From IMG/VR virus record IMGVR_UViG_3300021387_000308, positions 38,037 through 102,036 of that record: a stretch of 64,000 bases of DNA; one strand, written 5' to 3'. The position numbers and the translations under genes were made by a program. Positions within the stretch are counted from its first letter, which is position 1, and every line of letters starts with the position of its first letter. Origin of the DNA: a virus (Duplodnaviria; Heunggongvirae; Uroviricota; Caudoviricetes). The notes below the pieces were generated by a model that searched no databases, had not been told where the DNA came from, and saw only the letters and a program-made list of their open reading frames with translations. Positions 1 to 64,000 of the stretch are shown here, in pieces.

Positions 1-2964
1 GATTTTGAGGATTATAATGAACAGATAAGCGAGATAAAAAACCGTGTTCCTCTTGATGATTTAAAAACAGATTATGGAACATTTTCTATGGAAGAACTAA
101 AGACGGCATTAACAACATATAAAAATCTTTTAGCTACACTCTCTTCTCTCTATAAAGAAGATTATGGGGATATTGGTTTAAATCAAGATGGAAGTATAAA
201 AGAATCTTATATAAAAACAACGGAATATTGGTATGATTATGAAGCTTATCTTTATACCATAAAAGAAATTGAATTTGCTATAAAAGTTTTCCCATATTAT
301 AAAGATCATACTCAATGGAGTTCTGGGGATTCCGATTTATATAAGTCTGAAATTAACGCTTGGGAAACCGAATGGTCATTATACGGAACTATTGAATTAG
401 ACGCGAAAATAAAAGATTATCATAATCGTATGGATTCACTTGCACAAAAAGGTGTTATTAGGATAAATGAAACTGGCTATGAAATAAAAAAGTGGTCAAA
501 ATTAAAACCTGATGGGACTAGCGAATATGAATGGGATGAATTAAGTTCCAATGAAAAGCGCGAGTACTTGAGTCCAGATGAAAAGCGCGAATATAGTGGA
601 ATAGATGGTAATTATAAATATGATGAATATATGGAATACTATAATTATGCAAATGAAGCATAGTAGTATTTAGATTCATTAAATACATAGATTAAATCGC
701 TGGAAACATTACGTGATAGCGCAAATGCCGAGAGATTACAAATTACAAAAGACGTTACTGTTGATAATTATTTTTCTGATAGTGATTTAAAAGTTATTTA
801 TAGATTATATCATGATGCGACATATTCAAACGAGAATATATTAATAACAAGTATAGATGATGTGAATGACAGATTTTCTCATATGAAAGAATTACTTGAT
901 GATGCAAAAGATCAAATATCTATTATTTCAAGACCTCAACTCACATTTTCTGTTGATTGTGATAATCTTCTTGCTATGCCAGAATTTAAATCATTTTGGG
1001 ATAAATTTGTTCCGGGAAATTATATATATGTTTAGTATAAAGATAATGTATATGTAAAATTAAGATTAATAGGTTACTCATTTAATCCACTACTTCCCTC
1101 TTCTTCTACTCTTTAGATTTAGTTTAGCAATTATATAAGATCTAGATCTTACTATAGAGATTGGGATAGTTTACTTGGTAATAATTCTAGTAGTGGCGTA
1201 AGTCAATATAGTTCTGGCGGTGGAGGTGGTGGCAACGATGGTACATATGGTGAATCTGATGATATAGATATTACTATAAGCAACACAATGCTTGCAAAGC
1301 TATTAAATACAGAATTATTTGGTACAAGAGTAACTGATGTAATCCTTGATACTGTTGATGCAAATGCAATTACTGCGCGGTCTGCAACTTTTGGTAGTCT
1401 TGCAAATGGTACTACCGTTGTTGATGGGAAATGTATTACAACTGGTTGGATTGTGGATAAAGATTATAATGGCTCCAATGGATCTATTACTAATACTGCT
1501 GGTTCTATTTTAAATTTGGAATCTGGCTTGTTTAATTTTGCTGGTGGTAATTTAAAATGGGATGGAGATAAATTATTAGTATCTGGAGATATTTATGCTA
1601 ATAGCCTTACACTTGGAAATAATGTTAATATCTCTTATGATAATATATCAAATCGTCCTGATGTTGTAATAAAAGATATTCCAATAAATGGAACTCCATC
1701 TAGCACTCAATAGGGTTTTTTGGTATCAAATAGTGGATTGTTAACTGCTAGTAATGCTATTATTTGGGGAACAATACATGCTACCGATGGTGATTTCGCT
1801 GGGACTATAACAGCTAAATCTGGACATATTGGATATAAAGATACTTCCAATCCAGGTTGGGTAATTAAAACTGGTGCTATATATTCTGGTACAAGTGCAT
1901 TAACTGGAACTGGTTCTACTACTGCTGGTACATATATTGGTACTGATGGTATTTTGAATTATAAAGATTCTAATGCTTATGTAAAAATAACGCAAGGAAA
2001 AATAACTGCCAATAGTGCTGATATTACTGGATCTATTAAAGCTACAGATATAACTGCTAAAAATACATATTACATTAATAATTCATCTGGTACAAAAAAA
2101 ATAGCATTGAATGCTCCAGAAGCGAGTTTTGGCAATGCATTAAATATAGGTGATGGGTTTACAGGAACTCATATAAATGGATAGGTATTTACTGGTAATG
2201 ATCTTTGGGTTGGTGAAGATGGTGGTGCTAATTTATTTTGTGGTGAAATTTCATCTAATGATGTTTGTTATATAAGAAAGAGTTCGGTAGACTCAGATGG
2301 AGATAATATATCAATTAGATGTTCATATGAAAAGACTGGAACAGGTTATAAAGGAAGCGGTATTTATAATGAAACAAAAAATGATTGGATAATTACCCAA
2401 TTTCAATTTCCTGAAACATATACTACAGGTTCATATGAATATTAGGCTGGAGATGTGTATATTCCACATCCATTATGGACAAGAACATTATGTACAAATA
2501 ATGCAAGTGCTACTCTTGGGACAAGTTATTATAAGTGGAAAACTTTATATATTTCTGATTCTGCAATTCATACTTCTGACAGAAAGTTGAAAGATGAAAT
2601 ATCCGATATTTCGTTTGCTACAGATTTAATTATGTCTCTTAATCCGATAACCTTCATGTGGAAAGATGGTGATCATAGAAGAAAACGTATGGGGTTCATT
2701 GCTCAAGACGTGGCATAGGTTTGTAACGATATTGGTGAAAATTTATCATTAGTAACCGCATCATATAAAAATAAACAAGATAATAAAAATGAATATTTTG
2801 GAGAAAATGTAGATGATGAAATTCTTAATTGGGGATTATCTTATGAGTAGCTAATAGCACCAACGATAAAAGTTGTGCAAGATCTTTATAATCAAATACA
2901 ACAACTCAACAAAGAGATTCAATTTCTCAAAAATCAAATATCTGATTTAAAGTCAACCAGATGA
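1..2964 (+). CDS. tail fibre / tail spike protein, 5'-partial, C-terminal S74-type intramolecular chaperone domain; translated with TAG=Gln
   Basis: Frame 1 is open from nt 1 to TGA 2962-2964 when 11 in-frame TAGs (661,664,685,1033,1114,1120,1711,2182,2443,2716,2848) are read as sense. Track ORFs 88..663, 1288..1713, 1720..2184, 2455..2718 are all frame 1. C-terminus has ...TSDRKLKDEI...FMWKDGDHRRKRMGFIAQDVA... plus a coiled coil NQIQQLNKEIQFLKNQISDLK, typical of self-cleaving fibre chaperone modules. Confidence 0.7.
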
Positions 2965-2989
2965 AATCACTATTTTATCGTAGTTTTTT

Positions 2990-3038
2990 ACACAATATGT
3001 TGTGTTTTAAAATATATTGACCACAATATGTAGTGGTC
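2990..3038 (+). promoter_or_regulatory. two adjacent hairpins sharing the core cacaatatgt; the first (ACACAA-tatg-TTGTGT + tttaaaa) is terminator-like for the upstream fibre gene, the second (GACCAC-aatatgta-GTGGTC) is a possible operator/late promoter element
   Basis: Inverted repeats read directly from the sequence at 2990-3005 and 3019-3038; 10-nt core repeated at 2991 and 3022. Confidence 0.35.
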
Positions 3039-3114
3039 TGAAATCAAGATTTTGAGTGTTCGATTTTATTGGACATCAAATATTAATTTTTTATGAAGAA
3101 AAGGAGAATTTTTT

Positions 3115-3618
3115 ATGAAGAAGGAATTATTTTTAATTGAAGCGATCAATATTACAAGTTTTTATGAAAATATGCCAGAGGAAAAGAAGAACGCTCTTCC
3201 ACTTAAAGTGTATTATGGACTTAAAAAGGTTGTGAGTAAACTTCAGCCTGATGTGCGTCAGTTTGAAGAGGTTCGTGATGAAGAGGTAAAAAAGATCCGC
3301 GACATCTACTTCTCTGAAGAAAAGAGCGAAGAAACTGCTATTCCAAAAACTGATGAAAATGGCGAACCTGTACTGGATGAAAATGGAAATCAGTTAACAG
3401 ATACTGGTCGCAAGGTTAAAGATGAATATGTAGACGAATACAAAATTGCAATGGATACGCTGAATGAAAAACTTCAGGAAATCGCAATGGAAAAGAATAC
3501 TTACGAATATAACTGGGTGGATATTGGAGAAATGGTTGAGAATCTTCCAGATGATACACCACTCACAAGAGGAGACATTGATATATTAGATGCAATATTC
3601 GATGAAACTGCTAACTGA
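3115..3618 (+). CDS. hypothetical acidic protein (167 aa), no in-frame TAG
   Basis: Track ORF. RBS aaaaggag 8 nt upstream of ATG. TGA stop followed by a terminator hairpin. Confidence 0.6.
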   Translation: MKKELFLIEAINITSFYENMPEEKKNALPLKVYYGLKKVVSKLQPDVRQFEEVRDEEVKKIRDIYFSEEKSEETAIPKTDENGEPVLDENGNQLTDTGRKVKDEYVDEYKIAMDTLNEKLQEIAMEKNTYEYNWVDIGEMVENLPDDTPLTRGDIDILDAIFDETAN

Positions 3619-3648
3619 GACTGATTAACTTCAGTCTCTTTCTTTTAT
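3617..3648 (+). terminator. rho-independent terminator (GAGACTGA-ttaact-TCAGTCTC then tttcttttat)
   Basis: 8-bp perfect stem at 3617-3624 / 3631-3638 followed by a T-rich tract. Confidence 0.55.
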
Positions 3649-3665
3649 GAGAAAGGATAAAACGA

Positions 3666-6600
3666 ATGGATATTAATGTTAACTTATCTCATCAAACAAT
3701 GAGGGTTGCAACAGATCTAAAGAAGTTAGTCGCTGGCTCATAGAAATTCATCCGTTTCGTTTTTAAACTACCGAGTGAATGGGATGATTTTGATGTTATA
3801 ACAGTTTAGTTTATATAGAATGGTTTGGCAAAATATGATTAGCTTGATGAAAACCATGCTGTATATCTCCCATCAGATCTTGAGCCTGGAGATTTTCTAT
3901 TGTTAATTTACGGCTCAAAAAATAACGGAGAAATTCGAGGGACTGTAAATGCATTACAACTCACTCTTACTCCTGATCAATATATTCCTAGTGCTACTGA
4001 AGTATCTCTTACCGAGAATATGTATGATCAGCTAATAAAAATGGTTACAACCATTGGAAGTGAGCCTGTTACAAGTAGTGATATACGTGGATGGGTTTAT
4101 GATGATTCGGTTGCTATTCTTAGGCAATTTCTCGACAATGGAGATTTAACTGGTTTAACTATTCCAGATAAAACAATTGAAAAACATCATCTCAACGATG
4201 AACTTCAAGCATCCATAGACCGAGCAGATTCTGCACTTCAATATATCCCGGATGGATCAGTAACAAGGTCAAAGGTTGATTCAGAAATTGAAGGACTTTT
4301 TAATACTCTTGAAAACCTCGAAATGACTATCCCAGAAGGTTCTATTGATAAAAGTAAAGTGAATTCTGATTTTGCTGCTACTTTAGATAGGGCAGATTCT
4401 GCCATGCAACCATCTGTCTATGATGTTAATAATCGTGCAACAGATATTTTTAATTATGCTGATAGTAAAGTAGAACCAGTTCAGGCTTTAGCATCAAGTA
4501 TGAGACAGGAAATGTCTAGTGCTTACACTGTTGATGAAACATCTTATGATAGTCTTGGTGCTGCTATTAATGGTGCGCTCACTCAGGCAAGAACTTATGC
4601 TAAATCATATACGGATGTAACTCTTGGTAATTATGTTCCATATAGTGTAGCTATTACTGCTACTCTTCCACCGATTAATCTTGGGCAAGATAGGACTTTC
4701 TATCTCGTACCAAAAGCTTCTGGTAATGGATATGATAAATGGTGGGTTGTTGAAAATCTCGACCATACTAAAGTGTGGGATAATTGGGGCGGTTCTTCTA
4801 CATTAATTGTCACTGAGTTGCCACAGGAAGGTGATGTTGATGTAGATTATATTTTAGCCCAAAATGGAGATTATAAATATTATAAATATATTGATAATGA
4901 ATGGAAAATGATTGCCGGGACTAATAATGTATTTTTAGGTATTGAAGGGCAACATTTTATTATTGGAATTGGTGAGCCTGATAATGATTTGATTACTCAT
5001 GATAATTATGCTGCCACTTTAGGATATATAGATATATCTTCGGAGAACTTGAATTGCTATTTTGCAAATGTAGTTTCTTATGAACCTGATTTTGAATATG
5101 AATGGGATGAACCACATGAATTAGTTGAATTCCCATCCGTTGATAAAGATTATTATGTTTTAGATAATAATATGAATTATGTCCATTTAAAATATAATGG
5201 AGGTCAATTTAATATTGTAGGTTCTTGTACATTTGTAGTAAACAAATTACCGACTGTTGGAATTAGCAATGTAGATTATTTATTATTTAAAGACGGAGAA
5301 TATCAGTATTATAAATATATTAATGATAGTTGGAAAATGATTTCTGGCGGGAGTGCAGATGTAATAGTAAATGAACATTCGATTGATTATTATACTCTTC
5401 CACCATTTACTGATCAAGATTTATCAAAATATATTAATAAGTATTATTTAGATGTAAGTAATTTAAAACTTTATACTGTTGTTCAAAGTAATGATGAATA
5501 TCAATGGCAAGAAACTGTTCTTGTTAGTAACCCAAGTGATAGCAAGGATTATTATATACAATTTGGGAATAATAATCTTCTTCATTTTAGATTTGTTGAT
5601 AATGTATTTATACCTGTTGGTTTTACTCAAACTGAAATTGATTCGATTATTAATCCGCTCAATACTAGGATAAATACATTAACAAATAGAATAGATGGAT
5701 ATGATACTTAGATTACTCAAAATCAAAGCAATATAGCTTCTTTAAATAATACAGTTTCATCTCTTCAGCAAGCTGTTAGTGAGATTGATACAGAGGGTTA
5801 TGAATATTTTGCAGACTATGGGACATATGAAGTTGCTGGGCAAGAAACAGATAATGTTTATAGGCTTCGTAAAGTAAAAGGCAGCGAAGAAGAAGTTGTA
5901 AGTTAGTTTGTGATTCAAGGCGGCGGAGGTGGACAGCAAACTTCTACTAACCTTGTTGTTGAAAGAATTACCTAGTCACCATTAATTGTAACTCCAAATG
6001 ATAATGTGATTCTTGAATTTAGGTATTCTTCTGTAACTAATGATAATCAAAAGGAAGAAATTGATGGTAACTATACATTAAAACTTGGCAATACTGTTAT
6101 TGCAAGTGGTGAATGTATTCAAGGAATAAATTCAATCGATGTAACATCATATTGTACTATAGGTACACAAAGGTTTAGTTTAAATGTTGTTGACCTTGGT
6201 GGTAGTAGTGCCGTTAGAACATTTACTGTGTAGAAGGTAGATGTTCGTATTGAATCTGAATACAATGATAGATATTATAATGAGATTGGGAAATCAGCCC
6301 AATTTACATATACTCCATATGGTGCAATAAATAAGACTATTCATTTTAGTTTGAATGGTGAAGAAGAGACTATTACTACTGCTGCTTCTGGTATATTGCA
6401 ATCATATGCTATTCCAGCCCAGCCACACGGTTCATATTTACTTGATGTATGGGTTACTGCGACTGTTAATGGAACTGATATTGAAACAAATCATATTTAT
6501 AAAGATATAATGTGGTATGATCCAAATATGGATGGACAAGGTAATTATAAATCTCCTGTTATCGGATGTAATTATAGATATGACCATCGTGGAGCGGTAA

Positions 6601-9600
6601 GCGTAAGACAATACGATACTCTTCCAATTGTTTATAATGTTTATGACCCAACAACGAATTATCCAATTGTGCGAAGATATATTGATAATGTACTTGTTGG
6701 TACAGATACCATGGAAACAACTCAGAATACATGGAACTTCAAATCTGACATTGTTGGTGAACATAATCTACGAATTGAATGTAGAGATACCGTTGTTATA
6801 ATTGTTGTAAATGTTACAGAACTTGGTATTGATGTTTCTCCAATTACTGGTGGTCTAGAACTTGATTTCAATCCTGTTGGTATCACTAATAGTTCAGAAA
6901 ATAGAATTTGGTCGAATGATAATTATCATATGACAGTTTCCCAGAATTTTGACTGGGCAAACGGTGGATATAAAACAGATGAAAATGGTAATTCTTATTT
7001 CTTAATAAAAGCTGGAACTACTGCGTCATTTGATTATACTATGTTCTCTGGAGGAGTTGATAATAATCCATCAAGAACTGGTTCTGAAATGAAAATTATA
7101 TTTATGACGGAAAATGTTCAAGATGCTGATGCTGTTTGGTTTAGTAATGTTGAAACAAGAAGCTAGACAGTCGATGAAACAACTGTTACTGTAAATATGG
7201 GTATTCAAATGTCTGCTCATAATGGATGGTTAAAAACAAATAAGGCTAGTGATGTTGATGTATCTGATGGAAGTTCTGATACTGTTGCTGCTACGAATAC
7301 GTATTTGTATATGCCATACAGTGAAGAAGATATTATTGAAATGGATATCAATATAGACACGATTGATCTTGAAAATGAAACTTCTACCGCTTTTGTAATG
7401 TCATATGAAGATGGTGTTCCGTCAAAAGCATATGTATATGATAGAAGTGATAGATTTTATCAGTATGACCCTCAGCCAATCACGATTGGTTCTACTTACT
7501 GTGATGTAAGAATTTATAGATTAAAAATCTATTCTACTTCTTTAACATCAGAGGGTATTATGAGAAACTTTATTGCTGATTCTATGGATTCTACTACTAT
7601 GCTTGCTAGATATGATAGAAACAGTATTTATTATAATCAAGAAACTGGGGAATACTCTCCATATAATACAAATGGTATTTTGAGTCCTGAAAGATTAGCT
7701 CCAATAGTTCCTAATGTAAAGATATTGATGTTGGAAACTGATCATTTTACTACCAGCAAAAAGACATTTGTTAAATCCAATTTAAGATGTATTCATGCTC
7801 CAGGCGGCGATGTTTATCCTGGCGATGAATATTATGATAACTGGTATTTTGAAAATGGATGGCATTCTGGTCAAGGTACTACATCTGACAACTATGGTAA
7901 CTCTGGTAGAAACGTTGACTTTTTGTTTAACTGTGATGGTGTCCATAAACCAAGTGATAAGATAAAAGATCCAGAACCAGATTATATTTCAAAAGTTACT
8001 CTTGGTTATAATACTGAAAATGCATACACTGAAACGGTTACGGACTGGAAGGGTGATTCTGGTAAAATTAGTCTTACAAGGACTTCGATACCAAATAATT
8101 TCTTTAATTTAAAAGTTAATATAGCTTCTAGTGAAAATGCAAACAATGCATTGATGCAAAAGAGGTATACGGATTTCTTACCTTATATTTCTCCAGCAAA
8201 ACGAAGAGATCCTAGGATAAAAAATGATATGGAATTTGTTCCAGCAATTTTATTTATTAAAGAAACAAATCCTGATCTTAGTACTCATAATGAATTCCAA
8301 GATAATGAATGGCATTTCTATGCCCTTGGTAATCTTGGAGATTCTAAGAAAACTGACTATACACGTTCATATGACCCAGAAGATATGAATGAATTTACTA
8401 TAGAAATATCTGATAATACTAAAAATAATGCAACATTCCAAACTGGTGTTTATCAGAAACAAGATGGCTCTTATGGATATGAAACATTCCATCTGATTAA
8501 AACACTTGATAAAGAGGGAGAACTTGTTGTTACTCCAGTATCTGAAGTTTCTATATCTGAGCATATATCTCCTGTTCCTTATGACCAAATTGATGCACTT
8601 TTGTTCTAGCAAGGTACTATTCATGTTATTAATGAAACTGGATTAGCAGAGCATGATGGTGATGAATATGGATATTTAAACATGAGAATCTGGTGTCTTT
8701 ATAATGAGGGATTTGATGGAGATCACTCCTTCGAACCTAGATATGCTTGTTGTGGTGATTATAGAGATGGTAAATTAGTAAATGATTATTCTGGATATGG
8801 TAAATAGCAGGTAAAAACGAATGAAAAGGTTTGGAGAGCATTCTACAAGTGGGTTATCACTTCTACTAATGAATAGTTTGTACAAGAACTTGATCAGTGG
8901 TGCGTAAGAAGTGCTGTAGAATTTTTCTATGCATTCACTTTATATTATACCATGATGGATAATAGAGCAAAGAATACTTTCTGGCATTTTGCAAAGACTG
9001 GTGTTTATAGAGAAGTATCCAGACCTGTTGAAGAATTACTCCATATTTATTGTGAATTAGTAGATGAAGAATATGTTCCAACTGAAGACACTTCAATTGA
9101 TCCAGAAAAAACATATTATACATAGTATGCATTTGATTTATGGTGCTATGATACTGATACTGGTCTTGGAATTAATAATAATGGTGAACTTATTTTCCCA
9201 TATGGTAAAGAAGATACTGATTATAATATTGATGGTGATCCATCTTCTGGTTGGGTATTTAACGGAGCTACTTCTGTATTCTGGTGCAGATTGAGAGATT
9301 TATTATCAAATGAAATAACAGAGACATTTAACAGTGTTTCAGCGGAGTGTTTTAATGCTACTAATCTGATAAATCAATTTGATAAATTCCAAGGATGCTA
9401 TCCAGAAGAAATATGGAGACTTGATGTAGAAAGAAAATATGTAAGGACATATACTGGAAAATCTGTTGATAATTCTATTCCTAAACATGATACTCAGTAT
9501 CTTAGAGATATGATGCAAGGTAGAAAGAAATATCAGAGAAGACAATGGGTTAGAGATTAGGAAATGTATTTTGGAACAAAATATCTTATGAATACTGTTG

Positions 9601-12353
9601 TTGGTGACAATAACCGTATTACATTTAGGTGTTATGACCCAGGTAATGATGTTGTTGTTCCTAAGAATTATTCTCTTAGTATTACACCATTCCAAGATAT
9701 GTATGTATCTGCGATGTTTGGTAATGGTGATCAACGACAAGTTAGGGCAAAAGCTGGAGAAACAGTTGTTCTGAATTTCAGTGTTAGTACAACTACTGAT
9801 ACTTAGGTAACTATTTATGGTGCTAATAGAATTGCGGCACTTAATGATTTATCCGCATGTTATATTGCTGCAAATAACTTCTCAATGGCTACAAAGCTGA
9901 GAAAACTTGTTCTTGGTAATACTACTCCCGGATATTCAAATTCAAGGTTAACTTCTTTAACTCTTGGTTCAAATAAATTGTTAGAAGAACTTGATTTGAG
10001 AAATTGTAATAACTTAACTGGTACGCTTAATTTGGCAGATTGTAGTAATCTTCTTAAATTGTACGCAGATGGTACTAGGATTAGTAGTGTTACTTTTGCC
10101 ACTAATGGTAAAGTATAGATTGCTCATCTTCCACCAACATTAAACACATTGGTAATGAGGAATCTTAATGACCTCCAAGATTTTTAGTGCTCAATGGATT
10201 ATCTTGAATAGTTAACTTTACAAGGAGGCACATTAAATAGTTATGAAGTTATTTCTGATGTAATTGATACTCTTAGTGTAGTATATTTATATGATTTAGA
10301 TTGGACGGTACCGAATTCTGATATTCTTAATCAATTATTAAATCTTGAATATTCTACATTGACTGGTAAAGTATATATTAATGGTGCTACAAGACTTAAG
10401 GAACTTGAAAGATACAATGCAAAATGGGCTGATCTTACTGTCACGTATAATCCTAACTATCTTGTAGAACAATATGCAGTTACTTATGTTAATGATGATG
10501 GTACTACTCTTGGAGTATATTATGTAGACCGTGGTGCCGTCCCGCCAAATCCAGTCGAAGATGGTACAATGGAAACTCCGACAAAAGCAAGTGATGCTCA
10601 ATATACTTACACATTTAGTGGTTGGGATGATATTGAATCTGTAGTACTTGCACCAAGAACTATTAAAGCACAATATTCAGAAACAATTAGAACATATACT
10701 GTAACTTGGTATTCTCGTGAAGGTGTTCCAATTCGTAGCACATAGGCTGAATATGGTTCTGAAGTAGTATACGATGGTAATATTCCAACTCGTACTGATG
10801 AAGAAGCTGCATATTGGTATAATATATTTACTGGATGGGACAAATCTACTGGATATATTACTGGTGATACTGATGTCTATGCTATTTGGGATAGAAAAGT
10901 ATTACCTGTTACTAATAATAACACATTGTTGACGAAAGACCTTAATGATATGAGTCCCGCAGAAATCTATGCTCTTGGTAATGCTTAGGCTATTGATTTG
11001 TCAAATATTACAAATCTGGAAGTGAAAGATTATAAAGATATTGTGGTTGGTAATGATTTTAATTTTAATAATGTAGAATCTGAAGTTCTTCTTGAGAATC
11101 GTTGGTTTGATGGTAAAACACATGTTGATACAAACATTAAATTGTTTAGTGAAGATTCGGAAGATTTTACTCTTGCTATTGATTTTGAATTTTATCAGCC
11201 GACATCAAATGCTACTCTCGTATCTTGCTTCGAAGAAGATGGTTCAGAAGGTTTCAGATTAAGATATAATCAAGGTTCTTCTATTCAGTGGGGTGATAAG
11301 AGTGTAACTGCTGGGCCAGACAGACAACGTAGTATTTGTGTAATCCGACACTTAAAAGGTTCTGATAAATTATATACTTATGTCTATAATACTAACAGTT
11401 ATCAATATGATGATGCTGTAATTAGAACAGAATTAACTAGGACAAGATCTACTACTACTGATTCGGTACTTAGTTTTGGTGCTATCAAATTCCCAGATGG
11501 TGGTTATGATTTCTACGCAAAAGGCTGGATTCACTGGTGTAAGATTTGGTATGCAGATTTAGGTAATGCCAATGCTTTGGAACTTGCACAATGGCCTCAT
11601 GAAACGTGGAGAGCAGAATACACTGGTTTGCAGAATTATAGATTGCCAGGTACTAGTAGATATGCTAGATTATCATTCTCATTAAATAACCTTCTTCTTA
11701 ATGAAATGGTTATGGCATATAGTAGTTCAAATGCTGGTGGTTGGCCCGCTAGTAAGATGAGAGTATGGGAGAATGATAGAATTTATAAAGCATTGCCAGT
11801 ATCTTATAGGGCAATTCTTAAACAAGTAAGAGTATGTTCTAGTGCTGGTAGTATGTCATCCGAAATAGTATATTCTGATGATTATATTTATGCTCCATCA
11901 TTAATAGAAGTTAGTGGCAATTCTTAGATTCCTTATGGAGATGAAATTCAGTCTAGTGGAAGTAACAAGATGATTCCTTGGTATACTAGTGATATTTCTA
12001 GGATTAAGTTCCTTGGTCAATTTGCACCAAGTAATCCAAATACTTTCTATAGTACTGAAGACCCGACAATTAATGATTCTAATAATGTTACTGCTGGAGA
12101 TATTTGGTATAGAAATTCATATGGTACTTACTATATGTTCATACCAAAATCCGAATATGATCGTCATGAGTATAAAGGTGATAATATTGTAGCTTCTAAT
12201 GGTGGCTTATGGTATCAGAGTGCTTATTGGTTTACTAGAACACCAGATGTATCATATAATGAATACTTTAGAGGTGTTGGTAACAGCGGTAATACCTATA
12301 CAATGCTTTGGCCTAATTCTGCTTATGGTGTCAATATTAATTTCTCAGTATAA
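3666..12353 (+). CDS. giant virion fibre/adhesin-like structural protein, 2895 codons, about 21 TAG(Gln) codons
   Basis: ATG 3666 with RBS gaaagga. Frame 3 contains no TAA/TGA from 3666 to TAA 12351-12353 (codon walk checked across the gaps). Track ORFs 3900..5711, 6006..6233, 6351..7166, 7197..8609, 9291..9560, 9564..9806, 9885..10118, 10359..10745, 10998..11927, 11970..12353 are all frame 3 and each ends at TAG. Internal duplicated motif [18 protein letters not shown] / [18 protein letters not shown]. Confidence 0.65.
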
Positions 12354-12370
12354 GAAAGGAGTGAAAGTAT

Positions 12371-13108
12371 ATGAAATATTACAAAATATTAGTAGACTCG
12401 AATTATATTGGGGTTGCGACTACTACTGATTTTCGCAGATATCAAAAGAAGCATAATATTATAATTGTTAGTGATGAAAATAATGCGTAGTTTATTAGTT
12501 ATAATAATGTTTTATACCATGATGATTGGATGAAACCAATTGATGTGAATGGTTTTGAATATATACTTGCAACTGTAACTGAAATTGATGAAGAAGAATA
12601 TATTGTATTAAAAAATGCCGAGACAAATAATAATGTTGTTGCCAAAGAAATTGATGCGAAAAAATCATAGTCTAGTTCTGAAGAGGTTGATGTTAATCAA
12701 TTATCTTATGTAAAATCAGCTAAGATTAATAAGCTTCGTGCTGATTGTTAGAATGCGATTGTTTCTGGATTTGATCTTGAATTATCTGATGGTATTCATC
12801 ATTTTTCGATGGAAACTACTGATTAGTTAGAGATACAAAGATTAATTTCTAATGGCAACAATGGCGATGTTCCATATCATGCAGATGGCGAAAGTTTTAA
12901 GTATTATCCATTTGCTGATATTTTAAAGATATATAACACTATGAATGATTGGAAGTTATATAATACTTCATATTTTAGTGATTTAAAAAACTATATTAAT
13001 TCTCTTCGTTCTATAAGTAAGATTGATTCTATTGAGTATGGTGATGAGATTCCAGAAAAGTATCAATCTGAAGTATATAAGGATATAAAGGATAAAATGG
13101 ATTTTTAA
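12371..13108 (+). CDS. hypothetical late protein (245 aa) with 4 TAG(Gln)
   Basis: RBS gaaaggag then ATG 12371. Frame 2 open to TAA 13106-13108 through TAGs. Followed by a terminator. Confidence 0.55.
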
Positions 13109-13118
13109 CTTATTAATT

Positions 13119-13150
13119 GAGAGTGGCGTAAAAACCACTCTCTATTTTAT
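13119..13150 (+). terminator. rho-independent terminator (GAGAGTGG-cgtaaaaa-CCACTCTC then tattttat)
   Basis: 8-bp stem 13119-13126 / 13135-13142 plus T tract. Confidence 0.55.
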
Positions 13151-13164
13151 AAAGGAGGAATAAC

Positions 13165-13971
13165 ATGGCAAATAAATATTTAGATGATAATGGTTTGCTA
13201 TATTTTTGGCAAAAAATAAAGAACTATGTTGCCAGTGTAGTACCGACTAAGTAGTCCGACCTTACGAATGATGATTATACGGTAAAAGATCCAGATTATT
13301 CAACAATGAAAGGTAAAGTGGCTACACTTGAGGGTAGAGTTGAAGATATCGTTACGCAAGGTGGAGAACCTAATGTTCTCGAATCCGTAAAAGTAAATGG
13401 TACTGCCCTTCAGATTAACGATAAAGCAGTTAATTTAATAGTTGCTTCTGGAACCGAAAATGGTTCTATTGCTGTTAATGGCAGAGATATTTCTGTGGCT
13501 GGACTTGGATCTGCCGCTTATGCTAATACTACTTAGTTTGAATCTGCTGGTGCTGCAAATTTAGTAAGAGGTTCTTCTCTTGATCCTGCTGGGACTGCAA
13601 CTGTATATGGCGCTCTTGCTTCTGCATAGGCTGCTTAGGACGGAGTTAATGCTATTAATAATGCTGGATATCAAACTTCTGCACAAGTTACACAAGCTAT
13701 TAATGACGCTCTTGCTGATGTAACGGGGATTTCTTATGAAGTTATTACCACATTCCCAGCCACTGGTTAGTCTGGTGTTATTTACCTGAAAGCTAATAAT
13801 GGTCTTGCACCAAATATTTATGATGAATATATTTGGTATAATAATAATTATGAAAAGATTGGTACTACGGACGTAGATTTATCTGGATATATGTTGACTA
13901 CTGATATGGTAGCAATTACCAATGGAGAAATCGATACTATTACAGCTAATACACCATAGTCTGGTTCTTAA
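13165..13971 (+). CDS. fibre-like structural protein (268 aa), N-terminus MANKYLDDNGLLYFWQKIK; 6 TAG(Gln)
   Basis: RBS aaaggagg then ATG 13165. Frame 1 continuous through track ORF 13306..13536 to TAA 13969-13971 (codon walk checked). Confidence 0.65.
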
Positions 13972-13986
13972 TGAGAGGTGATTGAT

Positions 13987-14325
13987 ATGTCGGTAAAAAT
14001 CAGGTAGGATAAAAATTTAATTCTTATGACTAGATCGGATACACTTATTACTACTATAGATATTCTTGATGCTGACGGAAATGTATATGAACCAGCACCA
14101 ACCGATAAACTCAGATTTTCTGTAAAGAAAGATTATAATGATAAAAAAGTACTTATTCATAAAGATATACCAATTGATACTAGAGTTCTACGAGTTGATA
14201 CTGAAGATACCGCAAAATTAGAACAACCAGCAATTTATGTATATGATATAGAATTGACATACGGAGATAATATTGTAGATACTATCATAAGTGGACGATT
14301 AAAAATACTTAATGAAGTAGAATAA
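13987..14325 (+). CDS. hypothetical late protein (112 aa), 1 TAG(Gln)
   Basis: RBS gagaggtg then ATG 13987, same frame as track ORF 14026..14325, TAA stop. Confidence 0.55.
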
Positions 14326-14344
14326 GGGTATGGAGGTATAAATT

Positions 14345-14779
14345 ATGTCATTAAAAGGTACTTTATCAACAGCCAGTAATATGACTGGAACTCTCTCACC
14401 TCCTCAGATTTTATCTGGTTTAGTTTCTGATGCGACAAGATTTGTTGGAAAACTTTCTAATACTACACTTCGTGGATATAGTGCCTATGACATTGCGGTA
14501 CTTGAGGGATTTTCTGGCACTGAAGAAGAATGGTTAGAAACTCTTAAAGGTGAGAGAATTGAATTAAGAAATAATAATGGAATTCTTCAATGGAAATATG
14601 AGAGTGAATCAGAATGGATTGATTTAATTGATTTGGTTGCAGCAAATGATTACGAATAGCTGATTAATAAACCAATGATTGATAATATTGTCCTTTCTGG
14701 TAATAGAGATTTAAGTTTAAGTTATATGCGAAATACTAATGCACTTACGAATATGGAAATTGAGAGCTTGTTAAGTTAA
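14345..14779 (+). CDS. hypothetical late protein (144 aa), C-terminal ...ILQWKYESESEWIDLIDL... motif shared with the 29618 gene; 1 TAG(Gln)
   Basis: Track ORF 14345..14659 continues in frame 2 past TAG 14657 to TAA 14777-14779 (walk checked). Confidence 0.55.
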
Positions 14780-14793
14780 GGGGGTGAACTATT

Positions 14794-15192
14794 ATGGCAA
14801 ACTCTTATTTAGACTTACAAGGATTGCAAAGATTTTATAATATAATTTCGGGAAGAATCAATTAGAAATTAACTGTGGTTGCCAAAACGAAAGCTGAGTG
14901 GCAAAATTCTGGAAATGTTACTTCTTAGCCAGGTGTTCTTTATGTTACTACGGATTACAAAACTGTGACTAAAGATGGTACTACTTATGAAATACCATCT
15001 TTTAAACTTGGGGATGGTAATGCTTATGTTGTTGATTTACCAAATGCTACAGTAGATGAGGAAACGTTCCTCAATCATGTTAATGATAGGGTAGTTCATA
15101 TAACACAAGCTGAACGTGAGTTTTGGAATAATAAAAACCGCGCTGAAATTGATGAAAATGATCCCGAATGTTTAGTTATGACTATAAATTAA
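14794..15192 (+). CDS. fibre-family small protein (132 aa), N-terminus MANSYLDLQGLQRFY; 2 TAG(Gln)
   Basis: RBS aagggggtg then ATG 14794. Frame 1 joins track ORF 14965..15192 (walk checked). Confidence 0.6.
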
Positions 15193-15208
15193 GAAAGGAG
15201 AGAATATT

Positions 15209-16453
15209 ATGGCTAACGAACTCTCGAAAATTAAATTGCCTAGTGGTACAGAGTATACGTTGAAAGATAGTTAGGCTAGAACTGATATAGCTAATATTAA
15301 AACATCTATTACACAAGCTATGCATTTTATTGGTGTTACCACTACTGCTCTTTCTGATGGAGCTACTACTAGTCCAATTAAAATAGATAATGTTGATGTT
15401 ACTCCAGCATAGGGTGATGTTGTTATATATGGTACAACTGGTGCTAATGGCGCTGCTCCAAAAGAGTATGTTTGGAATGGTACAAAATGGTCTGAGCTTG
15501 GTTCCACTGGATCATTAAAATCATTAGCTTTTAAGGATTCTGCAAGTGGAAAAGTAACACCAACTGGTAGTGTATCATCTACTTTTACTGGTTCTTCTAG
15601 CACTGTAACGATTACTACTGCTGACAATACTTCTGGTAATTATTAGCCAAAAGGTACTGTTACGGTTAGCACAAATGCTACAACTAATAAAACTGCTACT
15701 GTTAGTCCAGTATCTGGTACTGTTACATATACCCCAGCCGGGACAATTAATACTCCAGTTTTTACTGGTACGGCTGCGACAATTAATTCTACTGGTAAAT
15801 TTACCCCTGCTGGTTCTGTTGCATTAACTAATACAAATAAAACAGCTACTGTTAGCGCAGATACAAGTGGTGATGTTACTTATACTCCAGAGGGTACGGT
15901 GGCGGCCCCCGCAATATCTGTAAAAACTGCTGGTAGTACAACTACTATTAAGAACCCCACAAGTACAACTTGTGCAAAAACTGTTGTTGCCGCCGCCCCA
16001 GGTGCATCTGCTCCAGCCAATAGTATAACGTACTATAGTGTAAGTGGCGAAACATTATCACTCTATCAGTTGGGATACACAACTGGTGATAGTATTACTA
16101 CATCTAATGTAACTGTAAAAAATGGTGATGCAGCATATCAAGCTACTGCACCCAAATTTACTGGAACGGGAAAACGTCTTGTTACAAGCGCAATTCCAGT
16201 ACCGACATCAGCCTCTTTTAATGGCACGGAGGGAAATCTTGCAGTTGCAGCTTCTTATACTCCTGCTGGTACAAATGATGATCTTACTTTTACAGGAACG
16301 GGTGTACGTCTTGTTACTGGTAATATTGCTGTACCGAATACTTATACGGCTACATTTACTGGAACAAAAGCGCAGATTTCTGGTACAACAACTGCAAATG
16401 GTAGCGTAAGTAGTTCGTTCACTGGTGATGAGAAGACTGTCACTGTTAGTTAA
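15209..16453 (+). CDS. Thr-rich fibre protein (414 aa), N-terminus MANELSKIKLPSGTEYTLKDS(Q)A; 3 TAG(Gln)
   Basis: RBS aagaaaggag then ATG 15209. Frame 2 is free of TAA/TGA up to track ORF 15899..16453 (full walk checked). Repetitive TxTxT-rich sequence. Confidence 0.7.
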
Positions 16454-16535
16454 TATAAATTATTATTAGAGTCAACTAATAATAGCTGACTCTTTTATAC
16501 CTCTATAAATCACAACACAAGGAGGTGAAAATAAA

Positions 16536-19500
16536 ATGGCCGATATTTCGGTAATAAAGCTCCCAAATGGGTCTTCTTATAATCTTAAAGATTCTTAGGC
16601 GATTGCTTCTGCCACGTTTTCAGGACACGAATTAACATTAGTAAAGCGAGGTAGTGGAACTCAAGTAGTTGATTTGGGAGACTTTGACACTATAAATGTT
16701 ACTGATGCGAATATCGGTAACTTGGTTGTAACTGGATCTGCTAGATTTACCAATGGTATATTTGGAGATCTTATTGGTAATGCATAGACAGCCACAACAG
16801 CTTCAAGAGTTTCTGGTGTTGCTGGATCTACTAATGCTGCACGACATGTGTGGTTTTCGGATAGCGGAACCGAAACTGCTAGAAATTATGATGATGATTT
16901 TAAATACAATCCATCCACTAACACATTAACTGTTGCGAATGTTAGTGGTAATGCAACATCTGCAACAACAGCAACCACATGTACTGGAAACGCTGCCACA
17001 TCAACCAAAGCAAACATAACAACAACTGCAAATGCAGTAGCAATATACACAGATACTGCTGGAACATTCGGAACAAAAGCTACGGCAAATGGTGCAGCTT
17101 ATGCAACATCAACGAACGGCGCTTTAACATTTGGTACTCTTCCAGTTGCCCAAGGTGGTACTGGAAAAACAAGTGGAAAAGATGCCGCTAATTATTTTAT
17201 GAATTCACTCGATACTGGAAGTTCAACTCCAGTAGATGCCGACTATTATATTTCTCAATATGTTAGCGGTGGAACAACAACTACAACATATCATCGTAGA
17301 CCAATGTCGGCACTTTGGTCATATGTATCTGGTAAACTTTCACATAAAATTGACGGTGTTACATTTAATGGTACAGCTGACATTATACATTATGGAACAT
17401 GTTCAACTGCGGCTGGTACTGCTGAAAAGGCAGTTACTTGTGCAAGTTGGAATCTCGTAACTGGTGCGACAATTTGGGTTAAGTTCACAGTAACAAATAC
17501 TGCTGCTGTTGCAAACCTTAAACTTAATGTCAGCAGTACTGGAGCAAAAGCAATTAAATATCGTGGCGGGAATCTTCCAATGGTCGCAACTCTTACAGCA
17601 AATAGAATATATGGATTTGTTTACGATGGAACGAATTTCGAATTACTTGGCGATCTTGATACAGACTCTAACAGTGATACTTGGAGAGCAATTTAGGTAA
17701 ATGGTACTTAGATTATTGCATCTAATTCAAATACTGCATTAAATCTTAAAGCAGGAACAAATGTTAGTTTATCCAACAGTTCTGGGACTGTAACAATAGC
17801 GGCTACTGATACTACATATTCCGCTGGAGTTGGTCTTACTCTCTCATCTACTACGTTTAAAGCAAAATTAAAATCTGAAACTAATTCTACTCAAGAATCT
17901 GCAACCGTTGGTACAACGGCTAATCGACAATATGCAGTTCATCCAGATAAATCTGGTTATCTTTCTGTAAATGTTCCGTGGACTGATACTACTAAAGCTA
18001 CTGCCTTTAACAGTGTTAGAGAAATTAAACTAACTGGTGATGTTACTGGTTCTGCAAGTGCTGACGGTTCTAGTGGATGGAGTATTGCAACTACAGTAGC
18101 AGATTATTCTCATAATCATTATCCTAATAATTTAATACTTGGTAATAGTGCTACTACTAGTAGTTTAGATCCATTAACTAGTGCATTTATAGGAAGTGCA
18201 GCATCAAACAAAACATTTGGATTACCAGCAAATGCAATTGTTATAGAATATAGTACAGATGGTGGTTCTACATGGACTGATTATGGTGCTACTGATGCGC
18301 AAAAGAGAGATTTATTTGCAGAAACTAGAGGAACTAATTTTGTTCTTGGTAAGTCAACATCTGCTTCTACAAATAGCACTAATAATAGATTACGTGTAAC
18401 TATTGAGCCAACAGATAGATATGTTGCTGTACATGGCATTTATGTTTGGTTTAATACACAAGGAAGCACTGCATATATGGATCTTGAAAGGTCAACTATT
18501 GGAGCGAAAGATACATTTACAACAGTATTTACTGGATAGCAAATAGCTGGTTGGTCTGGTAATAATATAAGATATTTTAGTGCTAGTTCGTTTGGAGGTG
18601 GTTCTAGTCAAACATCAAATCATTATAAATATAGAATCACATTTTACCAAACAGCAATTAATTCAAATTATTCTGGAGCGATTGTTAATGATATTAGGTT
18701 CTTGGGATTAAGTGTTCATTCTTCTCCAAACAACATGGTTGCCAAAAACCACCTATATACATGGAATTCTAGTTTAGACGCAACATTCCCAGCACAACTT
18801 ACTGCAACCAAATTTATTGGTAATGTAACTGGTAATGTGAGTGGAACTTCTTCTGGCGTTTTAGACGCTGGTAATAATAGTTCAACAACCACATTCGCAT
18901 ATTCAAAATCTGGGCTGAATGCAAATTGGACTACAACGCCCTGGTTTGCGGCATGGAATGGTTACGAATTAAGAGCAATTAATTCTGTTAATATGAAGAC
19001 TACTCTTGGTTTAAATAATGTTGATAATACTGCTGATGCTAATAAATCGGTTGCTTCTGCTGCAAAATTTACTTCTGCTTAGTCAGTAACTCTCACTGGA
19101 GACACTACTGGTACTGCAAGTTCATAGGCTGGATGGAGTATAGCAACAACTACGAAATTATTTACTGGAACACTTGAGAGCGCTACTGCTCTTACTACTA
19201 GTCCAACTGCTGGTAAAATTCGTTATAGTTATAATGTTAACAATGGTACAGCTGGATTATTTAATCACTCAAGTAATGCGAACTCAATTATTACATTAAA
19301 TAGACATAATGGCAATTATGATTCACAAATTGGATTTTCATCTGATGGGAATATCTATTATAGATCTTTTAATGGAAGTGCGTTGAATAATACTACAGCA
19401 TGGAAGACTATGTTAGATTCTGGGAATTACACTTCCTATACAGTAACCAAAACTGGTTCAGGAGCTAGTGGGACTTGGGGAATAAGTATTACTGGTAATG

Positions 19501-20396
19501 CAGCGACGGCAACCACGGCTTCTTCGGCTAGTGCGCTAACTGGTCTTACCGCAAATCGTTTTGTGATAGGTAATGGTTCGTCTGCTGCGTATGCGTCTAG
19601 TAGCATGGGGTATTTCAATAATGTTGATGTGACCGTTGCATCTACTACCGTTAAACGGAACGGATTATATATCACTGGCGCTGGATATGGTAACACCGCT
19701 TCGTAGCTAGTATCATAGACATCGGGTGTTCTCAGTTGGGGAGACGGTGGCCCTCAAATTATATTCAGCACTGGCGATTATTCTAACAGTTCTAGCCAAT
19801 CTGGTGCTTTAATATTTACTGATCATGATTCTGCTGGTACTGGTACAAGCTTCCACTTCGTTGGTAACCAAAGCGATTGGAGTGTGAATTCAAAACGTTT
19901 TGTGGCGAAAACGAGCGTGTCTGTCGGAGTGAATGTTCCCAACACGAGTTATAACTTATATGTTGCGGGTACAGCGAATATTACAGGGGTGACTACTGGG
20001 GCAAGTTTCATATCTTCGTCTAAGATGACAATATCCAGTGGAACAATGACGGAAATTGCTACCAACCAACGAGGAGGCTTGTTTGCTGACGGTGTGGCAT
20101 TTTCAAATCCTGCGACTAGAAATGATCAAGGTTGGATACGTTGTCTCGGAACTAGTGAATCAGATACTGTACTTGAGATTGCAACTGGCGATGACAGCGG
20201 TTCAGGAGAACAAATCAAAGCTAGACAGTACAATACATCTAGCGCAGTTGTTCATGAAATGACATTGTTGGATACGTCTGGACATACTGCGGTTCCAGGA
20301 AATCTGACAATCGGGTCAGGCACTACTGGTGCGAGTGGCACTGTTAAGCTTGTTATGAACACAAGCACTAATTCATTAGATTTCGTTTTCTATTGA
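16536..20396 (+). CDS. giant fibre protein (1286 codons), N-terminus MADISVIKLPNGSSYNLKDS(Q)A; compositionally distinct GC-richer C-terminal module
   Basis: RBS aaggaggtg then ATG 16536. Frame 3 is continuous through track ORFs 16848..17696, 18702..19082, 19383..19706, 19884..20396 to TGA (gaps 16536-16848 and 17696-18702 walked codon by codon). Confidence 0.7.
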
Positions 20397-20519
20397 TAAC
20401 TTCCCCTCCTCGTGGTACAATTTCCCGGGGAGAGAAGGAGCTGGGATGGAACTGGACGAATACATATTTTTAATCTCGGAGATATTCAGAGATACAGAAA
20501 TTATTGAATATTATAAATC

Positions 20520-20556
20520 AGGACTTCACGGTTCGACTCCGTGGAGTCTTTTTCTT
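20520..20556 (+). terminator. strong rho-independent terminator (12-bp stem AGGACTTCACGG / CCGTGGAGTCTT, loop ttcgact, then T tract)
   Basis: Stem read directly from the sequence. The loop resembles a tRNA T-loop, but no acceptor/D/anticodon arms can be built. Confidence 0.6.
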
Positions 20557-20574
20557 AATATTTAGGAGGAAAAA

Positions 20575-20688
20575 ATGAATATGTCTTATATTGTTTATAT
20601 AGATACAAAGCAAGCAACACACACACAGTTTTTTAAAATATTTTATGATATTCCATCTGATTTTAGCAAGAAAGTAGGTGAGATGTAA
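20575..20688 (+). CDS. small upstream ORF (37 aa) with strong RBS aggagg; its stop overlaps the next start (TAATG)
   Basis: ATG 20575, TAA 20686-20688, next gene ATG 20688. Confidence 0.3.
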   Translation: MNMSYIVYIDTKQATHTQFFKIFYDIPSDFSKKVGEM

Positions 20689-22382
20689 TGGCACTACAAA
20701 TTTGGATGCCATTAAATGGTGATGCTCATAATCAAGGGCTTACAGAGATATCTACGGTTGGCTCACCCGCATTTGTTAATGGTGGAATTCTTGGTTACGC
20801 ATTCGGCAACAACTCTCTTGCAATCCCGAATTTTTCCGCAATCTCGTGTTTGAGCGATGGGCATAGTTTCACGTTTTGTTTTTGGATAAAGCCAACAACA
20901 GCAAGTCAAACAGTGACATTTTTTGATTGTGGAAATTCGACTGGAACGGGAACGAGATTACACTTTGCTATGAATAGCAATAAGTTTCGATTTGGTTTTC
21001 GAGCCGATGATTTAGATGGACCAACGTTAACAACCTCCTGGAGTCATATTGCATGTGTGTATGACGGTAGCAAGAAGTACATTTATTACAATGGGGTTCT
21101 GAATACAAGTGCTACGAGTGGGTAGTTGAAAATTCCAGCTACAAATATGTCAGGCAACTTTTATGGCTCAACGGTATATATGAATGATTTCCGCCTCTAT
21201 GACACTGCTCTCTCTCCTCGTGAAATTAAAGAGATATCTAAGGGAAAGATTTTGCATTATACACTTAACAGAGGTGGATTTGGACAAGATAATTATTTTA
21301 ATTGTCCAGATTTTATAAGAGGTACATCTAGTACGGCAAATTTGAGAGAGTATAACAATGGTTTATTTACATTAACAGCTAATATGAATAATGCGTTTAG
21401 CCAATTGGTTCCTGCATTAAATGAATATACTTCTGTAAAAATTCCTGCTGGAACGTATGTTTTTTCAATTCAAAATTGGGTATCAGATGTTAGTATACAC
21501 GATGTAACTGGTCTTGCATTGAAAGTTAAAAATTCTAGCGGTTCTACATTTTTACTTCCAAATAATACACCAACAACACTTGCTGATGAATGTTCTTTTG
21601 TCGAAATTGTTGGGAATAAAACAATCTCAAAAGGATCAACTATATCATGTCGTTTTATGCTTGAAAAAGGATCTGTTGTGACTCCGTGGACTCCGCATTC
21701 TTCTGATACATTATATTCTAAAATGGGGTTAGATGATAATATTGAGTATGATGTGAGTGGGTATGGACATAATGGAACTGCAAGTGGTACTACCTATTCT
21801 TCTGATACGCCGAGATATAATATAAGTACAAAATTCGATGCTAACACAAATACTGTGACTCTAATGCCATGTTTTTCAAATGGTCAAACTGTAGATGAAA
21901 TGTCTGTTGGTATTTGGCTTAAAACAAATACCTTAAATAGTACTGCCCCAAATTTTTTCTCGTTAGGAGAAAATATATTTGTTCGTGCAAGAATTACGAC
22001 TAGAACATCAATTTAGACATTTTCAAAAATTGGTACTGGTAATTTAACTGGGGTCAGTTTTAATTGTAAAAATATACTAGATAATGAATGGCATCATTTT
22101 GTATACGTTTTTAACAAAGGCATTATTACGTGCTACATTGATGGCGAAATGCTTAGTTCAGAAGATAAATCCTCTATTGCTAATTATCTTTATTGTGGTT
22201 CTTAGAGTTGGCATCTTGCTGGATATACTGCAAACGGTGAAAATTTTATAGGTTCTTTAAGTGATTTCCGCATCTACGCTACTGCTCTCTCCGCCTCAGA
22301 TGTACTCACCCTCTACAATACCCCAATAAATTTAAGCAGTAACGGAACTCTCCTTACTCAAGGCGAATACGTGGAGGTGTGA
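20688..22382 (+). CDS. tail fibre protein with two LamG/concanavalin-like jellyroll domains (564 aa); 3 TAG(Gln)
   Basis: Track ORFs 20688..21125 and 21126..22016 are both frame 3. Walk 22014-22382 checked, TGA at 22380. Motifs FRLYDTALSPREIKEIS and FRIYATALSASDVLTLYN are typical of LamG-type fibre domains. Confidence 0.65.
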
Positions 22383-22384
22383 TT

Positions 22385-24103
22385 ATGGCATTAAAATATT
22401 GGTTACCTATGACGGACGGAACATTACATAATTAGGGAGTAAGCAATATAACATTAACAAATAATAATGTTACATCCAATAGTAATGGGAAATTAGGAAA
22501 ATGTGTATATTTTAATGGATCTGCCGCAGCATATGCAGATGGTATTACAGTTGGGAATAATCTAACCGTATGTTTTTGGGCAAAAGCAAATACGGTTCAT
22601 AGTGGTTATATATTTTAGCTAGGAAATGCTGCAACTGCTAATTAGGTATAGGTTGCTCTTAGGACAGAAGCGAGTAATTAGTAGTATATAGCATTTATTG
22701 GCAATACATCATTTACTAGCGGATATAATATTGGTTGTAATACAACTGATTGGAATCATTATTGTATGGTAATAGAAGAAACTACATTACGTATTTATAT
22801 TAATGGAACATATAAGTCTTCCCATACTATTTCATCATATTATTCTGGACATAGATTGTCGCTGGGATAGTATTATTCAGGAACTAATTTTAATGGTTAT
22901 ATTAATGATTTTAGATTATATGACAATGTTTTATCACCAAGTGATATTAAAAGAATTTCGCAAGGATTAGTGCTTCATTATTCATTATCTAATAGAGGAT
23001 TTGGCAATGAAAATTTACTTACTCGTTATGTTACTCCTGGGCAAGCAAGTCCTACGTCAACTGCGACTGCTGGTAGAACAAAATATTATGGTGATTATGG
23101 AATTATTATACCAGCACAAGAATCAGCTGACACTTATTTTAGATTATTTTTGAAAGAAAAACTTACTTTAAATGAAGTGTATACTATTAGTTGTCAAGCA
23201 TCTGGATTATTAAATGGGTCATATATTAGATTTCCTCTTTTTGCATAGGGTAATACATCTATGGGTATATTAAATATTGATCATAATGGATTATGTAGTT
23301 TAACCTTTACAATGACTTATACTAATCAAACTGCTGCTACTGCTGGAAGTGAAACTGTTTATATATGTTTTTTAGACGATTCTGGAAGAAATTATGTATC
23401 TGGATAGGGAACAATTACATTAACAAATTTTAAAATAGAAAAAGGTAATAAAGTTACTCCATTTATCCCACATTCTTCCGATCCACTATATTCAAAACTC
23501 GAATTGGATAATAACATTGAATATGATTTATCTGGATATCAATATAATGGAACAAGAAGTGGTGTTACTCCATCAAGTGATGCGCCGCGAAATTTTGGTG
23601 CAACATATTTCGATGGTATTGATGATATGATTCTTATTAATGATTTGTATGGAATATCAAGTATATTAAATGATTGTGCTACTATATCGTTTTGGATAAA
23701 ACCGCAAGATGAAAATGGCGCACGGTCAATATATTTTTCAGCATATTCAAATACGTCATGGTCAATTGAAAAAAGTACTGCAAATACTATTAGAAGTTGG
23801 TGGAACGGTAGCCCAGATTTAAATTGCTCAAATGCTGTTATTACCGATGGTGTATGGTAGCATGTATGTATTGTTAAAAATGGTTCTTCTAATTTAAAAG
23901 TATATATAAATGGGGAATTAAAATATACCCAAGGAGGATATACATTTGAAAATAAAACATTTAGTACGACATGGAGAATTGGAAGAGATACAAGATCAAA
24001 TGATGGTACACCATATCATGGATTAATGACCGATTTTAGACTGTATTCTACTGCTTTATCAGCTGAGGATGTTTCTGAATTATATGGGGGTGGTGTTGCA
24101 TGA
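22385..24103 (+). CDS. paralogous LamG-domain tail fibre protein (572 aa); about 9 TAG(Gln)
   Basis: ATG 22385. Frame 2 runs through track ORFs 22970..23248 and 23504..23860 to TGA 24101-24103. N-terminus MALKYWLPMTDGTLHNQG matches MALQIWMPLNGDAHNQG of the upstream gene. Motifs FRLYDNVLSPSDIKRIS and FRLYSTALSAEDVSELYG. Confidence 0.6.
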
Positions 24104-24675
24104 GTGTTGGATTTTGCAAGACTGGAATTGTTAGTGCTAGTGGAGAAGATGTAAAAGAAAATATTTTAAAATATACTCCAAGAAGTATTTCTCAAACATC
24201 ATATTGTGGATATCAAGCAAATATGACGCAGAATCTTTCAGCTGGACAAACGTATACTGTATAGCTTTGGGATGTGGATGTTAGTCATTCTGGTAAAGAC
24301 GAAGCTAATGTTGGTATATGGATATATTGGGGCGGCGGATCGGTAAATTTATGTGCATGGGCTGGGCCATCTAATTTTACAAATGGACATGCAGACTATT
24401 TATATAAAACTTTTACGGTTTCAAGTACTCAAGCAAGTGGTTCTGGAGCAACAAATTCATATTTAAACTTTTATAATTCGGTTGGTTATGTTGCTGGGAC
24501 AATGTATATGAAAATAGGAAGATGGAAACTTGAAGTTGGAAGTATCCCAACACCTTGGTGTCTTAGTCCATAGGACACTCCATATATAGGATCAAATCAT
24601 GGTTTTATTGAGTCTGGAAATATGATGAGCATATACGAAAATTATATAAATACAAAGGAATTTATCGAATATTAA
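24100..24675 (+). CDS. hypothetical late protein (191 aa), 2 TAG(Gln); start overlaps the upstream stop (ATGA)
   Basis: ATG 24100, frame 1 through track ORF 24274..24573 to TAA 24673-24675. Confidence 0.55.
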
Positions 24676-24736
24676 AATTTTAAGGAGAGCTAGATCACTC
24701 TCCTGTGTAAGAAAGGAAGGTGATTTATAATAAATT

Positions 24737-26677
24737 ATGATTGCAAAAAATCTTTTAGTAAATGGCAGTTCTAGATTTTTAGGAGATATGTACGGGAATT
24801 TAGTTGGTACAATAAATAGCCATACTGTTGCTAAAGATGTACCATCTGATGCCAAATTTACGGATACAACTTACTCTGTTGTGTCAGCTGGAACGTCCAC
24901 AACTGCTGGTGGATTAATGAGTTAGTCAGATAAAACCAAACTAAATGGTATTGCTACTGGAGCGGAAGTTAATTAGAATGCTTTCTCGAATATATATATT
25001 GATGCTGGCAATGCAACATTACTTCCAGCGGGATCAAAAACAGATACATTTAGATTAAAGACTGGTGGTAATATTGCTTTTGAAGTTAATACTAGCCAAA
25101 ATCAAGTAACAATTTCTGCTGTTGATACTATTCCAAGTGCCTATTGCAATACTGCTAGTGGAACTGCCGCAAAGGTTGCAAGTTGTACTGGATATGTACT
25201 TAGACAGCATAATTATATTCAAGTTATAATGGTTAACGCAAATTCATATAATGGTGCTATTACATTAAATATTAATGGTACTGGAGCAAAAACTATTAGG
25301 ATTAATGGTTCTGATTCTTCATCATCAAATAAAACATTACCAGCTGGGTCTTATATGGTTTATTATAACGGTACATAGTATTGTTTTAATACGTCACTTA
25401 GTATGCCTGGATATATAGATTATGCAAAATATATTAACATGACATCTACTACAAATAAGATGTTTATTGGCGGTACGACAAGTAGTTCAAATAGTTATAA
25501 ATCATTGTATTTTAATCCTAATGTACATATAGAAAATTATACATTAAGTATAAATGATAATGTTATATTAGATGGGGATACTTGTGATATATAGCTTATA
25601 TCAAATAGTCTAAGTAATACATATTCAAATTTAAGCCCAAATCACTTTTATATTAATACTCAATCATATAGTGCAAATTATGCTGATACTGACATACTTA
25701 TGAATGAAATACTTAATTCTGTAGAAGTTAATCGTGTTAATATCAGTAGTATGACTGCTAGTATTTATCTTAATTATACTAGCCCTAAAATTGAGTTAAA
25801 TGCTACTGATAATCCAAGCATTACTTTAGAAGTACGTAATACTGGTGTTCATGGATTATACTCATCTGGTTATAATAATGGTAGTTCATTTGTATCAGAT
25901 CCTCGTTGGCTGATTCAAAGAACTGCTGGTTATGATAATAATTTAATAGAGGGCAATACTTATATAACAGGTAATTTAACAACACAAACTTCTACTGCTA
26001 GTATAGCAAATTATATGCGAATTTCACATAATGGATTTGGCGGAACAAGTATAGATATGGAAGTTTCAGCAAGTGGCATACCTGGAATTTATTCAGCTAG
26101 ATATTGGAATGGTAGTTCCGTAGTATACAACAGTGGTATTTGGATGATTTATCGTGATACTGATGGGTTGGTTAGAACTAGAAGTTGTTCTGGTACTAAC
26201 TCAACACCGCTTGTAAATACTTCTACAACAGATGGGAAAATGCTATCTGGATGTCATTGTAATACTTCTACTCAATTAGCATTATATGGTCAATGGGGAA
26301 CTACTGGAACAACGTATGCATATAGATATGTTACGGTAACCACATCTGATCCACGACTTAAAGAAAACATTGAACCGACTAAATTTAATGCTCTTGAATT
26401 GATTAATAAAATTAATCTTTACTCATTTGACTGGAAAAATGATGATACCCCGCATTATGATGTTGGTTATATAGCTACAGAATTATATGAATTGGATCAT
26501 AATCTTGCCATCAAACCAGAAGATGAATCCGAAGGTTATTGGGGAGTTAATGATTATTACATGTCTGGTGTTCAAACAAAAGCAATCCAAGAATTGTCAG
26601 CAGAAAATAATGAACTCAGAAACAAGATCACATCACTTGAAGCTAGGATAGCGTCATTAGAAGCGCTTATAAAATAA
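24737..26677 (+). CDS. tail fibre protein (646 aa) with C-terminal S74-type intramolecular chaperone domain (...TTSDPRLKENIEPTKFNALELINKINLYSFDWK...); 4 TAG(Gln)
   Basis: ATG 24737. Frame 2 continuous through track ORFs 25403..25594 and 25700..26677 (both gaps walked). TAA then a terminator. Confidence 0.7.
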
Positions 26678-26693
26678 TGTAACTTATTAACAT

Positions 26694-26724
26694 AGACGGT
26701 AGTAATACTGCCGTCTTTTTATTA
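26694..26724 (+). terminator. rho-independent terminator (AGACGGTAG-taata-CTGCCGTCT then ttttattat)
   Basis: 9-bp stem with one G-U pair, followed by a T tract. Confidence 0.6.
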
Positions 26725-26743
26725 TAGAAAGGAGATGTGACCA

Positions 26744-27238
26744 TTGTCTGATATTGTAAAATTTATTGACATGGATTGGAAAAATGGTGTCTTATTTATC
26801 GCCGCACTGGTCGTTGTTGCGGTATTTCTAATCCAAAAATGGGATTGGGTTATTTCAAGATTTGGCATTATTTCCAAGCGTAGGCTTGCATAGGAAAAGC
26901 TAGGAAAAGATGTCGATGAATTGAAAGACCATACTAAAAAAACAGACGAAAATATTGAAAAACTCATGGGAACGGTAAACGAAATGAAAGAATGTATTTA
27001 CGATCTATCTAATAAAGTTAATGATATGCAAAAGAAGAATGACGAAAATGAAGTTGCAAGAATAGGAGACAGATTAACACAGGCTTACAATTTTTATCGA
27101 AAACGTGGGTCGTGGACTAATATGGAGAAATGGGCTTTTGACAATATGGTAAAACAATATAAGTCTTCTGGCGGTGATTCATGGATTGATGAAGTTGCAG
27201 TGCCAGCAAGTAGAGGATGGGAAATTGTAGATGAATAA
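26744..27238 (+). CDS. membrane-anchored coiled-coil protein (about 164 aa; N-terminal TM GVLFIAALVVVAVFLIQKW), i-spanin-like or holin-associated; 1 TAG(Gln)
   Basis: RBS aaaggag 9 nt before TTG 26744 (alternative start ATG 26771). Frame 2 joins track ORF 26921..27238 through TAG 26891. Confidence 0.5.
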
Positions 27239-27254
27239 GGGAGGATAATATTAT

Positions 27255-28136
27255 ATGATATTAACTGCAAGAATTAATAATGAAGATGAATTTAGACTTG
27301 TTAGATTTGATTCACAGTCATTTATTTTAAATAGAGAATTATATATTCAAGGAACGGATTTTGGCGCTGTAAAAGAAGCTTGCCAAAACATTCAAACATT
27401 AGACATATACTCCGATGAAACTCTTATTTCATCGTATAAAAATTATGACACTTATGACAAAATCGCTTACCTCGGTACGGATTATGTACCAGGAGAAGAT
27501 AAGTTTGTGGATGTAATTATGGTCAGTTTGACGAAAGCAGACCTCATCGAGCAGGTAAAACGTCTCGATCAATAGTTAAATCCTACAATAGATTTTGATT
27601 CGATGTCACTTGAGCAATACAAGGACTACAAAATTAAAGAAATCCAGTCTGCTGTACAAGCTGATATCTTTGCTGGAAAGGAAGTAACTCTTTCTGATGG
27701 TAGTAAAGAATTCTTTGAATTCACACTGGAAGATCAAAGTAATATCGCAAACTTATATATGACAGTTATTTCTAGCAATGGTAAGATTACTGCTCTTCCA
27801 TTCCATAGCCATGGAAATTATTGTCGTGAATATTCTGTTGCTGATATTGTTCTGCTCTATATAGAAATGCAGAAATGTATTACTGAGAAAACTACTATTG
27901 CCAACTTCACAATTCAGAAAGCTCGTGAAGCGCTGACAAAAGAAGCCGTTGATGAAGTTTATTATGGTATGGAATTTGATACCGATACTGCTGATCAGAT
28001 TAATGCTATTCTTACGTCTACGCTTGCAACTATCAATGTAATGCTTCGTGAGTTAGGATTTATTACTGATGAAGAACCTAGCGATAATCTTAGTGAAGAG
28101 CCAGTAGTTCCAGATGAAACTGGTGAAGAGGAGTGA
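27255..28136 (+). CDS. hypothetical late protein (293 aa), acidic C-terminus; 1 TAG(Gln) joining track ORFs 27255..27575 and 27603..28136
   Basis: Both track ORFs are frame 3. Strong RBS gggagg only before 27255, none before 27603. Confidence 0.5.
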
Positions 28137-28142
28137 TGATTT

Positions 28143-28367
28143 ATGAAGAATATTAAAACTTCAAATGTTGTATTAATTGTAATAGCTATTGTATTAATTG
28201 TATTTACTACTGTATGTTTATATTTATTTGCAAAGATAGGCTCGGTTCCTGATTCACTTATTGGAGCCGTATTCGGTTCAGCATTGGGTGAGATGGGCTT
28301 TATGTCCTGGATACGTAACACAAAACAAAAGTATCGTGATGACGCACCACTTGAAGAGGAGGAATGA
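28143..28367 (+). CDS. holin-like small membrane protein (74 aa, TM VVLIVIAIVLIVFTTVCLYLFA, charged C-terminus)
   Basis: Track ORF. Stop overlaps the next start (ATGA). Confidence 0.55.
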   Translation: MKNIKTSNVVLIVIAIVLIVFTTVCLYLFAKIGSVPDSLIGAVFGSALGEMGFMSWIRNTKQKYRDDAPLEEEE

Positions 28368-28786
28368 TTATGACTGCTGCTACGTGGAATGATATTATGA
28401 GTGCTTGTATTCCGATTTTATGTCTGTTGATTACTGCTGGTGGAGCATATCTTGTTGCCCTGTTGAAGCGTGAAACAATGAAAATCGAAAAACAACTTGA
28501 TAACGAAATGATTAGTAAATATATTGAAATGGCAAATGATGCTGTCACTTAGGCAACTCTATATACTACTTAGGTATATGTTGAAACTCTGAAGAAACAA
28601 GGTGGATTTACTAAAGAAAAACAGATTGAAGCATTTAATATGAGTAAGCAAAAAGCTCTCGAAATTCTTGGTGACACTGCTATTAAAGCGCTGAATGAAA
28701 TTTATGGCGATCTAGATTCGTGGCTGAATACTAAGATCGAACAGGTTGTTTTTGAATCTAAAAATACTGTTGTAAAGGCAGAGTGA
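28364..28786 (+). CDS. membrane protein (140 aa; N-terminal TM then soluble helical domain), antiholin/spanin-like; 2 TAG(Gln)
   Basis: Track ORF 28364..28552 continues in frame 2 through TAGs 28550 and 28571 to TGA 28784-28786. Confidence 0.5.
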
Positions 28787-28790
28787 TTGT

Positions 28791-29210
28791 GTGAGTAAAT
28801 CGATTTTTAAATTTTTAGTATTATTTACATTCTTTGGAACTATCTATACTATTATAGAAACGATATTTAAATATCCTCGCTCTTCTCACTGGTCAATGTT
28901 TATCGTTGGTGGATTGATGGGATATTTTGTTGGGCTATTAAATAATGTAATCCCTTGGGAAATGTCGCTTATCTTATAGGCAATACTTGGCGGAATTGTT
29001 ATTACTATCACCGAGGGAATAGCTGGTATAATCCTTAATATTTGGCTAGGTTTAAATGTCTGGCATTATTCCTACATGACTTTCTTCTTTGGCTAGTGTA
29101 GTGTGCCATTTTGTATAGCATGGATATTTCTAGCACTAGTTGCAATAGTATTAGATGATTTCTTAAGATACTTTTTATTTGATGAGGAATGGCCTCATTA
29201 TAGATTATAA
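28791..29210 (+). CDS. 4-TM small membrane protein (139 aa); 2 TAG(Gln)
   Basis: GTG 28791 (track). Frame 3 through TAGs 28977 and 29094 to TAA 29208-29210 (end checked). Confidence 0.5.
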
Positions 29211-29215
29211 GTTTC

Positions 29216-29250
29216 TGGGCTACTATAGATAATATGGTAGCCCACTTTTA
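29216..29250 (+). terminator. possible terminator (TGGGCTAC-13 nt loop-GTAGCCCA then ctttta)
   Basis: 8-bp stem but a large loop and a weak T tract. Confidence 0.3.
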
Positions 29251-29268
29251 AATAAAGGAGGTGTTTTT

Positions 29269-29616
29269 GTGCTAACAATTCAGAAAACCAATATCTCTCT
29301 AACCCGTGGAGACTCTGCATATATTACTATGGTTATCTTTGATGGTTCTGGTAAGAAGCTTGAATTAACGAGTAATGACAAGGTACGATGCCAAGTAAGA
29401 GATGAGCCTGATACTGGTAACTTATTATTCGAGGGTCGAATTTTGAAATAGGATGATGACTATTTATGGTATATCAGACCAGAAGATACTATAGAACTTG
29501 ATACTGGTGATTATTATTGGGATGCACAAGTTGAATTCTCAAATGGAGATATTTTTTCATTTATTCCTGTTTCGAAATTTAAATTAATTAGTGAAGTAAC
29601 AATGGAGGAGGAATAA
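29269..29616 (+). CDS. hypothetical late protein (115 aa), 1 TAG(Gln)
   Basis: RBS aaaggagg then GTG 29269. Frame 1 through TAG 29449 to TAA 29614-29616. Confidence 0.5.
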
Positions 29617-29617
29617 T

Positions 29618-29947
29618 ATGGGTGCGAGTATACGTTAGAGCGGAAAGATTATAGCAAGTCTGTCCGATGCAAAACAAATCCGTGGTACTCTTATGGAAAC
29701 ATTCCTAAAGGGTGATCCTGGTGCATAGATACAATTACAGATTGCAAATGATTCTATCCTTCAATGGAAATATGATAATGAAACTGAATGGCATGATTTA
29801 TTTGATTTGTCAACTATAGATTATGAATTATTAACCAATCTCCCAACGCTCAATGGTAATGCGTTAGTTGGAGAATTGAATGATTTATTTATGTTACCAT
29901 CAGATGAGGTAACAGAATAGGAATTAATGAATTTATTAAATAATTAA
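29618..29947 (+). CDS. hypothetical late protein (109 aa), 3 TAG(Gln); paralog of the C-terminus of the 14345 gene
   Basis: ATG 29618 overlaps the upstream TAA. Frame 2 walk to TAA 29945-29947 checked. Shared motif ILQWKYDNETEWHDLFDL. Confidence 0.5.
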
Positions 29948-29963
29948 AGAAAGGAGGGAACAA

Positions 29964-31688
29964 ATGAAACCAAAATTTATTTCGTTGGAAAGATTTGCGA
30001 CATTTATAACGTGGTTAAAAGATGCTCTCCTCGGTAAAGTAGATAAAGAAGATGGTAAAGGATTGAGTGCCAACGATTTTACTGATTAGGATAAAAGTAA
30101 ATTAGATAATATCGAATCTGGTGCTCAAGTTAATTTAATTGAATCAATAAGTATTAATGGCGATGCGCAGACCATTAATCAGAAAAACGTGGATATTACT
30201 GTTCCTCTTGTTGATGACACTCTCACACATTCTGGGCAATCTGCTGATGCAAAAGTTACTGGTGATGCAATAGCTGATGTAGTAGCTGATGTAAATGCGG
30301 AACTTGCTACTAAACAGGACACTCTCTCGTTCGCAACTCCTACAGCCGAAGATGTTGGTAAAGCATTGATGCCTAAAACGGTAGAGAATGGTGTTGTTAC
30401 AGCTTGGGAATTTGGAGAAGCTGGATTGGTTGATGATGTCCAAATTAATGGCACGAGTATCGTGTAGGATAAGGTGGCGAATATACCACTGGCTAAGGAT
30501 GGTGTTGTTGGTGCAGTAAAAGTAGTTCCTATATTTGGTATAGCAACAGCTAACGATGGAACATTGTTAATAAACAATTCAACGTCAGATGTTGTAAAAT
30601 TAGGTGACAATAGTAATAGACCAATAACTCCAAATTATCAACATGAATCAACTTTCTATGGTCTTGCCAAAGTTGCGGGACACGATGAGAAGGATTCTAC
30701 ATTGCCTGTTGGTCAATACACCGATTCTGCAAAATCCGCCATTCAATCAATGTTAGGAATTGATACTGCTATCGCTGATGCTGTTGGTGATATAACCAGT
30801 TTTGAGTTTTAGGTTGTTGATGAGCTTCCAGCTACTGGGACTAAGGGTATTATTTATCTAATCCCACATCCACATGATGATAATGATGGATATGATGAAT
30901 ATATCTGGATTGATGATGGATTTGAGAAACTTGGGCATACTGATATTGATTTGAGTAATTATGCCACTATTAATTATGTTGATAGTGCATTGGATAATAA
31001 AATTGATGATGTTCAAATAGATGGGACAAGTATTGTAACTAATGGTGTAGCTGAAATACCTATTGCTAATATCAATACATTTGGAGTTCAAAAAGTAAAT
31101 GGGGCATATGGTATTGCGTCATCAGTTAATGGGACAACTTTATCCATAAATAGATCAACCACAGATAATGTAAAAAAGGGGAAAGAAACTTATAAACCTA
31201 TTGTTCCATCAAATCAACATGAAGCAGTATTCTACGGGTTAACAAAAGCTGCGGGAGTCGATATGGCTAATTCTGCTAATGAAATCGGTCAATACACGAA
31301 TGATGCAAAATTAGCAATCAAATCAATGCTTGGATTTGCTACATCTTCTGATATATCAGCGGCTATAGATAATCTTGTTAGTACTAGATATTATGTATGT
31401 TAGGATGGCGAATATGATCCATCAACTCACATTCCCACACTTGACGGTGAATTGGGAATTATTTATTTGGTACCGAAATATACTGAGCAATCAATAATCG
31501 GTTTTGCTACTATTGGAACTGCTATCGTTGTCACAGCAGATGATAATGCATATTATGAATATATCTTTACTGGAAGTAAGTTCGAGAAAATTGGTGATAC
31601 TAAAATTGATTTAAGTGATTATCTGATGGATTCTGATATAGCAACCGATGATTCTGTGAATACAATGTTGAATTAGGTATTTGTATAA
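29964..31688 (+). CDS. fibre protein (574 aa) with an internal duplicated module (...NGTSIV...PNYQHE..FYGL.K.AG...GQYT..AK.AI.SMLG...); 6 TAG(Gln)
   Basis: RBS aaaggaggg then ATG 29964. Track ORFs 30189..30467, 30474..30812, 30951..31403, 31452..31676 are all frame 3. TAA 31686-31688. Confidence 0.65.
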
Positions 31689-31701
31689 AAGGAGGAATAA
31701 C

Positions 31702-32418
31702 ATGAGTTATGTGAAAAATGTTTGGAGTGATGGAGATGTTATCACTGCAAATAAGATGAACAATATTGAAAATGGTATAGCTACGTTGCAAACCGACATG
31801 GGTAATATAACTGCTGAACCTATGATATCTATTACATGGGCAGAACTTAAGGCTAAACGTGATGACGGAAACCTTACGCCAGGTATGCAGTATCGCATTA
31901 CCGACTATGTTTGCACTACAACGCAGGAAGAAACTAGAGCAGTTAGTCATCCTTACGACATTATCGTAACAGCTGATAGTGCTAATACGCTTAACGAAAG
32001 CGCTATGGCTTGCTTGCATGATGGCGATGACTATTACACCGCCGAAGATCATTCCGCTAATCTTAAGGCTTGGGAACTTAAGTACTGTCTGGATAATGAT
32101 ACGACTAGATTTGCCTGGGCAGATGAGACAAACGGTAAGGGCGTTGTCTACTATCTTAAGGATGAGAAAGGTAACGAATGCCCTTACGATTTCAAACAGA
32201 TCCAGTTTAAGAGATACCTTATTACAGAATGCGAGAAAGTTCCTAGCTTGGTTAGCACCGCTGCTACGGCACTAATAGATTCTGCTATCATCACCGGGAT
32301 AGATGAAGATAACCCGGCTTGGTGCTATACGTTTACTAAATTTACAGGACCTGGCACAGTAGAAGATGCAACAGTATTAGGGTCACAGCATGAAGATAGC
32401 GACGGAGGTGGATATTAA
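31702..32418 (+). CDS. fibre module X (238 aa), no TAG; its core recurs fused inside the next gene
   Basis: RBS aaaaggagg then ATG 31702 (the track's 31681 start is an upstream TTG). TAA overlaps the next ATG (TAATGA). Confidence 0.6.
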   Translation: MSYVKNVWSDGDVITANKMNNIENGIATLQTDMGNITAEPMISITWAELKAKRDDGNLTPGMQYRITDYVCTTTQEETRAVSHPYDIIVTADSANTLNESAMACLHDGDDYYTAEDHSANLKAWELKYCLDNDTTRFAWADETNGKGVVYYLKDEKGNECPYDFKQIQFKRYLITECEKVPSLVSTAATALIDSAIITGIDEDNPAWCYTFTKFTGPGTVEDATVLGSQHEDSDGGGY

Positions 32419-34592
32419 TGAATGTACTTGGAAATAAAATAGCATATGCATCCTATCAAGATCAACAGATTCTTAATAATATAGTTTTTTTGGTAGTAAA
32501 CATTGGATGCTCTAATAACACCTTTGGTAATAACTGCTCTAAAAACACCTTTGGCGATGGCTGCTCTGAAAACACCTTTGGAAATGACTGCCGGAACAAC
32601 AACTTTGGCGATAACTGCAAGAACAACACCTTTGGTAATAGCTGCTACGACAACGTCTTTGACATCAACTGCTCTGAAAACACCTTTGGCAATGACTGCT
32701 ACAGCAACGCCTTTGTCAATAGCTGCTCTAAAAACACTTTTGACGATAATTGCACCGGCAACGCATTTGGCCGTGCATGCCTTGGCAACACCTTTGACAA
32801 TAGCTGCCAGGACAACACCTTTGGCGATAACTGCAAGAACAACACCTTTGGTAATAGCTGCGAAAATAACACCTTTGGCATTAGCTGCCAGAGCAATGCA
32901 TTTGGCGATAATTGCACCGGCAACGCATTTGGCGATAACTGCCAGAACAACACCTTTGGCAATGATTGCGCCGACAACACCTTTGGCGATAACTGCCAGA
33001 ACAACACCTTTGGCAATAGCTGTTATAGCAATACCTTTGATCATTGCTACGCTAATGTCTTAGAATTCAATTGCGGTTATCTTAAAGGCATGTATGACGA
33101 AACCGAAGGCACAACGGCACATTCATATCATGTGCTGCAATCAACTCATGGTACATCTGTTGAAGAATTATATGAACTCCCGACTAAGCCAGATACAGTT
33201 CTATCAGTCACTTACGTTGGAATGGACAGTAGCGGAAATATTACAACGTGGATCCTTGCCGAAGTTAACAATGGTGGTAGCGGTGGATCAGCTACACCAA
33301 TGGAATCCATTACATGGTCTGAACTTAAAGTAAAACGTGATGGTGGAACTCTTACACCTGGCATGTAGTATCGAATCACAGACTATGTCTGTACCACTAC
33401 GTAGGCAGAGTCTAGAGCTGTCAGCCATCCTTATGATATTATTGTGACAGCTGATAAAGTTAATGTGCTCAACGAAAATGCTAGGGCTTGTCTTCACGAT
33501 GGTGATGACTATTACACTGCTGAGGGACATTCTGCTAATTTAGCTGTTTGGGAGCTTAAGTACTGCCTGGATAACGACGAAACTAGGTTTGGATGGGCAG
33601 ACACCGAAAACGGTAAGGGCGTTGTTTACTATCTTAAGGATGAACATAATAACGAGTGTCCTTACGATTTTAAGCAGATTCAGTTTAAACGGTATAGGAT
33701 TACTGAATGCGAGAAAGTTCCTAGCATTGTTGGAGCCTATACGGCACCAATAGAATCTACTGTTATCACCGGAATAGATGAAAATAACCCAGTTTGGGGC
33801 TACACATTTTGTTATTATGGAAATAATCTAGACGATGCAACGGTATTAGATGCACAGCATTATTTAGATGACTGCGGAGTATTTGGAAATAAAATAGCGC
33901 CGGCGTACAATGGCGATCTAATGGTTCTTAATAATATAGTTTTTATAACTATCACCGACGGCTGCTACGGTAACACCTTTGACGAAGGGTGCGGTTACAA
34001 TACCTTTAGCATTACATGTTGTAACAACGCATTTGGCTATAACTGTCATAGCAACATCTTTAATGCTGGTTGCACCAGAAACGCATTCAACAATTCTTGT
34101 GTCGGGAATATTTTTAGTACTAGGTTCAAAGAAAATACTTTTGGCAATGAATGCCATGATAACATCTTTGGCAATGAATGCCATGATAACATCTTTGGTA
34201 ATGACTGCCATGATAACATCTTTGGTAATGACTGCTCTAACAACATATTCGGTAATAACAGTTATAGTAACACATTTAGTAATAACTGCTATAATAACAC
34301 CTTGGGCAATTCCTGCCCGTTCAATTCCTTTGGTAGCAATTGCCATAATAATATTTTAGAAAACACATGCGGTTATCTTAAAGGTACATATGATGAAACC
34401 AACGGCACATCAACACATTCGTGTCATGCATTAGCCGGAACTAGAGGACTGCCTGATCGATTATATGAGCTTCCGACTAACCTAGATTCAAATAAATCAG
34501 TCACTTACGTTGGGATGAAAAGCAACGGAAATATTATAACGTGGGTGCCGGCCGATGTTCATGATGATCCAGATGAGGGTGGGCTACGGTGA
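32418..34592 (+). CDS. beta-helix-type fibre protein (724 aa): 9-residue repeat array - tail - copy of module X - second repeat array - tail; 2 TAG(Gln)
   Basis: Track ORFs 32418..33368 and 33444..34592 are both frame 3 and joined through TAG 33366 and TAG 33402. Both TAGs align to CAG codons (31888, 31924) in the upstream paralog. Confidence 0.7.
32508..33057 (+). repeat. about 20 tandem 27-nt coding repeats (peptide C-x-x-N-T-F-G-x-x)
   Basis: Periodic NTFGDNC / NTFGNSC units in the translated ORF. The same units on the antisense strand create spurious ORFs. Confidence 0.7.
33963..34371 (+). repeat. second array of about 15 27-nt coding repeats (C-H-D-N-I-F-G-N-E type)
   Basis: Same 9-residue periodicity in the second half of the gene. 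Confidence 0.65.
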
Positions 34593-34738
34593 TGATTCTT
34601 TTGAGGATTAAATTATGGGAGTAACTTATAATCGTGGTGTCAGCTGATACTATACCACATAGAATTTATAAAAAATAATACTATTGAGTGATAATTATGT
34701 AATTAAAATTATTAAACATGAAATGAGGTGATGAAATA

Positions 34739-34972
34739 ATGGCAATTACGACATTAGACCAACTCAAGACATCTCTTTAGGCAACTAAAGTTTATATAGA
34801 TAATACTATTAATAGTGCAACTTAGAGAGGTACCTATACTCTCACTGCCACTGATAAAGAAGAAATTGCTGGAATGGTTTTACCAATATTACCATCAGTT
34901 GATGGTTCATATATATTAACAGTAACTATTAGTAATGGCAATCCTACATATGCGTGGCAATTACAAAGTTGA
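34739..34972 (+). CDS. hypothetical small late protein (77 aa), 2 TAG(Gln)
   Basis: RBS gaggtg then ATG 34739. Frame 2 walk to TGA 34970-34972 checked. Confidence 0.45.
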
Positions 34973-34996
34973 TATTAATTTAAGGAAAAATTTATT

Positions 34997-35191
34997 ATGA
35001 CACAATATTATATTGTAGAAATTAAGGTTAATGGAGAATTCGAACATCAGGTTCACTGAGCAAGTGCTACGTTGCTTACTTCTGATGGTCGCGCTATTAT
35101 GAATCAGTGCTATAGACATGAGATCGAGGAGGTAACTCCAGAAGTTGAGCCTACTCTAGAAGAAGATCACGTGGTTGAGCCTACTGAGTAA
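34997..35191 (+). other. small ORF with an in-frame TGA (35057-35059) separating two coding-like halves; possible readthrough/recoding or two tiny genes
   Basis: ATG 34997 ... CAC TGA GCA ... TAA 35189-35191, all in frame 2 (walk checked). The second half is GC-richer and acidic. Confidence 0.25.
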
Positions 35192-35212
35192 TGTAAATTA
35201 AATAATTTTTTT

Positions 35213-35245
35213 GGCTACTGTCTTATGATAGTAGCTTTTATTATT
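35213..35245 (+). terminator. terminator-like hairpin (GGCTACT-10 nt loop-AGTAGCT then tttattatt)
   Basis: 7-bp stem, T-rich tail. Confidence 0.35.
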
Positions 35246-35250
35246 GTGAG

Positions 35251-36933
35251 GTGAAAATTATGTCCGTAACAATAAATAATTTGGCTAAAAAAGCATGGAA
35301 GGTTTTTCTAAAAGAAGGGATGACAAAACAAGGAGCAGCTGGAATGCTGGGTAATATTTTTGCAGAAAGTGGAATGAATGCTTCTATTGTTGAATACCTA
35401 TGTCTTCAACGGCTTAGAGAAAATGGCAAAAATTATACTCAAGAATCATATAGATAGGCTGTTGACAATGGTAAAATTACGAGAGCAGAATTTTTAAATC
35501 CATTGCCAGGCAAATAGTATGGTTGGGGATGGACTTAGTTAACAACTCCTGTTCCACGAAAATCAGAGTTCTATGATAGAACAGTTGCCGTTGGTAAATC
35601 AATAGCTGATGAAGATGAGCAAATTAATTACACTATTTATGAACTTAAAACAAGATATAAAAGTGTGTGGAAAGTACTTACAACCACAACTTCTATTAAA
35701 ACTGCTTCTGATACTGTATTGAGAGATTTTGAATCACCAAGTAATTGGTAGCAATATAGTTCATTGAGAATGCAGTATTCTTAGGAGTATTATGATTATT
35801 TTAATAATCAAGCTACAGGCACGAAAGGAAGTGATGTTGTGTCAGTAACTAGAGAACAAGCAATTAATGCGATGATATCTACCGCAGAAGCTGAGATCGG
35901 ATATCTTGAGAAAGCTAGTAATTCTTAGCTTGATTCTAAGACGGCTAATGCTGGTAGTAATAACTATACTAAATATTGGAGAGATGTATATCCCGCATAT
36001 CAAGCCCAAGCGTGGTGCGCTTGTTTCGTATCTTGGGTGTTTATGAAAACATTTGGATAGGAAACTGCCAAAAAGCTTCTTAAACACTGGCCTTATGTTT
36101 ACTGCCCAACTATGGCATCATTGTTTACGCTTAATGCTAATCCGAAGAAAGGTGATATTGTAATCTTTTATCGCAATGGCACATTTGCTCATACTGGGAT
36201 TGTTGTTGGTGTAAATGGAGATTAGTTTACTACTATTGAGGGTAATACCTCGAATGGTTCTACTATTATTGCAAATGGTGGCGGAGTATGCAAAAAGAGT
36301 TATTACAACTCAAATCTGCCAGGTACTAAATTCTGTACTCCAGATTACTCAATAGTAACCAAGATTCTCTCTGGTAATACTACTATCAATACTACTACAA
36401 CCACTACTTCTACTACCACTACTACAACTACCTCTTCTACTTTGAATGAAACTCCAAAGTGGAAAGGTAAATTAAATCGTAATGCAAAAGTTCGTACTTG
36501 GGCTGGATCAGAAAATAAAGAAGTATCGTTTTCTCCACTCAAGAAAAATATCCAAGTAGAAGTGTGTGATACTGTTAAAGATACAAAGAATCGTAATTGG
36601 TATTATATCAAAGTAAATGATAAATTTGGTTTTATATATAGTAAATATATAGATAAAGTTGTTGCTAATACAACTAAACCAACTAAAACTACAACCGCCA
36701 AAACCACTACTACGCAATATCGTGTTCAAGCTGGAGCATACTCGGTACTTGCCAATGCAAATGCTACTGTAAAGACTCTGACCAAATCTGGGTATGATGC
36801 TGTGGTAGTCAAGAGCGGAAATAGTTATATTGCATAGCTTGGAATGTTTGGTTCACTAGCTAATGCAAATGCACTTAGAGATAAAGTTAAATCTGACGGT
36901 TTCGATGCCGTTGTTATTGCTATAAAATCATGA
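35251..36933 (+). CDS. multidomain peptidoglycan hydrolase (560 aa): N-terminal lysozyme-like domain (AAGMLGNIFAESG), CHAP/NlpC-P60 domain (AWCACFVSW ... HTGIVVGV), SH3b-like domain, C-terminal SPOR domain; about 9 TAG(Gln)
   Basis: GTG 35251 or ATG 35260. Frame 1 continuous through track ORFs 35251..35457 and 36442..36837 to TGA 36931-36933. Cys and His catalytic motifs of CHAP recognised; SPOR motif YRVQAGAYSVLANANATVKTL. Confidence 0.65.
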
Positions 36934-36950
36934 TGAGGAGATAAAAAGGA

Positions 36951-38102
36951 ATGAACGTTTATTTAGATAATGCTGCAACTACACAGATGTTGCCAGAAGT
37001 AATTGATGCTATGAAGTCATATATGATTGAATACTATGGAAATCCATCTGGATTATATACGATTGGATTTAAAACAAAAAATATGCTTGATGATTGTCGC
37101 AAAACTATTGCACAGACTATCAATGTATAGCCTAACCAGATTTATTTCACATCTGGTGGAACTGAGGGAGATAATTGGATTATTAAAGGTGTTGCTGAAG
37201 CGCTGGAAACAAGAGGTCATCATATTATTACTTCTTCTATTGAACACAAAGCAATTCTTAAATCTTGTGAATGGCTTGAAGATCATGGATTTGAAGTAAC
37301 ATATATTGACCCAGATGATCGCGGTTTTATCCATGTATCTGATATTGAAAGTGCCATCCGTGAAGATACTATTCTTGTTAGCATTATGTATGCTAATAAT
37401 GAAGTTGGTACTATACAGCCAATTGAAGAGATTGCTAAAGTATGTAAAAATTATCATGTGTTGTTCCATACAGATGCAGTTCAAGCATATGGTCATGTTC
37501 CAATCAACGCTCGGAAATTTGGTATTGATTTCATGACAACAAGTAGTCACAAATTCCATGGCCCAGACGGTGTAGGATTTGTCTATATTCGTAACCCAAA
37601 AACTATTTCTCAATTTATCCACGGTGGACAACAAGAATCTGGATTCCGCGCTGGAACAGAAAATATGTTGGGTATTGTTGGAATGGCAAAAGCTGCGGAG
37701 ATTGCACATAAAAATCTACAAACTAATATTAATTATATGACATCACTCAGAGATGTGTTTATTGATGAGTGTTTAAATAATATACCAAAGTGTCACCTGA
37801 ACGGTTCTCTCATAAGTAGACTGTGTAATAATATCAGTTTAACATTTGATGGTGTTCCCGGCGAATCTTTGGTAACAATGTTGGATATGATGGGAATAAG
37901 TTGTTCTACTGGAAGTGCTTGTAATTCTTCCGATGAAAAACCATCACATGTTTTAACTGCCATGGGTAGGACTGATGAGTATGCCCATAATACACTCAGA
38001 TTTACTCTTTCTGAGTTGACAACGGCAGATGAGATAGATTATGTTCTTCAATGTTTAAAACGCACTATTTCTGATATTAGGAGGTTATATGGGCAAAAGT
38101 AA
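36951..38102 (+). CDS. class V aminotransferase / cysteine desulfurase (NifS/IscS-like, 383 aa) with 1 TAG(Gln) at 37128
   Basis: RBS aaaaagga then ATG 36951. Frame 3 walk through TAG 37128-37130 to track ORF 37386..38102 checked. PLP-lysine motif SSHKFHGP, active-site Cys motif GSACNS, FTSGGTE motif. Confidence 0.75.
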
Positions 38103-38316
38103 TTGGAGTGGGTTTATAACTTATCATAGGATTAAACGTGCGCAGACCAATTTAGATAAGGTGAATCAATAGATGTTTGAAGACATTTCTTTATTACATC
38201 CACCAAAACTGGATGAAGACTATGTAAAATCATGTATAGATAATAATTAGCCAATTGACTAGGAGCAATAAATTACTCGGCAAGTTTTTGCTCCACTTTC
38301 GTTTTATATATATTTA

Positions 38317-38350
38317 GGGGATACCGTTATTTTTGGTATCCCCATTTTTT
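38317..38350 (+). terminator. rho-independent terminator (GGGGATACC-gttattttt-GGTATCCCC then atttttt)
   Basis: Perfect 9-bp GC-rich stem plus T tract, 215 nt after the cysteine desulfurase stop. Confidence 0.7.
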
Positions 38351-38474
38351 ACCATTTTACGTACTTGTATATAACTAGGAATTGTTTATTCATAATCATA
38401 TATAAATATATAAAGTGCAATGTATACGCTCTATCCTTTCTATAATTTATATTTTATCAAATGTAGTCACATAA

Positions 38475-38486
38475 TTGTCACACGAA
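38475..38486. repeat. direct repeat TTGTCACACGAA, copy 1 (candidate integrase arm-type site)
   Basis: Exact 12-mer repeated at 38581, in the non-coding region next to the integrase 3' end. Confidence 0.35.
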
Positions 38487-38580
38487 AATGCTAAAATGCA
38501 CATGAGAAAATGCGATATATTCAGCATTGTCGAGACCGGACACGCCTCGTCACCCCGCTTAAATACTGGGTTTGCGGGCT

Positions 38581-38592
38581 TTGTCACACGAA
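38581..38592. repeat. direct repeat TTGTCACACGAA, copy 2
   Basis: Exact match to 38475-38486. Confidence 0.35.
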
Positions 38593-38603
38593 TTTGGCAC
38601 ACA

Positions 38604-39914
38604 CTAAGCTAGGGATGATTTTACCATCTTTTTTTCGGCGCTTTCCATGTAAAATTTTTTCTTATCAAAATTTTGAATGTCGTATGTGTAATGAAGATCA
38701 TTGACCCTTGGAGTGTTACCAATTAGGCTTCCAGCTTCAGTAGCAGATACACCATCAAATCTTAGATAAGAATTAAATGTCCTTCTGATAGCATGAATAC
38801 TTTTGTGTGAATCGAATTTGATCTGCTCACATTTATGATTCATGTATGCAGTAAGGTTTTTACATCTCAGCTTTTGACCGTCAAAAGAAAAAACAAAGTC
38901 ACCCTCTTGACCATATTCGCGCTGTAAATCCCGCATCTTATTCAGAAAGGTATTGATCTCTTCCGTAATAGGAATCGTTCTTGTCTTACCAGTCTTTGTT
39001 TTGGATTGCTCGTAAGTTTTATTGACTACATCATATTTCTCAGATTCACATACTATTATATGGTCGTTGAGAACGTATTTCCAACGAAGTCCAGCAATCT
39101 CACCGCATCTCATTCCAGTGAGTAGTGCAAATTGAACTCCATAAGGATAAATGTAATCTTTCTTGCGCAAGATGTCGGAATTTATTTTGTTGATCAGGAT
39201 AGTCAATTCTTCTTGAGAAAGAGTACGTTCTTCAATAGTTTTTTCATCCGTGTTGTAGAACTTCACGAACTTCTTCTTATCAACAAACTGACACGGGTTA
39301 TCTTGCGGTGGAATAACCTTATCTATAACAGCATTGTAAAATACACCACTGATATAAGAATATAATCCATCTGCTCCTCTCCGCTTAAGATTGAACTTTT
39401 TTATGTTGTTTATCATAAATAGTTCAATATCTTTTGAAGTAATCGATGATAAGTCTGCTCTAGCGAACGGAGTACCGTCAAAAAACCGAAACCAGTCTGT
39501 CTCATAGCGTCTTATACTGTTGTTGGATTTGCCGTATTCTTTCTGCATCTCCATCCACTTGTCATGACCTTTGGAAAAAGTATATGTTTTATCCTCTGGT
39601 TCTTCTTCCCCAGTATAAAAGCGCACTATTAAATCTTCTAACTCTTTCAGAGTTTTCTTACTCTTTTGAACTATCTTGCCATCAACATTAAATCTTGTTA
39701 ACCACCTGTCTTTCTTCTCGTTGTACTTTGGTTCGTATGGATGTTGTAACAGTATACGTTTACGTTTCTCCATCTCGATCAACTCACGTATACATTGCAA
39801 GTCCATATTACCACTTTCTTCAATACTTTTCAATGCTGCATCTAATTCGTTAATATTATTAGGGGTAACCTCTTCGGCTACCCCATTTTTTACCATTTTT
39901 CTACTCATAGGCAT
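38604..39914 (-). CDS. tyrosine recombinase / phage integrase (436 aa), TAG stop
   Basis: Track ORF. Catalytic motifs LLTGMRCGEI (Arg), HAIRRTF (His-x-x-Arg), C-terminal Tyr in LHYTYD. The stop is TAG at 38604-38606. Confidence 0.8.
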   Translation of the reverse strand: MPMSRKMVKNGVAEEVTPNNINELDAALKSIEESGNMDLQCIRELIEMEKRKRILLQHPYEPKYNEKKDRWLTRFNVDGKIVQKSKKTLKELEDLIVRFYTGEEEPEDKTYTFSKGHDKWMEMQKEYGKSNNSIRRYETDWFRFFDGTPFARADLSSITSKDIELFMINNIKKFNLKRRGADGLYSYISGVFYNAVIDKVIPPQDNPCQFVDKKKFVKFYNTDEKTIEERTLSQEELTILINKINSDILRKKDYIYPYGVQFALLTGMRCGEIAGLRWKYVLNDHIIVCESEKYDVVNKTYEQSKTKTGKTRTIPITEEINTFLNKMRDLQREYGQEGDFVFSFDGQKLRCKNLTAYMNHKCEQIKFDSHKSIHAIRRTFNSYLRFDGVSATEAGSLIGNTPRVNDLHYTYDIQNFDKKKFYMESAEKKMVKSSLA

Positions 39915-40186
39915 TACCCAATCATAAATGCAATGAGTTTGTTTACATCGTCCTGATTGTAGGCAATAATCTCAAGTTCTGGGATTTCTCCACCACCAGA
40001 AAAAATATTTGCCAGACTAAAATACTGTGTAAGTTTTGATTTTAAGTTCAGACGAAGATCTTCGCCAACAAGTTCAATCTTACCAGTACAGCTATCAATA
40101 ACTTCAAAAAATTTTTCAATATCATTAATATGATTAATCTTCATTATTCGTTTCTCCTTCTTTATTTTCATCCATAATATTTCCAA
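39914..40186 (-). CDS. hypothetical early protein (90 aa)
   Basis: Track ORF abutting the integrase. Confidence 0.4.
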   Translation of the reverse strand: MEILWMKIKKEKRIMKINHINDIEKFFEVIDSCTGKIELVGEDLRLNLKSKLTQYFSLANIFSGGGEIPELEIIAYNQDDVNKLIAFMIG

Positions 40187-41147
40187 TATCTGTAATCACT
40201 GTCCCAGATCCTGATACAACTGGAAGTTTGCCATCCCACTTAGCAATCTTTTCGTTTTCAATAAGTTCTGGTGTAAGAGATTCTGCAATTAATTTATTTG
40301 CCTCAGCCTGTGCTTGTGCTTTCACACGAATAGCTTCTGCTTCACCCTCAGCTTTAATACGAATCTGTTCAGCTTTGGATTCCGCACTAATCTTTTTAGC
40401 ATCAGCTTCCGCTTGTGCTTTAATGCGAGACTGTTCTGCTTCTGCCTCAACTTGAATCGTTGTCTGCTTATTTGTATATTCAGCAGTTTCAGCAGCAAGT
40501 TTAGCCTGAGCTTTCTTCTCAATGGCACTGTTATAAGCGTCTGAGAAATTAATATTTCCGATTGTCACAGATACAATATTAACAATCTGATTTTTATATT
40601 TTGTATTTAGTGAATTCTGAATACATTCTTTAGCAACTTTTTCAATCTTGGATCGATCAGTTACATCTGTATCATTAAACTGTTTAGTTGCTGCTTTAAT
40701 TCCAGACTCGATAGATGTTGCTTTAATAAGATTAGTATCCCATTCCTCAACATTTGTCCAAATCCATGCTGCATACTCCGCATTGATCTGATAGTCAATT
40801 GCAATATTTTCACAGTACAATTCTGTACGTTCGTTTGTTTCAGACCAAATCTGACCAGAATAGATAATCTCCTGCTGTTTGCAGTTAATGTTATTAATTT
40901 TTTCAACAAACGGAATCTTCCAGTTAAGTCCACTCTGAGTCGGCTTGTCAGAAATCTGTCCATACATTGTTCTCACACCTACATACCCAGACGGTACAAA
41001 GCTAAAAGAGCATCCAAATAGAATTGCTATAAGCCCAACAATTGAAATAAAAATTGGCGCAACTTTTTTTATACTAATCATTAATGCCACGCCACCAACA
41101 GTAAAAATAAAACCACCAATAAGCAAAATCGCTTTAATACTATTCAT
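40134..41147 (-). CDS. SPFH/band-7 (prohibitin/HflK-like) membrane protein (337 aa)
   Basis: N-terminal TM segments, GYVGVRTMYGQI and FSDAYNSAIEKKAQAKLAAETAEY motifs, long Ala/Glu/Lys-rich coiled coil. Confidence 0.65.
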   Translation of the reverse strand: MNSIKAILLIGGFIFTVGGVALMISIKKVAPIFISIVGLIAILFGCSFSFVPSGYVGVRTMYGQISDKPTQSGLNWKIPFVEKINNINCKQQEIIYSGQIWSETNERTELYCENIAIDYQINAEYAAWIWTNVEEWDTNLIKATSIESGIKAATKQFNDTDVTDRSKIEKVAKECIQNSLNTKYKNQIVNIVSVTIGNINFSDAYNSAIEKKAQAKLAAETAEYTNKQTTIQVEAEAEQSRIKAQAEADAKKISAESKAEQIRIKAEGEAEAIRVKAQAQAEANKLIAESLTPELIENEKIAKWDGKLPVVSGSGTVITDIGNIMDENKEGETNNED

Positions 41148-41307
41148 CTAAAATCTCCTCGTTATAAATTGATGTAATTCCAATCATCATTCCACAATCG
41201 AAACATTCATAATAATCGTGGTGAGTTGGGTTCTCATCATCAGGAAACGGTTCACTGATAAGTTCCATAATCCCACCACAATATGGACATAATATTTTCT
41301 TACCCAT
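41140..41307 (-). CDS. small zinc-ribbon protein (55 aa, CPYCGG ... CFDCG), TAG stop
   Basis: ATG overlaps the dUTPase stop (TAATG). Four-Cys motif. Too short for the track. Confidence 0.4.
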   Translation of the reverse strand: MGKKILCPYCGGIMELISEPFPDDENPTHHDYYECFDCGMMIGITSIYNEEILDE

Positions 41308-41747
41308 TAGGTAACCCCTGTAGAGCCAAATCCACCACGGTTGGGGTTATCAAGATTATCTACTTCATTGAAGTGGATTATTGGCTGTTTCTTAACAATT
41401 CTAAACTGGCAGATTCTGTCACCTCTATAGATGGTAGTCTTCCTCATAGCTAATGCTGGGAACCTCCACCAATCATCATTGCCACAATAACTGTGATCTA
41501 TTACACCAAAATGGTTGGTTTGGATAATACCGAATTTTTTAAAAGTACTACTTCTAGGTACGATGTGCGCTTCGTATCCTTCAGGTAATTCCATAGCAAC
41601 ACCGAGATTAATAATTCTGAAGTCACCTGGCAGCATCGTTACAGTTTCAGCTGACCTCAAATCAATCCAATCGCTCTTTTCCCCATCGATATACTCAAGT
41701 TTCGGCATATCCTTGTCAATATACTTAATCTTAATTGTCTCACTCAT
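41307..41747 (-). CDS. dut: dUTP diphosphatase (trimeric dUTPase)
   Basis: Motifs [18 protein letters not shown]. Confidence 0.85.
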
Positions 41748-42090
41748 TCTTATTATCTTCCTTTAATATATTATTTCTAATTAATCTATCAATTATTTCG
41801 TTATATACTTTAACAGTTTTTTCATACACAGAATTGTTGTATCTCACATCTGGATCATAAAATGGTGGATAACAACATCCATCCTCACATACTATGCTAT
41901 ACATAACTATTGGTATATTACTTTCAAAATAAATAATCATTTTAAAGGTTACATAAGGATTCTTGGTATTATCATAGCAATATAAATATCTTTTATAAAA
42001 ATATTCTCCACCATATCTTACAAATCCAGATTTCAATAACTGATCCTGTGATACTTTACTATTAACTTTAAATTTTTTAGGTTCAATCAT
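41740..42090 (-). CDS. hypothetical early protein (116 aa)
   Basis: Track ORF, abuts dut. Confidence 0.45.
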
Positions 42091-42310
42091 TCTTTATCTT
42101 CACCTTATCTTCGCAAGGTATACACGCTCCCCAGATATACCATTTATCACGTACTGAACAATAAACCATGATCTTAGCTTTGTTAGATTCATTAAGTATT
42201 GATTTGGCACAATCTTCACAATCTTTTCCAGCTATAATCATTCCCATTCCTCATCTTCATCATCATCGGTATCATCACCATAGCATCCATACTCTTCGTC
42301 TTCTGGATCA

Positions 42311-42637
42311 TTAGGTTTCTTCGAGAATATAAATATGATTCTTCTTTCCAACGATTTCATATCTTCCTTTCGTAGCATTTAAATATTCGTCATCGGTAAA
42401 TAATACTTCGAATCTATATTTTTCAGTAGAAATCTCTCTGGGTGTCTGAGAGAGGATACCAACCAAACACCCAGTGATTAATAAACTTATTACTACATAC
42501 TGCAATTCTAAATCCGTGTAATAGAAACACTTCATACAAACTACAGCAAATACTACTATTGATAATAATGTCAGAAATAAGATTATGGAAAAGAAGATAT
42601 TAGATTTCATTACTGGATATCTATTTAATATTTCCAT
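42311..42637 (-). CDS. small membrane protein (108 aa, 2 TM)
   Basis: Track ORF, hydrophobic segments. Confidence 0.45.
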   Translation of the reverse strand: MEILNRYPVMKSNIFFSIILFLTLLSIVVFAVVCMKCFYYTDLELQYVVISLLITGCLVGILSQTPREISTEKYRFEVLFTDDEYLNATKGRYEIVGKKNHIYILEET

Positions 42638-42646
42638 AATTACTCC

Positions 42647-45600
42647 TTAACTGCAATGACTAAATCCACAATCTTTGCATGTACTACAGCCACCCTCGAA
42701 TATAAGTTCTCCACCGCATTCTGGACAAATCGCTTTTGTTTTTTGTTTAGGAACTTTTACAACATCATTATTTACAGTTGCTTCTACAACTTTAGTAGGA
42801 GTGATCACATACTCATCGTCTTCATCAAAGATATCATCTTGGATTTCACGATACATATCAATTAATGCATTTGCAATCGCTACTGGGCAACTATTACCTT
42901 TTGATGTATCATGCTTGGTCGCTGTTCTTACAGTATAAGACGGACAAGCTGGAACGCTCATAAGCTGGTCAGCAATAGAATTAATATCAACTCCACCTCT
43001 TGCAGATAATGAAATCAATCTTGAGATTGCTGTAAGGTTACAAAGGCATCCTCCGCTACTACCCTTATTTAAGAAGCATTCTAATAAATCACCAGTATCT
43101 GGATCAAAAAATGCAGAACAATGTAGAGAACCGCAGCCAGTCACTAAATGTCTTTCTTTACCAACGGAATTATTATCAACCTTAATAATCATTCCTCTTT
43201 CTAATTTCTGAGGAATATGTTTTACCTCTTCTTCTGAGTGATCGATTGTTAAAATTCCTGCACGTTTACATCCATCACGGAAGATTGTTACACCTTTAAG
43301 GCCAGCTTCCCACGCTTTCATATAAAGGTCTTCTACTTCTTCAATAGTAAAGCTATTTGGTACATTAACCGTTGAAGAAATACTAGCATCAATATGTTTC
43401 TGCCAGATTGCTTGCATTTTAATGCGTTCTTTATAATCAAGTGTTTGTGCTGTCACAAAGAAATCGGGTAATTCAGAATCGTCATCAATATTGTTTTCAT
43501 CCATATATTTTTTTACAATCGGAGTATAAACTTTATAATACTCATCATGTCCATGAAGCGACTCTGTTTTTCTTGTATAGTAATTTGCAAAAATTGGTTC
43601 GATACCACCAGACACTCCAAGCATCGTAGAAAGTGTTCCAGTTGGGGCAATAGTAAGTAGCTGCGAGTTAGCAAGTCCACAAGAAACATCTGTATCACCA
43701 ACATGCTCACTAAAGAATGCAGATTGAGCAACTGCCTCTGGATGATACTTAGGATAATGACCAATTACTTTTGCAAGTTCAGCAGATGTCTTAATAGCTT
43801 GATATGCCATCTTCTGACCAATCATGTCGCACAGATGGATAGATTCATCACTACCATAACGAACACCCATTTTAATCAACATATCTGCCAAGCCAAAGAT
43901 TCCTAATCCACACTGTCTCCAATCTCTAACAGATTCTCTCTGTTCTTTGAGAGGATGAAGTGGAATACCCTCATCAAGAACTTCATTCAATGCTTTAATG
44001 GCAATATCTACTGTATTTGAAAAATCTTCAAAATCAAAAAGCTTATCTTTAGTTACAAATTCTGAAAGATTGATGGAGCCGAGCAAACACGACCCACCGG
44101 GCGGAAGCGGTTCTTCTGCACAATTATGAACAACAAAACCATTTACAACTCCCCAATGTCTTTCAGGTTCTGTAAAATCATATACTTTTATCTTACCATT
44201 TGGTACTACACTAGTAACTTGCATAGCACGTTTTTTAATCATATTACACAGCTGCTCTCTCTTATACTGCTGATAAAAGCCAATGCAAGCCATAAATTTA
44301 ATAATTTCTTGATATCTTCCAATATTGATATCATAACTTTCGCGGATTTCATAAGTCCCATTTTCAAATTCAATCTTGTGTGGTTTATTTGTTGTAATAT
44401 ATGCATTGCAGATATCAAAATCTTCTTTTAATGTAGAAACTAATTTTTCCGCAAAAGCCTTACATGTGGTTTTATATGAAATTCTTCCACCTTTGTGTGT
44501 ATCATTCTTTTTTATAACACATCCATTTGCGGAATAACAGCCACATAAAAAACTTGATTTTTCTAATCTAGTCCATGTATCGTATGTAGAAGGAAATTCT
44601 CTGTCTGGCAAAATATTAGGAGAAAACCCTAACTTAACTAATTCTGGTTGATAATTTGCTAAATAAATTGCACGTTCTGATTTTTTCGTAAATTCTTCAT
44701 CGGAAAACAAATCCCAGATATCGGTATCTTTCTCTCCAATATTAACTTCGATTCCATCATGATATTTACTATTTAATCTAGTAGTTTGCCCATCACCCTG
44801 AATAAATCCAAGCTTAATAAAATGATTATCAAGATTATGGTTTGAACGAGTTAATGGCATTATATATTTACCAGTTAAATTCTCAGCACGACATTCTTCT
44901 CCATCTAAAGTCATAAATCTATGATCTGGAGTACAAATTACTTCTGTGTTATAGAATTTTACTTTAACAGTATCTTTTTCTCCGTTGCACCATACTTTAC
45001 TTTTTACAACGTTCCCATCAACATTAATAATATAAGGTTCAGTACCGTCAAGCTCTTCAAACGTTTTATATCCATCAACTGTAAGAAGTTTCGAATCTCC
45101 AGAAAAACATGGGTTTACTCCACCATATTTAAATTCAGGATCGCAACTAAGAAGATTCCAATTTTCTATTCTATCCCAGAAAAGCATTCCAGGTTCGGCC
45201 CAATCCCAATTAGACTCACAGATTTTATGAAATAATTCATAAGCATCAACTGTTTTAGTAATCGTTTCTCCAGTTTCTACTCTTGTAAAACTAAGTTCAA
45301 ATGGTTCACGATTTTTTACAGCTGCCATAAATCTATCAGTAATACGAATACTAATATTAGCTTTTGTAACCCTATCAGTATTTTGCTTAATTCCAATAAA
45401 TTCTTCAATGTCTGGATGGTCAACGGGGATTGATATCATCAAAGCTCCTCGTCTTCCCGCTTGCCCAATCAAACCAGTAACCATAGAATACAAATCCATA
45501 AAACTTACTGATCCAGATGTTTCTTTAGCGGCATTATGGACTATAGCGCCTCTGGGTGCAAGTTTACCAATATCAATGCCACATCCACCACCATAAGAAT

Positions 45601-45898
45601 AAGTACGTGCCAATTTCTTAGCACAATCAAAGATTTCTTCGATGGAATCACCAGGAGCAGATATCACATAACAATTTGATAAACTAATTTTTCTACCATC
45701 GTTATTAGTTCCACGATTGGCGAGGATTCTTCCACCAAATAAAAACTTTTTATCAATAATCTGCTTTTTTAATATTTCATTTTTATTGGTAATTCTATCA
45801 AGCCATTCATCAAATGTTTCGCCATTATATTGATACTTTCTTTCCCATATGTCAGTTGCTAATTTATTATCTTTACCAAGCCAATCTTCTACTCTCAT
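42647..45898 (-). CDS. nrdJ: ribonucleotide reductase, class II-like (adenosylcobalamin type), intein-containing precursor (1083 aa; about 754 aa after splicing), C-terminal zinc ribbon
   Basis: Extein junction reconstructs the active-site motif GGVNP-C-AEEPLPPGGSC. C-terminal CPECGG ... CSTCKDCG. Standard code, TAA stop. Confidence 0.7.
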   Translation of the reverse strand: MRVEDWLGKDNKLATDIWERKYQYNGETFDEWLDRITNKNEILKKQIIDKKFLFGGRILANRGTNNDGRKISLSNCYVISAPGDSIEEIFDCAKKLARTYSYGGGCGIDIGKLAPRGAIVHNAAKETSGSVSFMDLYSMVTGLIGQAGRRGALMISIPVDHPDIEEFIGIKQNTDRVTKANISIRITDRFMAAVKNREPFELSFTRVETGETITKTVDAYELFHKICESNWDWAEPGMLFWDRIENWNLLSCDPEFKYGGVNPCFSGDSKLLTVDGYKTFEELDGTEPYIINVDGNVVKSKVWCNGEKDTVKVKFYNTEVICTPDHRFMTLDGEECRAENLTGKYIMPLTRSNHNLDNHFIKLGFIQGDGQTTRLNSKYHDGIEVNIGEKDTDIWDLFSDEEFTKKSERAIYLANYQPELVKLGFSPNILPDREFPSTYDTWTRLEKSSFLCGCYSANGCVIKKNDTHKGGRISYKTTCKAFAEKLVSTLKEDFDICNAYITTNKPHKIEFENGTYEIRESYDINIGRYQEIIKFMACIGFYQQYKREQLCNMIKKRAMQVTSVVPNGKIKVYDFTEPERHWGVVNGFVVHNCAEEPLPPGGSCLLGSINLSEFVTKDKLFDFEDFSNTVDIAIKALNEVLDEGIPLHPLKEQRESVRDWRQCGLGIFGLADMLIKMGVRYGSDESIHLCDMIGQKMAYQAIKTSAELAKVIGHYPKYHPEAVAQSAFFSEHVGDTDVSCGLANSQLLTIAPTGTLSTMLGVSGGIEPIFANYYTRKTESLHGHDEYYKVYTPIVKKYMDENNIDDDSELPDFFVTAQTLDYKERIKMQAIWQKHIDASISSTVNVPNSFTIEEVEDLYMKAWEAGLKGVTIFRDGCKRAGILTIDHSEEEVKHIPQKLERGMIIKVDNNSVGKERHLVTGCGSLHCSAFFDPDTGDLLECFLNKGSSGGCLCNLTAISRLISLSARGGVDINSIADQLMSVPACPSYTVRTATKHDTSKGNSCPVAIANALIDMYREIQDDIFDEDDEYVITPTKVVEATVNNDVVKVPKQKTKAICPECGGELIFEGGCSTCKDCGFSHCS
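44123..45109 (-). mobile_element. intein (329 aa) with LAGLIDADG homing endonuclease, inserted at the RNR active-site cysteine
   Basis: Starts CFSGDSKLLTVDGY (block A), has TPDHRF (block B), LGFIQGDG and FLCGCYSANG (LAGLIDADG motifs), ends ...GFVVHN followed by +1 Cys. Confidence 0.8.
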
Positions 45899-46329
45899 AC
45901 ATATTCTCTCCCATACATTCTCACAAGATCTTCTTCAATAGCCATAGCCTTAGCTTCATGTTTGGTACAGAAACCATTAGCAATCATTGCAGCATCAGAG
46001 AGATCTTTTGCAATCCTATGATAAAGTCTAGCAAGCTTCAGATGGTTTTTGAGTTCAAGCTTTTCAGAACAAACATCAATACCAACCTTTTCATCAAACT
46101 CATCTTTCTCATCACAATAAGCATTGGCTGTGATATTATTTTCTCTCATCAGAAAATCAAATATAGTATACTTACGACTCGCGTTTCTAATCAATCGTTT
46201 ATATTTGTCCTTAATACCAGCCTTGAGATCATTCTCAATACCTTTTTCAACCATCTTACCCTGAACCAGACGAGCTTCCGGGATAACCTTAAATTCTTTA
46301 TTTCTAACATTAACTTTCTTCATAATCAA
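45895..46329 (-). CDS. hypothetical early protein (144 aa)
   Basis: Track ORF, start overlaps the next gene's stop. Confidence 0.45.
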   Translation of the reverse strand: MIMKKVNVRNKEFKVIPEARLVQGKMVEKGIENDLKAGIKDKYKRLIRNASRKYTIFDFLMRENNITANAYCDEKDEFDEKVGIDVCSEKLELKNHLKLARLYHRIAKDLSDAAMIANGFCTKHEAKAMAIEEDLVRMYGREYV

Positions 46330-46604
46330 TCCTCCTGTGCAATTACAATAGCATTATAAATAATTGTTCTCTTACCATCGAGGTCAAATAAAACCTTGTT
46401 TTCATTAGACTCAATATCAATCTTGCCACTATATTCGGCAATTTTTTCACCAGTATTTGCATATACTGTGACGGTTCTATCAATTCCACCGCTAAAATTC
46501 GATAAAATACTTTTTTTATCTCTATTCCATTTAGCGGTACATCCACTAAGGACAAAAGCTGCACCAATCACAATACATGCAATACTAATAATCTTCCTTT
46601 TCAA
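46326..46604 (-). CDS. putative lipoprotein (92 aa; signal peptide then lipobox LSGC)
   Basis: N-terminus MKRKIISIACIVIGAAFVLSGCTAKW. Confidence 0.45.
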   Translation of the reverse strand: MKRKIISIACIVIGAAFVLSGCTAKWNRDKKSILSNFSGGIDRTVTVYANTGEKIAEYSGKIDIESNENKVLFDLDGKRTIIYNAIVIAQED

Positions 46605-46885
46605 CTGTAAAATCCCTCCGTTCTATAAGCGCCGAGTTCACTTACTTTGCGAAAGAACTCTTCAATCTCGAAATAGTCATTGGTAACAGGAGCCAAAGTA
46701 ACGTCTCTCCCACACATTTCCATAACTCCCATCACAGAACGACCATCAACACAAAGTCTTCCACTAATAACATTAACATCAATATTTAAGCTGTCACAGA
46801 TAGCGCAAAATTTATTTACTTTATCTACTGTCAGCCTCATCCTGATTTCGTTCGTCCTGCTGTCCATCAACTTTCTCCAATTCAT
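46601..46885 (-). CDS. HPr-like phosphocarrier-fold protein lacking the catalytic His (94 aa)
   Basis: DGRSVMGVMEMCG resembles the HPr Ser46 region (LKSIMGVMSLG). The region that should hold His15 reads KFCAICDS. Confidence 0.4.
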   Translation of the reverse strand: MNWRKLMDSRTNEIRMRLTVDKVNKFCAICDSLNIDVNVISGRLCVDGRSVMGVMEMCGRDVTLAPVTNDYFEIEEFFRKVSELGAYRTEGFYS

Positions 46886-47147
46886 AAATAGAATTTATTG
46901 TTTCAATCACATAATCTCCAAAAGAATTAATCCCAGAACCAATAATTGCCGAAGTATGCCAACACGCATATAAAGAATCACTAGAAATAAAATTCCAATA
47001 AATTTCTTCGAATTCTTTATAGTCTTCTATAGGCTTATCGGTATCAATAATTGATCCAATTAAGCCATCATACTTATAGTCTGTAACTTCATCATATCTA
47101 GTTCCTTTTCTCCCACTATGATAAATACCTATAATCTTATACTTCAT
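46821..47147 (-). CDS. hypothetical early protein (108 aa)
   Basis: Track ORF in the tiled minus-strand early operon. Confidence 0.35.
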   Translation of the reverse strand: MKYKIIGIYHSGRKGTRYDEVTDYKYDGLIGSIIDTDKPIEDYKEFEEIYWNFISSDSLYACWHTSAIIGSGINSFGDYVIETINSIYELEKVDGQQDERNQDEADSR

Positions 47148-47427
47148 AATTCCTCACAATATTGAAACACGTATCGCAATCGCCATTATATTTACAGTCA
47201 CTGTGATATGAACATCTATTCTGCATCGTTATAAGCCTATCTTTAATCATAAACTCAGATGATTGATTGCTAGTAATAGAATAGACAGCTATAATCACAT
47301 CTTGTGGTCTTACAACTTCTTTTAGTGAATAACCATTTTTTATTCTTTTTTTTAAATCGTCTGCTAAATCTTCTTCTGTTTTATAAGACACAGAGATAAA
47401 ATCTTCGCTTCCAATCAATTTTGTCAC
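47137..47427 (-). CDS. hypothetical Cys-rich early protein (96 aa)
   Basis: Track ORF; C-terminal CSYHSDCKYNGDCDTC. Confidence 0.4.
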   Translation of the reverse strand: MTKLIGSEDFISVSYKTEEDLADDLKKRIKNGYSLKEVVRPQDVIIAVYSITSNQSSEFMIKDRLITMQNRCSYHSDCKYNGDCDTCFNIVRNYEV

Positions 47428-47528
47428 TCCCTTCGTTTAATAATTTATATATAGAAGTATACTACAATATCTTGTGGTTGTCAATTATATATTTAATATT
47501 TTATTCACAATTTTTCCACATAATTCGT

Positions 47529-47936
47529 TTACCACGTTATCATATTACCAAGTATACAATGACAAATGCCACTTCCACCATTTTTGGGATTATTATTGCA
47601 ATTTTTACATGGATTTTTCTCTTCAATATTCCATCCACCAATATAGTGATCTTTGTCTTTAATATCCAATTCAGCTATTTTTGTATTTATAGTATTGTCA
47701 ATGATTGAACCAATTGTATTTACTGTAGCCATATTTGTTGTTATAGTTCCATCGCCAAAATCAGCAACATAATTTGTATTATTCTCTTCCGGGAATGGAA
47801 TCCTAATATTTTGTTCACGTTCTTCATGTGACCAGCCACAATTTCTACATTCATACACTTGAATGGGTGGATTAGTTGCAATTATGCTATTGGATAAATC
47901 ATGCCCACATTTTGGGCAAGTGTAAATAAATATCAT
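47529..47936 (-). CDS. double zinc-ribbon protein (135 aa)
   Basis: CPKCGH ... CRNCGW, second cluster CKNCNN ... CHC. Confidence 0.45.
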   Translation of the reverse strand: MIFIYTCPKCGHDLSNSIIATNPPIQVYECRNCGWSHEEREQNIRIPFPEENNTNYVADFGDGTITTNMATVNTIGSIIDNTINTKIAELDIKDKDHYIGGWNIEEKNPCKNCNNNPKNGGSGICHCILGNMITW

Positions 47937-48241
47937 TTTGAATACCTCTCCTTATAAACCTCGCATCTCAAACATGAATCGTATTTGCCAGGTGGAGTCT
48001 GATCTATACAATCTTCTCCTGTAATTTCACAAATTATTTTTTTGTTATATGGATTTTCAATCTCTCTCCAATACAGAATTCCATATCCACATTTAAATAA
48101 TCCGCTCTTAACTGGAAGAACGGTCAGGATATTTTCCCGACCTATTTCTTCAGATATATGAATTACATCACTAAGATTCTCGCAATATTTATAACATAAT
48201 TTATCCAATGTGAACCTCACCAAATTCAAGAGAATTGTCAA
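47933..48241 (-). CDS. hypothetical Cys-rich early protein (102 aa)
   Basis: Track ORF, start/stop overlap with neighbours. Confidence 0.4.
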   Translation of the reverse strand: MTILLNLVRFTLDKLCYKYCENLSDVIHISEEIGRENILTVLPVKSGLFKCGYGILYWREIENPYNKKIICEITGEDCIDQTPPGKYDSCLRCEVYKERYSK

Positions 48242-48524
48242 TCAGGATTTTCGCTTTGTACCAAGAAGTTTTCGGATTGCTCTTCTGTTTTTCTTCATAC
48301 TCTTTATCATTTATTCTAATACTATGAATATTTTCCTCTATGGGAGTAGGAGTAGTGTCAAAACTAATATTACAGCCAGTAATATGATACTGTTGTGGAT
48401 TTTCTGCGGGTATAATATCTCTAGTCTTTTCATTCATAATCAGATACGGATATTTTTTATTACTGTCATAATAAACATCAATATACTTCTTTACCATTGT
48501 TTCATCAAACTTAATAGCATTCAT
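48201..48524 (-). CDS. hypothetical early protein (107 aa)
   Basis: Track ORF. Confidence 0.4.
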   Translation of the reverse strand: MNAIKFDETMVKKYIDVYYDSNKKYPYLIMNEKTRDIIPAENPQQYHITGCNISFDTTPTPIEENIHSIRINDKEYEEKQKSNPKTSWYKAKILIDNSLEFGEVHIG

Positions 48525-48535
48525 ATTAATTCTCC

Positions 48536-48898
48536 TTATTTATAATATCTTCCACTATCAGCTACACTAGCCATAGAATGAGCGCGCAAATCAAATCTAA
48601 ATCTGTTGTTAATCGGAACTCTGTAGGCAAATTCGCCGCCAAAATATACATATGCTTCTTCTTCATCACTCGCTGGAATTAATACATATGTTCTAGCAGT
48701 AGTCATCGCAGATCCACCTACGCCACCAAATCCAAGAGCTGTACTTGCCCACGTTTGGTCAAAATCATAAACATTATATTTTTCAATTACTTTTCTTCTA
48801 TTAATAATATCCTGATTAATTCTTACCAAATCAGCAGTCATATCCATTATATCAATCATATTATTCATCCTTTCGTTCACCGCGACTACAATAGTCAT
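48536..48898 (-). CDS. hypothetical early protein (120 aa)
   Basis: Track ORF. Confidence 0.4.
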   Translation of the reverse strand: MTIVVAVNERMNNMIDIMDMTADLVRINQDIINRRKVIEKYNVYDFDQTWASTALGFGGVGGSAMTTARTYVLIPASDEEEAYVYFGGEFAYRVPINNRFRFDLRAHSMASVADSGRYYK

Positions 48899-49157
48899 CT
48901 GGTTCCATTACAACTGTTGTAAGCTGACTTAATGCTTCACATGCATGATATATTCCATAGTATTTACAATCCTTACAATGGACATGTTGTGGAATTTTAA
49001 TTTCAGAAAATAATTCTACAATATCTATAAACCAGTCAATACAACTGGATACACCGCGAGTAAATGTATCAAATGGTTCTTCCTGATGATCTTGTAGATA
49101 TTCTAATAAATCGTCTTTATCTATTGCTCTCAATTCTATAACCTCGGATCTTTCCAA
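48861..49157 (-). CDS. Cys-rich small protein (98 aa), CKDCKYY family
   Basis: HCKDCKYYGIYHACE, paralogous to 55755..56048. Confidence 0.4.
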   Translation of the reverse strand: MERSEVIELRAIDKDDLLEYLQDHQEEPFDTFTRGVSSCIDWFIDIVELFSEIKIPQHVHCKDCKYYGIYHACEALSQLTTVVMEPDDYCSRGERKDE

Positions 49158-49393
49158 TCAGGATTTTCTCGTTTTTGTCGCTCAATTATTTCGTGCCAAC
49201 CATCAATATATTCATCTTTTTCTTTTAAATCTGCAATCTTATCTTTGAGTACATTGATTAACAAATCTTTTTCCTCAACAGTTTCGAATGTGATTGTATC
49301 AATACTATGCTCTACTTTATCGAGTATATCAGAATACTTTTTCAAATATTTTTTAAAAACACTCACAATTATTCTCCTATTATTCGTTGCCAA
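49136..49393 (-). CDS. hypothetical early protein (85 aa)
   Basis: Track ORF. Confidence 0.35.
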   Translation of the reverse strand: MATNNRRIIVSVFKKYLKKYSDILDKVEHSIDTITFETVEEKDLLINVLKDKIADLKEKDEYIDGWHEIIERQKRENPDWKDPRL

Positions 49394-49432
49394 GATTTCC
49401 TACCATAAAATCCAACTTTATATTTCTTCATA

Positions 49433-49942
49433 TTAGTAGTATTCATAATTAATGCTACCATCCTTAATCCCATCAAGTAGTCGCTCTTTATAAGCCAAAT
49501 CTTGTTTTAGATAATCAATCTCTCGCTGCATTCTCTCAATCACCACTTCTTTAATTTTTTTAGAACCGCGTCTAACTACATATTTAGGATAACTAATACC
49601 ACCAGAATCTAATGCAACTTTCCATCTATCTTCTTCTGGATATTCAAGCCAGCTTTCATAGCTATTAATATAACGGATATCATCCAAATCAAATAAAAAC
49701 TCAAACTTATCAAAATTTTTATCGGTTAATTCAACCGGATGTTCATCACCAGTTGACCAGTAAGTATCATACATAGCATACTTACCCTTGTATTCTTTGA
49801 CCTTGAATGTCCAATTTTTACACCAATATGGATCGTTACGTTTATAATATGGCAACCATTCCAACACTGGATCACAACGATAAATGCCGTTCATATGAAG
49901 CTTATTAATATTTTCTTGTGATAACATGTTCGTCTCCATCAA
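49433..49942 (-). CDS. hypothetical early protein (169 aa)
   Basis: Track ORF. Confidence 0.45.
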   Translation of the reverse strand: MMETNMLSQENINKLHMNGIYRCDPVLEWLPYYKRNDPYWCKNWTFKVKEYKGKYAMYDTYWSTGDEHPVELTDKNFDKFEFLFDLDDIRYINSYESWLEYPEEDRWKVALDSGGISYPKYVVRRGSKKIKEVVIERMQREIDYLKQDLAYKERLLDGIKDGSINYEYY

Positions 49943-49963
49943 TATTCTCCATTCTCACCATAT

Positions 49964-50200
49964 TTATCCTATATAAAACTTAATTTCTGGATTAAACTCT
50001 ACTTCTCCAACGGCAAAGGTTACTTCAAAATCTTCCTCAGTATCCATTATCTTAAAAGAAGTTGTTACTTTATCACCAACATTCTTATCACTTATAATCA
50101 TCCTATCATATGCGTATAAGATTGCTTTTTCAAAGTTTTTAAAGTGATATTCTTTTCTTGCATTTAAACTACCAAGATCACTATATGGAATGATTAACAT
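49964..50200 (-). CDS. hypothetical early protein (78 aa)
   Basis: Track ORF; paralog-like of 62046..62294 (both begin ML/MIIIPY..). Confidence 0.35.
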   Translation of the reverse strand: MLIIPYSDLGSLNARKEYHFKNFEKAILYAYDRMIISDKNVGDKVTTSFKIMDTEEDFEVTFAVGEVEFNPEIKFYIG

Positions 50201-50216
50201 AGATACACTCCTTTTC

Positions 50217-50483
50217 TCACCATAAATCTTCAGATGTTAAAACACTACCTCTCATTTCAATTCCCATTTGTTTAGCAATTTCTGTGGCAGTTTCTCGATC
50301 AACAAATTCCGCAGTCCAATCTTCGCCAAATATGAATCCATCTATATGGCACTTTTTGTACTGGGCAGTTTCTCCAGCATCATGGATTACTTTAATAATC
50401 TCATGATGTCTTCTACCTCGTCTTTCAATCCAGGTACCTTCATTCGTCTTGTATCTAATTGCTGCACATTTAAAATGTTTCAT
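50217..50483 (-). CDS. hypothetical early protein (88 aa)
   Basis: Track ORF. Confidence 0.4.
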   Translation of the reverse strand: MKHFKCAAIRYKTNEGTWIERRGRRHHEIIKVIHDAGETAQYKKCHIDGFIFGEDWTAEFVDRETATEIAKQMGIEMRGSVLTSEDLW

Positions 50484-50507
50484 AAACCCTCCGATATTTT
50501 ATTATTT

Positions 50508-50801
50508 TTACCTGAATTCAACGTCCCCATATTCCATGGTTGGGTCGCTAAATACTTTATAACCTTGATAAAGCCCAATTAATCCAGCAGACTCATCAAA
50601 TGAATCTTCGTCACGCTCACAGTATTCGAGTTTAGGCACATTTTTCAGCGTTTTAGGAGACATAAATATATACAAATCGCTGTGATATATATTAGAATAA
50701 CAATCGATCTTATGATTCAAATCTTCAATATCCAATTTATTAGCTATATTAAATTTCATTGAGTAAACCATCATTATATCCTCCAAATGTTTTATTACCA
50801 T
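50508..50801 (-). CDS. hypothetical early protein (97 aa)
   Basis: Track ORF. Confidence 0.35.
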   Translation of the reverse strand: MVIKHLEDIMMVYSMKFNIANKLDIEDLNHKIDCYSNIYHSDLYIFMSPKTLKNVPKLEYCERDEDSFDESAGLIGLYQGYKVFSDPTMEYGDVEFR

Positions 50802-50831
50802 AAAATCAGTTTTCTATTAGCTGTTTCTCAT

Positions 50832-51194
50832 TTAAAAGTGCTTAACCTTAACTTTCCTCATCCTGTTTTTCTTTTCACAAATCTCAATGGCTTTGTTGAG
50901 TTCTTCGGTACTATATCTGAACACGGTTTTATCAAGTTCATCGCTAATAAACGTCCAACCATTATCCATACGCCATCCCCAGATATTAGTAAACCAAACC
51001 TCAACAACTTCACATTGTCTAATCTTATATTTACCAAATAGTCCTTGATAAATCACATAACAATATTTGTTAAGTCCACCGCCAGGGAATGGAACAAATG
51101 GAGAATCTAATTCTTTATGAAACTCTTTTATTTCAGTACCATCATAATCAACGGCTGCATCTTTGTGCGCGGTAAATAACATGTTAAACACCAT
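50832..51194 (-). CDS. hypothetical early protein (120 aa)
   Basis: Track ORF; first gene downstream of the structured intergenic region. Confidence 0.4.
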   Translation of the reverse strand: MVFNMLFTAHKDAAVDYDGTEIKEFHKELDSPFVPFPGGGLNKYCYVIYQGLFGKYKIRQCEVVEVWFTNIWGWRMDNGWTFISDELDKTVFRYSTEELNKAIEICEKKNRMRKVKVKHF

Positions 51195-51576
51195 CCATAC
51201 AAATTTTATATTTATTTAATCTGTGCCGTTTTACACTCCGCTTCAGACACTGATTAGTACACGGAGAAACCAGGCATATTTGCACCTTATGTTATTATCC
51301 ACGTTCGGTTGTGGTAAGTCTTTCCTTACATTTGTCGATGAGCGGAAAGGAAACCTTTTAATGAAATTGCTCACGTCTGCGGGTGGGGACTTGCACCCCA
51401 CATGATTGGAGTTTTGGGATATTATTGCTCTCGATTACCCCCTGCGTTACACCCGAAGGTTCAAGATTAATCTTGCGCTGACTCGGTGATTATTTTACAT
51501 GGCACAACATCTATCCATAACCAATCTATAAGAAGCCACACTTTAGCGTATATCTGTTCCGCCACCGCAGATAAAA
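51195..51576. other. 382-nt GC-enriched, ORF-free, hairpin-rich intergenic region inside the early operon (candidate origin / small RNA / regulatory hub)
   Basis: No ORF of 60 aa or more on either strand. Visibly higher GC than the flanks. Hairpins GTAAG-tctttc-CTTAC, CTTTCC...GGAAAG, GTGGGG-acttgca-CCCCAC. Confidence 0.4.
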
Positions 51577-51834
51577 CTATTTTGATTTTACAATTTCTAC
51601 TGAAGTCACTTCTGTATAATCTTGTGATAATTCTATAACAGCATCATGATCAAAAATATATCCATAACATTCATCCGTTTTTGTATTAACGTCTGTTATT
51701 ACTCCGATACATTTTCCATCTATACATATAGGACGATCTCTTGCTGCTTTTAAAATGTCAAATCTTCTATTTAGATTTGGTTCTGTTTCTTCATATCTAT
51801 TTTTGATTTTAACTTTAAACTTGACATCAATCAT
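51577..51834 (-). CDS. hypothetical early protein (85 aa), TAG stop
   Basis: Track ORF; the stop codon is TAG. Confidence 0.4.
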   Translation of the reverse strand: MIDVKFKVKIKNRYEETEPNLNRRFDILKAARDRPICIDGKCIGVITDVNTKTDECYGYIFDHDAVIELSQDYTEVTSVEIVKSK

Positions 51835-51858
51835 CTTTCATAACTTACTCCATAAAAT

Positions 51859-52098
51859 TTAGTTTTCAGCTTCACACCAATCACGAAGCTTTTCTTCGCA
51901 ATCAAGTCCATTGTCTTCTGTAATATTTTCATCATTACATGGATACGCTGGGCAACCATCACAATTCAATATCATCGAATCAATAAATCGATCCTGCGTT
52001 AAATTACTTATATATTTTTCAAAATTTGTCATATTATCTCCAAACTTATTTTCTATCCTCAAAGAAACTTTTTGTATCAAACCATTTATCTTCAACAA
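51859..52098 (-). CDS. Cys-rich small protein (79 aa)
   Basis: CDGCPAYPC ... CEEKLRDWC. Confidence 0.35.
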   Translation of the reverse strand: MLKINGLIQKVSLRIENKFGDNMTNFEKYISNLTQDRFIDSMILNCDGCPAYPCNDENITEDNGLDCEEKLRDWCEAEN

Positions 52099-52429
52099 TG
52101 TTTCCTATAATTTTAATAGTATCTCCCCAGCCCATTGTTGCCACTCTAATAAATTTGCCGACCATTTGATTATATTTACTGACACCAACTGTATCCATGA
52201 TTCGCATTATATACTCTGTCCCTGGTTCATAGCCTTTGAACTCTTTGGCTCCAAGATAACCACTTCCGATTTTAAAGCCCCCATATACACAACCCCATCC
52301 ATCACCTTCAAGAACTATTTCTGCACATAAACATCCATGGTCAGCCATTGAAAGATCTACTTCGGTGATTTTGGCATTTTCTATTTTATAACCAGCCTCT
52401 TCGAGTAATTCTTTATTCCATTGCTTCAT
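52046..52429 (-). CDS. hypothetical early protein (127 aa)
   Basis: Track ORF. Confidence 0.4.
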   Translation of the reverse strand: MKQWNKELLEEAGYKIENAKITEVDLSMADHGCLCAEIVLEGDGWGCVYGGFKIGSGYLGAKEFKGYEPGTEYIMRIMDTVGVSKYNQMVGKFIRVATMGWGDTIKIIGNIVEDKWFDTKSFFEDRK

Positions 52430-52458
52430 AGTTTAGTCCTTCCAATCAAACTTAGTTT

Positions 52459-52761
52459 CTATTCCATTATTTTAAATCCATCTATTGTCTTATATACTGC
52501 ATCACAAATCTCATCTGATAATTTTTCCAACATCAATTCTTCATTAATCTCATGTTTCAGATATTCTTGGGATACATCAATTGTAACGGCTATTGAATTA
52601 TTATCTGGGTTAAGTTGACGGTCTTCATCTTCCACTTCAAATTTGAAATTATACCACTCGCCATTAGCATCATACGCTCCAAACAATAAATCTGTTTCCT
52701 TATCATATCCTAGCTGTTTAAATTTATTAATAAATTCTGTAATTTTCATATAAAACCTCAA
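52459..52761 (-). CDS. hypothetical early protein (100 aa)
   Basis: Track ORF. Confidence 0.35.
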   Translation of the reverse strand: MRFYMKITEFINKFKQLGYDKETDLLFGAYDANGEWYNFKFEVEDEDRQLNPDNNSIAVTIDVSQEYLKHEINEELMLEKLSDEICDAVYKTIDGFKIME

Positions 52762-53275
52762 TTTTATTTTGTTCGTTCCATAAATCTTCTGCGATTAATA
52801 ATTCCGTCTTAGTTTGACGATAAATATCTCGCAATTCCCAGTCATCTAAATCCGATACGTCACTCTGAATATAATCGCTCGTAAATGATCCAACGCTTCC
52901 ATAGCTACCATCTGAATATATCGCAACAAAAATATTGTTATAACTCAGTCCATATTTTTCTTTGATATAATCTGCGCTCTCACCTTTGATATCGAATCTA
53001 TAGAAACCATTATTACTAATTCTTCTTAGATTATAAAAATCGCTATACCAAATCTTTCTTCCCCAAACATCCATATGTGGTCCAGTATCTCTGTGTTTTA
53101 ACCACAATATAGACATCTTAAAATCACCGTTATAATAACTAAGAGCTTTTTTGCAATCAATAATTCCGGCCCCAGTCATTTCGCGTAATTTTTTAATATC
53201 TTCTATTGTTGCCTTATATTTTTCCATAATCTTATTTATCAAACTTAATTTTCGTCGGTTACCAATGTTGCCCAT
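52727..53275 (-). CDS. protein with EF-Ts N-terminal (UBA-like, EF-Tu-binding) domain fused to an unrelated C-terminal domain (182 aa)
   Basis: IKKLREMTGAGIIDCKKALSYYNGD aligns with the EF-Ts N-terminus [25 protein letters not shown], with the TGAGxxDCKKAL core intact. Confidence 0.5.
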   Translation of the reverse strand: MGNIGNRRKLSLINKIMEKYKATIEDIKKLREMTGAGIIDCKKALSYYNGDFKMSILWLKHRDTGPHMDVWGRKIWYSDFYNLRRISNNGFYRFDIKGESADYIKEKYGLSYNNIFVAIYSDGSYGSVGSFTSDYIQSDVSDLDDWELRDIYRQTKTELLIAEDLWNEQNKIEVLYENYRIY

Positions 53276-53460
53276 TCATTAACACGATTACAGATACAGC
53301 CATTATTCATGTCTGCATATTCCTGAAGTTTCGGTAAAATATTACCAACGCACCAAGAACTTTCGTTTACATGAAATTCAATCATGTCTTTGTCCCAATC
53401 CTCTGGAACTTCAATTTCAACATCAATTGGAAATCTAATAGTTACCGTTTTCCGGTTCAT
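53245..53460 (-). CDS. hypothetical early protein (71 aa)
   Basis: Track ORF. Confidence 0.35.
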   Translation of the reverse strand: MNRKTVTIRFPIDVEIEVPEDWDKDMIEFHVNESSWCVGNILPKLQEYADMNNGCICNRVNEWATLVTDEN

Positions 53461-53487
53461 ATCTTTTTACCTCATCAAAGACTTGTT

Positions 53488-53889
53488 TTATCCCCACCAT
53501 AAACCACGACCATTAGTATATTTTGAAGCTTCCTCCTCCGACATTACTTGGTTTTTATAAAAATACTTCTCCATATCAGGATGTCCGTCTTCATCAATAG
53601 CCCATTTTAGCCATTGAATAATTTCACGTATTTCATTTTTGCTATAAACAACGAATCTGGCATCCTCATCAAAATCATAATCGGTGGTATCTACAGTTGC
53701 CCAATTAGTAATACGCTCCGTATGGTCATTATCCCAATTAAAACTTGGTTCCAGATTAAGTGTACCATTAAATCCATTACCATTGCTACCTGTTATAATT
53801 TCAAATCCGTTAACACTATAACCATCAAATGATGAGAACACCGTGCCATTTGGCATTTTAGCTAGTTCATTTCGATTAATTATCCTCAT
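53488..53889 (-). CDS. hypothetical early protein (133 aa)
   Basis: Track ORF. Confidence 0.4.
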   Translation of the reverse strand: MRIINRNELAKMPNGTVFSSFDGYSVNGFEIITGSNGNGFNGTLNLEPSFNWDNDHTERITNWATVDTTDYDFDEDARFVVYSKNEIREIIQWLKWAIDEDGHPDMEKYFYKNQVMSEEEASKYTNGRGLWWG

Positions 53890-54189
53890 TATGTTTCTCC
53901 ATCGGCAGATATTTTTTTATTATATTCGTATGTAGCACATATTTTACCAACTATATATCCAAACATAAAAACAACATTCCCAATTGCTAAATAGATCATT
54001 TTATAACTCCTACTTTTATTATTCACTCCGATCTACTTCAATTTTAACTTTTTTATATTTAGAATCTTTCTTCGGTTTAAATTCAAAACAAGGCTCTTCC
54101 TCACCCTGACAGTTCCAATATTCGTGAAGGAAGTAATCACATTCCTGGCATTCATCACAAGCATCAGTCTCTGGATTCCACATTAATCT

Positions 54190-54408
54190 TTACCCCATAT
54201 ATCCGTGATTAGTTAAACAGATACTAATATTTTCTAGTAAAATATCATAATCCATTGGTGTTAACTTATTTAGAGCTTGATCCAGTAACTCATCAATAAC
54301 ACTCTCAAAATCATATATACTATTCATAAAACTTGTATCAATCATATTATATCCTCCCACATTTCTCAGCCAACTCGTGAATACTTGGAAGATGATCACG
54401 AATTTCAT
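54190..54408 (-). CDS. hypothetical early protein (72 aa)
   Basis: Track ORF. Confidence 0.3.
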   Translation of the reverse strand: MKFVIIFQVFTSWLRNVGGYNMIDTSFMNSIYDFESVIDELLDQALNKLTPMDYDILLENISICLTNHGYMG

Positions 54409-54646
54409 GAAGTTGATTAGCTATCTTATTACACTTATTATCAATATAAAGAGTAACTTGCCACTCTACTTCTTCAATCGAACTCATCCCATTATAATAA
54501 AAGCTTTCAGCGATTAATTCAGGCCATATTAGACAATCCCATACAGTATCTTTTTTCTGAATATATGCTATTTTTTCACCTTCAGCAGACCATAAAAAAG
54601 CACATTCACCGTTATTATATTCTTTCCAATATGAATCATTTAACAT
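54347..54646 (-). CDS. hypothetical early protein (99 aa)
   Basis: Track ORF. Confidence 0.35.
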   Translation of the reverse strand: MLNDSYWKEYNNGECAFLWSAEGEKIAYIQKKDTVWDCLIWPELIAESFYYNGMSSIEEVEWQVTLYIDNKCNKIANQLHEIRDHLPSIHELAEKCGRI

Positions 54647-54697
54647 TCATTTCTCCTAAACTAAATTATCAAATCTGTGCAATTAAGTACATCAATA

Positions 54698-55051
54698 TTA
54701 TTCCTCATTATTTAATATTTTCAAAATTTTTTCTGCTTGATCTGCGGTAAGATTCTTCATCTTTTTTTCAAATGTATCTCGGCATTTTCGAATTAAGTTA
54801 ACCTGACGAATTTGCTCTTCAATCTCTGGTGTTAATAACTGAATATGTGACCTACTCCATACATCGCCACCTCTTTGCCACCCGTCATATCTATATGTTT
54901 CTTTATAGTTGCCAAAATCAACAATATAATCGCCACGCTTTTCAGTAATATTAATCACAGTTCCGATTGAAGTTGGAAGTGAATTGTTATAGTTTCTGAT
55001 TACTCTATCGCCAATTTTTAGATTTAAGTTATTATCCATTTTTAACCTCAT
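54698..55051 (-). CDS. hypothetical early protein (117 aa)
   Basis: Track ORF. Confidence 0.4.
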   Translation of the reverse strand: MRLKMDNNLNLKIGDRVIRNYNNSLPTSIGTVINITEKRGDYIVDFGNYKETYRYDGWQRGGDVWSRSHIQLLTPEIEEQIRQVNLIRKCRDTFEKKMKNLTADQAEKILKILNNEE

Positions 55052-55281
55052 TCTGCATCAAATACAATTCTTCCAGAGGGATCATCATAAATCATCATGT
55101 CCGAAATCTTTAAAGTTCCAGTTCCGAATTTTGTTTCGATTATTATTTCTGTGTCTGGCTTATCTCGTTTTAAATAATCAAAAGCATCAATAAATTTTTC
55201 TATAGAATTGTTATTTGAATTCACCTGTCTCCATATATCATCTACCTGGGCGGTTGTTAATCTGATTTCTACTTTATCCAT
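55048..55281 (-). CDS. hypothetical early protein (77 aa)
   Basis: Track ORF, start overlaps the downstream gene. Confidence 0.35.
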   Translation of the reverse strand: MDKVEIRLTTAQVDDIWRQVNSNNNSIEKFIDAFDYLKRDKPDTEIIIETKFGTGTLKISDMMIYDDPSGRIVFDAE

Positions 55282-55331
55282 ATTCTATACACTCCCAATC
55301 TTCATTAATAAAATCTCTCTTTTGTGTTTGT

Positions 55332-55547
55332 TCAGAAATGGCTACTCTCATTCATTAGTCTTGTAACTCTATCACTTAAAATCTCATATAGCTGTTCATC
55401 ATCACCCTGTATAAATAAACGCTGACAATCATCATCATAATCTTCTACTTTTGTTACAATACCAAAAACTATAAGACCATATATCCCGTAAAAACACACT
55501 CGATCATAAATTTTAAATTTATTATAATCTACTCTAGACATATCCAA
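55332..55547 (-). CDS. hypothetical early protein (71 aa)
   Basis: Track ORF. Confidence 0.3.
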   Translation of the reverse strand: MDMSRVDYNKFKIYDRVCFYGIYGLIVFGIVTKVEDYDDDCQRLFIQGDDEQLYEILSDRVTRLMNESSHF

Positions 55548-55768
55548 TCACCATCATCAACAAAATCTCTCGGATGTTCATACATTCTCTTCTCGTAAAA
55601 TTTTCCATTATCTGTGTTATAACACACCAGATTACCATATTCTAAAGCTGCCAATATATCCTCAACATCCATCCTACAGATATTACCATACGAATAACCA
55701 TTAACTTTTGGTGGCACATGATTACAATTTACGCATATGCCGTTGCCAGTAGCATTACAAATTTTCAT
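55529..55768 (-). CDS. zinc-finger small protein (79 aa)
   Basis: CNATGNGICVNCNH. Confidence 0.35.
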   Translation of the reverse strand: MKICNATGNGICVNCNHVPPKVNGYSYGNICRMDVEDILAALEYGNLVCYNTDNGKFYEKRMYEHPRDFVDDGDWICLE

Positions 55769-56048
55769 CTTTCAACCTCGCCATGCTGCAAAAATCATCT
55801 GGGCCAGTATTGTTACCAAAAATTCTACTAAATGGTGATTTACTACATTCGCCATATTCAAACTGAGTACCTTGATATAAAACGCTACAATAGTGTTTAC
55901 AATCTTTACAATGGATAATTTCTTCGCTATGCAAATCGCACATCATTTTTCTCGCTTGAGAATAAAATCCGCGCTCACCATTTTCGATTGCGTCTTCAAA
56001 CTGATCTAAAATATCAAGAGCATCAGACTTGTTAATATATTCATTCAT
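55755..56048 (-). CDS. Cys-rich small protein (97 aa), CKDCKHY family
   Basis: HCKDCKHYCSVLYQGTQFEYGEC, paralogous to 48861..49157. Confidence 0.4.
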   Translation of the reverse strand: MNEYINKSDALDILDQFEDAIENGERGFYSQARKMMCDLHSEEIIHCKDCKHYCSVLYQGTQFEYGECSKSPFSRIFGNNTGPDDFCSMARLKDENL

Positions 56049-56428
56049 TCTATTACATCGACCTCTAATCCATACTGTTTCGCCAATTTAATCATATTTC
56101 TAGTTCCGCGACTTTCACCAATTGGAAATGCTATTAATATTCCCCTATCAGCTTCCGCAGCATATTTTGCCATTTGTTCATTACGGATTGGGCCAGCAGC
56201 TTTACCATATTTATCCCATTCAGCTGGGAATACTACTAATGGATAGCCATATGCTTTAGCAAACCTTTCGCCAAGTTTATCCGCTCCATTAGCATGACCG
56301 CTTATAATTTCAATAGGATTAATGGTATTCATAAGATGAACACCAAGTTCGTCCAGAGTCTTTAACATTTTTTCGTAGTCATTAAACTCTCGACTGCCAG
56401 CAATTATAATTCTTGTCATATTATTCAT
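56045..56428 (-). CDS. SLOG-superfamily (DUF2493/YpsA-like) protein, about 127 aa from MNNMTRIIIAGS
   Basis: AGSREFNDYE ... SGHANGADKLGERFAKAYGYPLVVFPAEWDKYGKAAGPIRNEQM. Track ORF 56045..56518 probably starts at the internal ATG, after the stop of the upstream gene at 56421. Confidence 0.5.
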   Translation of the reverse strand: MNNMTRIIIAGSREFNDYEKMLKTLDELGVHLMNTINPIEIISGHANGADKLGERFAKAYGYPLVVFPAEWDKYGKAAGPIRNEQMAKYAAEADRGILIAFPIGESRGTRNMIKLAKQYGLEVDVIE

Positions 56429-56642
56429 ATACCCCATACATAGACCCAACAAAAACAGCCGAATAAGACCCATCTTGTTTGACATCCACCACATATGTAC
56501 CAGCATGATATACATCAAAGTTTATTGATGCAATTGGCTTTGGAATATCAATTCCCACATTGTCACCAATACCGATTTTTTTAATGTTGTTATTAACATA
56601 TTCAGCCATCGTGTTCACTCTCACACTTCTTGTTTGGATCAT
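56421..56642 (-). CDS. hypothetical early protein (73 aa)
   Basis: Track ORF. Confidence 0.3.
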   Translation of the reverse strand: MIQTRSVRVNTMAEYVNNNIKKIGIGDNVGIDIPKPIASINFDVYHAGTYVVDVKQDGSYSAVFVGSMYGVYE

Positions 56643-56826
56643 CTATTGTATAAGTTGGCGGTTCATGATATTCACTCAATGGACAACCAGTTGGTCTTGT
56701 TGCTATATTAACCCAATCTGGGAATAATCTCATCGTGACTTTGCAACCTTGACCAGAAAAGAATGGACAAACCAGACACATATCTGGAAGATTCCAATCT
56801 TTAACTAATACACTCATATCAAACAC
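56602..56826 (-). CDS. Cys-rich small protein (74 aa)
   Basis: CLVCPFFSGQGC ... GCP. Confidence 0.35.
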   Translation of the reverse strand: MFDMSVLVKDWNLPDMCLVCPFFSGQGCKVTMRLFPDWVNIATRPTGCPLSEYHEPPTYTIDDPNKKCESEHDG

Positions 56827-56909
56827 CTCTCACATTCTATGTTTCAAAAGAGTTACTTTATCACCAAAGTCAATCGCTTTAACATTGCTGTTAATATATT
56901 CAGTCATTA

Positions 56910-57269
56910 TTAATCTCTCCTATTACATGCGTTCCAAACAAATTTTGATTCGGTATCTAAGAATTTCTGCATTCGTTTCTTTGGGAATAACGTAGAAAAA
57001 CATGTTGTTCCGAAACCACATCTTGATCCTTTAGGAAATATTTCCCATACTTGTCCATGCCAAGTCATTAATTTTTCTGAAAAGAACAATTTTAAAGAAG
57101 GTTTCTCGTAGCCCCAGAATGGAGATCTGCAATATTCACAAATATATCTTGTTCCATTAATATTTTTCTCTATCGTATATTTTTTGTAAAAATGATTAAA
57201 AAACCAATGAAGCAATTTATTGTTTGATCTAACATTGCATACAGAATAACTTGCGTAATTACTACCCAT
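56910..57269 (-). CDS. hypothetical early protein (119 aa)
   Basis: Track ORF; CEYC ... C cluster. Confidence 0.4.
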   Translation of the reverse strand: MGSNYASYSVCNVRSNNKLLHWFFNHFYKKYTIEKNINGTRYICEYCRSPFWGYEKPSLKLFFSEKLMTWHGQVWEIFPKGSRCGFGTTCFSTLFPKKRMQKFLDTESKFVWNACNRRD

Positions 57270-57393
57270 AAATTCTCCCCGTGAATACTATATCATTATA
57301 TCATATAACAGTCAATAGCATTTTAATAATTTATTTATTGCTAGATTCTCGTTTTATTAATTCCACTTAGTACAAGCTGTCTTTCCTACAAAT

Positions 57394-57711
57394 TCAACCT
57401 TTTGCATCTTTACCTCCATATGTGCAATTCAATAATACTTCACCAGGACTCATATATTCAAGTTCATCAGAAAACAATTTTGCAAAATCCACCGCTTTAT
57501 GTTTACTAATAATATATTTTATCAAATGTGGATCAACGTAATCCATAAGTACTGTTTCGAATGTGTAAAAATTAGATTTTTCAAAATCAACAGTACGAGC
57601 ATATGATTCCATTTCTGAAAAATGTAAATTAGGTATCGCCATCATTTCCAACAGCGGATGTGAAATAATATATTCCATCAGCGTTAATTTATCTTTTGAA
57701 ACATATAACAT
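57394..57711 (-). CDS. hypothetical early protein (105 aa)
   Basis: Track ORF. Confidence 0.4.
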   Translation of the reverse strand: MLYVSKDKLTLMEYIISHPLLEMMAIPNLHFSEMESYARTVDFEKSNFYTFETVLMDYVDPHLIKYIISKHKAVDFAKLFSDELEYMSPGEVLLNCTYGGKDAKG

Positions 57712-57716
57712 AATTT

Positions 57717-57938
57717 TTATACCACTTCGAATTCATATAGTTTGTTATCAACTGATTCCATAGACATCAATGGATCATCGAACTTTAATCGAAATATATG
57801 GAATCTCACATCTTGTTCTTTGCCATCTTTGTCTGCGGACAAAGTATTAAACCAAAGCTGTCCTGTGCCATCGCCGTTTGATTTCCACTCTATATTTCTT
57901 GCATTATAGATTGGTATATTACTAAGCATAAAATTCAT
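57717..57938 (-). CDS. hypothetical early protein (73 aa)
   Basis: Track ORF. Confidence 0.35.
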   Translation of the reverse strand: MNFMLSNIPIYNARNIEWKSNGDGTGQLWFNTLSADKDGKEQDVRFHIFRLKFDDPLMSMESVDNKLYEFEVV

Positions 57939-57964
57939 ATCATTACTCCCATCAAATAATCTTT

Positions 57965-58210
57965 CTATTGGTTTCTAAATTTTTCAATCCAGGCTGTTGC
58001 TTCAATAATATTTTTTGCAGATTTTCTTAAACGATCAATATCGTTAAATGCTATATCGATACTTGTGCAATGAGAAAACAACCCTTTCATGTCTATCAAA
58101 TCTCCAACTTCAAACTTCTTTTGATGCGAATATAGTCCTTCCATTGCCGCTACATCATCTTTGGAGGCTTCAAGAATAAAGCCATCATTTGTTTTACCAA
58201 TTATTTTCAT
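57965..58210 (-). CDS. hypothetical early protein (81 aa)
   Basis: Track ORF. Confidence 0.35.
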   Translation of the reverse strand: MKIIGKTNDGFILEASKDDVAAMEGLYSHQKKFEVGDLIDMKGLFSHCTSIDIAFNDIDRLRKSAKNIIEATAWIEKFRNQ

Positions 58211-58235
58211 TTCTATCTCCTATAGAATAATATTT

Positions 58236-58484
58236 TTATCTTTCAATCTGATCAATCATTTCTCTCAAGCAACGCAAAATATCGGCTCTTTCGTCATTTA
58301 AACCATTCAGTTGCTCTCCAACTGAAAACATTTGATTACAAAAGTTCGAAAAATTATATTTGCAAATTAATGCTAATTCATACAATATTTCTGCCTGTCT
58401 CTCAGCATCACTGTTCCAAAACTCATCAGCCATATCTTGTGGTGATGGCATAAATGATTCATCACTTATTATCACTCTCATCAA
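58236..58484 (-). CDS. hypothetical early protein (82 aa)
   Basis: Track ORF. Confidence 0.35.
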   Translation of the reverse strand: MMRVIISDESFMPSPQDMADEFWNSDAERQAEILYELALICKYNFSNFCNQMFSVGEQLNGLNDERADILRCLREMIDQIER

Positions 58485-58898
58485 TTCTTACCCCTAATCA
58501 AACAATCTTTTTTATTCTACATAAAATTTGCATCTATATTCTGCATGACAATCATCGCCAGGTGCATATAATTTCAACTCAAGTTCTTTACTAAAGATTT
58601 TTTTTGCCATCGATGTTGATGATAAATCCATCAACAATCATGTCATTACTTTCCACATTACAGAAAGTTTCTCCAATATCTTTAATTGTTGTCACTTCTA
58701 CTATTCTCCATCAAAAACTCTTTCTATCAACTGTCCAGCTACTCCGCATTTAAATATCTCTCAATCAACTTTTTGGTTTTATCACGAATTTCAATTGGTA
58801 TTGAATCATCGCCCATATACAAATCCATTACTTTACCAAATAACTCACCATTGGTATGTGATTCATCTATATATTGTTTGATTTGTGATCTAACATGA

Positions 58899-59171
58899 TC
58901 AAATGTCATTTTGTTCTCCTTTTATTTTATCGATATACTTCAGAATATCATCACAAACTCGTTCACCAATAATGGATTCTCCTATAGAACATAAGCTTCC
59001 ATCTGAGTAATAAACTTTACTGTCTTCAATATATTTAATCAACCTATGCAGCAAGTTACTATCATTCATTATAGCCTTGATCATACTGGCAGTTTCTGCA
59101 TCACAATAAATATCATGTCCATCTTGTTTGATTGCGATATCTAATTCTTCAATAAATTCATTAAGCGTCAT
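58899..59171 (-). CDS. hypothetical early protein (90 aa)
   Basis: Track ORF. Confidence 0.35.
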   Translation of the reverse strand: MTLNEFIEELDIAIKQDGHDIYCDAETASMIKAIMNDSNLLHRLIKYIEDSKVYYSDGSLCSIGESIIGERVCDDILKYIDKIKGEQNDI

Positions 59172-59280
59172 TTGTTCTTCTCTTCCATCCCCCAGCTACA
59201 AAAATCATCTGGTTTAGTTGCTTGCTCGGTTCCATCTACATTACGATGTTCTAAGCATGTCTCCACTTCATCGTAATAAT

Positions 59281-59472
59281 TTAATTTCCTCTGAACAAGT
59301 TCGGAAACATGTCCTTTAGTTCATTCTCTGTGAGTGTCTTGTCTACATCTACTGCATAATAGATCCACCAATCAACTTCGTCCCAAGCCTGTCCATCCAG
59401 AGGCCCATTGCGAATCTCTTCTTGTTCCATATGGGTAAAGAAATCAATATATTCTTGTTTTGTATATTTCAT
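59281..59472 (-). CDS. hypothetical early protein (63 aa)
   Basis: Track ORF. Confidence 0.3.
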   Translation of the reverse strand: MKYTKQEYIDFFTHMEQEEIRNGPLDGQAWDEVDWWIYYAVDVDKTLTENELKDMFPNLFRGN

Positions 59473-59535
59473 TCTGTCTCCTAGCTGTAATACATACTCC
59501 TGTTTTCATCACGGTAGTCATGGGTTATTGACTTA

Positions 59536-59808
59536 TTAATTATCCTCACAGCAATATAATCGCTTTCTTAAAATTTGTTTCATCCGACTCATATCTTCTA
59601 ATGATGGTATTGTTTGTTCGGCTGCTATTTCCAATGCTTTCAAATACGTCTTCATAACATCTCGGTATTCCGGGTACGAACCATTTTCTAATCGTTTCCG
59701 CACTTGTTCTTCTGTAGCGGGTATATAAAAATCCTCTCTCATAGAAGCAAGGCATCCACCGTCACCGCAAAAGCAAGTACAACACGGTTTGTCATTTGTT
59801 CCACACAT
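59536..59808 (-). CDS. Cys-rich small protein (90 aa)
   Basis: MCGTNDKPCCTCFCGDGGC. Confidence 0.35.
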   Translation of the reverse strand: MCGTNDKPCCTCFCGDGGCLASMREDFYIPATEEQVRKRLENGSYPEYRDVMKTYLKALEIAAEQTIPSLEDMSRMKQILRKRLYCCEDN

Positions 59809-59967
59809 GTTTTATTCCTCAATCATCATCCTCTATAATTTCATAATATCCACGAACATTATCACAGACCCATTGATCCGCTGCGTCTTGCAGTTCATCT
59901 TCCTGCATATTATCGGGAAATTCATACTCATCACTTTCATCGGCAGATGCAATGTAAAATACTACTT

Positions 59968-60222
59968 TCATAACTTCCTTCCACACTCCGGGCAGTACTT
60001 AGGGTAATACCATGCCCTGTCATCGCCTGATGCGGCTATATAATACTTACCGTTGCGTAGCACTCCCATGTATAATGTTGAAAAACCAGACTCGTCTGCA
60101 ATTTCTATCTCGTTATCCCAATAATATCCTTTATCATAAAAATCCAACTCGTCTTCACCTTGAATTATTTCTTGTTCGCAAAACTTACACATTCCGTTCC
60201 TCCAATGGCTTATTCTCCGCAT
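59968..60222 (-). CDS. zinc-ribbon small protein (84 aa)
   Basis: CKFC ... CPECG. Confidence 0.35.
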   Translation of the reverse strand: MRRISHWRNGMCKFCEQEIIQGEDELDFYDKGYYWDNEIEIADESGFSTLYMGVLRNGKYYIAASGDDRAWYYPKYCPECGRKL

Positions 60223-60379
60223 TGAATTTAAGCTCCATCTGATCAGCTAACAACAAATATAAATATGTCATTTCTAATAAATGTTTGTCCTTATGTACCC
60301 TCTCACACCACTCAGCCGTTCCCTTATTTGCATATTGCGTTCCGCATGTCTCACATTGGTATACTTTTATTTCTTTCAT
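60185..60379 (-). CDS. zinc-ribbon small protein (64 aa)
   Basis: CETCG ... C. Confidence 0.35.
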   Translation of the reverse strand: MKEIKVYQCETCGTQYANKGTAEWCERVHKDKHLLEMTYLYLLLADQMELKFNAENKPLEERNV

Positions 60380-60483
60380 TATCTATTACCACTCAACTGT
60401 TCTGCTTACTTTAATCTTCGGCTCCCGGTTACCCCAATCTTCAATGAATTCTTCTAAATTAATTTCTGGTGTTTTTGTAGTTA

Positions 60484-60885
60484 TCATAATAATTTGATTT
60501 CTCCATACACTAAATCATCATTGGCAACTATCGTATAACCATCATAATTTCCTATTAATCCATATTTTTCTTCTGAACATTTTTTGTCATCAATAGTCTG
60601 GAGATCAATAGTCTGGAGATCTCCAGCGGTTTCATTCGACATACAAATAATAGGTTTATGATAACACTTGGAATATTCATGAATTTTATCAGCTAATAAC
60701 TGTTCATGTAACTTTCCTCTAATGTTAAACTGCTGCTCATACTGTGTTGGAGTATTTTTAACTGCTCTTTTAGCAAAATTAAATGCATCAATAATTTCTT
60801 TAGCACGACTTGATTGCATACAATATGAATCAAGTGCCATAGCCAATGTACTATCAAGGGCTTCAATTACATCTTTTTTATTCAT
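60484..60885 (-). CDS. hypothetical early protein (133 aa) containing an in-frame 5-aa tandem duplication (DLQTIDLQTID)
   Basis: Track ORF; 15-bp tandem repeat at 60589-60618. Confidence 0.4.
   Translation of the reverse strand: MNKKDVIEALDSTLAMALDSYCMQSSRAKEIIDAFNFAKRAVKNTPTQYEQQFNIRGKLHEQLLADKIHEYSKCYHKPIICMSNETAGDLQTIDLQTIDDKKCSEEKYGLIGNYDGYTIVANDDLVYGEIKLL
60589..60618. repeat. perfect 15-bp tandem duplication (atcaatagtctggag x2), running into the 14-nt palindrome ctggagatctccag
   Basis: Read directly from the sequence; in-frame within the 60484..60885 gene. Confidence 0.6.
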
Positions 60886-61213
60886 TATTAACCTCCATGA
60901 TCATCTTCTTTAACACTTTTCCAAACCTAAACCTAGGTTTTCTTAAATAAGTTAGCGGACTATTTTTTGTCTGCAATATTTCGTGGCATGTTTTTAGTTG
61001 TTGTTCTTTTATGTGATTTGATAACTCTTCCATAGCAAGTTGTACTTCTAATGATTTTTACACTTGTTTAAGCTGTTCATATTGATGATTTAATATTTGA
61101 TTATAATCCAGAGATATATTATCAAACACTGCCCCACAATATTCACATTTATTGCCAATTATTGATGCTCCGCAATTTGGGCAATTACTTATAAGCATAA
61201 AAATACCTCCATA

Positions 61214-61411
61214 TCAGAATAAATACGGTTCTTCTTCCATCATTTGCTGTTGCATATAATCATTCATTTCTTGTTCGTACCGTTCTCTGGCGGCGGCATC
61301 TTGGAGTTCTTCCCACGCTTCTTGCTCAGTAAGTTCTCCACGCTGAACCGCTCCGTCAAGTCTGTTTTCGAGATCATCCAATGTTGTATATCCAGTCCCA
61401 CAGTAAATCAT
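61214..61411 (-). CDS. hypothetical acidic small protein (65 aa)
   Basis: Track ORF. Confidence 0.3.
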   Translation of the reverse strand: MIYCGTGYTTLDDLENRLDGAVQRGELTEQEAWEELQDAAARERYEQEMNDYMQQQMMEEEPYLF

Positions 61412-61438
61412 TTTATCTTCCTCCTAAAATAATAATCA

Positions 61439-61675
61439 TCAAAATTGTATCCATATACGCCAACAGCGACACATTGTGCCAGCCTTAATTAAAAATCTAT
61501 CTTGATTATTATATTCTGGCACATTATAAACCAATACCGTTTCGCATCTCATCCAATCTTCAACCGATCTTGGTATCTTGATTTTTTGTGTGGATCTATC
61601 AATAACATAGATCGAATTATTCCATATATCTTCGCTCGTTTCAAAATCTTGTATCTTTTCTGAATTTCTCCACAT
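61439..61675 (-). CDS. hypothetical early protein (78 aa)
   Basis: Track ORF. Confidence 0.35.
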   Translation of the reverse strand: MWRNSEKIQDFETSEDIWNNSIYVIDRSTQKIKIPRSVEDWMRCETVLVYNVPEYNNQDRFLIKAGTMCRCWRIWIQF

Positions 61676-61702
61676 AATATCTCCTATAAAAAAACCACTT
61701 TA

Positions 61703-62053
61703 TCAACTACCCAGCTGCTTCCATAATCCTTTATTCATAAGTTCATCTTCCAGCCTTTGATAACAAGGTGTTCCACCATCTACATATAAATATCTAAATA
61801 AAACGCATAATGCTCCGTCAAGAGTTGGCTCATTAGCAGTAAAATTTGGAACTTTTACTTGATACCAGAATCCATGCCGAAATGAAAAACATTTATACAA
61901 ATAAGTATCTATTCTATAATTAAATCGTTCATTAGAAGATACTCCCCATCCGTCAGTAATAGTTGCCCAGTAATGATGAAGCTGCTTCTTCCAGATTTTA
62001 TCACGTTTGATATATTCCCACTTCATTTTTATCTCCATCAAAATCTCATCCAA
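61703..62053 (-). CDS. hypothetical early protein (116 aa)
   Basis: Track ORF. Confidence 0.4.
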   Translation of the reverse strand: MDEILMEIKMKWEYIKRDKIWKKQLHHYWATITDGWGVSSNERFNYRIDTYLYKCFSFRHGFWYQVKVPNFTANEPTLDGALCVLFRYLYVDGGTPCYQRLEDELMNKGLWKQLGS

Positions 62054-62294
62054 GATTTTTCATTCCGCAAAGTCCAAACCATCCAATAGGAGCAATTATA
62101 TCTCCATCTTTTTTACTAAACGAAACCGTAAAATCTTCTTTTGTATCAATAATTCTAAATCTTTTTTGAATGGTGTCTGTATTATCTGGCTGCGTATACA
62201 TATCATCGAATGCCCACTCCACAGCATTTCTAATAGTATTAAAATACCTCGTAGAATCCAGACAACCGGATCTAGTGTAAGGAATAATTATCAT
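62046..62294 (-). CDS. hypothetical early protein (82 aa)
   Basis: Track ORF. Confidence 0.35.
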   Translation of the reverse strand: MIIIPYTRSGCLDSTRYFNTIRNAVEWAFDDMYTQPDNTDTIQKRFRIIDTKEDFTVSFSKKDGDIIAPIGWFGLCGMKNLG

Positions 62295-62500
62295 AATATT
62301 TCTCCTTATTAATAATTCATTTTATTGTTATTTCGTCTAAAATAGTCATGGTACTAATTTTATATTCCAAAGCCTTAATCGCGACCTTGATTAATTCTGG
62401 ATTAATAGTACCGACAAATAAATGATTATTTTTTTCTATGTCATTGTATAAACTTATGAGTGTTTCAAGTGCTTTTTCGTCTGTCATTATTTACCTCTCA

Positions 62501-62962
62501 TCAGAACTCTATTGCGTCTTTTATAAATTTCTCGTTAAATCCTTCTGCTTTTAACTGATTAACATAAGCTTTTAAATCATATATAAATTTAGTTAATTTA
62601 TCTTTCCAATACTGTTCAGAATAATTGTCTGCATTAACGGTTCTAACAACAATCAACTCTTCCCAAATGCCACTGTAATTACTATAATAATTATAATTAT
62701 AATCTGATTCACAATCTTTCCAAGATCTTGCAATCAGTTTTTCTTCTTTGTTTGGATACCATTTAAGTTCTATCCTAATTTTGTATTGTTTTTCTATAGC
62801 ATCATCGTCCGATATATCATATTCTTCAACAGTAACATGATCGTTTGCTAACCATTCTGCATATTCATTGGCTTTATTCTTATCTATATAAACACGATTT
62901 ATGCAATAATCAGAATAGATCCCAGAAGTCACTATATATACTTTCATACGCCTCACCATCAA
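62501..62962 (-). CDS. hypothetical early protein (153 aa)
   Basis: Track ORF. Confidence 0.4.
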   Translation of the reverse strand: MMVRRMKVYIVTSGIYSDYCINRVYIDKNKANEYAEWLANDHVTVEEYDISDDDAIEKQYKIRIELKWYPNKEEKLIARSWKDCESDYNYNYYSNYSGIWEELIVVRTVNADNYSEQYWKDKLTKFIYDLKAYVNQLKAEGFNEKFIKDAIEF

Positions 62963-62971
62963 AAACTCATT

Positions 62972-63361
62972 TTATGACCACATACGAACAAGCTTATTCA
63001 TTTTCTTGGTAAATAGTTTCATCTCGTTATATGTTAGTCCAACACAAGTATTTCCAATCAATTTGTCATCAAAAAGACTAGGGCAATAACTTTGAAGAAT
63101 ATGTTCTCCTGATTTTTTATGTAAGATTGCTACCGTTTGTTCATATACGTCTTCTTCATCATCAGAATCTTTCCATCTCTTGTAGACTATTCCGTATTTA
63201 TCATTCTTGATAACTCTAAAACCCAAGTCTTCAATTTTTTGATCTATCGTTTTAAACATATTTCTGCTCCATCCAAAATTAACTTTATTCACCATAATCA
63301 ATATCATAATACTCAGTATGAGTAACTTCGCTCGGAACTCTTTCGTACTCCATGTATCCAT
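62972..63361 (-). CDS. hypothetical early protein (129 aa)
   Basis: Track ORF. Confidence 0.4.
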   Translation of the reverse strand: MDTWSTKEFRAKLLILSIMILIMVNKVNFGWSRNMFKTIDQKIEDLGFRVIKNDKYGIVYKRWKDSDDEEDVYEQTVAILHKKSGEHILQSYCPSLFDDKLIGNTCVGLTYNEMKLFTKKMNKLVRMWS

Positions 63362-63521
63362 GTTCTTGGGAGAATTCGCCCCTTAAATATTTTTCAGCAT
63401 CTATTTTGGTAGTAAAATCTAATGGTTTGTGATCATAAAAGTGGATCGTCCAAACTTCATTTAAAATCTGAAACTCTGTATCATTATGTTTAACTAATTT
63501 CATATGTTGTTTACCTCTCAA
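63285..63521 (-). CDS. hypothetical early protein (78 aa)
   Basis: Track ORF (overlaps the previous ORF; true start uncertain). Confidence 0.3.
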   Translation of the reverse strand: MRGKQHMKLVKHNDTEFQILNEVWTIHFYDHKPLDFTTKIDAEKYLRGEFSQEHGYMEYERVPSEVTHTEYYDIDYGE

Positions 63522-63719
63522 TGAAAGAATCGTTTCATTGGACTTTTCTCATAATTTCAACTTCATGAGTGACATCGCCATCCCAAACTTTGACAATCTC
63601 AATCCCTTTATTTTCAAGCATTTCTAGCACCCAATTTAGCAATTTGCTGTCCGTACACGAAATTTTTCCATCCCATTCAACTTTTTGCATTTTTTACCCC
63701 CAATGAAATTACTGTTTCA

Positions 63720-63992
63720 TTACCAGTTATATTCAACAGATGCCTGACGAATCATTAAATCTGTATATAATTTATTATTCTTAGGTGGATGAGCCAAAAA
63801 CAAATGTGCGACCATTTGAGAATCAAATTTTGCAGCCTCCTCAATATTGTCAGTAAAATTCCAATCTTTAGTACAAAACATTGTTTTTGCTACTTCCTCT
63901 ACCTCGCCAGTACATATACAATCTGAAATTAAAATATAAAATTTTCTAAATGTCCTCATCAAATAACCCCGCTTTATAATTCTTTCCCGCAC
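63720..63992 (-). CDS. hypothetical early protein (90 aa)
   Basis: Track ORF near the window edge. Confidence 0.35.
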   Translation of the reverse strand: MRERIIKRGYLMRTFRKFYILISDCICTGEVEEVAKTMFCTKDWNFTDNIEEAAKFDSQMVAHLFLAHPPKNNKLYTDLMIRQASVEYNW

Positions 63993-64000
63993 TCTGGACA

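Follow-up and report, generated by a model that had tools for sequence, protein, structure and literature searches.

The closest described counterparts of the locus reported here are the code 15 phages of the gut (crAss-like, Lak, Garnet, Amethyst, Agate and Topaz), in which, as here, in-frame TAGs occur mainly in structural and lysis genes. The same late-gene pattern, together with a model for it, was presented by Borges et al. (bioRxiv 10.1101/2021.08.26.457843), and proteomics confirmed that TAG is translated as glutamine (Gln) in crAss-like phages (Peters et al. 2022, PMC9523058). Recoding of TAG to Gln in late and lysis genes is already published (Borges 2021 preprint; Peters 2022); the lineage described here is new. 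Our phage has in common with those of Borges et al. the alignment of TAG with Gln, an integrase and early genes compatible with the standard code, a low GC content (34%), a tRNA(CUA) in the lineage and a close relative that uses the standard code (contig L036 in our set). Unlike the recoded temperate Garnet and Topaz phages of 22-34 kb (Borges et al., bioRxiv 10.1101/2021.08.26.457843), it has related contigs of up to 203-206 kb, and it differs from all the clades of that study in being SPbeta-like and in the suppressor of its closest relatives, which has a long variable arm and, once, a group I intron.

Recoded gut jumbo phages (PMC13037316) and phAss-1, or 'Phassvirus' (PMC10607447), are likewise large gut phages with code 15 in hallmark genes, and tRNA(CUA) suppressors and tRNA introns were also reported there. 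However, only 4.9% of the recoded jumbo phages were predicted to be temperate (PMC13037316), whereas an integrase is present in our phage. Another described system to which the locus can be compared is Bacillus phage SPbeta with the SPbeta-like prophages, with which it shares the virion-gene families YonB, YonD, YonG, YonJ and YomW as well as an integrase, a large genome size and a tape measure of great length. The code of SPbeta is the standard one, whereas about 29% of the Gln codons in the late genes of our phage are TAG.

We consider it very likely that the window, by which we mean the whole stretch of 64,000 nucleotides analysed, belongs to a large SPbeta-like phage of gut Bacillota with structural and lysis genes in code 15 (TAG = Gln) and an integrase and early genes in the standard code. 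It represents a new lineage, SPbeta-like, integrase-bearing and probably above 200 kb, and adds such a phage to those known to be recoded. Its tape-measure gene was called at 7,650 aa, and the Pfam matches to the five Yon and Yom families indicate an SPbeta-like siphophage of Bacillota. Further hints at a Bacillota host come from ribosome-binding sites of the AGGAGG type, from a CHAP domain that shares 72% identity over 171 residues with the endolysin of Blautia phage Montmirail, and from a Lachnospiraceae genome assembly in which a 40%-identical portal is encoded. No match was obtained in an integrase scan of GTDB or in a near-identity DNA search of INPHARED with both halves of the window, and an early protein encoded past the right edge found no relative in IMG/VR. 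By similarity of the tape-measure protein, the only relative in INPHARED was MT835469.1 (24% identity), a standard-code genome with four ordinary tRNAs but no suppressor.

The features of the window are as follows:

1..2964, + strand: g1, a tail-fibre or baseplate protein of 1,421 aa, of which the C-terminal 987 aa lie in the window; Peptidase_S74 chaperone domain
3115..3618, + strand: g2, a 167-aa protein with no TAG, used as the anchor sequence for finding relatives
3666..12353, + strand: g3, a giant fibre-like protein of 2,895 aa; stop TAA
12371..16453, + strand: g4-g9, six small fibre-associated genes with 17 TAGs
16536..20396, + strand: g10, a fibre protein of 1,286 aa; stop TGA
20393..20555, + strand: intergenic unit with a promoter-like site, a tRNA-like element and a hairpin
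20688..26677, + strand: g12-g15, comprising the paralogous, receptor-binding-like g12 and g13, g14, and the S74-domain fibre g15, with 19 TAGs
28364..29210, + strand: g18, holin, and g19, a multi-TM membrane protein
29269..34972, + strand: g20-g25, more fibre-like proteins
35260..36933, + strand: g26, endolysin with Phage_lysozyme2, CHAP and SPOR domains
36951..38102, + strand: g27, IscS/NifS-type cysteine desulfurase with full-length matches to Aminotran_5 and to PDB desulfurases
38604..39914, - strand: tyrosine integrase, 436 aa, no internal TAG
40134..64000, - strand: early module in the standard code, with an SPFH protein, a dUTPase, a ribonucleotide reductase and about 60 small ORFs
42647-45898, - strand: the intein-containing ribonucleotide reductase, with no TAG in 1,083 codons

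Our data confirmed the sense reading of TAG in the structural and lysis module on the + strand (positions 1-38102). The 27 genes called on this strand total 12,216 codons and contain 107 in-frame TAGs, but no internal TAA and no internal TGA, whereas the two remaining frames of the same DNA hold TAA and TGA in numbers of 340/160 and 712/719. All 27 end at TAA (17) or TGA (10), as the initial annotation had described, and at least one TAG occurs in 25 of them, the exceptions being g2 and g23 (31702-32418). Measured as stop-to-stop ORFs of at least 100 aa, coverage of the region rises from 0.71 under code 11 to 0.97 with TAG as sense, against just 0.78 with TGA as sense; the longest ORF is extended from 1,095 codons to 2,900. 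A Shine-Dalgarno-like core lies 5' of 23 of 26 late-gene starts, and terminator-like hairpins occupy intergenic positions 3617, 13119, 20520, 26694, 29216, 35213 and 38317, in agreement with the description of the module as RBS-led and punctuated by terminators. The count of standard-code pieces had to be corrected: g3 falls into 22, and not ten, separated by 21 TAGs, and g10 into 10, and not five, separated by 9 TAGs, five of the latter pieces being at least 100 aa long. The recoded block extends beyond the left edge of the window, where the adjoining upstream genes, including that of the tape measure, also have TAGs. The nucleotide context at +4 and -1 did not differ between sense TAGs and CAA/CAG codons, which makes a context-dependent read-through signal unlikely.

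Several recognizable domains run across these TAGs. The g18 holin matches phrog_13712 (E=3e-54) over residues 9-137, with both of its TAGs inside the match, and in the g26 endolysin, where nine TAGs make up 41% of the Gln codons, the Lysozyme2, CHAP and SPOR matches all extend across TAGs. In g27, the profile of Aminotran_5 (1-371) aligns with residues 3-365 across the single TAG at codon 60, and PDB desulfurases are matched at E=8e-99. The catalytic motifs of both enzymes had been placed downstream of in-frame TAGs, and this proved correct: SSHKFHGP and GSACNS begin at 198 and 321, respectively, in g27, while in g26 the CHAP Cys (AWCACFV at 251) comes after the TAGs from 66 to 223 and the His (FAHTGIV at 309) after one more, at 267. 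As to the remaining late genes, g1 has 11 in-frame TAGs and stops at TGA, TAG accounts for 56% of the Gln codons of g13 and for both Gln codons of g19, and g9 and g10 have in common a conserved TAG within the N-terminal motif LKDS-x-A.

In the likely mechanism, early genes would be translated normally by host ribosomes upon infection or induction, and full-length fibre, holin and lysin would be produced from late mRNAs only after a phage amber suppressor tRNA (CUA) had accumulated, the gene for this tRNA probably lying within the late transcription unit, by the terminase or portal genes, as in relatives. Because late mRNAs would be without full-length products until the suppressor builds up, the recoding may work as a translational lock by which virion assembly and lysis are coupled to the late programme and the lytic genes stay silent in a lysogen. 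Both the timing and the lock function are adopted from the published model.

The initial annotation had called for a search for a suppressor tRNA elsewhere in the genome; such tRNAs were found in relatives, but not in the covered part of this genome: no tRNA was detected in the window and its 16.6 kb of flanks (6.9 kb to the left and 9.7 kb to the right, about 80.6 kb contiguous). Genes for release factors and aminoacyl-tRNA synthetases were also absent from the window and both flanks, as were RF2 and aminoacyl-tRNA synthetase Pfam families from the gene tables of the loci examined. Intact tRNA(CUA) genes were found in seven related contigs, at two conserved positions adjoining the packaging genes (terminase/portal). 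In L024 (IMG/VR; g2 93% identical) the gene lies at 4769-4841 (Rfam tRNA, 57.5 bits), in L039 at 11642-11732 (49.9 bits), 55 nt 3' of the portal gene, and the others are in L027, L028, L031, L033 and L034. The same gene is split by an intron in L030 and L032, both of which are missed by the default scan, and the anticodon of one relative's gene is interrupted by a group I intron. From the sample of L039 also comes L007, with 97% identity to window positions within 1-6.3 kb (fibre region). In a 107-kb relative from IMG/VR the tRNA cluster is reached about 50 kb upstream, past an ORF of about 8,300 codons. Portal searches gave no match in the samples of the window itself. Since the covered 80.6 kb do not reach the terminase/portal region of this genome, its tRNA(CUA) has to be deduced from the relatives; the genome presumably carries the same tRNA, which would be charged with Gln.

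Alternatively, the phage may have no suppressor, the TAGs being decoded by a host amber suppressor, through weak RF1 termination or by a co-infecting element. The tRNA-free contiguous sequence is in line with this reading; suppressors were detected in only 40% of the TAG-recoded genomes of Borges et al. (bioRxiv 10.1101/2021.08.26.457843), and tRNAs of the host or of competitors have been raised as a possibility (PMC13037316). We nevertheless regard it as improbable, given the seven relatives with an intact tRNA(CUA) and two more with a split one, the position of the expected tRNA region outside the covered sequence, and the efficient decoding that would be needed for 21 TAGs in a gene of 2,895 codons and for more in the tape measure.

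Two tRNA-like candidates were discarded. The 'tRNA-Phe(AAA)' of L039 looks degenerate, with a score (29.1 bits) at the Rfam threshold. A degenerate tRNA-like element in the window (20480-20552; T-arm GGTTCGACTCC) was rejected as a non-canonical suppressor, having no CUA, a 6-nt anticodon loop, a 3-bp D-stem and no match to Rfam tRNA; located in the same unit are an extended -10 promoter-like site (20393-20421) and a 12-bp hairpin with a T-run behind it.

That TAG stands for Gln in the late genes, as the initial annotation had suggested, is supported by several sequence comparisons. Across 102 lysin homologs no more than 57% identical, 36% of the cells in the TAG columns are Q against a background of 3.4% (10.8x), no other residue exceeds 1.4x and S is depleted (0.56x), Q being thus the sole strongly enriched residue; the homologs do not stop at the TAG positions. 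Position 93 of the lysin is Q in 110 of 120 homologs, and four NCBI-sourced homologs have Q at both 86 and 93. This signal is partly circular, because the public protein collection renders TAG as Q in some relatives, but the comparison with standard-code DNA and the analysis of codon exchange are unaffected by such translations. In the former (tblastn), 106 TAG positions drawn from the window and its relatives aligned with Q in 28% of cases (6.7x) and showed E at 2.7x, Y at 0.55x and L at 0.67x, with S outside the commonest residues. In the latter, the codons of relatives that differ from a TAG of the window are CAA (9), CAG (6) and others (5), and those of the window opposite a TAG of relatives are CAA (9), CAG (7) and others (9). 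Exchanges between TAG and CAA/CAG make up 31 of the 45 changes in related genomes, against two with TAT, three with TCN and one with TTG. CAA codons of the window correspond to TAG in relatives as often as to CAG, while none of its 354 TAT codons does so, and both TAGs of g24 stand opposite Q in the paralogous g23. A public protein of a relative (P0001) mismatches its own DNA under code 11, TAG having already been rendered as Q.

Such figures make it highly unlikely that late TAGs are read as something other than Gln, that is, as Ser, Leu or Tyr by a class-II-shaped tRNA(CUA), or as pyrrolysine. What speaks for another residue is the shape of the tRNA(CUA) of L039, L028, L027 and L031, which are 87-94 nt long with a long variable arm, together with the few lysin TAG columns that align with Y, N, L or A in homologs and the name 'Pyl' given by ARAGORN to the tRNA(CUA) of relatives. 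However, this name reflects the CUA anticodon alone, the tRNA(CUA) of L024 is of class I, and Y and L do not rise above background at TAG columns. As regards pyrrolysine, a normal T-loop together with a large D-loop or variable region sets the tRNA(CUA) of relatives apart from tRNA-Pyl, and none of the locus tables examined lists a pyl gene.

Even with Gln as the preferred reading of TAG, the long-arm tRNAs are peculiar. In bacteria this shape belongs to the tRNAs for Ser, Leu and Tyr; SerRS disregards the anticodon, and many Bacillota are without GlnRS. A discriminator G ends the tRNA(CUA) of L039, L028 and L031, and the closest relative with a long-arm tRNA(CUA) has G73, a combination that we take to be tRNA-Ser-like rather than tRNA-Gln-like. 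A long-arm tRNA with G73 would be expected to be serylated, so that Gln at TAG would imply a new identity switch or charging route, or a second suppressor. We think it doubtful that the atypical 87-94-nt tRNA(CUA) of this lineage, with its long arm, mostly G73 and one intron-split copy, decodes amber as Gln. The exact 40-nt core of the class-II suppressor was found in one IMG/VR contig only. These odd suppressor tRNAs are the sole part of the system that might be of specialist interest.

The division in code use between the late and early modules was shown to be sharp within a single genome, TAG being a stop in early and lysogeny genes and Gln in late and lysis genes. The minus-strand set, integrase included, consists of 65 standard-code ORFs (7,657 codons; about 89% of positions 38103-64000), which stop at TAA (34), TGA (23) or TAG (8). 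TAG is found in these ORFs as the terminal codon only, in 8 of 65, while about 67 would be expected at the late-gene rate. The eight fall at 75-99% of the read-through length (p ~1.5e-5 if uniform), in contrast to the late TAGs, which are distributed along the genes. One of the eight terminates the integrase, for which the next in-frame stop (TAA) is 15 codons on.

A public gene caller already treats TAG as sense along the whole scaffold and thereby carries early ORFs past their terminal TAGs. This extension, along with the second or third TAG in the read-through tails of two early ORFs, would fit a genome, perhaps even a host, in which TAG is never a stop and always Gln, the early genes being TAG-poor by chance. 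We find such a reading extremely unlikely, since none of the eight early TAGs falls before the last quarter of its read-through ORF, one of them is TAA in a close, 97%-identical relative, and the deficit against the expected number is large. Besides, 12% of TAG stops is normal for a low-GC genome in the standard code, and no bacterium is known to us in which TAG encodes Gln. Standard-code hosts are also predicted for TAG-recoded phages by Borges et al. (bioRxiv 10.1101/2021.08.26.457843).

Code 11 does split the late region into dozens of ORFs, but there is practically no chance that these are separate small genes, pseudogenes of a decaying prophage or artefacts of sequencing or assembly, since the frames are broken by TAG alone and never by TAA or TGA, single Pfam, PDB and PHROG matches cross the breaks, 40 of 52 covered TAG positions are kept as TAG in relatives, and RBS-like cores lie 5' of the full-length read-through starts (the only starts scanned). 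Moreover, the sequence of the window recurs, identical or 97% identical, in independent ENA, Logan and IMG/VR assemblies, and therefore the TAG pattern is not an assembly artefact. Standard-code annotation would shatter the virion and lysis genes of this phage, so that gene calling with code 15 is needed.

According to the published view, the code changes even between phages a short evolutionary distance apart, and such a change could keep lytic genes locked in a lysogen. Support for this view comes from the standard-code relative L036, the portal of which is 87% identical to that of the recoded L024, used as the query.

Read with TAG as a sense codon, the + strand of the window's late module (1-38102) resolves into 27 consecutive genes (g1 to g27), with a Shine-Dalgarno-like core preceding 23 of 26 starts. 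Stop-to-stop ORFs of 100 aa or more cover 0.71 of this region under the standard code (code 11); the fraction rises to 0.97 if TAG is made sense and to 0.78 if TGA is. The 27 genes hold 107 in-frame TAGs in 12,216 codons and no internal TAA or TGA, while TAA/TGA counts in the other two frames of the same DNA are 340/160 and 712/719. All end in TAA (17 of 27) or TGA (10 of 27). The TAGs are distributed along the genes without characteristic flanking nucleotides, and only g2 and g23 have none. GC content of the window is 34%, and gene orientation switches from + to - where cumulative GC skew peaks, at 38-40 kb. Upstream of the window, the C-terminus of the tape-measure gene contains 26 TAGs in 1,544 codons, so recoding extends beyond it.

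Based on coverage, gene structure and stop codons, the initial annotation was right in substance in describing a late module that uses TAG as sense: the observation is confirmed as real, and its interpretation, with TAG read as glutamine, is supported. Its piece counts were too low, since the fibre-like genes g3 (3666-12353) and g10 (16536-20396) break into 22 and 10 pieces instead of ten and five.

That the TAG-bounded pieces are parts of single genes, as had been proposed, is borne out by domain matches that cross TAGs in g27, g26 and g18. The g27 product matches Aminotran_5 over the whole profile (1-371, E=6e-84), and its residues 3-378 match solved cysteine desulfurases (E=8e-99) uninterrupted by the TAG at codon 60. 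The endolysin g26 combines Phage_lysozyme2, CHAP and SPOR domains with TAGs within each; it has 3,583 homologs (E<=1e-10), the nearest of which align over its full length. Both TAGs of g18, a holin by phrog_13712 (E=3e-54), lie inside the match. A Peptidase_S74 domain was found in g1 and g15.

Gene g27 (36951-38102, +) encodes a full-length IscS/NifS-type cysteine desulfurase and closes the lysis cassette, with the integrase next in line. The location is unusual for such an auxiliary gene, and the order is kept in the related contig L004. Genes g23 and g24 (31702-34592, +) are paralogs, and long runs of the short repeat NTFGN-x-C-x-x flank g24 on either side, which suggests that g24 may be a receptor-binding protein built from repeats.

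The early module, on the opposite strand, follows the standard code and includes:

within 38103-64000, - strand, tyrosine integrase
within 38103-64000, - strand, SPFH protein
within 38103-64000, - strand, dUTPase
42647-45898, - strand, ribonucleotide reductase of 1,083 aa with an intein (Ribonuc_red_lgC and TSCPD)
within 38103-64000, - strand, about 60 small ORFs

About 89% of 38103-64000 is filled by 65 standard-code ORFs (7,657 codons), in which some 67 TAGs would be expected at the late-gene rate. TAG appears there only as the terminal codon, in 8 of 65 ORFs (12%), the integrase included. All eight lie at 75-99% of the length of the ORF obtained by reading through TAG (p ~1.5e-5 assuming uniform positions), which places early TAGs at stop sites; one is replaced by TAA in a 97%-identical relative. 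TAG is thus in a stop-like position in early and lysogeny genes and is a frequent sense codon in late genes.

The intein of the ribonucleotide reductase (42647-45898, -) contains a LAGLIDADG domain; in L004:17431-20781 the corresponding gene consists of two ORFs separated by an HNH endonuclease gene. Among the dozens of small unknown ORFs of the early region are a Tad4-family protein (Pfam PF25186; L009:8240-8572, ~1.5 kb past the right edge of the window) and a YspA/SLOG-domain protein (PF10686; window 56045-56518, -).

Four lines of evidence drawn from sequence comparison (lysin homologs, standard-code DNA, codon exchange and paralogs) agree in pointing to glutamine as the meaning of TAG, as initially proposed. 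In a 120-sequence lysin alignment, Q is the commonest residue in five of nine TAG columns and joint commonest in a sixth, reaching 110 of 120 sequences at column 93. In the 102 homologs with no more than 57% identity, Q fills 36% of TAG-column cells against a background of 3.4% (10.8x), and all other residues stay at or below 1.4x. The collection itself writes Q for TAG in some recoded relatives (the record P0001 does not match its own DNA under code 11), and therefore tests independent of that translation were run. A tblastn comparison of 106 TAG positions, found in the window or in recoded relatives, with standard-code DNA (MT835469.1, L036, Blautia phage Montmirail and Monoglobales phage CHVD 5762) gave Q at 28% (6.7x) and E at 19% (2.7x); Y and L fell under background and S was outside the commonest residues.

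Codon exchange points in the same direction. Alignments with recoded relatives cover 52 window TAG positions, 40 of which are also TAG in the relatives; where codons differ, the relatives carry CAA (9), CAG (6) or others (5). Opposite the relatives' in-frame TAGs, the window has CAA (9), CAG (7) or others (9), and window CAA corresponds to TAG nine times and to CAG nine times. No change to TAG in relatives was found at 354 TAT, 112 TGG, 107 AAG and 71 GAG window codons. By this pattern of exchange with CAA and CAG, TAG acts like a third glutamine codon. Both TAGs of g24 lie opposite Q in its paralog g23. TAG makes up 29% of late-gene glutamine codons (107 of 375), with the highest shares in g19 (2/2), g13 (56%) and the lysin (41%).

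ARAGORN and Rfam found no tRNA in the window, 6.9 kb leftward or 9.7 kb rightward. Amber suppressor tRNAs, tRNA(CUA), were found in related phages, in two unrelated kinds and at two sites:

L024:4769-4841, before the terminase genes, 73-nt class-I tRNA(CUA)
L039:11642-11732, after the portal gene, tRNA(CUA) with a long variable arm

The first was reached by tracing a 107-kb IMG/VR relative (g2 93% identical) ~50 kb upstream, where tRNA(CUA), tRNA-Thr and tRNA-Asn form a cluster (L024:4769-5001) ~1.4 kb 5' of the terminase genes. Portal-anchored searches found the second kind immediately 3' of the portal gene in L027, L028, L031, L033, L034 and L039; the copies in L027, L028, L031 and L039 measure 87-94 nt and have a long variable arm. 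Those of L028, L031 and L039 have a discriminator G at the 3' end, and the 41-nt core of anticodon and variable arm is the same in L028 and L039, whose acceptor and T arms differ. Sample ERZ27291668 yielded both L039 and L007, the latter matching the window at 97% identity across 6.3 kb. In a 206-kb relative (L030, L032), this second kind of tRNA(CUA) gene (L030:12020-12408) is interrupted within the anticodon by a 296-nt insert, scored by Rfam as a group I intron (RF00028, 48.3 bits, E=3e-11, slightly below the gathering score of 50), and is overlooked by default tRNA scans. Introns may be one cause of undetected suppressors in many recoded phages.

In L039, genes 5' of the small terminase gene lack TAG, and the 19 genes from that point contain 67, which puts its suppressor inside the recoded late block. 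We infer that the suppressor would be produced once late transcription starts, then enabling translation of late mRNAs. By analogy with these relatives, the window's own genome would carry such a suppressor with the same late timing; a class-II-shaped tRNA(CUA) would be an atypical carrier of glutamine.

The window occurs unchanged within the ENA scaffold SHIW14-1_SAMN02144230-S009_METAG-scaffold_261 (118,309 bp), and matches L011 (a 108-kb contig) at 100% across 10.5 kb and L010 (203,101 bp) at 97% across 8.8 kb. The public gene table of matching contigs already treats TAG as sense, listing a 2,895-aa g3 and a 7,650-aa tape measure. Virion genes of relatives match Pfam YonB, YonD, YonG, YonJ and YomW, a set of hits that puts the lineage close to SPbeta-like phages. 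No DNA-level similarity of the window to INPHARED phages was found, and the sole INPHARED relative by tape-measure protein similarity is MT835469.1 (24% identity, 176 kb, standard code). The portal of L036 is 87% identical to that of the recoded L024, and 15 genes of this relative (L036, L037, L038) have no in-frame TAG and one terminates at TAG, so that recoded and standard-code members are close within the lineage.

The tape-measure gene (PhageMin_Tail; L005:1-4634, to the left of the window) has a counterpart of ~8,300 codons in an IMG/VR relative (L014, L016, L021), an unbroken TAG-sense ORF, and several-fold shorter ones of 2,729 and 4,363 codons in MT835469.1 and L015. By coordinate arithmetic, two independent assemblies, the 118,309-bp scaffold and NODE_267 (108,091 bp), both end ~38.0 kb left of window position 1, which hints at a repeat or physical genome end there.

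[quoted passage not shown] In crAss-like phages, proteomics confirmed TAG to glutamine (PMC9523058), and a survey of recoded jumbo phages reported CUA suppressors and tRNAs with introns (PMC13037316). The window phage differs in lineage, being SPbeta-like, integrase-bearing and of Bacillota, in the shape of the suppressor tRNA of its closest relatives, and in size, its genome probably exceeding 200 kb against 22-34 kb for the recoded temperate phages of Borges et al.

Between g10 and g12, overlapping the doubtful ORF g11, a small intergenic unit at 20393-20555 carries an extended -10 promoter-like site (TTGATA-17-TGgTACAAT) and a degenerate 73-nt tRNA-like element (20480-20552), ruled out as a suppressor as it has no CUA anticodon. 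The element has a perfect T-arm (CACGG-TTCGACT-CCGTG); its T stem and acceptor-like stem combine into a single 12-bp hairpin, and a T-run comes next. Possibly a former tRNA has here been turned into a terminator.

Follow-up and report, generated by a model that had tools for sequence, protein, structure and literature searches.

A giant late gene with in-frame TAG codons read as glutamine probably encodes a distal-tail host-recognition protein in a temperate gut phage

A 2,895-codon open reading frame interrupted only by TAG is, in our view, probably a late gene of a Clostridia-infecting temperate gut phage in which TAG stands for glutamine and whose product is a distal-tail host-recognition protein. 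The window analyzed here, a 64,000-nucleotide stretch of the IMG/VR virus record IMGVR_UViG_3300021387_000308, would derive from a temperate, siphovirus-like gut phage of ~118 kb that probably infects a Clostridia bacterium. The late genes of this phage use TAG as a Gln codon, the giant frame being one of them, and its full translation would occur only upon efficient decoding of TAG as Gln, presumably by a suppressor tRNA. The 328-kDa product would then serve host recognition at the distal tail: an N-terminal attachment region and stalk would bear a string of binding modules (Ig/LamG-like, LRR-like, Flg_new-like, a LamG/CBM40-like lectin, and a DUF6273-type head), with a CotH-kinase-like domain and its invariant Asp/Lys/Asn...Asp-x-Asp motif in mid-protein. 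The features of the locus and their coordinates are collected in Table 1.

Table 1. Features of the giant gene and its surroundings (window positions; amino acids numbered along the giant protein unless stated otherwise)
Feature	Amino acids	Position	Strand	Basis or remark
Upstream 1,421-aa tail protein	its C-terminal 958 aa	1..2964	+	ends in S74-type domain; 11 TAG in window; synteny partner of giant gene
Terminator-like hairpin (putative)		3617..3646	+	8-bp stem, 6-nt loop, TTTCTTTT tail; between 167-aa gene and giant gene
Shine-Dalgarno-like AGAAAGGA		3650..3657	+	8 nt 5' of ATG at 3666; read directly from sequence
Giant gene	1-2895	3666..12353	+	2,895 codons plus TAA stop; 21 in-frame TAG read as Gln; full-length homologues
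N-terminal domain	1-160	3666..4145	+	matches phrog_19695 (function unknown)
Short fibre-type repeats	160-330	4143..4655	+	form IP-D/E-x-S/T-I...RADSA-L/M-Q
Duplicated ~125-aa module	356-480 and 494-614	4731..5507	+	local alignment score 147 versus 36 +/- 7 shuffled
Coiled-coil-like segment	655-720	5628..5825	+	weak matches to Baculo_PEP_C, tail needle phrog_1219, and trimeric adhesin and sigma-1 coiled coils
Conserved core	726-1411	5841..7898	+	phrog_14959 match, E 1e-63
CotH-kinase-like fold (predicted)	~1349-1979	7710..9602	+	medium-confidence model and one intermediate sequence
Small beta-sandwich	1984-2060	9615..9845	+	after CotH-like fold; resembles carbohydrate-binding module
Leucine-rich-repeat-like region	~2075-2250	9888..10415	+	sequence inspection; aligns to P0091; no Pfam match in giant protein
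Two Flg_new/InlB-B-repeat-like units	~2265-2410	10458..10895	+	sequence inspection; motifs YTFSGWD, NIFTGWD; not significant in giant protein
LamG/concanavalin-like lectin domain	~2456-2654	11031..11627	+	closest to sialic-acid-binding CBM40 modules of gut Firmicutes
C-terminal alpha/beta domain	~2670-2895	11673..12350	+	homologous to DUF6273 region of family members

The frame runs from ATG to TAA on the plus strand and contains exactly 21 TAG codons, no TGA, and no internal TAA, as an earlier note made from the letters alone had described for these 8.7 kb; the other two frames hold 112 and 401 TAA plus TGA codons over the same interval. Given the base composition, the probability of zero TAA/TGA across 2,895 codons is ~1e-76, and the longest TAA/TGA-free run in 200 shuffles was 175 codons. 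The length of the frame is far beyond chance. Its product has a computed mass of 328.5 kDa, against the ~320 kDa foreseen by that note, and a pI of 4.5. A frame fusion arising from sequencing error, also raised there, is excluded because the window is identical to the 118,309-bp ENA contig ERZ28612940 scaffold_261 (100% identity across 13,618 nt), assemblies of other samples (L139, L140) share the same frame, and a public database protein (P0001; 2,895 aa, called full length under code 15) is 99% identical to the giant protein. Table 11 splits the region, leaving a longest TAG-free piece of 622 aa, so the gene is indeed invisible to standard-code annotation, as had been claimed, but public code-15 gene calls do hold the full-length protein. 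The search that yielded the terminator-like hairpin upstream of the gene returned 2 sites, versus 0.2 expected in shuffles.

Comparison with homologous sequences indicates that the giant locus is one gene. Homologues of the protein numbered 96 in the database and were encoded at 53 genome loci, including those of cultured Ruminococcus and Clostridium isolates, and at >517 IMG/VR loci. Among the cultured isolates with a standard-code prophage homologue are Ruminococcus sp. AM36-2AA, Ruminococcus sp. YE282, and Clostridium sp. chh4-2. Nearly all are single uninterrupted standard-code ORFs of 2,000 to 3,000 aa from gut phages and Clostridia prophages, with collinear homology across 80 to 100% of the length at 30 to 79% identity (the phrog_14959/PF19789 family); ~7 of the 80 IMG/VR relatives inspected were amber-recoded. 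The possibility that homologues would reveal several independent genes here thus met with the opposite outcome, single collinear ORFs that mostly follow the standard code and lack in-frame TAG. The giant protein shares this collinearity with the ~2,000- to 2,900-aa DUF6273-ending tail proteins (PF19789; phrog_14959), which include the "CotH + Laminin_G_3" DGR targets (Wu et al. 2018, PMC5758913), and likewise follows an S74 tail protein gene and has an Ig/LamG/CotH-like core; it differs in lying at the upper size limit of that family, in its extra duplicated N-terminal module, and in being amber-recoded. Its description in the earlier note as far larger than usual tail fibres is fair as to bulk, but within its own family, whose members span 2,300 to 2,900 aa, the size is typical. 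Among GenBank phages, megablast with the giant gene returned no match and tblastn only distant partial ones (the best covering 50% of the query at 27% identity), leaving the protein with no close relative in those records. Pfam and NCBIfam gave nothing significant for the giant protein itself, and queries of Pfam, NCBIfam, and PDB sequences, whether by the protein or by profiles of its family, gave nothing, or weak coiled-coil/PKD-like matches.

The alignment with homologues runs uninterrupted through every TAG of the giant gene and supports reading that codon as glutamine, in keeping with its earlier designation as a sense codon. In 24 standard-code homologues, Gln made up 23% of the residues at TAG columns, a 7.6-fold enrichment, compared with 28% at ordinary Gln positions, and it was the sole residue strongly enriched there. 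By BLOSUM fit, Q was the best residue at TAG positions (15.9) and E the second (8.9). Opposite the giant-gene TAGs, recoded relatives 72 to 80% identical had CAA 18 times, CAG 11 times, and TAG 9 times out of a total of 54 (70%). Some columns were exceptions, among them 2441, mainly Gly, and 2182, mainly Thr/Ser. Across the late genes, TAG was found 26 times in the first 60 codons, versus 15.6 expected (p 0.005). Since each of the 21 TAGs must be passed, full-length yield equals the 21st power of the read-through efficiency at a single codon. Leaky suppression would thus leave hardly any product, and the gene would need efficient reassignment.

Other accounts of the TAG codons fare poorly against these comparisons. 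What looks like one frame could be a coincidence, some 22 short standard-code ORFs or pseudogene remains lined up in the same frame, with TAG as a true stop, and both the table-11 fragments of at most 622 aa and the failure to find a suppressor tRNA in 85 kb would be in line with this. Such an arrangement is vanishingly improbable, given the near-zero likelihood of lacking TAA/TGA over this length, the end-to-end collinearity with single standard-code ORFs of 2,300 to 2,900 aa, the unbroken alignment with Gln opposite the TAGs, and the same TAG pattern throughout nearly all of the window's late genes; the homologue and codon comparisons effectively refute it. It is also very unlikely that TAG is decoded as some other amino acid (Glu, Lys, Tyr, Trp, or pyrrolysine), or only partially, with nested truncated products as the main output. 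Glu does rank second in the BLOSUM fit, non-Gln residues dominate the exceptional columns, and the early excess of TAG in late genes would fit a translational gate, yet strong enrichment is seen for Gln alone, exchanges between TAG and CAA/CAG prevail among close relatives, 21 successive read-throughs need near-complete decoding, and metaproteomics has confirmed TAG as Gln in other gut phages (PMC9523058).

The distribution of TAG beyond the giant gene follows the life-cycle-split recoding of Borges et al. On the plus strand, the late genes of the window contain 117 TAG in 12,893 codons, equivalent to 29% of Gln codons; TAG interrupts almost every one of them, late/structural ORFs are intact with TAG as sense, and coding coverage of the window rises from 69% to 88% once it is so read. 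The integrase and the early genes on the minus strand are compatible with the standard code, TAG in minus-strand genes lying mostly near C-terminal ends, and the integrase ORF stops at TAG. Code-15 late-gene recoding in gut phages (Borges et al., bioRxiv 10.1101/2021.08.26.457843; Peters et al., PMC9523058; phAss-1, PMC10607447) is alike in that in-frame TAG is concentrated in structural/lysis genes, that the integrase and early genes can be read in the standard code, with a TAG ending the integrase ORF, that Gln aligns with TAG, and that a gut metagenome is the source and a standard-code Firmicute the likely host. In contrast to phAss-1, which has three suppressor tRNAs (PMC10607447), none was found in 85 of the 118 kb of the window phage. 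ARAGORN found neither a suppressor tRNA nor any other tRNA in the window and its flanks (the window, L138, and L143, together record 7367-87211), which make up 84.8 kb of the 118.3-kb contig. No tRNA was found by Rfam in the window, and no suppressor tRNA by ARAGORN in the recoded relatives; nor was a release-factor or GlnRS gene noticed.

The N-terminal domain, presumed to be the tail-attachment end, carries 4 of the 21 TAGs (codons 26, 48, 51, and 59). The internal duplication that the earlier note had spotted was missed by BLAST self-comparison and detected by local alignment with a shuffle control. Farther along, the conserved core looks, on inspection of its sequence, like a set of Ig-like and LamG-like beta domains; CotH and Laminin_G_3 motifs have been described in related ~2,000-aa phage proteins (PMC5758913).

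Folds were established for two segments of the protein, and a structure model of medium confidence places a CotH fold in its middle. Together with one intermediate sequence, this model suggests a link to the Bacillus CotH atypical protein kinase (PDB 5JD9/5JDA; PF08757). The PF08757 HMM had no match above threshold in the giant protein, and a distant relative, P0091, alone passed it (25.9 bits versus a cut-off of 23.8). A phmmer search of PDB with P0091 returned LRR proteins only, and hhalign of the family profile against a true CotH sequence was not significant with either a 15-sequence or a 215-sequence (all loci) profile. Two motifs are conserved without exception in 40 homologues: D1765-x3-K-N1770 (nt 8958-8975) and Y-D1829-x-D1831 (nt 9147-9158). 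When matched by eye, D1765-x4-N1770 and D1829-x-D1831 are collinear with NFDGFVHN...WDYD of CotH, and they would be candidate equivalents of its catalytic D228 and metal-binding D251. Unlike Bacillus CotH, a 360-aa spore-coat enzyme, the CotH-like domain has large insertions and sits within a 2,895-aa virion-type protein, and the two share 11% identity with no Pfam or significant profile match.

The protein could accordingly be viewed as tail associated but chiefly enzymatic, the CotH-like domain being an active kinase-type transferase on a host envelope or phage substrate to which the lectin-like modules target it. We regard this as unlikely: catalytic equivalence with CotH would have to be accepted without significant hhalign support and with pLDDT below 50 in both loops that carry the motifs (residues 474-480 and 540-556 of the model), an ATP supply outside the cell is doubtful, and a C terminus with lectin and DUF6273 heads is characteristic of receptor-binding proteins. 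That the domain is a catalytically active kinase-type transferase carried on a virion host-recognition protein is doubtful as well. An enzymatic reading is compatible with receptor binding as the best explanation. We know of no such transferase activity in phage receptor-binding proteins.

The distal domains of the giant protein are predicted to have lectin-type folds of a binding-competent class. Its lectin domain shares 11 to 18% identity with the CBM40/LamG modules of gut Firmicute sialidases and of the Thomasclavelia ramosa IgA peptidase (PDB 6er4, 4c1w, 2vw0, 9qa6), a similarity that implies no sugar specificity. For the repeat-like units before it, Pfam Flg_new matches the family member P0091. 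The C-terminal domain would be of DUF6273 type by homology: PF19789 had no match at E <= 0.1 in the giant protein itself, a segment of P0009 homologous to its C terminus (aa 2453-2540 of P0009) matched at 1.4e-8, precomputed PF19789 assignments occur in most homologues, and BFVD fold matches include DUF6273 proteins. This domain is presumed to be the receptor-binding head. In target proteins of Faecalibacterium prophages, DUF6273 carries DGR variable regions (PMC11792537). For the giant protein as a DGR target, a search of the window for a template repeat found nothing, the final 953 nt of the gene occurring there only once; no RT was noticed among the scanned ORFs of the window.

Gene order places the giant gene in the tail module, after genes for the tape measure, a DUF6558 protein, the S74 protein, and a 167-aa product. 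The tape measure has a provisional call of 7,650 aa. In a standard-code prophage with P0009, the structural genes end with the giant homologue, ahead of holin and amidase. One flank protein had no relatives in IMG/VR, and the tape-measure fragment had no match in the protein database. A crAss-like phage was rejected as the source on the basis of the integrase, the siphovirus-type tail module (tape measure to S74 protein), and the Clostridia prophage homologues. From synteny and lectin-type folds, which would put it in the virion and in contact with a receptor, the giant protein is most likely a tail-tip receptor-binding protein. The same evidence upholds the tail/adhesin character proposed in the earlier note, which had not foreseen a CotH-kinase-like domain.

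Nothing here alters current concepts: how the recoding works, the logic of its regulation, and the existence of the protein family can all be found in publications or databases. The locus offers a clean, well-controlled example of amber-to-Gln recoding, in this case by a large temperate phage infecting gut Firmicutes. Standard-code homologues in their hundreds allow the reassignment to be calibrated one codon at a time, and the locus illustrates how much of a tail module is lost under table-11 annotation. The giant-protein family is abundant in gut phages and prophages (>500 IMG/VR loci) yet entirely uncharacterised, and its conserved CotH-like core, flagged as unstudied (PMC8008677, PMC5758913), is the one feature that may hide new biology. 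Were that domain active, adsorption or assembly would be the stage at which the phage chemically alters a substrate, either on the host surface or of phage origin.

The open frame at window positions 3666 to 12353 was confirmed as a single one, as claimed in an earlier note made from the sequence: it contains exactly 21 in-frame TAG codons, no TGA, and no internal TAA, and the two other frames over the same interval contain 112 and 401 TAA and TGA codons. From base composition, such a stop-free run has a probability of ~1e-76; the longest run among 200 shuffles was 175 codons. A ribosome-binding site (AGAAAGGA) lies 8 nt 5' of the ATG, and the downstream gene begins 18 nt past the TAA with a ribosome-binding site of its own. 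The predicted product is acidic (pI 4.5) with a mass of 328.5 kDa; read with table 11, its longest fragment would be 622 aa. The internal duplicated motifs described earlier were real: a ~125-aa module is present twice (aa 356 to 480 and 494 to 614; local score of 147 versus 36 +/- 7 for shuffles), with shorter fibre-type repeats N-terminal to it.

An assembly artefact as the source of this frame was ruled out by an identical ENA contig (ERZ28612940 scaffold_261; 118,309 bp), which showed 0 mismatches to the window over 13,618 nt and also includes a gene from the window's far end, by the presence of the same frame in assemblies of other samples (L139 and L140), and by a near-identical protein (P0001; 2,895 aa, 99% identical) already present in a public collection, where the TAG positions appear as Q. 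The other reading, that the locus represents several independent genes, was answered in favor of one gene because the homologues are themselves single long ORFs. A protein search yielded 96 homologues; most were 2,300 to 2,900 aa long and collinear across 80 to 100% of the query. One member (P0009; 2,664 aa, 58% identical) is encoded without in-frame TAG in a prophage adjoining host clpP, ftsK, FTHFS, and mur genes. At 53 loci in species-representative genomes, which include the cultured Ruminococcus sp. AM36-2AA, Ruminococcus sp. YE282, and Clostridium sp. chh4-2, as well as Wujia chipingensis and Tyzzerella MAGs, nearly all homologues were single standard-code ORFs of 2,000 to 3,000 aa. Of more than 517 relatives in IMG/VR, 80 were fetched: ~70 were standard-code ORFs on contigs of 95 to 205 kb, and 7 were amber-recoded with 11 to 31 TAGs each, the closest relatives among those fetched (76 to 79% identity) belonging to these seven. 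No close relative was present in GenBank phage records (best match, 27% identity over half of the length); in the same records, the match to Bacillus phage G gp353 was confined to the CotH-like part. The giant protein belongs to a large unnamed family.

TAG in the giant gene is predicted to be decoded as glutamine. At 19 informative TAG columns compared with 24 standard-code homologues, Gln accounted for 23% of residues (7.6-fold enriched; all other residues, <=1.6-fold), versus 28% at ordinary CAA/CAG Gln positions of the giant protein, and summed BLOSUM62 scores placed Q first (15.9) and E second (8.9). Opposite giant-gene TAGs, the three closest recoded relatives had CAA (18/54), CAG (11/54), and TAG (9/54); reciprocally, giant-gene codons facing the relatives' TAGs were CAA (17/42), TAG (9/42), and CAG (3/42). 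This matching of TAG and Gln codons between recoded relatives is the maximum permitted by their overall identity. A full-length product requires read-through at 21 codons, so that its yield scales as the efficiency per codon to the 21st power, and decoding would need to be nearly complete.

Coding coverage of the window rose from 69% to 88% when TAG was treated as sense, which also yielded a tightly packed (+) block from 1 to 38.3 kb, with in-frame TAGs in almost every gene (117 TAGs in 12,893 codons, or 29% of all Gln codons). In the (-) block, TAGs fell almost only at C-terminal ends, such as codon 437 of the integrase ORF, where they probably act as real stops. The genetic code is split in the window by strand and life-cycle module, the same pattern, down to the integrase detail, as the life-cycle-split recoding reported by Borges et al. 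(bioRxiv 10.1101/2021.08.26.457843). Such recoding has been confirmed by proteomics in other gut phages (Peters et al., PMC9523058), and the recoding seen here is a classic instance of code 15 among such phages. Within late genes, TAG was modestly enriched over the first 60 codons (26 observed versus 15.6 expected; p 0.005), with four in the giant gene at codons 26, 48, 51, and 59; this early enrichment is consistent with a translational gate. ARAGORN identified no tRNA of any kind across the window and two ENA flank pieces of the same contig, L138 and L143 (record positions 7367 to 87211; 85 kb), unlike described recoded phages such as phAss-1, which have several suppressor tRNAs (PMC10607447). 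An Rfam scan of the window identified no RNA family.

Gene order on the contig places the giant gene in the tail module, 3' of genes for, in this order, a tape measure (PF10145), a DUF6558 protein, a 1,421-aa protein that ends in an S74 domain (the window begins inside its gene), and a 167-aa protein. In the standard-code prophage encoding P0009, the S74 protein is preceded by the tape measure and a small protein and followed by the giant protein, the holin, and the amidase, in that order. Siphoviruses that infect Gram-positive bacteria have their distal tail or receptor-binding protein in this slot, after the tape measure and S74 protein and before the holin. The earlier interpretation of a giant fibre or adhesin of ~320 kDa is supported.

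The surroundings of the gene have further features (see the table). The terminator-like hairpin sits inside what otherwise resembles one late operon, and the 167-aa gene 5' of it is TAG-free. About a dozen more fibre-like genes follow the giant gene (12371 to 34592, + strand), whereas in the prophage the homologue leads straight to holin/lysin. The larger gene of the adjacent pair encodes 724 aa with Cys-rich 'NTFGNxC' repeats and no family match; the GC content of the pair (42% versus 34% for the window) suggests recent acquisition. The aminotransferase gene, directly 3' of the endolysin, closes the late block and is unusual cargo for such a position. The recorded product of the tape-measure gene (ENA ERZ28612940 scaffold_261) has 7,650 residues and a PhageMin_Tail domain, and the gene's 1,544 readable codons 5' of window position 1 (L138, 1 to 4634) are open, with 26 TAGs and no TAA or TGA. 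If true, a tape measure of this size would far exceed the giant ORF and point to a tail of exceptional length.

Features of the window (window positions)
Feature	Position	Strand	Remarks
Terminator-like hairpin	3617-3646	+	8-bp stem + TTTCTTTT; between 167-aa gene and giant gene
Giant gene	3666-12353	+	ATG start, TAA end; 2,895 sense codons
1,286-aa protein	16536-20396	+	No family match
Tandem paralogue pair	20688-22382, 22385-24103	+	Both match phrog_14220
Second S74-type fibre	24737-26677	+	
Adjacent gene pair	31702-34592	+	Near-identical ~190-aa block common to both
Endolysin	35260-36933	+	
Class-V aminotransferase	36951-38102	+	Cysteine-desulfurase-like, Pfam E 6e-84; one in-frame TAG
Early/lysogeny block	38.5-64 kb	-	Tyrosine integrase, Band_7 protein, ribonucleotide reductase with LAGLIDADG intein, many small genes
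Ribonucleotide reductase large subunit	42650-45898	-	Interrupted by intein with LAGLIDADG homing-endonuclease domain; C-terminal TSCPD domain

Pfam and NCBIfam gave no match for the giant protein; phrog_19695 matched aa 7 to 158, and phrog_14959, of unknown function, matched aa 726 to 1411 (1e-63). By inspection and from family members only, aa ~2075 to 2250 would be LRR-like and aa ~2265 to 2410 Flg_new-like. A distant member (P0091) exceeded the Pfam CotH threshold exactly where it aligned to aa ~1736 to 1850, and D1765, K1769, N1770, Y1828, D1829, and D1831 were invariant in 40 homologues, with an order and spacing that, matched by eye, equal those of CotH NFD(228)GFVHN...WD(251)YD, in which D228 and D251 are published inactivating positions. 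Profile comparisons of the giant family with CotH were not significant, and in one of two segments modelled with family alignments as input, both motif loops had low pLDDT. An unlikely further reading is that this invariant motif reflects enzymatic activity in the recognition protein of the virion.

The modelled C-terminal segment comprises a LamG/CBM40-like lectin followed by an alpha/beta domain that corresponds to DUF6273 in homologues; its BFVD matches were phage 'tail-collar fibre', ConA-like, 'CotH kinase protein', 'internalin-like', and DUF6273 proteins. In Faecalibacterium prophages, the variable region of DGR target proteins lies in DUF6273 (PMC11792537), which supports the alpha/beta domain as a putative receptor-binding head. 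A template repeat for the giant C-terminus was absent from the window. Wu et al. (PMC5758913) recorded long 'CotH + Laminin_G_3' members of the family among the targets of phage DGRs, and Benler et al. described the family's CotH-type domain as 'currently unstudied'. The giant gene falls into two known categories, late genes with amber recoding and giant tail proteins of the DUF6273 family.

Follow-up and report, generated by a model that had tools for sequence, protein, structure and literature searches.

The closest described counterpart of the locus analysed here is gp53 of Clostridium phage phiCT453A (AJA42543.1), the sole match to it among 50,697 deposited phage genomes (22% identity, tblastn E = 2e-7). 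The two share a domain, which we call X, followed by a repeat array, in a fibre gene that comes right after baseplate J/XkdU-like genes and before the lysis genes, but gp53 has a single module, with X and the array fused, a Phage_tail_fib (PF12571) anchor and the standard code. The same parts in the same order, namely X, an array of 9-residue repeats and a C-terminal domain T, are found in unnamed metagenomic proteins (such as P0003, P0009 and P0121) with 45–57% identity over the whole module; nearly all members of this family are, however, single polypeptides, whereas the first module of our locus spans two genes. Serial or branched fibres built from several proteins are exemplified by the T4 long tail fibre (gp34–gp37) and by the tailspike adaptors of CBA120 and G7C, in which polypeptides are joined end to end noncovalently and the distal parts are exchangeable. 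No sequence or fold relationship of these fibres to the present proteins was found, and the comparison concerns a contact between two gene products that we infer here. Single-chain beta-solenoids, such as the Ca-dependent antifreeze protein 3p4g, pentapeptide-repeat proteins and pectate-lyase-like tailspikes, match at the level of fold class only (5–10% identity), and differ in that the present repeat has nine residues with a conserved Cys and gives no Pfam pentapeptide or beta-helix match. Finally, gut phages that use code 15 (TAG to Gln) have been published (Borges et al., 10.1101/2021.08.26.457843; Peters et al. 2022, PMC9523058), and the TAG pattern described below agrees with theirs, with in-frame TAG only in structural and lysis genes, the standard code in early and replication genes, and a low GC content (34% here).

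Organization of the locus

The window, by which we mean the whole stretch of 64,000 nucleotides that was analysed, contains at positions 31702–34592 what is likely, taking our explanation as a whole, to be the distal tail-fibre (receptor-binding) locus of a phage of ~118 kb whose late genes are translated with TAG as glutamine. It consists of two genes, A (N-X1) and B (array1-T1-linker-X2-array2-T2), with the following features.

31690–31695, + strand: Shine–Dalgarno sequence of gene A (AGGAGG), 6 nt 5′ of the ATG at 31702, read directly
31702–32418, + strand: gene A, 238 amino acids, N-terminal anchor and X1; TAA at 32416–32418, no in-frame TAG
31702–31812, + strand: N-terminal anchor of A, residues 1–37; the module alignment starts at A residue 38
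31813–32346, + strand: X1 domain, A residues 38–215, paralogue of X2
32404–32420, + strand: split junction J1; GGAGGTG at 32404–32410, TAA at 32416–32418, ATG at 32418–32420
32418–34592, + strand: gene B, 724 amino acids with TAG as Gln; two in-frame stops only, both TAG
32496–33062, + strand: array 1, ~21 repeats of nine residues (F-G-x-x-C-x-x-N-T), period 27 nt
33063–33260, + strand: T1 tail domain, B residues about 216–281; 57% identical to T2 and 83% to T1 of the related genome L002
33261–33290, + strand: Gly/Ser linker NNGGSGGS(A), the duplication joint between T1 and X2
33291–33824, + strand: X2 domain, B residues 292–469
33366–33368, + strand: in-frame TAG read as Gln, B residue 317, aligned with CAG
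33402–33404, + strand: second in-frame TAG read as Gln, B residue 329, aligned with CAG
33870–33893, + strand: fused junction J2 (…DDCGVFGNKI…), in frame, with neither Shine–Dalgarno sequence nor ATG
33963–34367, + strand: array 2, ~15 repeats of nine residues (C-x-x-N-x-F-G-x-x), partly C-H-D-N-I-F-G-N-[DE]
34368–34592, + strand: T2 tail domain and the stop codon TGA

The separate gene at 31702–32418 proposed in the initial annotation is our gene A, its TAA overlapping the ATG at 32418. The products of A and B are identical to the database proteins P0063 and P0001, respectively, the latter a protein of 724 residues on a 118,309-bp ENA contig (ERZ28612940 scaffold_261). To judge by the record names, the source samples may be sheep rumen and SAMN02144230. 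The AF2 model of the gene A product has a mean pLDDT of 86, with the final eight, Gly-rich residues disordered and a helix predicted at residues 16–32 of the anchor. This anchor segment lies outside the duplicated unit, and homologues have other anchors, Mtd_N or Phage_tail_fib, in its place. The locus is flanked by a Peptidase_S74 tail-fibre gene (24734–26677) on one side and the endolysin on the other, and its putative assignment to the tail fibre rests on this position, the 22%-identity match to gp53 and the fold class. In the nucleotide sequence, the 27-nt period extends over 32517–33039 (18.7 copies) and 34140–34317; long ORFs on the − strand (32415–33044 and 33918–34346) and in alternative + strand frames were rejected as by-products of this repeat. 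A scan for promoters and terminators gave nothing convincing between A and B or within B.

A family of X, solenoid and tail-domain proteins

Gene A is matched by 3835 representatives at E ≤ 1e-3, and X1 and X2 both carry the family motifs (Q)YRITDY and PYDFK.IQFKR. Both copies also have the 9-residue C-x-x-N-x-F-G-x-x array directly after X, and array 2, which is homologous to array 1, was modelled as a beta-solenoid. Module 2 has X, array and T in one polypeptide, whereas in module 1 X1 is in A, and array 1 and T1 are in B. Across the family the module is normally fused (in 10/10 IMG/VR relatives and in almost all of the top 120 matches), and proteins with 2–5 tandem X-array modules are common. 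The basic building block would be an X domain followed by a 9-residue Cys/Asn/Phe/Gly beta-solenoid and, at the C terminus, a T domain; most relatives have it as one polypeptide behind a phage-specific N-terminal anchor.

No member of this family is named or characterized in Pfam, PHROGs or NCBIfam, and scans of A and B against these libraries gave nothing meaningful (in Pfam, no match at E ≤ 0.1). No matches came from searching PDB sequences with a profile of 68 sequences or from comparing 20 kb of the window with deposited phages by megablast, and a BFVD search returned uncharacterized or unnamed matches only. Two candidate identities were discarded: a pentapeptide-repeat protein (PF00805 and relatives), which resembles the arrays in fold class only and gave no Pfam match at E ≤ 0.1, and a fibre with a C-terminal Peptidase_S74 chaperone of the endosialidase type, a domain that is absent from both A and B.

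An old duplication of the module

The X domain, the 9-residue (27-nt) repeat array and the T domain are present twice and collinear. Self-comparison of the region, as had been suggested together with the claim of a tandem duplication, gave 10-mer diagonals at offsets of 1478 (X core, 31855–32238), 1455 (array start) and ~1293–1296 (tail), and a conceptual module 1 (A residues 38–238 plus B residues 1–291) aligns end to end with module 2 (B residues 292–724). X1 and X2 are 75% identical across 200 residues (BLASTP of gene A against gene B, E = 5e-105), with a dS of about 1.5 and a dN/dS of 0.08, values that mark them as old paralogues. The joint formed by T1, linker and X2 is the same in the window and in the related genomes L002, L004/L015 and L057, which argues for a single duplication event. 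The X2 domains of the window, L002 and L004 are 85–90% identical among themselves and 78–84% identical to the X1 domains, that of the window being nearer to the X2 of L002 and L004 than to any X1. The module would therefore have been duplicated once, long ago, in this lineage, to give N-X1-array1-T1-(GlySer linker)-X2-array2-T2.

The limits of the two units differ from those first given. Unit 2 starts not at 33366 but at ~33291 (ATPMESITW), 25 codons upstream, and the supposed boundary at 33365/33366 is an in-frame TAG aligned with a CAG (Gln) in copy 1. Copy 2 is internally fused, as had been noted, but it is not a single ORF of its own, since it is also joined to the copy 1 tail in one frame, 32418–34592.

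Split and fused junctions

At the X/array boundary, copy 1 is split by overlapping stop and start codons whereas copy 2 continues in frame, and the 11-nt indel (TATTAATGAAT) reported at the copy 1 boundary relative to copy 2 is present, the net difference between the DATV and LNNIV anchors being 14 nt (11 plus an in-frame 3). In J1, the TAA and the ATG overlap as TAATG (32416–32420), followed by an in-frame TGA, and a Shine–Dalgarno sequence, GGAGGTG, is encoded within Gly codons of A, 7 nt 5′ of the ATG. This is the layout of a translationally coupled pair, in which the Shine–Dalgarno sequence lies inside the upstream gene and the start overlaps the stop. The five split junctions, from four relatives (window J1, L002 J1, L002 J2, L016 J1 and L046/L057 J2), all have GGAGGT(G), a spacing of 7–10 nt and then an ATG overlapping the stop, whereas the two fused junctions lack both elements. 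We read the split junctions as working, translationally coupled gene boundaries that probably do not represent damage. In the structural model the junction sits in a linker of lower confidence, and the next 20 residues are confident (pLDDT 88–89). The chain would be cut into polypeptides at this variable linker between X and the array, in the window after X1 only, and the conserved N-terminal segment of B (GNKI...LNNIVF) may hold it noncovalently to the X1 of A; the two array/T parts, which have diverged, would present two different binding surfaces on the fibre.

Alternative explanations

If the phage used the standard code, TAG 33366 and TAG 33402 would be real stops and the locus would consist of gene X, an array-plus-tail ORF ending at 33368 and a separate ORF for copy 2. 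The table 11 ORF list does separate 32418–33368 from 33444–34592, with a start for copy 2 only at GTG 33444, and in the 64 kb of the ~118-kb contig that the window covers, ARAGORN finds no tRNA and hence no suppressor tRNA(CUA), which is a difference from the code 15 gut phages. Nevertheless, both TAGs fall on conserved Gln codons: X1 and the L002 orthologue have CAG at each, and Gln occupies the TAG positions of X2 in 47/67 homologues, an alignment comparison that covers two sites, both in the fibre locus. The codon at 33366 is CAG in the window X1, L002 X2, L004 X1 and L016 X1, and TAG in L004 X2; the initial annotation was thus wrong in taking it for a stop. Moreover, X2 stays conserved and in frame across both TAGs, and the source record already calls a 724-residue product. 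All + strand late genes of the window require TAG as a sense codon, the + strand ORFs in 1–38102 being long only on that reading (for example, 2901 residues with 21 TAGs), while − strand early genes contain almost no in-frame TAGs. We consider the standard-code parse extremely unlikely; the coding pattern indicates that TAG encodes Gln in the late genes of this phage, and because of this the locus comprises two genes rather than three pieces. With Gln at the TAG sites, the gene B peptides across them would be TLTPGMQYR and ITDYVCTTTQAESR. In a doubtful reading, weaker still than the ‘socket’ idea discussed below, the two TAGs just inside X2 may act as a gate, B giving a one-module product of 316 residues or a two-module product of 724 residues depending on the level of suppression.

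The split in copy 1 might instead be a disabling frameshift, with A a truncated remnant and B unexpressed or unattached and decaying, as could be suspected from the rarity of the split form, which among the top matches occurs in this lineage alone, and from the dN/dS of 0.84 for array 1 plus T1 (window against L002). Diversifying selection on a receptor-binding part could account for the latter value, as could relaxed constraint. We nonetheless judge a disabling lesion unlikely, given that the consensus Shine–Dalgarno sequence and stop-overlapping ATG occur in 5/5 split and 0/2 fused junctions, that the J1 split is retained in diverged, independently assembled genomes (85% identical), that B is open for 724 codons at 34% GC, that strong purifying selection acts on X2 within B (dN/dS 0.08–0.11, the value for X2 as the part 3′ of the split being 0.11), and that the framework residues C/N/F/G of the repeats are retained. 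Programmed −1 ribosomal frameshifting, which would join A and B at the junction, perhaps besides producing A alone, would suit the −1 frame of B relative to A and the GGGGGGT of L002 J1, and an upstream Shine–Dalgarno-like element can stimulate frameshifting, as in dnaX. However, the window junction has no slippery heptamer X XXY YYZ, conservation across the five junctions is limited to the Shine–Dalgarno sequence and ATGA, 5′ of the ATG the B frame stays open for just eight codons (including a TAG), and a proper ATG follows the Shine–Dalgarno sequence at the correct distance in all cases; for want of a slippery site and of conservation, we rejected this mechanism as very unlikely. As for a collapsed or chimeric repeat behind the apparent duplication or the 11-nt indel, the region is repeat-rich and comes from short-read metagenome assembly, but the two-module layout and the T1-X2 joint recur in independent projects (ERZ286129xx at ENA, 3300031994 and 3300002641 at JGI, and AUXO01) and the copies are only 77% identical at the nucleotide level, so that an artefact of this kind is vanishingly improbable.

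Relatives and the direction of change

Three close relatives share the duplication and differ in their cuts: copies 1 and 2 are split and fused, respectively, in the window, both split in L002, and fused and split in L057, the position orthologous to the window J2 being split in both L002 and L057. Because close relatives show these other combinations, the fission/fusion is a real polymorphism and not an artefact. The initial annotation had described a snapshot of gene fission or fusion in progress; the polymorphism stands, but ‘in progress’ is misleading, because X1 and X2 are old paralogues, the junction is conserved and there is no fresh lesion. Compared with the window, L057 shows 95% identity up to 32253, cannot be aligned over the end of X1 and array 1, and is then 83% identical. 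The split or fused state would switch among close relatives through junction indels congruent to 2 mod 3, and also when recombination exchanges array cassettes while the X and T flanks, which are conserved, stay in place. A literature search on gene fission in tail fibres found nothing.

Comparison with related phages had been proposed as a way to find the ancestral arrangement, and it answers this for the family as a whole, in which the distribution of the two forms indicates that the fused arrangement is ancestral; for copy 2 within the lineage, the evidence points both ways. Re-fusion of copy 2 is suggested by the Shine–Dalgarno-ATGAATG signature carried at both J1 and J2, by a relic in the fused J1 of L057 (AATGGAATG, W-N where M-N stood) and by the fact that a J1-type junction minus 11 nt gives the bases at the join in the window J2 (GGA, then GTAYTTGGAAAT), but the sequence 5′ of that join has diverged from the J1 type. 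An ancestral fused state, on the other hand, is suggested by the loose likeness of the window J2 (LDDCGVFGNKIAP) to the outgroup fused junction of P0003 (LDHGCFVLDNKINP).

Implications for fibre construction

We regard the locus as a modular tail fibre of a TAG-recoded phage. Its evolution, including a genuine fission/fusion polymorphism, is of a type usual for fibres, although the protein family is undescribed. A rather doubtful, though possible, extension is that X acts as a ‘socket’ into which the N-terminal GNKI...LNNIVF segment of the following array fits. This would explain the position of the cuts in this lineage, all of which separate X from an array and none T from X. The linkage between modules could on this view be covalent (fused, up to five per protein) or noncovalent (N-X / array-T-X / array-T), and rumen and gut phages would have a general plug-and-socket route to lengthening or re-tipping a fibre by the addition or swap of one gene.

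Three close phages with the same duplicated fibre and different cuts also constitute a natural experiment on where a fibre tolerates division, and a Gly-rich linker that doubles as a ribosome-binding site could be useful in engineering receptor-binding proteins. For annotation, the standard code misrepresents the locus, whereas with TAG as Gln two apparent ORFs become a single fibre protein of 724 residues. The X/9-residue solenoid/T family has many members, none of the curated libraries searched contains it, and no structure has been solved for a relative of the X fold; a structural or binding study of the family would annotate thousands of metagenomic phage proteins.

Gene structure and TAG recoding

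The fibre locus at 31702-34592 (+), which the initial annotation had divided into three pieces, consists of two genes once the in-frame TAG codons at 33366 and 33402 are read as sense:

31702-32418 (+): gene A, 238 aa, start 6 nt past AGGAGG, stop TAA
32418-34592 (+): gene B, frame open from the ATG at 32418 save for the two TAGs

Gene A carries an N-terminal anchor (N) and the first X domain (X1); gene B continues as array1-T1-linker-X2-array2-T2, the arrays being 9-aa (27-nt) repeats and T a tail domain, and its ATG has one A in common with the TAA of gene A. The earlier parse, and the placing of the unit boundary at 33366, were wrong because TAG recoding had not been allowed for; the units start at ~31813 and ~33291. 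Existing product calls, P0063 (238 aa) and P0001 (724 aa), correspond to A and B on a 118,309-bp ENA metagenome contig that includes a stretch identical to the window.

That TAG is recoded is clear: gene B reads ...TLTPGM(TAG)YRITDYVCTTT(TAG)AESRAV... and the paralogous stretch of gene A ...TPGM(CAG)YRITDYVCTTT(CAG)EETRAV.... Both codons are CAG in all X1 examined and in X2 of the related metagenomic phage locus L002, and TAG in X2 of a second such locus, L004; both sites are Gln in 47 of 67 homologues. Over window positions 1-38102 (+), ORFs are long only with TAG as sense, that at 3651-12353 (+) encoding 2901 aa with 21 TAGs. This coding pattern has been published for TAG-to-Gln (code 15) phages, where recoding affects the structural and lysis genes but spares the early genes (10.1101/2021.08.26.457843; PMC9523058). 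No tRNA gene was found within the 64-kb window. The whole + strand late block, structural and lysis, depends on TAG as sense and includes 16509-20396 (+) with 9 TAGs; TAG is almost absent from the genes of the 38559-64000 (-) block (integrase, dUTPase, ribonucleotide reductase).

Tandem duplication of the fibre module

The proposed tandem duplication of a fibre module was borne out by the dot plot, in which 10-mers gave collinear diagonals at offsets of 1478 (X core), 1455 (array start) and ~1295 (tail), underlain by the 27-nt array ladder, a period upheld by Tandem Repeats Finder. Conceptual module 1 (A 38-238 plus B 1-291) and module 2 (B 292-724) aligned over their whole length, the joint being the Gly/Ser linker NNGGSGGSA, and BLASTP of A against B gave E=5e-105. 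The arrays comprise ~21 (array 1) and ~15 (array 2) repeats of C-x-x-N-x-F-G-x-x. X1 and X2 share 77% nucleotide identity, with dS ~1.5 and dN/dS 0.08: the copies are old, and both are constrained. T1 and T2 are 57% identical, and array1+T1 and array2+T2 52%.

Within array 2, at 34152-34232 (+), a run of three to four repeats has the sequence C-H-D-N-I-F-G-N-[DE], placing a Cys-His pair every nine residues, a regularity that array 1 lacks; these pairs could form a metal-binding ladder. The fibre-like gene just upstream of A, at 29940-31688 (+) (574 aa, 5 TAGs, phrog_24103), has an internal tandem duplication of its own, of ~200 aa, in which DDVQI[ND]GTSIV...PNYQHE..FYGL.K.AG...QYT..AK.AI.SMLG...GIIYL.P...EK.G.T.IDLS.Y occurs twice.

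Junction anatomy and predicted structure

The copy-1 X/array junction (J1) reads ...GAC GGA GGT GGA TAT TAA TGA / ATG AAT GTA CTT GGA AAT..., with GGAGGTG at 32404-32410 and the ATG 7 nt downstream. The copy-2 junction (J2) is in frame, ...GAT GAC TGC GGA GTA TTT GGA AAT..., and has neither Shine-Dalgarno sequence nor ATG. The 11-nt indel described previously is correct as a local difference, the net difference between conserved flanking anchors being 14 nt. At each of the five split junctions, GGAGGT(G) is followed after 7-10 nt by a stop-overlapping ATG (TAATG or ATGA); ATGAATG is common to all five, and we infer that they work by translational coupling. No slippery heptamer was seen at the window X/array junction, and ribosomal frameshifting is therefore not favoured.

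AF2 modelling of module 2 (mean pLDDT 81) gave a compact, beta-rich X domain (pLDDT >90), a linker of lower confidence at the junction and, right past it, the confidently modelled segment GNKI...LNNIVF (pLDDT 88-89), followed by a regular period-9 strand pattern. Gene A modelled alone had a mean pLDDT of 86 and a disordered Gly-rich tail.

Junction states among relatives and ancestry

The close relatives have the T1-linker-X2 joint in common and descend from one and the same duplication.

Junction states in the window and close relatives (/, gene boundary)
Window: N-X1 / array1-T1-X2-array2-T2; J1 split, J2 fused
L002 (85% nucleotide identity): X1 / array1-T1-X2 / array2-T2; J1 split, J2 split
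L057 (with L004, L046): N-X1-array1-T1-X2 / array2-T2; J1 fused, J2 split
L016: J1 only; J1 split

The relatives thus differ in junction state, so that the earlier suggestion of gene fission or fusion in progress holds as population-level polymorphism but not as an event under way. Up to 32253, L057 matches the window at 95% identity; the end of X1 and array1 cannot be aligned, and identity is 83% thereafter. Array cassettes have therefore also been swapped by recombination between conserved flanks. Among the best 120 matches to array1-T1, array-first proteins belong to this lineage; one possible exception is P0320 (217 aa), likewise without an X motif.

Deposited phages gave no nucleotide match and one distant protein match, tail-fibre protein gp53 of Clostridium phage phiCT453A, in which X and array are fused and whose gene sits past the baseplate genes. 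In large protein collections the module returned 2241 matches, and gene A alone 3835 cluster representatives. The usual architecture is anchor-X-array-T in a single protein of 400-750 aa (10 of 10 IMG/VR loci were single and fused), with anchors that differ among members (Mtd_N; Phage_tail_fib in gp53). Many representatives have 2-5 X-array units per chain, up to 2482 aa, and the family therefore habitually multiplies the module in tandem. P0121-P0128 (1,400-2,500 aa) hold 3-5 X-array modules in one polypeptide, an architecture that appears undescribed. Modular fibres, tandem duplication, overlapping coupled genes and code 15 are already known; neither the protein family nor its X fold has been characterised.

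Comparison with relatives, proposed earlier as a guide to ancestry, identifies fused as the family-wide ancestral state. Within this lineage, a split junction that arose once and was then duplicated or copied is suggested by the signature common to both positions and by a relic within the fused L057 J1, AATGGAATG (W-N), at the place where split junctions have ATGAATG (M-N). On this single-origin view some fused junctions are re-fusions; the window J2 may have been re-fused or may have kept the ancestral state.

Functional interpretation

Gene product B would be held on A via X1, and its two diverged array/T parts would provide two binding specificities. Between the window and L002, array1+T1 has a dN/dS of 0.84 at dS 0.09, a fast evolution that suits a receptor-binding surface. 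Taken on its own, the same ratio is compatible with relaxed constraint. Decay is argued against by the intact frame of gene B over 724 codons, the strong constraint on X2 within it and the conserved Shine-Dalgarno sequence and ATG.

Neighbouring genes

Just past gene B, a small conserved ORF at 34740-34973 (+) (77 aa, MAITTLDQLKTSL(TAG)ATKVY...) has in-frame TAGs at the same sites in L002 (88% nucleotide identity). The endolysin at 35206-36933 (+), with Phage_lysozyme2, CHAP and SPOR domains and a poly-Thr linker, has 9 in-frame TAGs, the highest load per length near the fibre locus, consistent with the preference for recoded stops that has been reported for lysis genes. Directly 3' of it, a cysteine desulfurase-like gene at 36945-38102 (+) (Aminotran_5, 383 aa, one in-frame TAG) is an unusual auxiliary gene closing the late block. 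On the standard-code strand, the ribonucleotide reductase large subunit at 42647-45934 (-) (1083-1096 aa) has a weak intein-splicing domain match in the source record's annotation.

Follow-up and report, generated by a model that had tools for sequence, protein, structure and literature searches.

Two TAG codons stand in the frame of what would otherwise be a single long gene in the viral DNA analysed here (a stretch of 64,000 nt, hereafter the window), and a neighbouring paralogous copy carries CAG at the corresponding places. The question raised by this locus is whether these TAGs are stops or sense codons and, if the latter, which amino acid they specify and by what means they are read. As judged from codon-level comparisons, the TAGs at 33366 and 33402 are ordinary glutamine codons. 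The wider reading, to which we give a probability of about 0.93, is that the window belongs to a ~200-kb gut phage whose late genes would be translated with TAG as Gln (code 15) by means of a tRNA(CUA), with the early genes and the integrase keeping to the standard code. The recoding of TAG to Gln in phage late genes is established, and the present phage adds a case. Late and lysis genes recoded in this way, together with phage suppressor tRNAs, are known in gut phages (bioRxiv 10.1101/2021.08.26.457843; PMC7886860; PMC10607447), as are integrases free of TAG beside recoded late genes (bioRxiv 10.1101/2021.08.26.457843). In crAss-like phages the reading of TAG as Gln has been proven by proteomics (PMC9523058), and the argument from TAG at conserved Gln positions has also been used before (PMC10607447).

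Two TAG Codons in a Duplicated Domain

Gene A (31702..32418, forward strand) encodes 238 aa behind an AGGAGG ribosome-binding site, ends in TAA and contains no TAG; it is the sister copy that carries CAG. Gene B (32418..34592, forward strand; 724 codons, TGA stop) follows directly, its ATG overlapping the TAA of gene A (TAATG). Gene B opens with cysteine-rich repeats of 9 residues each, followed by a C-terminal domain and then by a GGSGGS linker. After this linker the gene-A domain appears for the second time, in the copy in which both TAGs are located, and the gene closes with another repeat block and another C-terminal domain. The public protein collection holds the product of gene A (P0121) and, with TAG given as Q, the exact 724-aa product of gene B (P0235), and neither gene matches any Pfam or PHROGs family. 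Ahead of the domain that recurs in gene B, gene A has an N-terminus reminiscent of a tail-fibre motif, a likeness seen by eye only.

The duplicated domain of gene B (33285..33878, forward strand; residues 290-487) is paralogous to residues 37-236 of gene A (window 31810-32409). A BLOSUM62 local protein alignment of the two genes (score 772) aligns 197 codons, 92 of them identical, 55 with synonymous and 50 with non-synonymous differences, and the amino-acid identity of the two domains is 75%. The ratio dN/dS (Nei-Gojobori) is 0.15 overall, the alignment being genuine and purifying selection acting on both sides of the TAGs, and it is 0.19 downstream of the second TAG, which argues that this part is translated. 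The first TAG (33366..33368, forward strand) pairs with the CAG at 31888-31890 of gene A and the second (33402..33404, forward strand) with the CAG at 31924-31926, and the 11 codons between them specify the same amino acids in both copies. The alignment has five Gln columns in all, two with CAG facing TAG and three with CAG facing CAG. With five Gln among ~200 aligned residues of gene A, the chance that both TAGs would fall on Gln is, by our own arithmetic, ~ (5/200)^2 = 6e-4. These observations are consistent with a tail-fibre-like domain having been duplicated in tandem and with synonymous CAG-to-TAG transitions having followed in the gene B copy; the sister copy would still have CAG because these changes came after the duplication.

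An earlier note on this DNA had placed the two TAGs opposite the CAGs at 31888 and 31924 and had ascribed both to a single T/C difference, and on each point the coordinates and the codon alignment agree with it, as does the translation that it quoted for 31873-31977, which is exact. The content of the segment that it gave as 33352-33450 is right and only the start has to be moved by one base, LTPGM beginning at 33351. The two copies are paralogues, as the note held, and "near-identical" is too strong for copies that share 75% of their amino acids across the domain, and 31 of 35 residues in the segment that it quoted. Its conclusion that TAG stands for Gln holds on the wider evidence given below; that the paralogue alignment "pins" this is too strong, two aligned codons being insufficient by themselves. 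Across the rest of the window, the residues that face TAG in internal paralogues are near random (Q in 1 of 24 pairs), and the method works only for this one recent duplication because the other pairs are ~30% identical.

A Recoded Late Arm and a Standard-Code Early Arm

The window, which is low in GC (31-42%), has two arms that run towards each other and meet near 38,100, in agreement with the GC skew, and its longest ORF grows from 3,288 nt to 8,703 nt once TAG is read as sense. The late module (88..38102, forward strand) comprises 25 ORFs and 11,966 codons, among them 104 in-frame TAGs, and encodes tail fibres, a holin, an endolysin and a NifS-like enzyme. In-frame TAG is found in 24 of the 25 ORFs and in-frame TAA or TGA in none, and the ORFs end in TAA (16) or TGA (9) and never in TAG; most are preceded by strong Shine-Dalgarno sites. 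TAG makes up 104 of the 365 putative Gln codons of this arm, and counting it raises the Gln share from 2.2% to 3.1% of codons, the share in the early arm being 2.4%. The early/replication block (38604..63959, reverse strand), with 50 ORFs and 6,880 codons, has no in-frame TAG and uses all three stops (TAA 30, TGA 15, TAG 5), as expected of the standard code.

Recoding within the late arm extends to the genes for lysis. The holin gene (28364..28786, forward strand; phrog_13712 holin, E = 2e-52) has two in-frame TAGs and the endolysin gene (35260..36933, forward strand; Phage_lysozyme2, CHAP and SPOR) has nine, across which its Pfam domains run without a break. Peptidase_S74-type fibre proteins and an ORF of 2,895 aa are found in the same arm, and the gene for the NifS-like aminotransferase contains a single in-frame TAG. 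The first gene of the reverse-strand arm encodes a tyrosine integrase (38604..39914, reverse strand; phrog_1 integrase, E = 4e-42, with a Phage_integrase Pfam match on the L001 orthologue). This gene has no in-frame TAG and takes TAG as its own stop, and it is therefore expressible in the standard code of the host. For annotation, this means that TAG has to be read as Gln in the region, without which the genes for tail fibres, holin and endolysin appear as fragments. In the cell, such recoding may delay the production of the late and lysis proteins.

Decoding of TAG

TAG is most likely decoded by a phage-encoded amber suppressor tRNA with the anticodon CUA, which, we infer, would be charged with Gln by a host enzyme. 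Within the window there is neither a tRNA nor an Rfam family that reaches the gathering score, and default ARAGORN and Rfam searches gave no tRNA over ~110 kb from the same genome or one nearly identical to it (including L001, L082-86 and L091-94). The absence of a tRNA from the window and from the first ~110 kb scanned is in favour of readthrough without a phage suppressor, for example by a near-cognate host tRNA-Gln after interference of the phage with release factor 1, and so is the fact that published surveys detect TAG suppressors in only ~40% of TAG-recoded genomes, leaving roughly 60% of such phages with none detected. We nevertheless regard this explanation as unlikely, since a tRNA(CUA) is present in a close relative when introns are allowed for, as well as in sister phages, and since 104 TAGs in essential genes would call for efficient decoding.

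The suppressor candidate of the close relative (L170) is located inside the late module at 15936-16235, contains an insert of 212 nt and is the only tRNA(CUA) found in that genome. It was found by ARAGORN with introns allowed; default ARAGORN reports nothing at the same place, because the gene is split by the intron and default tRNA finders therefore miss it. GCAGU-CUCU closes the 5' exon and AAA-ACUGU opens the 3' exon; the predicted ligated junction joins GCAGUCUCU to AAAACUGU. The spliced product of 88 nt forms a cloverleaf with the loop CUCUAAA, the pairs A1-U72 and G2-C71, and G10 and G73. The insert aligns end to end with Rfam Intron_gpI at 28 bits (E = 2e-5), a score below the curated cut-off of 50, and a 31-nt core motif of the intron recurs at 50 metagenome loci, where the gene that contains it is almost without exception a tRNA-Leu(UAA/CAA). 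From these features, the intron may be related to those of tRNA-Leu genes. The 5' exon of the suppressor, searched for as an exact sequence in JGI metagenomes, gave no match. On balance we favour, by a modest degree, the view that the suppressor of the L170 type is a tRNA(CUA) of unusual build, in which a long variable arm is combined with an acceptor end resembling that of a Gln tRNA (G73, a weak 1:72 pair and G2:C71), and that its gene, encoded in the late module, is interrupted by a self-splicing group I intron.

The sister phages provide simpler versions of the gene. In L133 and L169, an intron-less tRNA(CUA) of 92 nt with a long variable arm is found inside the late module, and in L131, a tRNA(CUA) of standard length (75 nt) is found where the early arm meets the late arm. 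Over its first 13,618 nt, the window matches ENA ERZ28612940 scaffold_261, a human-gut contig of 118,309 bp, at 100% identity, and by collinearity a tRNA(CUA) would also be encoded on the window's own contig, near 116 kb of that scaffold; such a suppressor would then be active in the genome of the window. Several other tRNA genes were considered for the same role. The early arm of the relative carries a tRNA cluster (Ile, 'Lys', Ser and Ser), a tRNA-Leu(UAA)-like gene interrupted by an intron of 190 nt, and two tRNA-like genes, none of them with the anticodon CUA. These two (L096 5107-5224 and 5298-5418), with ~46 extra nt, and an odd 'tRNA-Lys' were considered as suppressors, no CUA anticodon being derivable from them.

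Identity of the Amino Acid

Close database homologues were left out as evidence on the amino acid because the public collection already renders TAG as Q, which would make the argument circular, and DNA was read at the codon level instead; the public product of L001, for instance, differs from the plain translation of its DNA. The endolysin served as a test gene independent of the paralogue pair, with 80 loci from bacterial genomes. At its TAG position 86, CAA or CAG is found in 20 of 21 loci, and at position 175 in 25 of 30. Position 93 shows Q in 22 of 31 loci and Y in the other 9, and at position 223, Q is the plurality residue (28/70). The other four TAG positions are variable, Tyr is found at position 322 in 12 of 70 loci, and the residues that homologues show at variable TAG columns are A, K, G/S or Y. 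Summed over eight TAG positions, Q leads with 106 of 354, followed by K (50) and Y (25). The family of the duplicated domain behaves in the same manner: among its 70 homologues, the residue at the first TAG is Q in 45 of 67 and that at the second in 51 of 68, and for one of them, the NCBI homologue P0134, an exact translation under code 11 was verified. The comparison of further TAG positions with database homologues, which the earlier note had proposed as a check, thus returned Gln.

The same exchange can be followed within the recoded lineage itself. The relative L001, with ~80% nucleotide identity in gene B, has TAG at both positions and an open frame, which argues that the TAGs are old, maintained codons rather than fresh nonsense mutations. 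Elsewhere, the TAGs of the window face TAG (13), CAG (2), TCG (1) and TAT (1) in L001. A clade tally set the late genes of L170, which are recoded, against 78 IMG/VR loci. Of 32 TAG columns, 14 have Q as their plurality residue, with K next at 4, and CAA and CAG together account for 1,024 of the ~2,000 non-TAG codons at these columns. Read in reverse, the tally finds TAG in some relative at 28 of 62 Gln columns (45%), as against at most 5% of the columns of any other residue (Tyr 0.8%, Ser 0.5%, Leu 0.5% and Trp 0%). These comparisons show TAG to be evolutionarily synonymous with CAA and CAG, and to be translated.

It is very improbable that TAG specifies another amino acid, of which Tyr, Ser and Leu are the candidates and pyrrolysine a further one. 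Such an assignment could draw on the Tyr at endolysin positions 93 and 322, on the single TAT and TCG in L001 and, above all, on the tRNA itself: the tRNA(CUA) genes of L169, L133 and L170 have variable regions of 20-22 nt, and their anticodon arm is one that we take to resemble that of E. coli tRNA-Tyr. Long variable regions are a feature of bacterial Leu, Ser and Tyr tRNAs, and the 20-nt region of the L170 gene means that the tRNA sequence alone is not diagnostic of Gln. The acceptor end, however, argues against Leu and Tyr, whose tRNAs have A73 as discriminator, the tRNA(CUA) having G73. The elements recognised by E. coli GlnRS comprise G73, a weak 1:72 pair, G2:C71 and U35, and Rogers and Soll, in PNAS in 1988, reportedly turned a serine amber suppressor to Gln acceptance through changes in the acceptor stem. 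As for the codon evidence, in the clade tally the exchange of TAG with Gln columns is about tenfold more frequent than that with the columns of any other residue, by which a reading as Tyr, Ser, Leu or Trp was ruled out, and Q is dominant in the conserved columns of standard-code homologues. Pyrrolysine is suggested by the label that ARAGORN gives to CUA (Pyl); the conserved Gln in the TAG columns argues against it, as does the variable region of 20 nt in the tRNA(CUA), which is unlike tRNA-Pyl.

Hardly any credence can be given to the idea that the TAGs are true stops, with the second domain of gene B decaying or the region split into separate genes (32418..33368 and 33444..34592), for although CAG to TAG is a common single transition and code 11 divides the region into ORFs of 316 aa and 382 aa, of which the latter would start at GTG, the amino acids between the TAGs are the same as in gene A, dN/dS downstream of the second TAG is low, L001 retains both TAGs and the open frame at ~20% nucleotide divergence, in-frame TAG pervades a late arm in which TAA and TGA never interrupt a frame, and Pfam domains run over the TAGs.

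Relation to Other Recoded Phages

The lineage is one of tailed phages of the human gut, of roughly 200 kb: besides the match to scaffold_261, a relative on a contig of 203,101 bp has ~94% nucleotide identity over the region compared (via L001). A megablast search of window positions 24000-38000 against INPHARED gave no match. Relatives of the endolysin occur in genomes of Blautia, Lachnospiraceae and other Clostridia, and together with the Shine-Dalgarno sites they suggest that the host is probably a Bacillota of the Lachnospiraceae type. A 176-kb record (MT835469), reached by tblastn with an endolysin relative and showing domain-level hits only, was set aside as unrelated and not TAG-recoded.

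With the code-15 gut phages described so far (crAss-like, Lak and the 'gemstone' clades of Borges et al.), the present phage shares a low GC content, in-frame TAG that is restricted to genes for structure and lysis and lacking from the early genes and the integrase, TAG at the Gln positions of homologues, and a phage tRNA(CUA) in the lineage. It differs from them in its host, probably Lachnospiraceae and not Bacteroidota, and in the suppressor of its close relative, which has an intron and a long variable arm. Compared by description only, it resembles Jade, Sapphire and Agate (~150-210 kb, partly Firmicutes-infecting; bioRxiv 10.1101/2021.08.26.457843) in its size of ~200 kb, its gut origin and its recoded late genes; the recoded genes form one contiguous arm here, whereas several scattered recoded modules are described there. 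The Phassvirus group consists of siphovirus-like human-gut phages (PMC10607447), and with its member phAss-1 (136 kb; PMC10607447) the present phage has in common the human gut and TAG in late ORFs, a Clostridia host being presumed for the group. The two are set apart by the three plainly detectable tRNA-Sup(CTA) genes of phAss-1 (PMC10607447) and by its tape measure protein of 3,149 aa, as against a product called at 7,650 aa here.

The known picture of TAG recoding is thus unchanged, and the internal paralogue pair provides a self-contained check of the codon assignment. What the present case adds is a large, integrase-carrying phage of a Bacillota host to those phages whose late and lysis genes would be untranslatable until their own decoding machinery is available. 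The intron-split suppressor of the relative could matter more than the reading of TAG as Gln itself. If its structure is as proposed, suppressors split by introns could account for part of the ~60% of TAG-recoded phages in which none has been detected, and splicing could give the switch of genetic code an extra timing gate, a suggestion that draws on L170 rather than on the window. In a limited literature search we found no mention either of an intron-containing suppressor tRNA or of one with a long variable arm, which does not by itself prove novelty. The nearest counterparts are the group I introns of bacterial tRNA-Leu(UAA) genes, with which the L170 intron has in common the 31-nt core motif, a 5' exon ending in U and an intron ending in G; it differs from them in that the gene it interrupts is an amber suppressor and in that it is inserted after position 35 rather than 34.

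Architecture of the Tail-Fibre-Like Genes

The gene-A domain is duplicated inside gene B, and the overlapping stop/start TAATG of the two genes interrupts the junction where the duplicated domain meets the repeat block, at 32410-32425 of the window, whereas the second such junction (33860-33885) runs uninterrupted within gene B. In L001, a relative with about 80% nucleotide identity in gene B, it is the second junction that is interrupted (L001 1030-1035), and this break at differing copies suggests, from the sequence comparison, that the tail-fibre genes are modular and chain-like. At 32500-33040 and 33950-34420 lie extended arrays of a repeat that is Cys-rich and 9 residues long (N-x-F-G-N-x-C-x-N; 27-nt period); these arrays resemble a beta-helix, and no family match for them was found in Pfam or PHROGs.

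Other Genes of the Late Arm

The recoded arm also contains an ORF of 2,895 aa with 21 in-frame TAGs (3666-12353), and directly upstream of the window (L082 1-4634) public gene calls place a product of 7,650 aa, unusually large, with a PhageMin_Tail (tape-measure) match. The arm is closed by a gene with one TAG (36951-38102) for a NifS/IscS-like class-V aminotransferase of the cysteine desulfurase type, an unusual cargo to find adjoining an endolysin gene.

tRNA Genes of the Relatives

In a close relative (L170, IMGVR_UViG_3300021387_001020), outside the window, the tRNA(CUA) gene is split by a 212-nt group-I-type intron (15936-16235), and ARAGORN at default settings did not detect it; after splicing, this tRNA has a variable region of 20 nt and G73. 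Intron-free tRNA(CUA) genes of 92 nt are present in two sister phages (L169 6805-6896 and L133 16000-16091). In a 203-kb relative, a tRNA gene with a long variable arm and a 190-nt intron (L095 2646-2918), mislabelled Phe(gaa) by ARAGORN, is best read as tRNA-Leu(UAA) containing a classical group I intron, and it is adjoined by tRNA-Ser(UGA) and tRNA-Ser(GCU). In two tRNA-like genes at locus L096 (5107-5224 and 5298-5418) the acceptor, D and T arms are intact, but there are about 46 extra nt; the hairpin GTATC-N7-GATAC occurs in both, ahead of TAACAGCAA. Near this pair are two further genes (8407-8494 and 8836-8906), one tRNA-like with an insert of 13 nt, the other a 'tRNA-Lys' whose anticodon loop is abnormal.

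The Early Arm

On the minus strand, TAG is the standard-code stop of five early-arm ORFs, with ends near 38604, 51577, 52459, 55529 and 57965, from which an active suppressor would be expected to yield longer products. The integrase, of 436 aa up to its TAG in the window as against 451 aa as called in L001, may exemplify such suppressor-dependent lengthening.

The large subunit of ribonucleotide reductase is encoded on the same strand by a single ORF of 1,083 aa (42647-45898), about 985 nt of which are absent from its L001 counterpart (L001 17431-20781), a gene in two parts with about 1.1 kb of inserted sequence, including an HNH gene, between them. The two inserts look like distinct mobile insertions, intein-like in the window and intron-like in L001. 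Past the position of the window's right end, a relative carries a TnpB/Cas12f-like gene pair with a Cas12f1-like_TNB domain (L091 2998-4474), sitting amid early genes that include those for an NAD-dependent ligase, thymidylate synthase, the PolIII alpha subunit, DnaB and DnaG.

Follow-up and report, generated by a model that had tools for sequence, protein, structure and literature searches.

Gut phages in which TAG is recoded (Agate, Topaz and Garnet) have their structural and lysis genes in the recoded form and their replication genes in the standard code, which is also the code of their hosts, and a suppressor tRNA is found in only about 40% of the TAG-recoded genomes (bioRxiv 10.1101/2021.08.26.457843). 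Phages of the Agate clade have genomes of 154 +/- 27 kb and Firmicutes hosts, and occur in cattle (bioRxiv 10.1101/2021.08.26.457843). The overall architecture has been published, along with integrases in the standard code for which the recoded codon is a legitimate end (bioRxiv 10.1101/2021.08.26.457843; 10.1101/2022.06.29.495998), and genome blocks with different codes are the subject of the ‘multiple genetic codes’ model of Mgcod (bioRxiv 10.1101/2022.06.29.495998). In crAss-like phages, metaproteomics has validated TAG as Gln in late genes (PMC9523058), and Gln is likewise the residue for TAG in phAss-1 (proposed Phassvirus), a gut phage whose genome of about 136 kb has structural genes interrupted by TAG and 36 tRNAs, including three tRNA-Sup(CTA) (PMC10607447).

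Here we analyse a 64,000-nt stretch of phage DNA (the window), part of a 118,309-bp contig. With a probability of roughly 0.85, we read it as holding two codes in two convergent blocks: a late block that uses code 15, in which Gln is the most likely meaning of TAG, and an early block in the standard code. The phage is large and tailed, probably temperate and with a probable low-GC Firmicute host, and the source environment is probably the rumen.

In-frame TAG is confined to one of two convergent blocks

The recoded late block (1–38102, + strand) comprises 28 genes when TAG is taken as sense; TAG occurs in frame in 25 of them (107 in total), and all 28 terminate at TAA or TGA. It encodes the end of the tail module, tail fibres (Peptidase_S74, Laminin_G_3), membrane proteins, an endolysin (Phage_lysozyme2 + CHAP + SPOR; 35251–36933, + strand) with nine in-frame TAGs and, as the last large gene, a class-V aminotransferase/cysteine desulfurase (36951–38102, + strand) with a single one at 37128–37130 (codon 60). 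The early/middle block (38604–64000, − strand) comprises 67 ORFs in the standard code: a tyrosine integrase, an SPFH/Band-7 protein (40134–41147, − strand) with a TAA stop, a dUTPase (41307–41747, − strand), a ribonucleotide reductase with a LAGLIDADG intein (42647–45898, − strand) that is TAG-free over 1,083 codons, and about 60 small ORFs. The early/late split is consistent with the Pfam assignments.

A first-pass annotation of this DNA had stated that the − strand early genes lack internal TAG, and the count per strand agrees: in-frame TAG occurs 107 times in 12,276 late codons and not once in the 7,816 codons of the early block, for which the late frequency predicts 68 (Poisson P about 3e-30). 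Nor does the − strand simply lack the trinucleotide: in the early genes TAG is common out of frame, with 147 and 150 occurrences in the two alternative frames. Taking TAG as sense raises the coding fraction of the + strand from 0.72 (code 11, 73 fragments) to 0.97 and brings no gain on the − strand (0.897 under code 11 vs 0.893 under code 15). The distribution extends to relatives: L008, with an equal layout, has a TAG-free integrase strand and a TAG-containing convergent strand, and in six relatives the early blocks are in the standard code, as are the relatives' replication blocks.

The 73 short ORFs into which the standard code breaks the + strand block could also mark a prophage arm undergoing pseudogenisation, in which the in-frame TAGs would be nonsense mutations. 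We attach next to no weight to such decay, because the frames are interrupted by TAG only, the longest running to 2,895 codons with 21 TAGs and neither TAA nor TGA; because TAG positions are kept between relatives (31 TAG–TAG pairs); because several independent assemblies contain the late sequence with 100% identity; and because Pfam domains run across the late-gene TAGs.

The code boundary had been equated in the first-pass annotation with the late/early switch. The blocks do meet there, but as both converge on and finish in a 500-nt gap (38103–38603), what the boundary marks is their common 3′ end rather than a change of promoter. On the late side, an intrinsic-terminator-like hairpin, GGGGATACC-N9-GGTATCCCC with a T run after it (38317–38352, + strand), lies at the end of the late operon; a second hairpin is at 38262–38294. 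On the other side, the non-coding stretch 3′ of the integrase (38380–38603) contains a direct repeat, TTGTCACACGAA, at 38475–38486 and 38581–38592, and has CAAACCCAGTATTTA, GGGGTGA, GTGTCCG and GTGTGCATTTTA in common with L008; it is probably attP with arm-type sites. Two scans of GTDB genomes, one by integrase alignment and the other with the conserved motif from the integrase's 3′ flank, yielded no attB or prophage.

TAG is a genuine stop in the early block

Early-block ORFs stop at TAA (36 of 67), TGA (23) or TAG (8). The eight TAG-terminated ones, all on the − strand, are the integrase (436 aa, without internal TAG; 38604–39914, stop 38604–38606), a Zn-ribbon ORF (55 aa; 41140–41307, stop 41140–41142) whose TAG end overlaps the ATG of the SPFH gene, and ORFs at 49136–49393, 51577–51834 (stop 51577–51579), 52459–52761, 55529–55768, 57965–58210 and 58739–58909. 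The three such stops named earlier (38604–38606, 41140 and 51577) are thus all present. The small TAG-terminated ORFs had no PHROGs match, and folding of the non-coding gap 51195–51576 was no better than that of shuffled sequence (z = −0.14). By our estimate, backup stops after the early TAGs are no nearer than chance.

Comparison with relatives shows that these TAGs are genuine stops. TAA occupies the identical stop position in orthologues of the integrase (L008, 63% identity) and of the genes at 55529 (L010, 91%) and 57965 (L010, 97.5%), and CAA or CAG in none of the three. Moreover, among 79 integrase homologues (E<1e-30), 82% end at most 8 residues from the TAG-defined end (median −3) and only 9% reach at least 12 residues beyond it. 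Early TAG-terminated genes therefore have no conserved extension past TAG, and the earlier proposal that the codon is stop in the − strand block and sense in the + strand block holds.

Alternatively, the whole genome could use code 15, with early genes merely avoiding TAG and the eight TAG-ended ORFs being read through to TAA or TGA. The public contig annotation follows this reading for the integrase (451 aa: 436 + Q + 14, the read-through adding 15 residues until TAA at 38559) and the Zn-ribbon ORF (57 aa, with TAA one codon past TAG), and a TAA or TGA does lie 1–28 codons past TAG in all eight. Nevertheless, we judge genome-wide code 15 to be quite improbable given the orthologous TAA stops and the integrase ends described above. 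In addition, the read-through extensions are not kept in L008 and L010, several of them would enter the start of the next gene, and the 28-codon extension after 51577 would bring in two more in-frame TAGs, as against none in the 7,816 early codons.

Late TAG most likely encodes Gln

Residues aligned opposite TAGs of the window (n = 21) were Q (8), Y (3), K, E, N and L (2 each), R and V (1 each); at least eight Q among 21 has a probability of 8e-7, in what is a small sample and with a non-Gln share of about 60%. Gln was found opposite TAG at 6 of 10 sites, and summed BLOSUM62 scores at the TAG sites were highest for Q (21.8), followed by E (11.3), and negative for Y (−1.8) and S (−5). Several of the endolysin TAGs are opposite Gln in homologues, and one sits at the Q of a conserved GLAQW motif in the lysozyme domain. 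Gln is hence the best-fitting residue, and from these alignments the most likely reading of late TAG is Gln.

The tRNAs for Ser, Leu and, in bacteria, Tyr are characterised by a long variable arm, and the tRNA(CUA) of relatives (L037, L074, L166, L168, L169) has a class-II-like variable region of 17–22 nt together with G73, which would make Ser, Leu or Tyr candidates for the residue inserted at late TAG, Tyr being also 3 of the 21 aligned residues. On the other hand, the acceptor stem and discriminator of this tRNA(CUA), AGGGG(C/T)G..CCCTT and G73, match those of the tRNA-Gln(UUG) of a related phage, although these tRNAs come from relatives and not from the present genome; Ser was not once among the aligned residues, and the BLOSUM sums and the GLAQW site also favour Gln. 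An amino acid other than Gln therefore appears to us very unlikely.

Search for the suppressor tRNA

The first-pass annotation had also proposed a suppressor, typically a late-expressed tRNA-CUA, lying outside the window. ARAGORN and Rfam (at gathering score and E<=1) detected no tRNA in the window, as it had stated, and none was found in about 80 kb of the source contig: four loci (L001, L007, L009 and L015), which together correspond to contig positions 6367–87211, were likewise devoid of tRNA by ARAGORN and of any Rfam match. Calls made by ARAGORN under relaxed settings had implausible giant introns and were dismissed. The genes called within the same about 80 kb included none flagged as a release factor or aminoacyl-tRNA synthetase.

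Relatives do have a tRNA(CUA) (L037/L038, L168, L175; Rfam tRNA 58.9 bits). In L168 and L175 it is directly downstream of TAG-rich tail-fibre ORFs, and in one contig with the tRNA after recoded tail-fibre genes a putative sigma-70-like promoter could be read by eye upstream of it; in one relative, it is within the standard-code early block and on the early strand. The late expression that the first-pass annotation assumed for the suppressor found no support here. The present genome presumably has a suppressor tRNA(CUA) of its own.

Discussion

The two-code layout suggests a mechanism in which the early/middle block, with its anti-defence and nucleotide-metabolism genes and the integrase (replication genes being further upstream in relatives), would be translatable once DNA enters the cell because it is written in the host's standard code, with TAG acting there as an ordinary, little-used terminator. 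Late mRNAs for tail, tail fibres and lysis would give only truncated products until a suppressor tRNA(CUA) accumulates, one that would be encoded in another part of the phage genome and probably descends from tRNA-Gln. Recoding would thereby lock structural and lysis genes at the level of translation and leave the integrase expressible in an unswitched cell. We infer this temporal order of suppressor and late translation from gene function only, and the fate of host RF1 in the scheme is equally a matter of conjecture.

How stringent suppression would have to be can be gauged from the upstream tape-measure gene (7,650 aa), which has 26 TAGs in its last 1,544 codons and, extrapolating from this C-terminal density, would have >100 in its entirety, so that read-through of >99% per codon would be needed. 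Classical suppressor tRNAs competing with RF1 give read-through below that level. It is conceivable, if rather doubtful, that the lineage also neutralises host RF1 or has an unusually efficient suppressor. For the latter, the tRNA(CUA) of relatives, with its Gln-type acceptor stem and class-II-like long variable arm, is a candidate; neither an RF1-neutralising factor nor such a suppressor is encoded in the 80 kb seen. The giant ORFs of the lineage leave no room for appreciable RF1 activity, making it a clean natural test case for the completeness of amber suppression. It also illustrates that annotation with a single code errs both ways: code 11 shatters the late genes, and code 15, as applied to the public contig, over-extends TAG-terminated early genes such as the integrase (451 vs 436 aa).

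Searches of deposited phage genomes for close relatives (megablast, distant blastn, and tblastn from Pol III alpha and the C-terminus of the tape measure) detected remote matches only, a DnaB query of IMG/VR gave no new locus, and the endolysin had no match in PDB. The endolysin CHAP domain and the one in Blautia phage Montmirail share 72% identity; this similarity and one MAG label, the only indications of the host, would point to a Firmicute. MT835469.1 (176 kb), which has the endolysin CHAP domain in common, was set aside as it is not recoded.

C. difficile phages (about 132 kb), SPbeta-like phages and Clostridium phage c-st likewise combine large genomes with many small early ORFs, but the similarity of large Firmicutes phages to the present one is weak and confined to housekeeping enzymes: ribonucleotide reductase, dUTPase and Pol III alpha (31–34% at the amino acid level; 66% at the nucleotide level over the ribonucleotide reductase). 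The C. difficile, SPbeta-like and c-st phages are not known to be recoded.

Among recoded phages, phAss-1 differs in its 36 tRNAs, compared with none in the window or in 80 kb of the contig here, and the phage collection searched gave no nucleotide or protein match between it and the present phage. The crAss-like phages share with the present phage a genome in differently coded blocks with the late block in code 15, but they are podovirus-like with Bacteroidota hosts, whereas the present phage has a tape-measure protein, as in long-tailed phages, an integrase and enzymes like those of Firmicutes phages, and there is no detectable sequence relationship between them. TerL is located beyond the window and the other loci covered here, and the points of agreement with the Agate clade are confined to size, genes of Firmicutes type and a source that is probably ruminant. 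As a difference from the phages of Borges et al., the present one shows no suppressor tRNA, RF2 or aminoacyl-tRNA synthetase in about 80 kb. The temperate examples of Garnet and Topaz are of 22–34 kb, compared to at least 118 kb for the present phage and 161–205 kb for its relatives. Altogether, the pattern is one already known for gut phages, and the present genome matches the published block-wise recoding model (Borges et al.; Mgcod), being another case of this phenomenon, here in a phage of very large size that has an integrase and a tape measure of 7,650 aa.

Two convergent blocks that differ in TAG usage

The window (GC content 34%) is made up of two convergent gene blocks, a late one on the plus strand (1-38102) and an early/middle one on the minus strand (38604-64000), with GC skew positive up to ~38 kb and negative thereafter. 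With the standard code (code 11), the plus strand yields 73 short ORFs at a coding fraction of 0.72, compared to 28 tightly packed genes (coding fraction 0.97, median 246 aa) if only TAA and TGA are stops; one of these genes, with 2,895 codons, has 21 in-frame TAGs and no TAA or TGA. For the 67 ORFs of the minus strand, reading TAG as sense (code 15) brings no gain (coding fraction 0.893, versus 0.897 with code 11). We counted TAG per strand, as the first-pass annotation had proposed, and found 107 in-frame TAGs in 12,276 late codons (8.7 per 1000), spread over 25 of the 28 genes, but none in 7,816 early codons (68 predicted from the late rate), in agreement with its claim that the minus-strand genes have no internal TAG. 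Out of frame, the early genes contain many TAG trinucleotides (147 in one frame and 150 in the other), and the codon is therefore avoided in frame rather than missing from the strand.

Gene content and the block junction

Domain matches assign to the late block tail and tail-fibre proteins (Peptidase_S74, Laminin_G_3) and small membrane proteins, together with an endolysin (Phage_lysozyme2, CHAP and SPOR domains). Directly upstream of the window is the tape-measure gene (3' part at 1-4634 of source-contig locus L001), publicly called as a 7,650-aa protein with a PhageMin_Tail domain, whose last 1,544 codons contain 26 in-frame TAGs. Phage tail length follows a rule of ~1.5 Å per tape-measure residue, which for this protein would imply a tail of >1 μm. 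The last late gene, after the endolysin, encodes a full-length class-V aminotransferase/cysteine desulfurase (36951-38102; Aminotran_5, E = 1e-83), an unusual cargo for the end of a recoded late operon.

The minus-strand block encodes a tyrosine integrase, an SPFH protein, a Zn-ribbon ORF, a dUTPase, an intein-containing ribonucleotide reductase (RNR) and ~60 small orphan ORFs; genes with this orientation lie farther upstream in both the source contig and relatives, and specify a nucleoside deoxyribosyltransferase, ThyA, ligase, Pol III alpha, DnaG, DnaB and SSB. Gene content (tail and lysis versus nucleotide metabolism, integrase and replication) therefore makes the labels late and early/middle reasonable, on the basis of gene function only. 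The RNR intein (gene at 42647-45898) has a LAGLIDADG domain. In L008, an IMG/VR relative, the RNR orthologue is split into two ORFs (4411-5247 and 5488-6975), and the ~240 nt between them may be an intron. Just outside the window, the small ORFs of the early block include a Tad4-family protein (anti-Thoeris by its Pfam name; 5435-5767 of source-contig locus L007, equivalent to ~65119-65451 in window numbering) and a YAcAr-domain protein.

The 3' ends of the two blocks face each other. At the end of the late operon is a terminator-like hairpin with a T run (38317-38343), and between it and the integrase stop is a non-coding stretch (38380-38603) with two copies of the direct repeat TTGTCACACGAA. 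Its motifs are kept in L008 (9728-9960), 3' of an integrase only 63% identical. Because an exact-pattern scan of GTDB genomes matched no attB, we can only infer that this stretch is probably attP.

TAG as a genuine stop in early genes

The three early TAG stops listed in the first-pass annotation (the integrase at 38604-38606, the ORF at 41140 and that ending at 51577) are all correct, and five more early ORFs terminate in TAG. Homologues, tested in three ways for an extension past TAG, had none that was conserved, in line with TAG being a stop in these genes. The L008 integrase has TAA at the position aligned to the window integrase TAG, and in L010, a closely related 203-kb contig, the orthologues of 55529-55768 (91% identity) and 57965-58210 (97.5% identity) have TAA exactly at the window TAG, downstream of which the two sequences diverge. 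Judged from these alignments, TAG and TAA are exchanged stop for stop, since a synonymous sense codon would instead give CAA or CAG. Integrase homologues from an exhaustive HMMER search (79 with E<1e-30 and a match reaching the C-terminus) stop a median of 3 residues short of the end set by TAG, 82% of them within 8 residues of it, and only 9% are long enough for a 15-residue read-through product. Moreover, the would-be extension past 51577 contains two more in-frame TAGs, which is at odds with coding sequence in a block otherwise free of them. The source contig has public gene calls made with code 15 throughout, and these therefore over-extend the TAG-terminated early genes, the integrase (38604-39914) to 451 instead of 436 aa and the Zn-ribbon ORF (41140-41307) to 57 instead of 55 aa.

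Following the TAG stop at 51577 is the largest non-coding gap of the early block (51195-51576, ~380 nt), a relatively GC-rich stretch in which distant segments are complementary (CUGCGGUGG ... CCACCCGCAG); it gave no Rfam match and folded no better than shuffled sequence (z = -0.14).

Meaning of TAG in late genes

TAG positions in late genes are largely conserved among relatives (31 TAG-TAG pairs). We aligned them with one recoded relative and with non-recoded homologues from Blautia phage Montmirail, a Monoglobales phage, MT835469.1 and Faecalibacterium phage Lagaffe. The residues opposite window TAGs were Q (8), Y (3), K, E, N and L (2 each), and R and V (1 each), Gln being present at 6 of 10 sites and, as 8 of the 21 residues, about ten-fold above background (P = 8e-7). 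Summed BLOSUM62 scores were best by far for Gln (21.8; Glu, 11.3; Ser, -5), and one TAG takes the place of Q in GLAQW, a conserved motif of the lysozyme domain. As residue counts, substitution scores, enrichment and the GLAQW site agree, Gln is the best-supported predicted reading of late TAG, in a small sample of 10 sites.

Search for the suppressor tRNA

No tRNA was found in the window, as stated in the first-pass annotation. ENA ERZ28612940 scaffold_261 (118,309 bp) contains the window sequence without differences, and its positions 6367-87211 gave no tRNA or Rfam match; no domain of a release factor or aminoacyl-tRNA synthetase was seen in the genes called. Assuming collinearity between sister contigs and the window, coordinate arithmetic suggests a genome well >200 kb, and IMG/VR relatives have 161 and 205 kb, so that most of the genome lies outside this search. 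With the same proviso, assemblies of 118,309 and 108,091 bp would have a common endpoint ~38 kb to the left of window position 1, which by this arithmetic would point to a repeat or to a physical end of the genome, and a 203,101-bp contig would reach ~145 kb past the right end of the window, implying, likewise from coordinates only, either a genome of >200 kb or host DNA joined to it.

The search for a suppressor elsewhere, empty in this part of the contig, succeeded in relatives, which do encode an amber suppressor tRNA(CUA). L037 (11582-11672) and L038, with deoxyribosyltransferase and RNR 68% and 79% identical to those of the window, encode between these two genes a tRNA(CUA) of 91 nt (Rfam tRNA, 58.9 bits), on the early strand and in the standard-code block. 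The same family was seen in L074, L166, L168, L169 and L176. A member of the family is directly 3' of TAG-rich tail-fibre ORFs in both L168 and L175; in L176, whose accession series (AUXO01) is also that of L031, a contig carrying a window protein, a sigma-70-like promoter could be read in the sequence 5' of the small ORF that precedes the tRNA. The acceptor stem of the family, AGGGG(C/T)G..C(G/A)CCCTT with discriminator G73, is the same in the ordinary tRNA-Gln(UUG) of the related phage L043 (A1-U72, G2.U71 and G3-C70 in common, besides G73), but only tRNA(CUA) has a class-II-like variable region of 17-22 nt. ARAGORN labels the family tRNA-Pyl from the anticodon alone. L043, a distant relative, also has a 116-nt tRNA-like gene with a large internal insertion (5952-6067; Rfam tRNA, 44 bits), adjoining tRNA-Ile(TAT), tRNA-Pro and tRNA-Gln(TTG) genes; default ARAGORN does not call it, and a relaxed run gives tRNA-His with a 35-nt intron.

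A proposed switch in code and comparison with known systems

The evidence fits the published recoding model. Early genes would be translated by the host machinery with the standard code until a phage suppressor tRNA turns UAG into a Gln codon, tail and lysis proteins being completed only after it acts, and an unswitched cell could still make the integrase. Once UAG is read as sense, the eight early proteins that end at TAG would be lengthened by 1, 1, 3, 9, 10, 14, 24 or 28 residues. The TAG load of single ORFs, such as the 2,895-codon ORF and the tape-measure gene, calls for nearly complete read-through per codon, and this would imply that RF1 is outcompeted or disabled. TAG density in late genes (3666-38102) is about two-fold higher in the first 100 codons than downstream (13.7 versus 6.9 per 1000, Fisher P = 0.0015), as is, to a lesser degree, its share of Gln-like codons (36% versus 24%, P = 0.035), with a Kolmogorov-Smirnov P of only 0.056 for relative TAG positions; this weak enrichment would suit a gate near the gene start.

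The first-pass interpretation, with TAG a stop in early and sense in late genes and the suppressor absent from the window, is hence largely correct, and the phenomenon is already known. Borges et al. (bioRxiv 10.1101/2021.08.26.457843) describe recoded structural and lysis genes beside replication genes in the standard code, integrases in which TAG is avoided in frame and is sometimes the legitimate stop, and a suppressor tRNA in only ~40% of TAG-recoded genomes; Mgcod (bioRxiv 10.1101/2022.06.29.495998) formally treats genomes split into blocks of different codes. The window phage, for which no close relative was found among deposited phage genomes, is an additional case of this block recoding, of modest interest as a further example. 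It resembles the Agate clade of Borges et al. in size, in having genes of Firmicutes type and in its probable origin from a ruminant, the latter guessed from the sample name and a common contig accession series.
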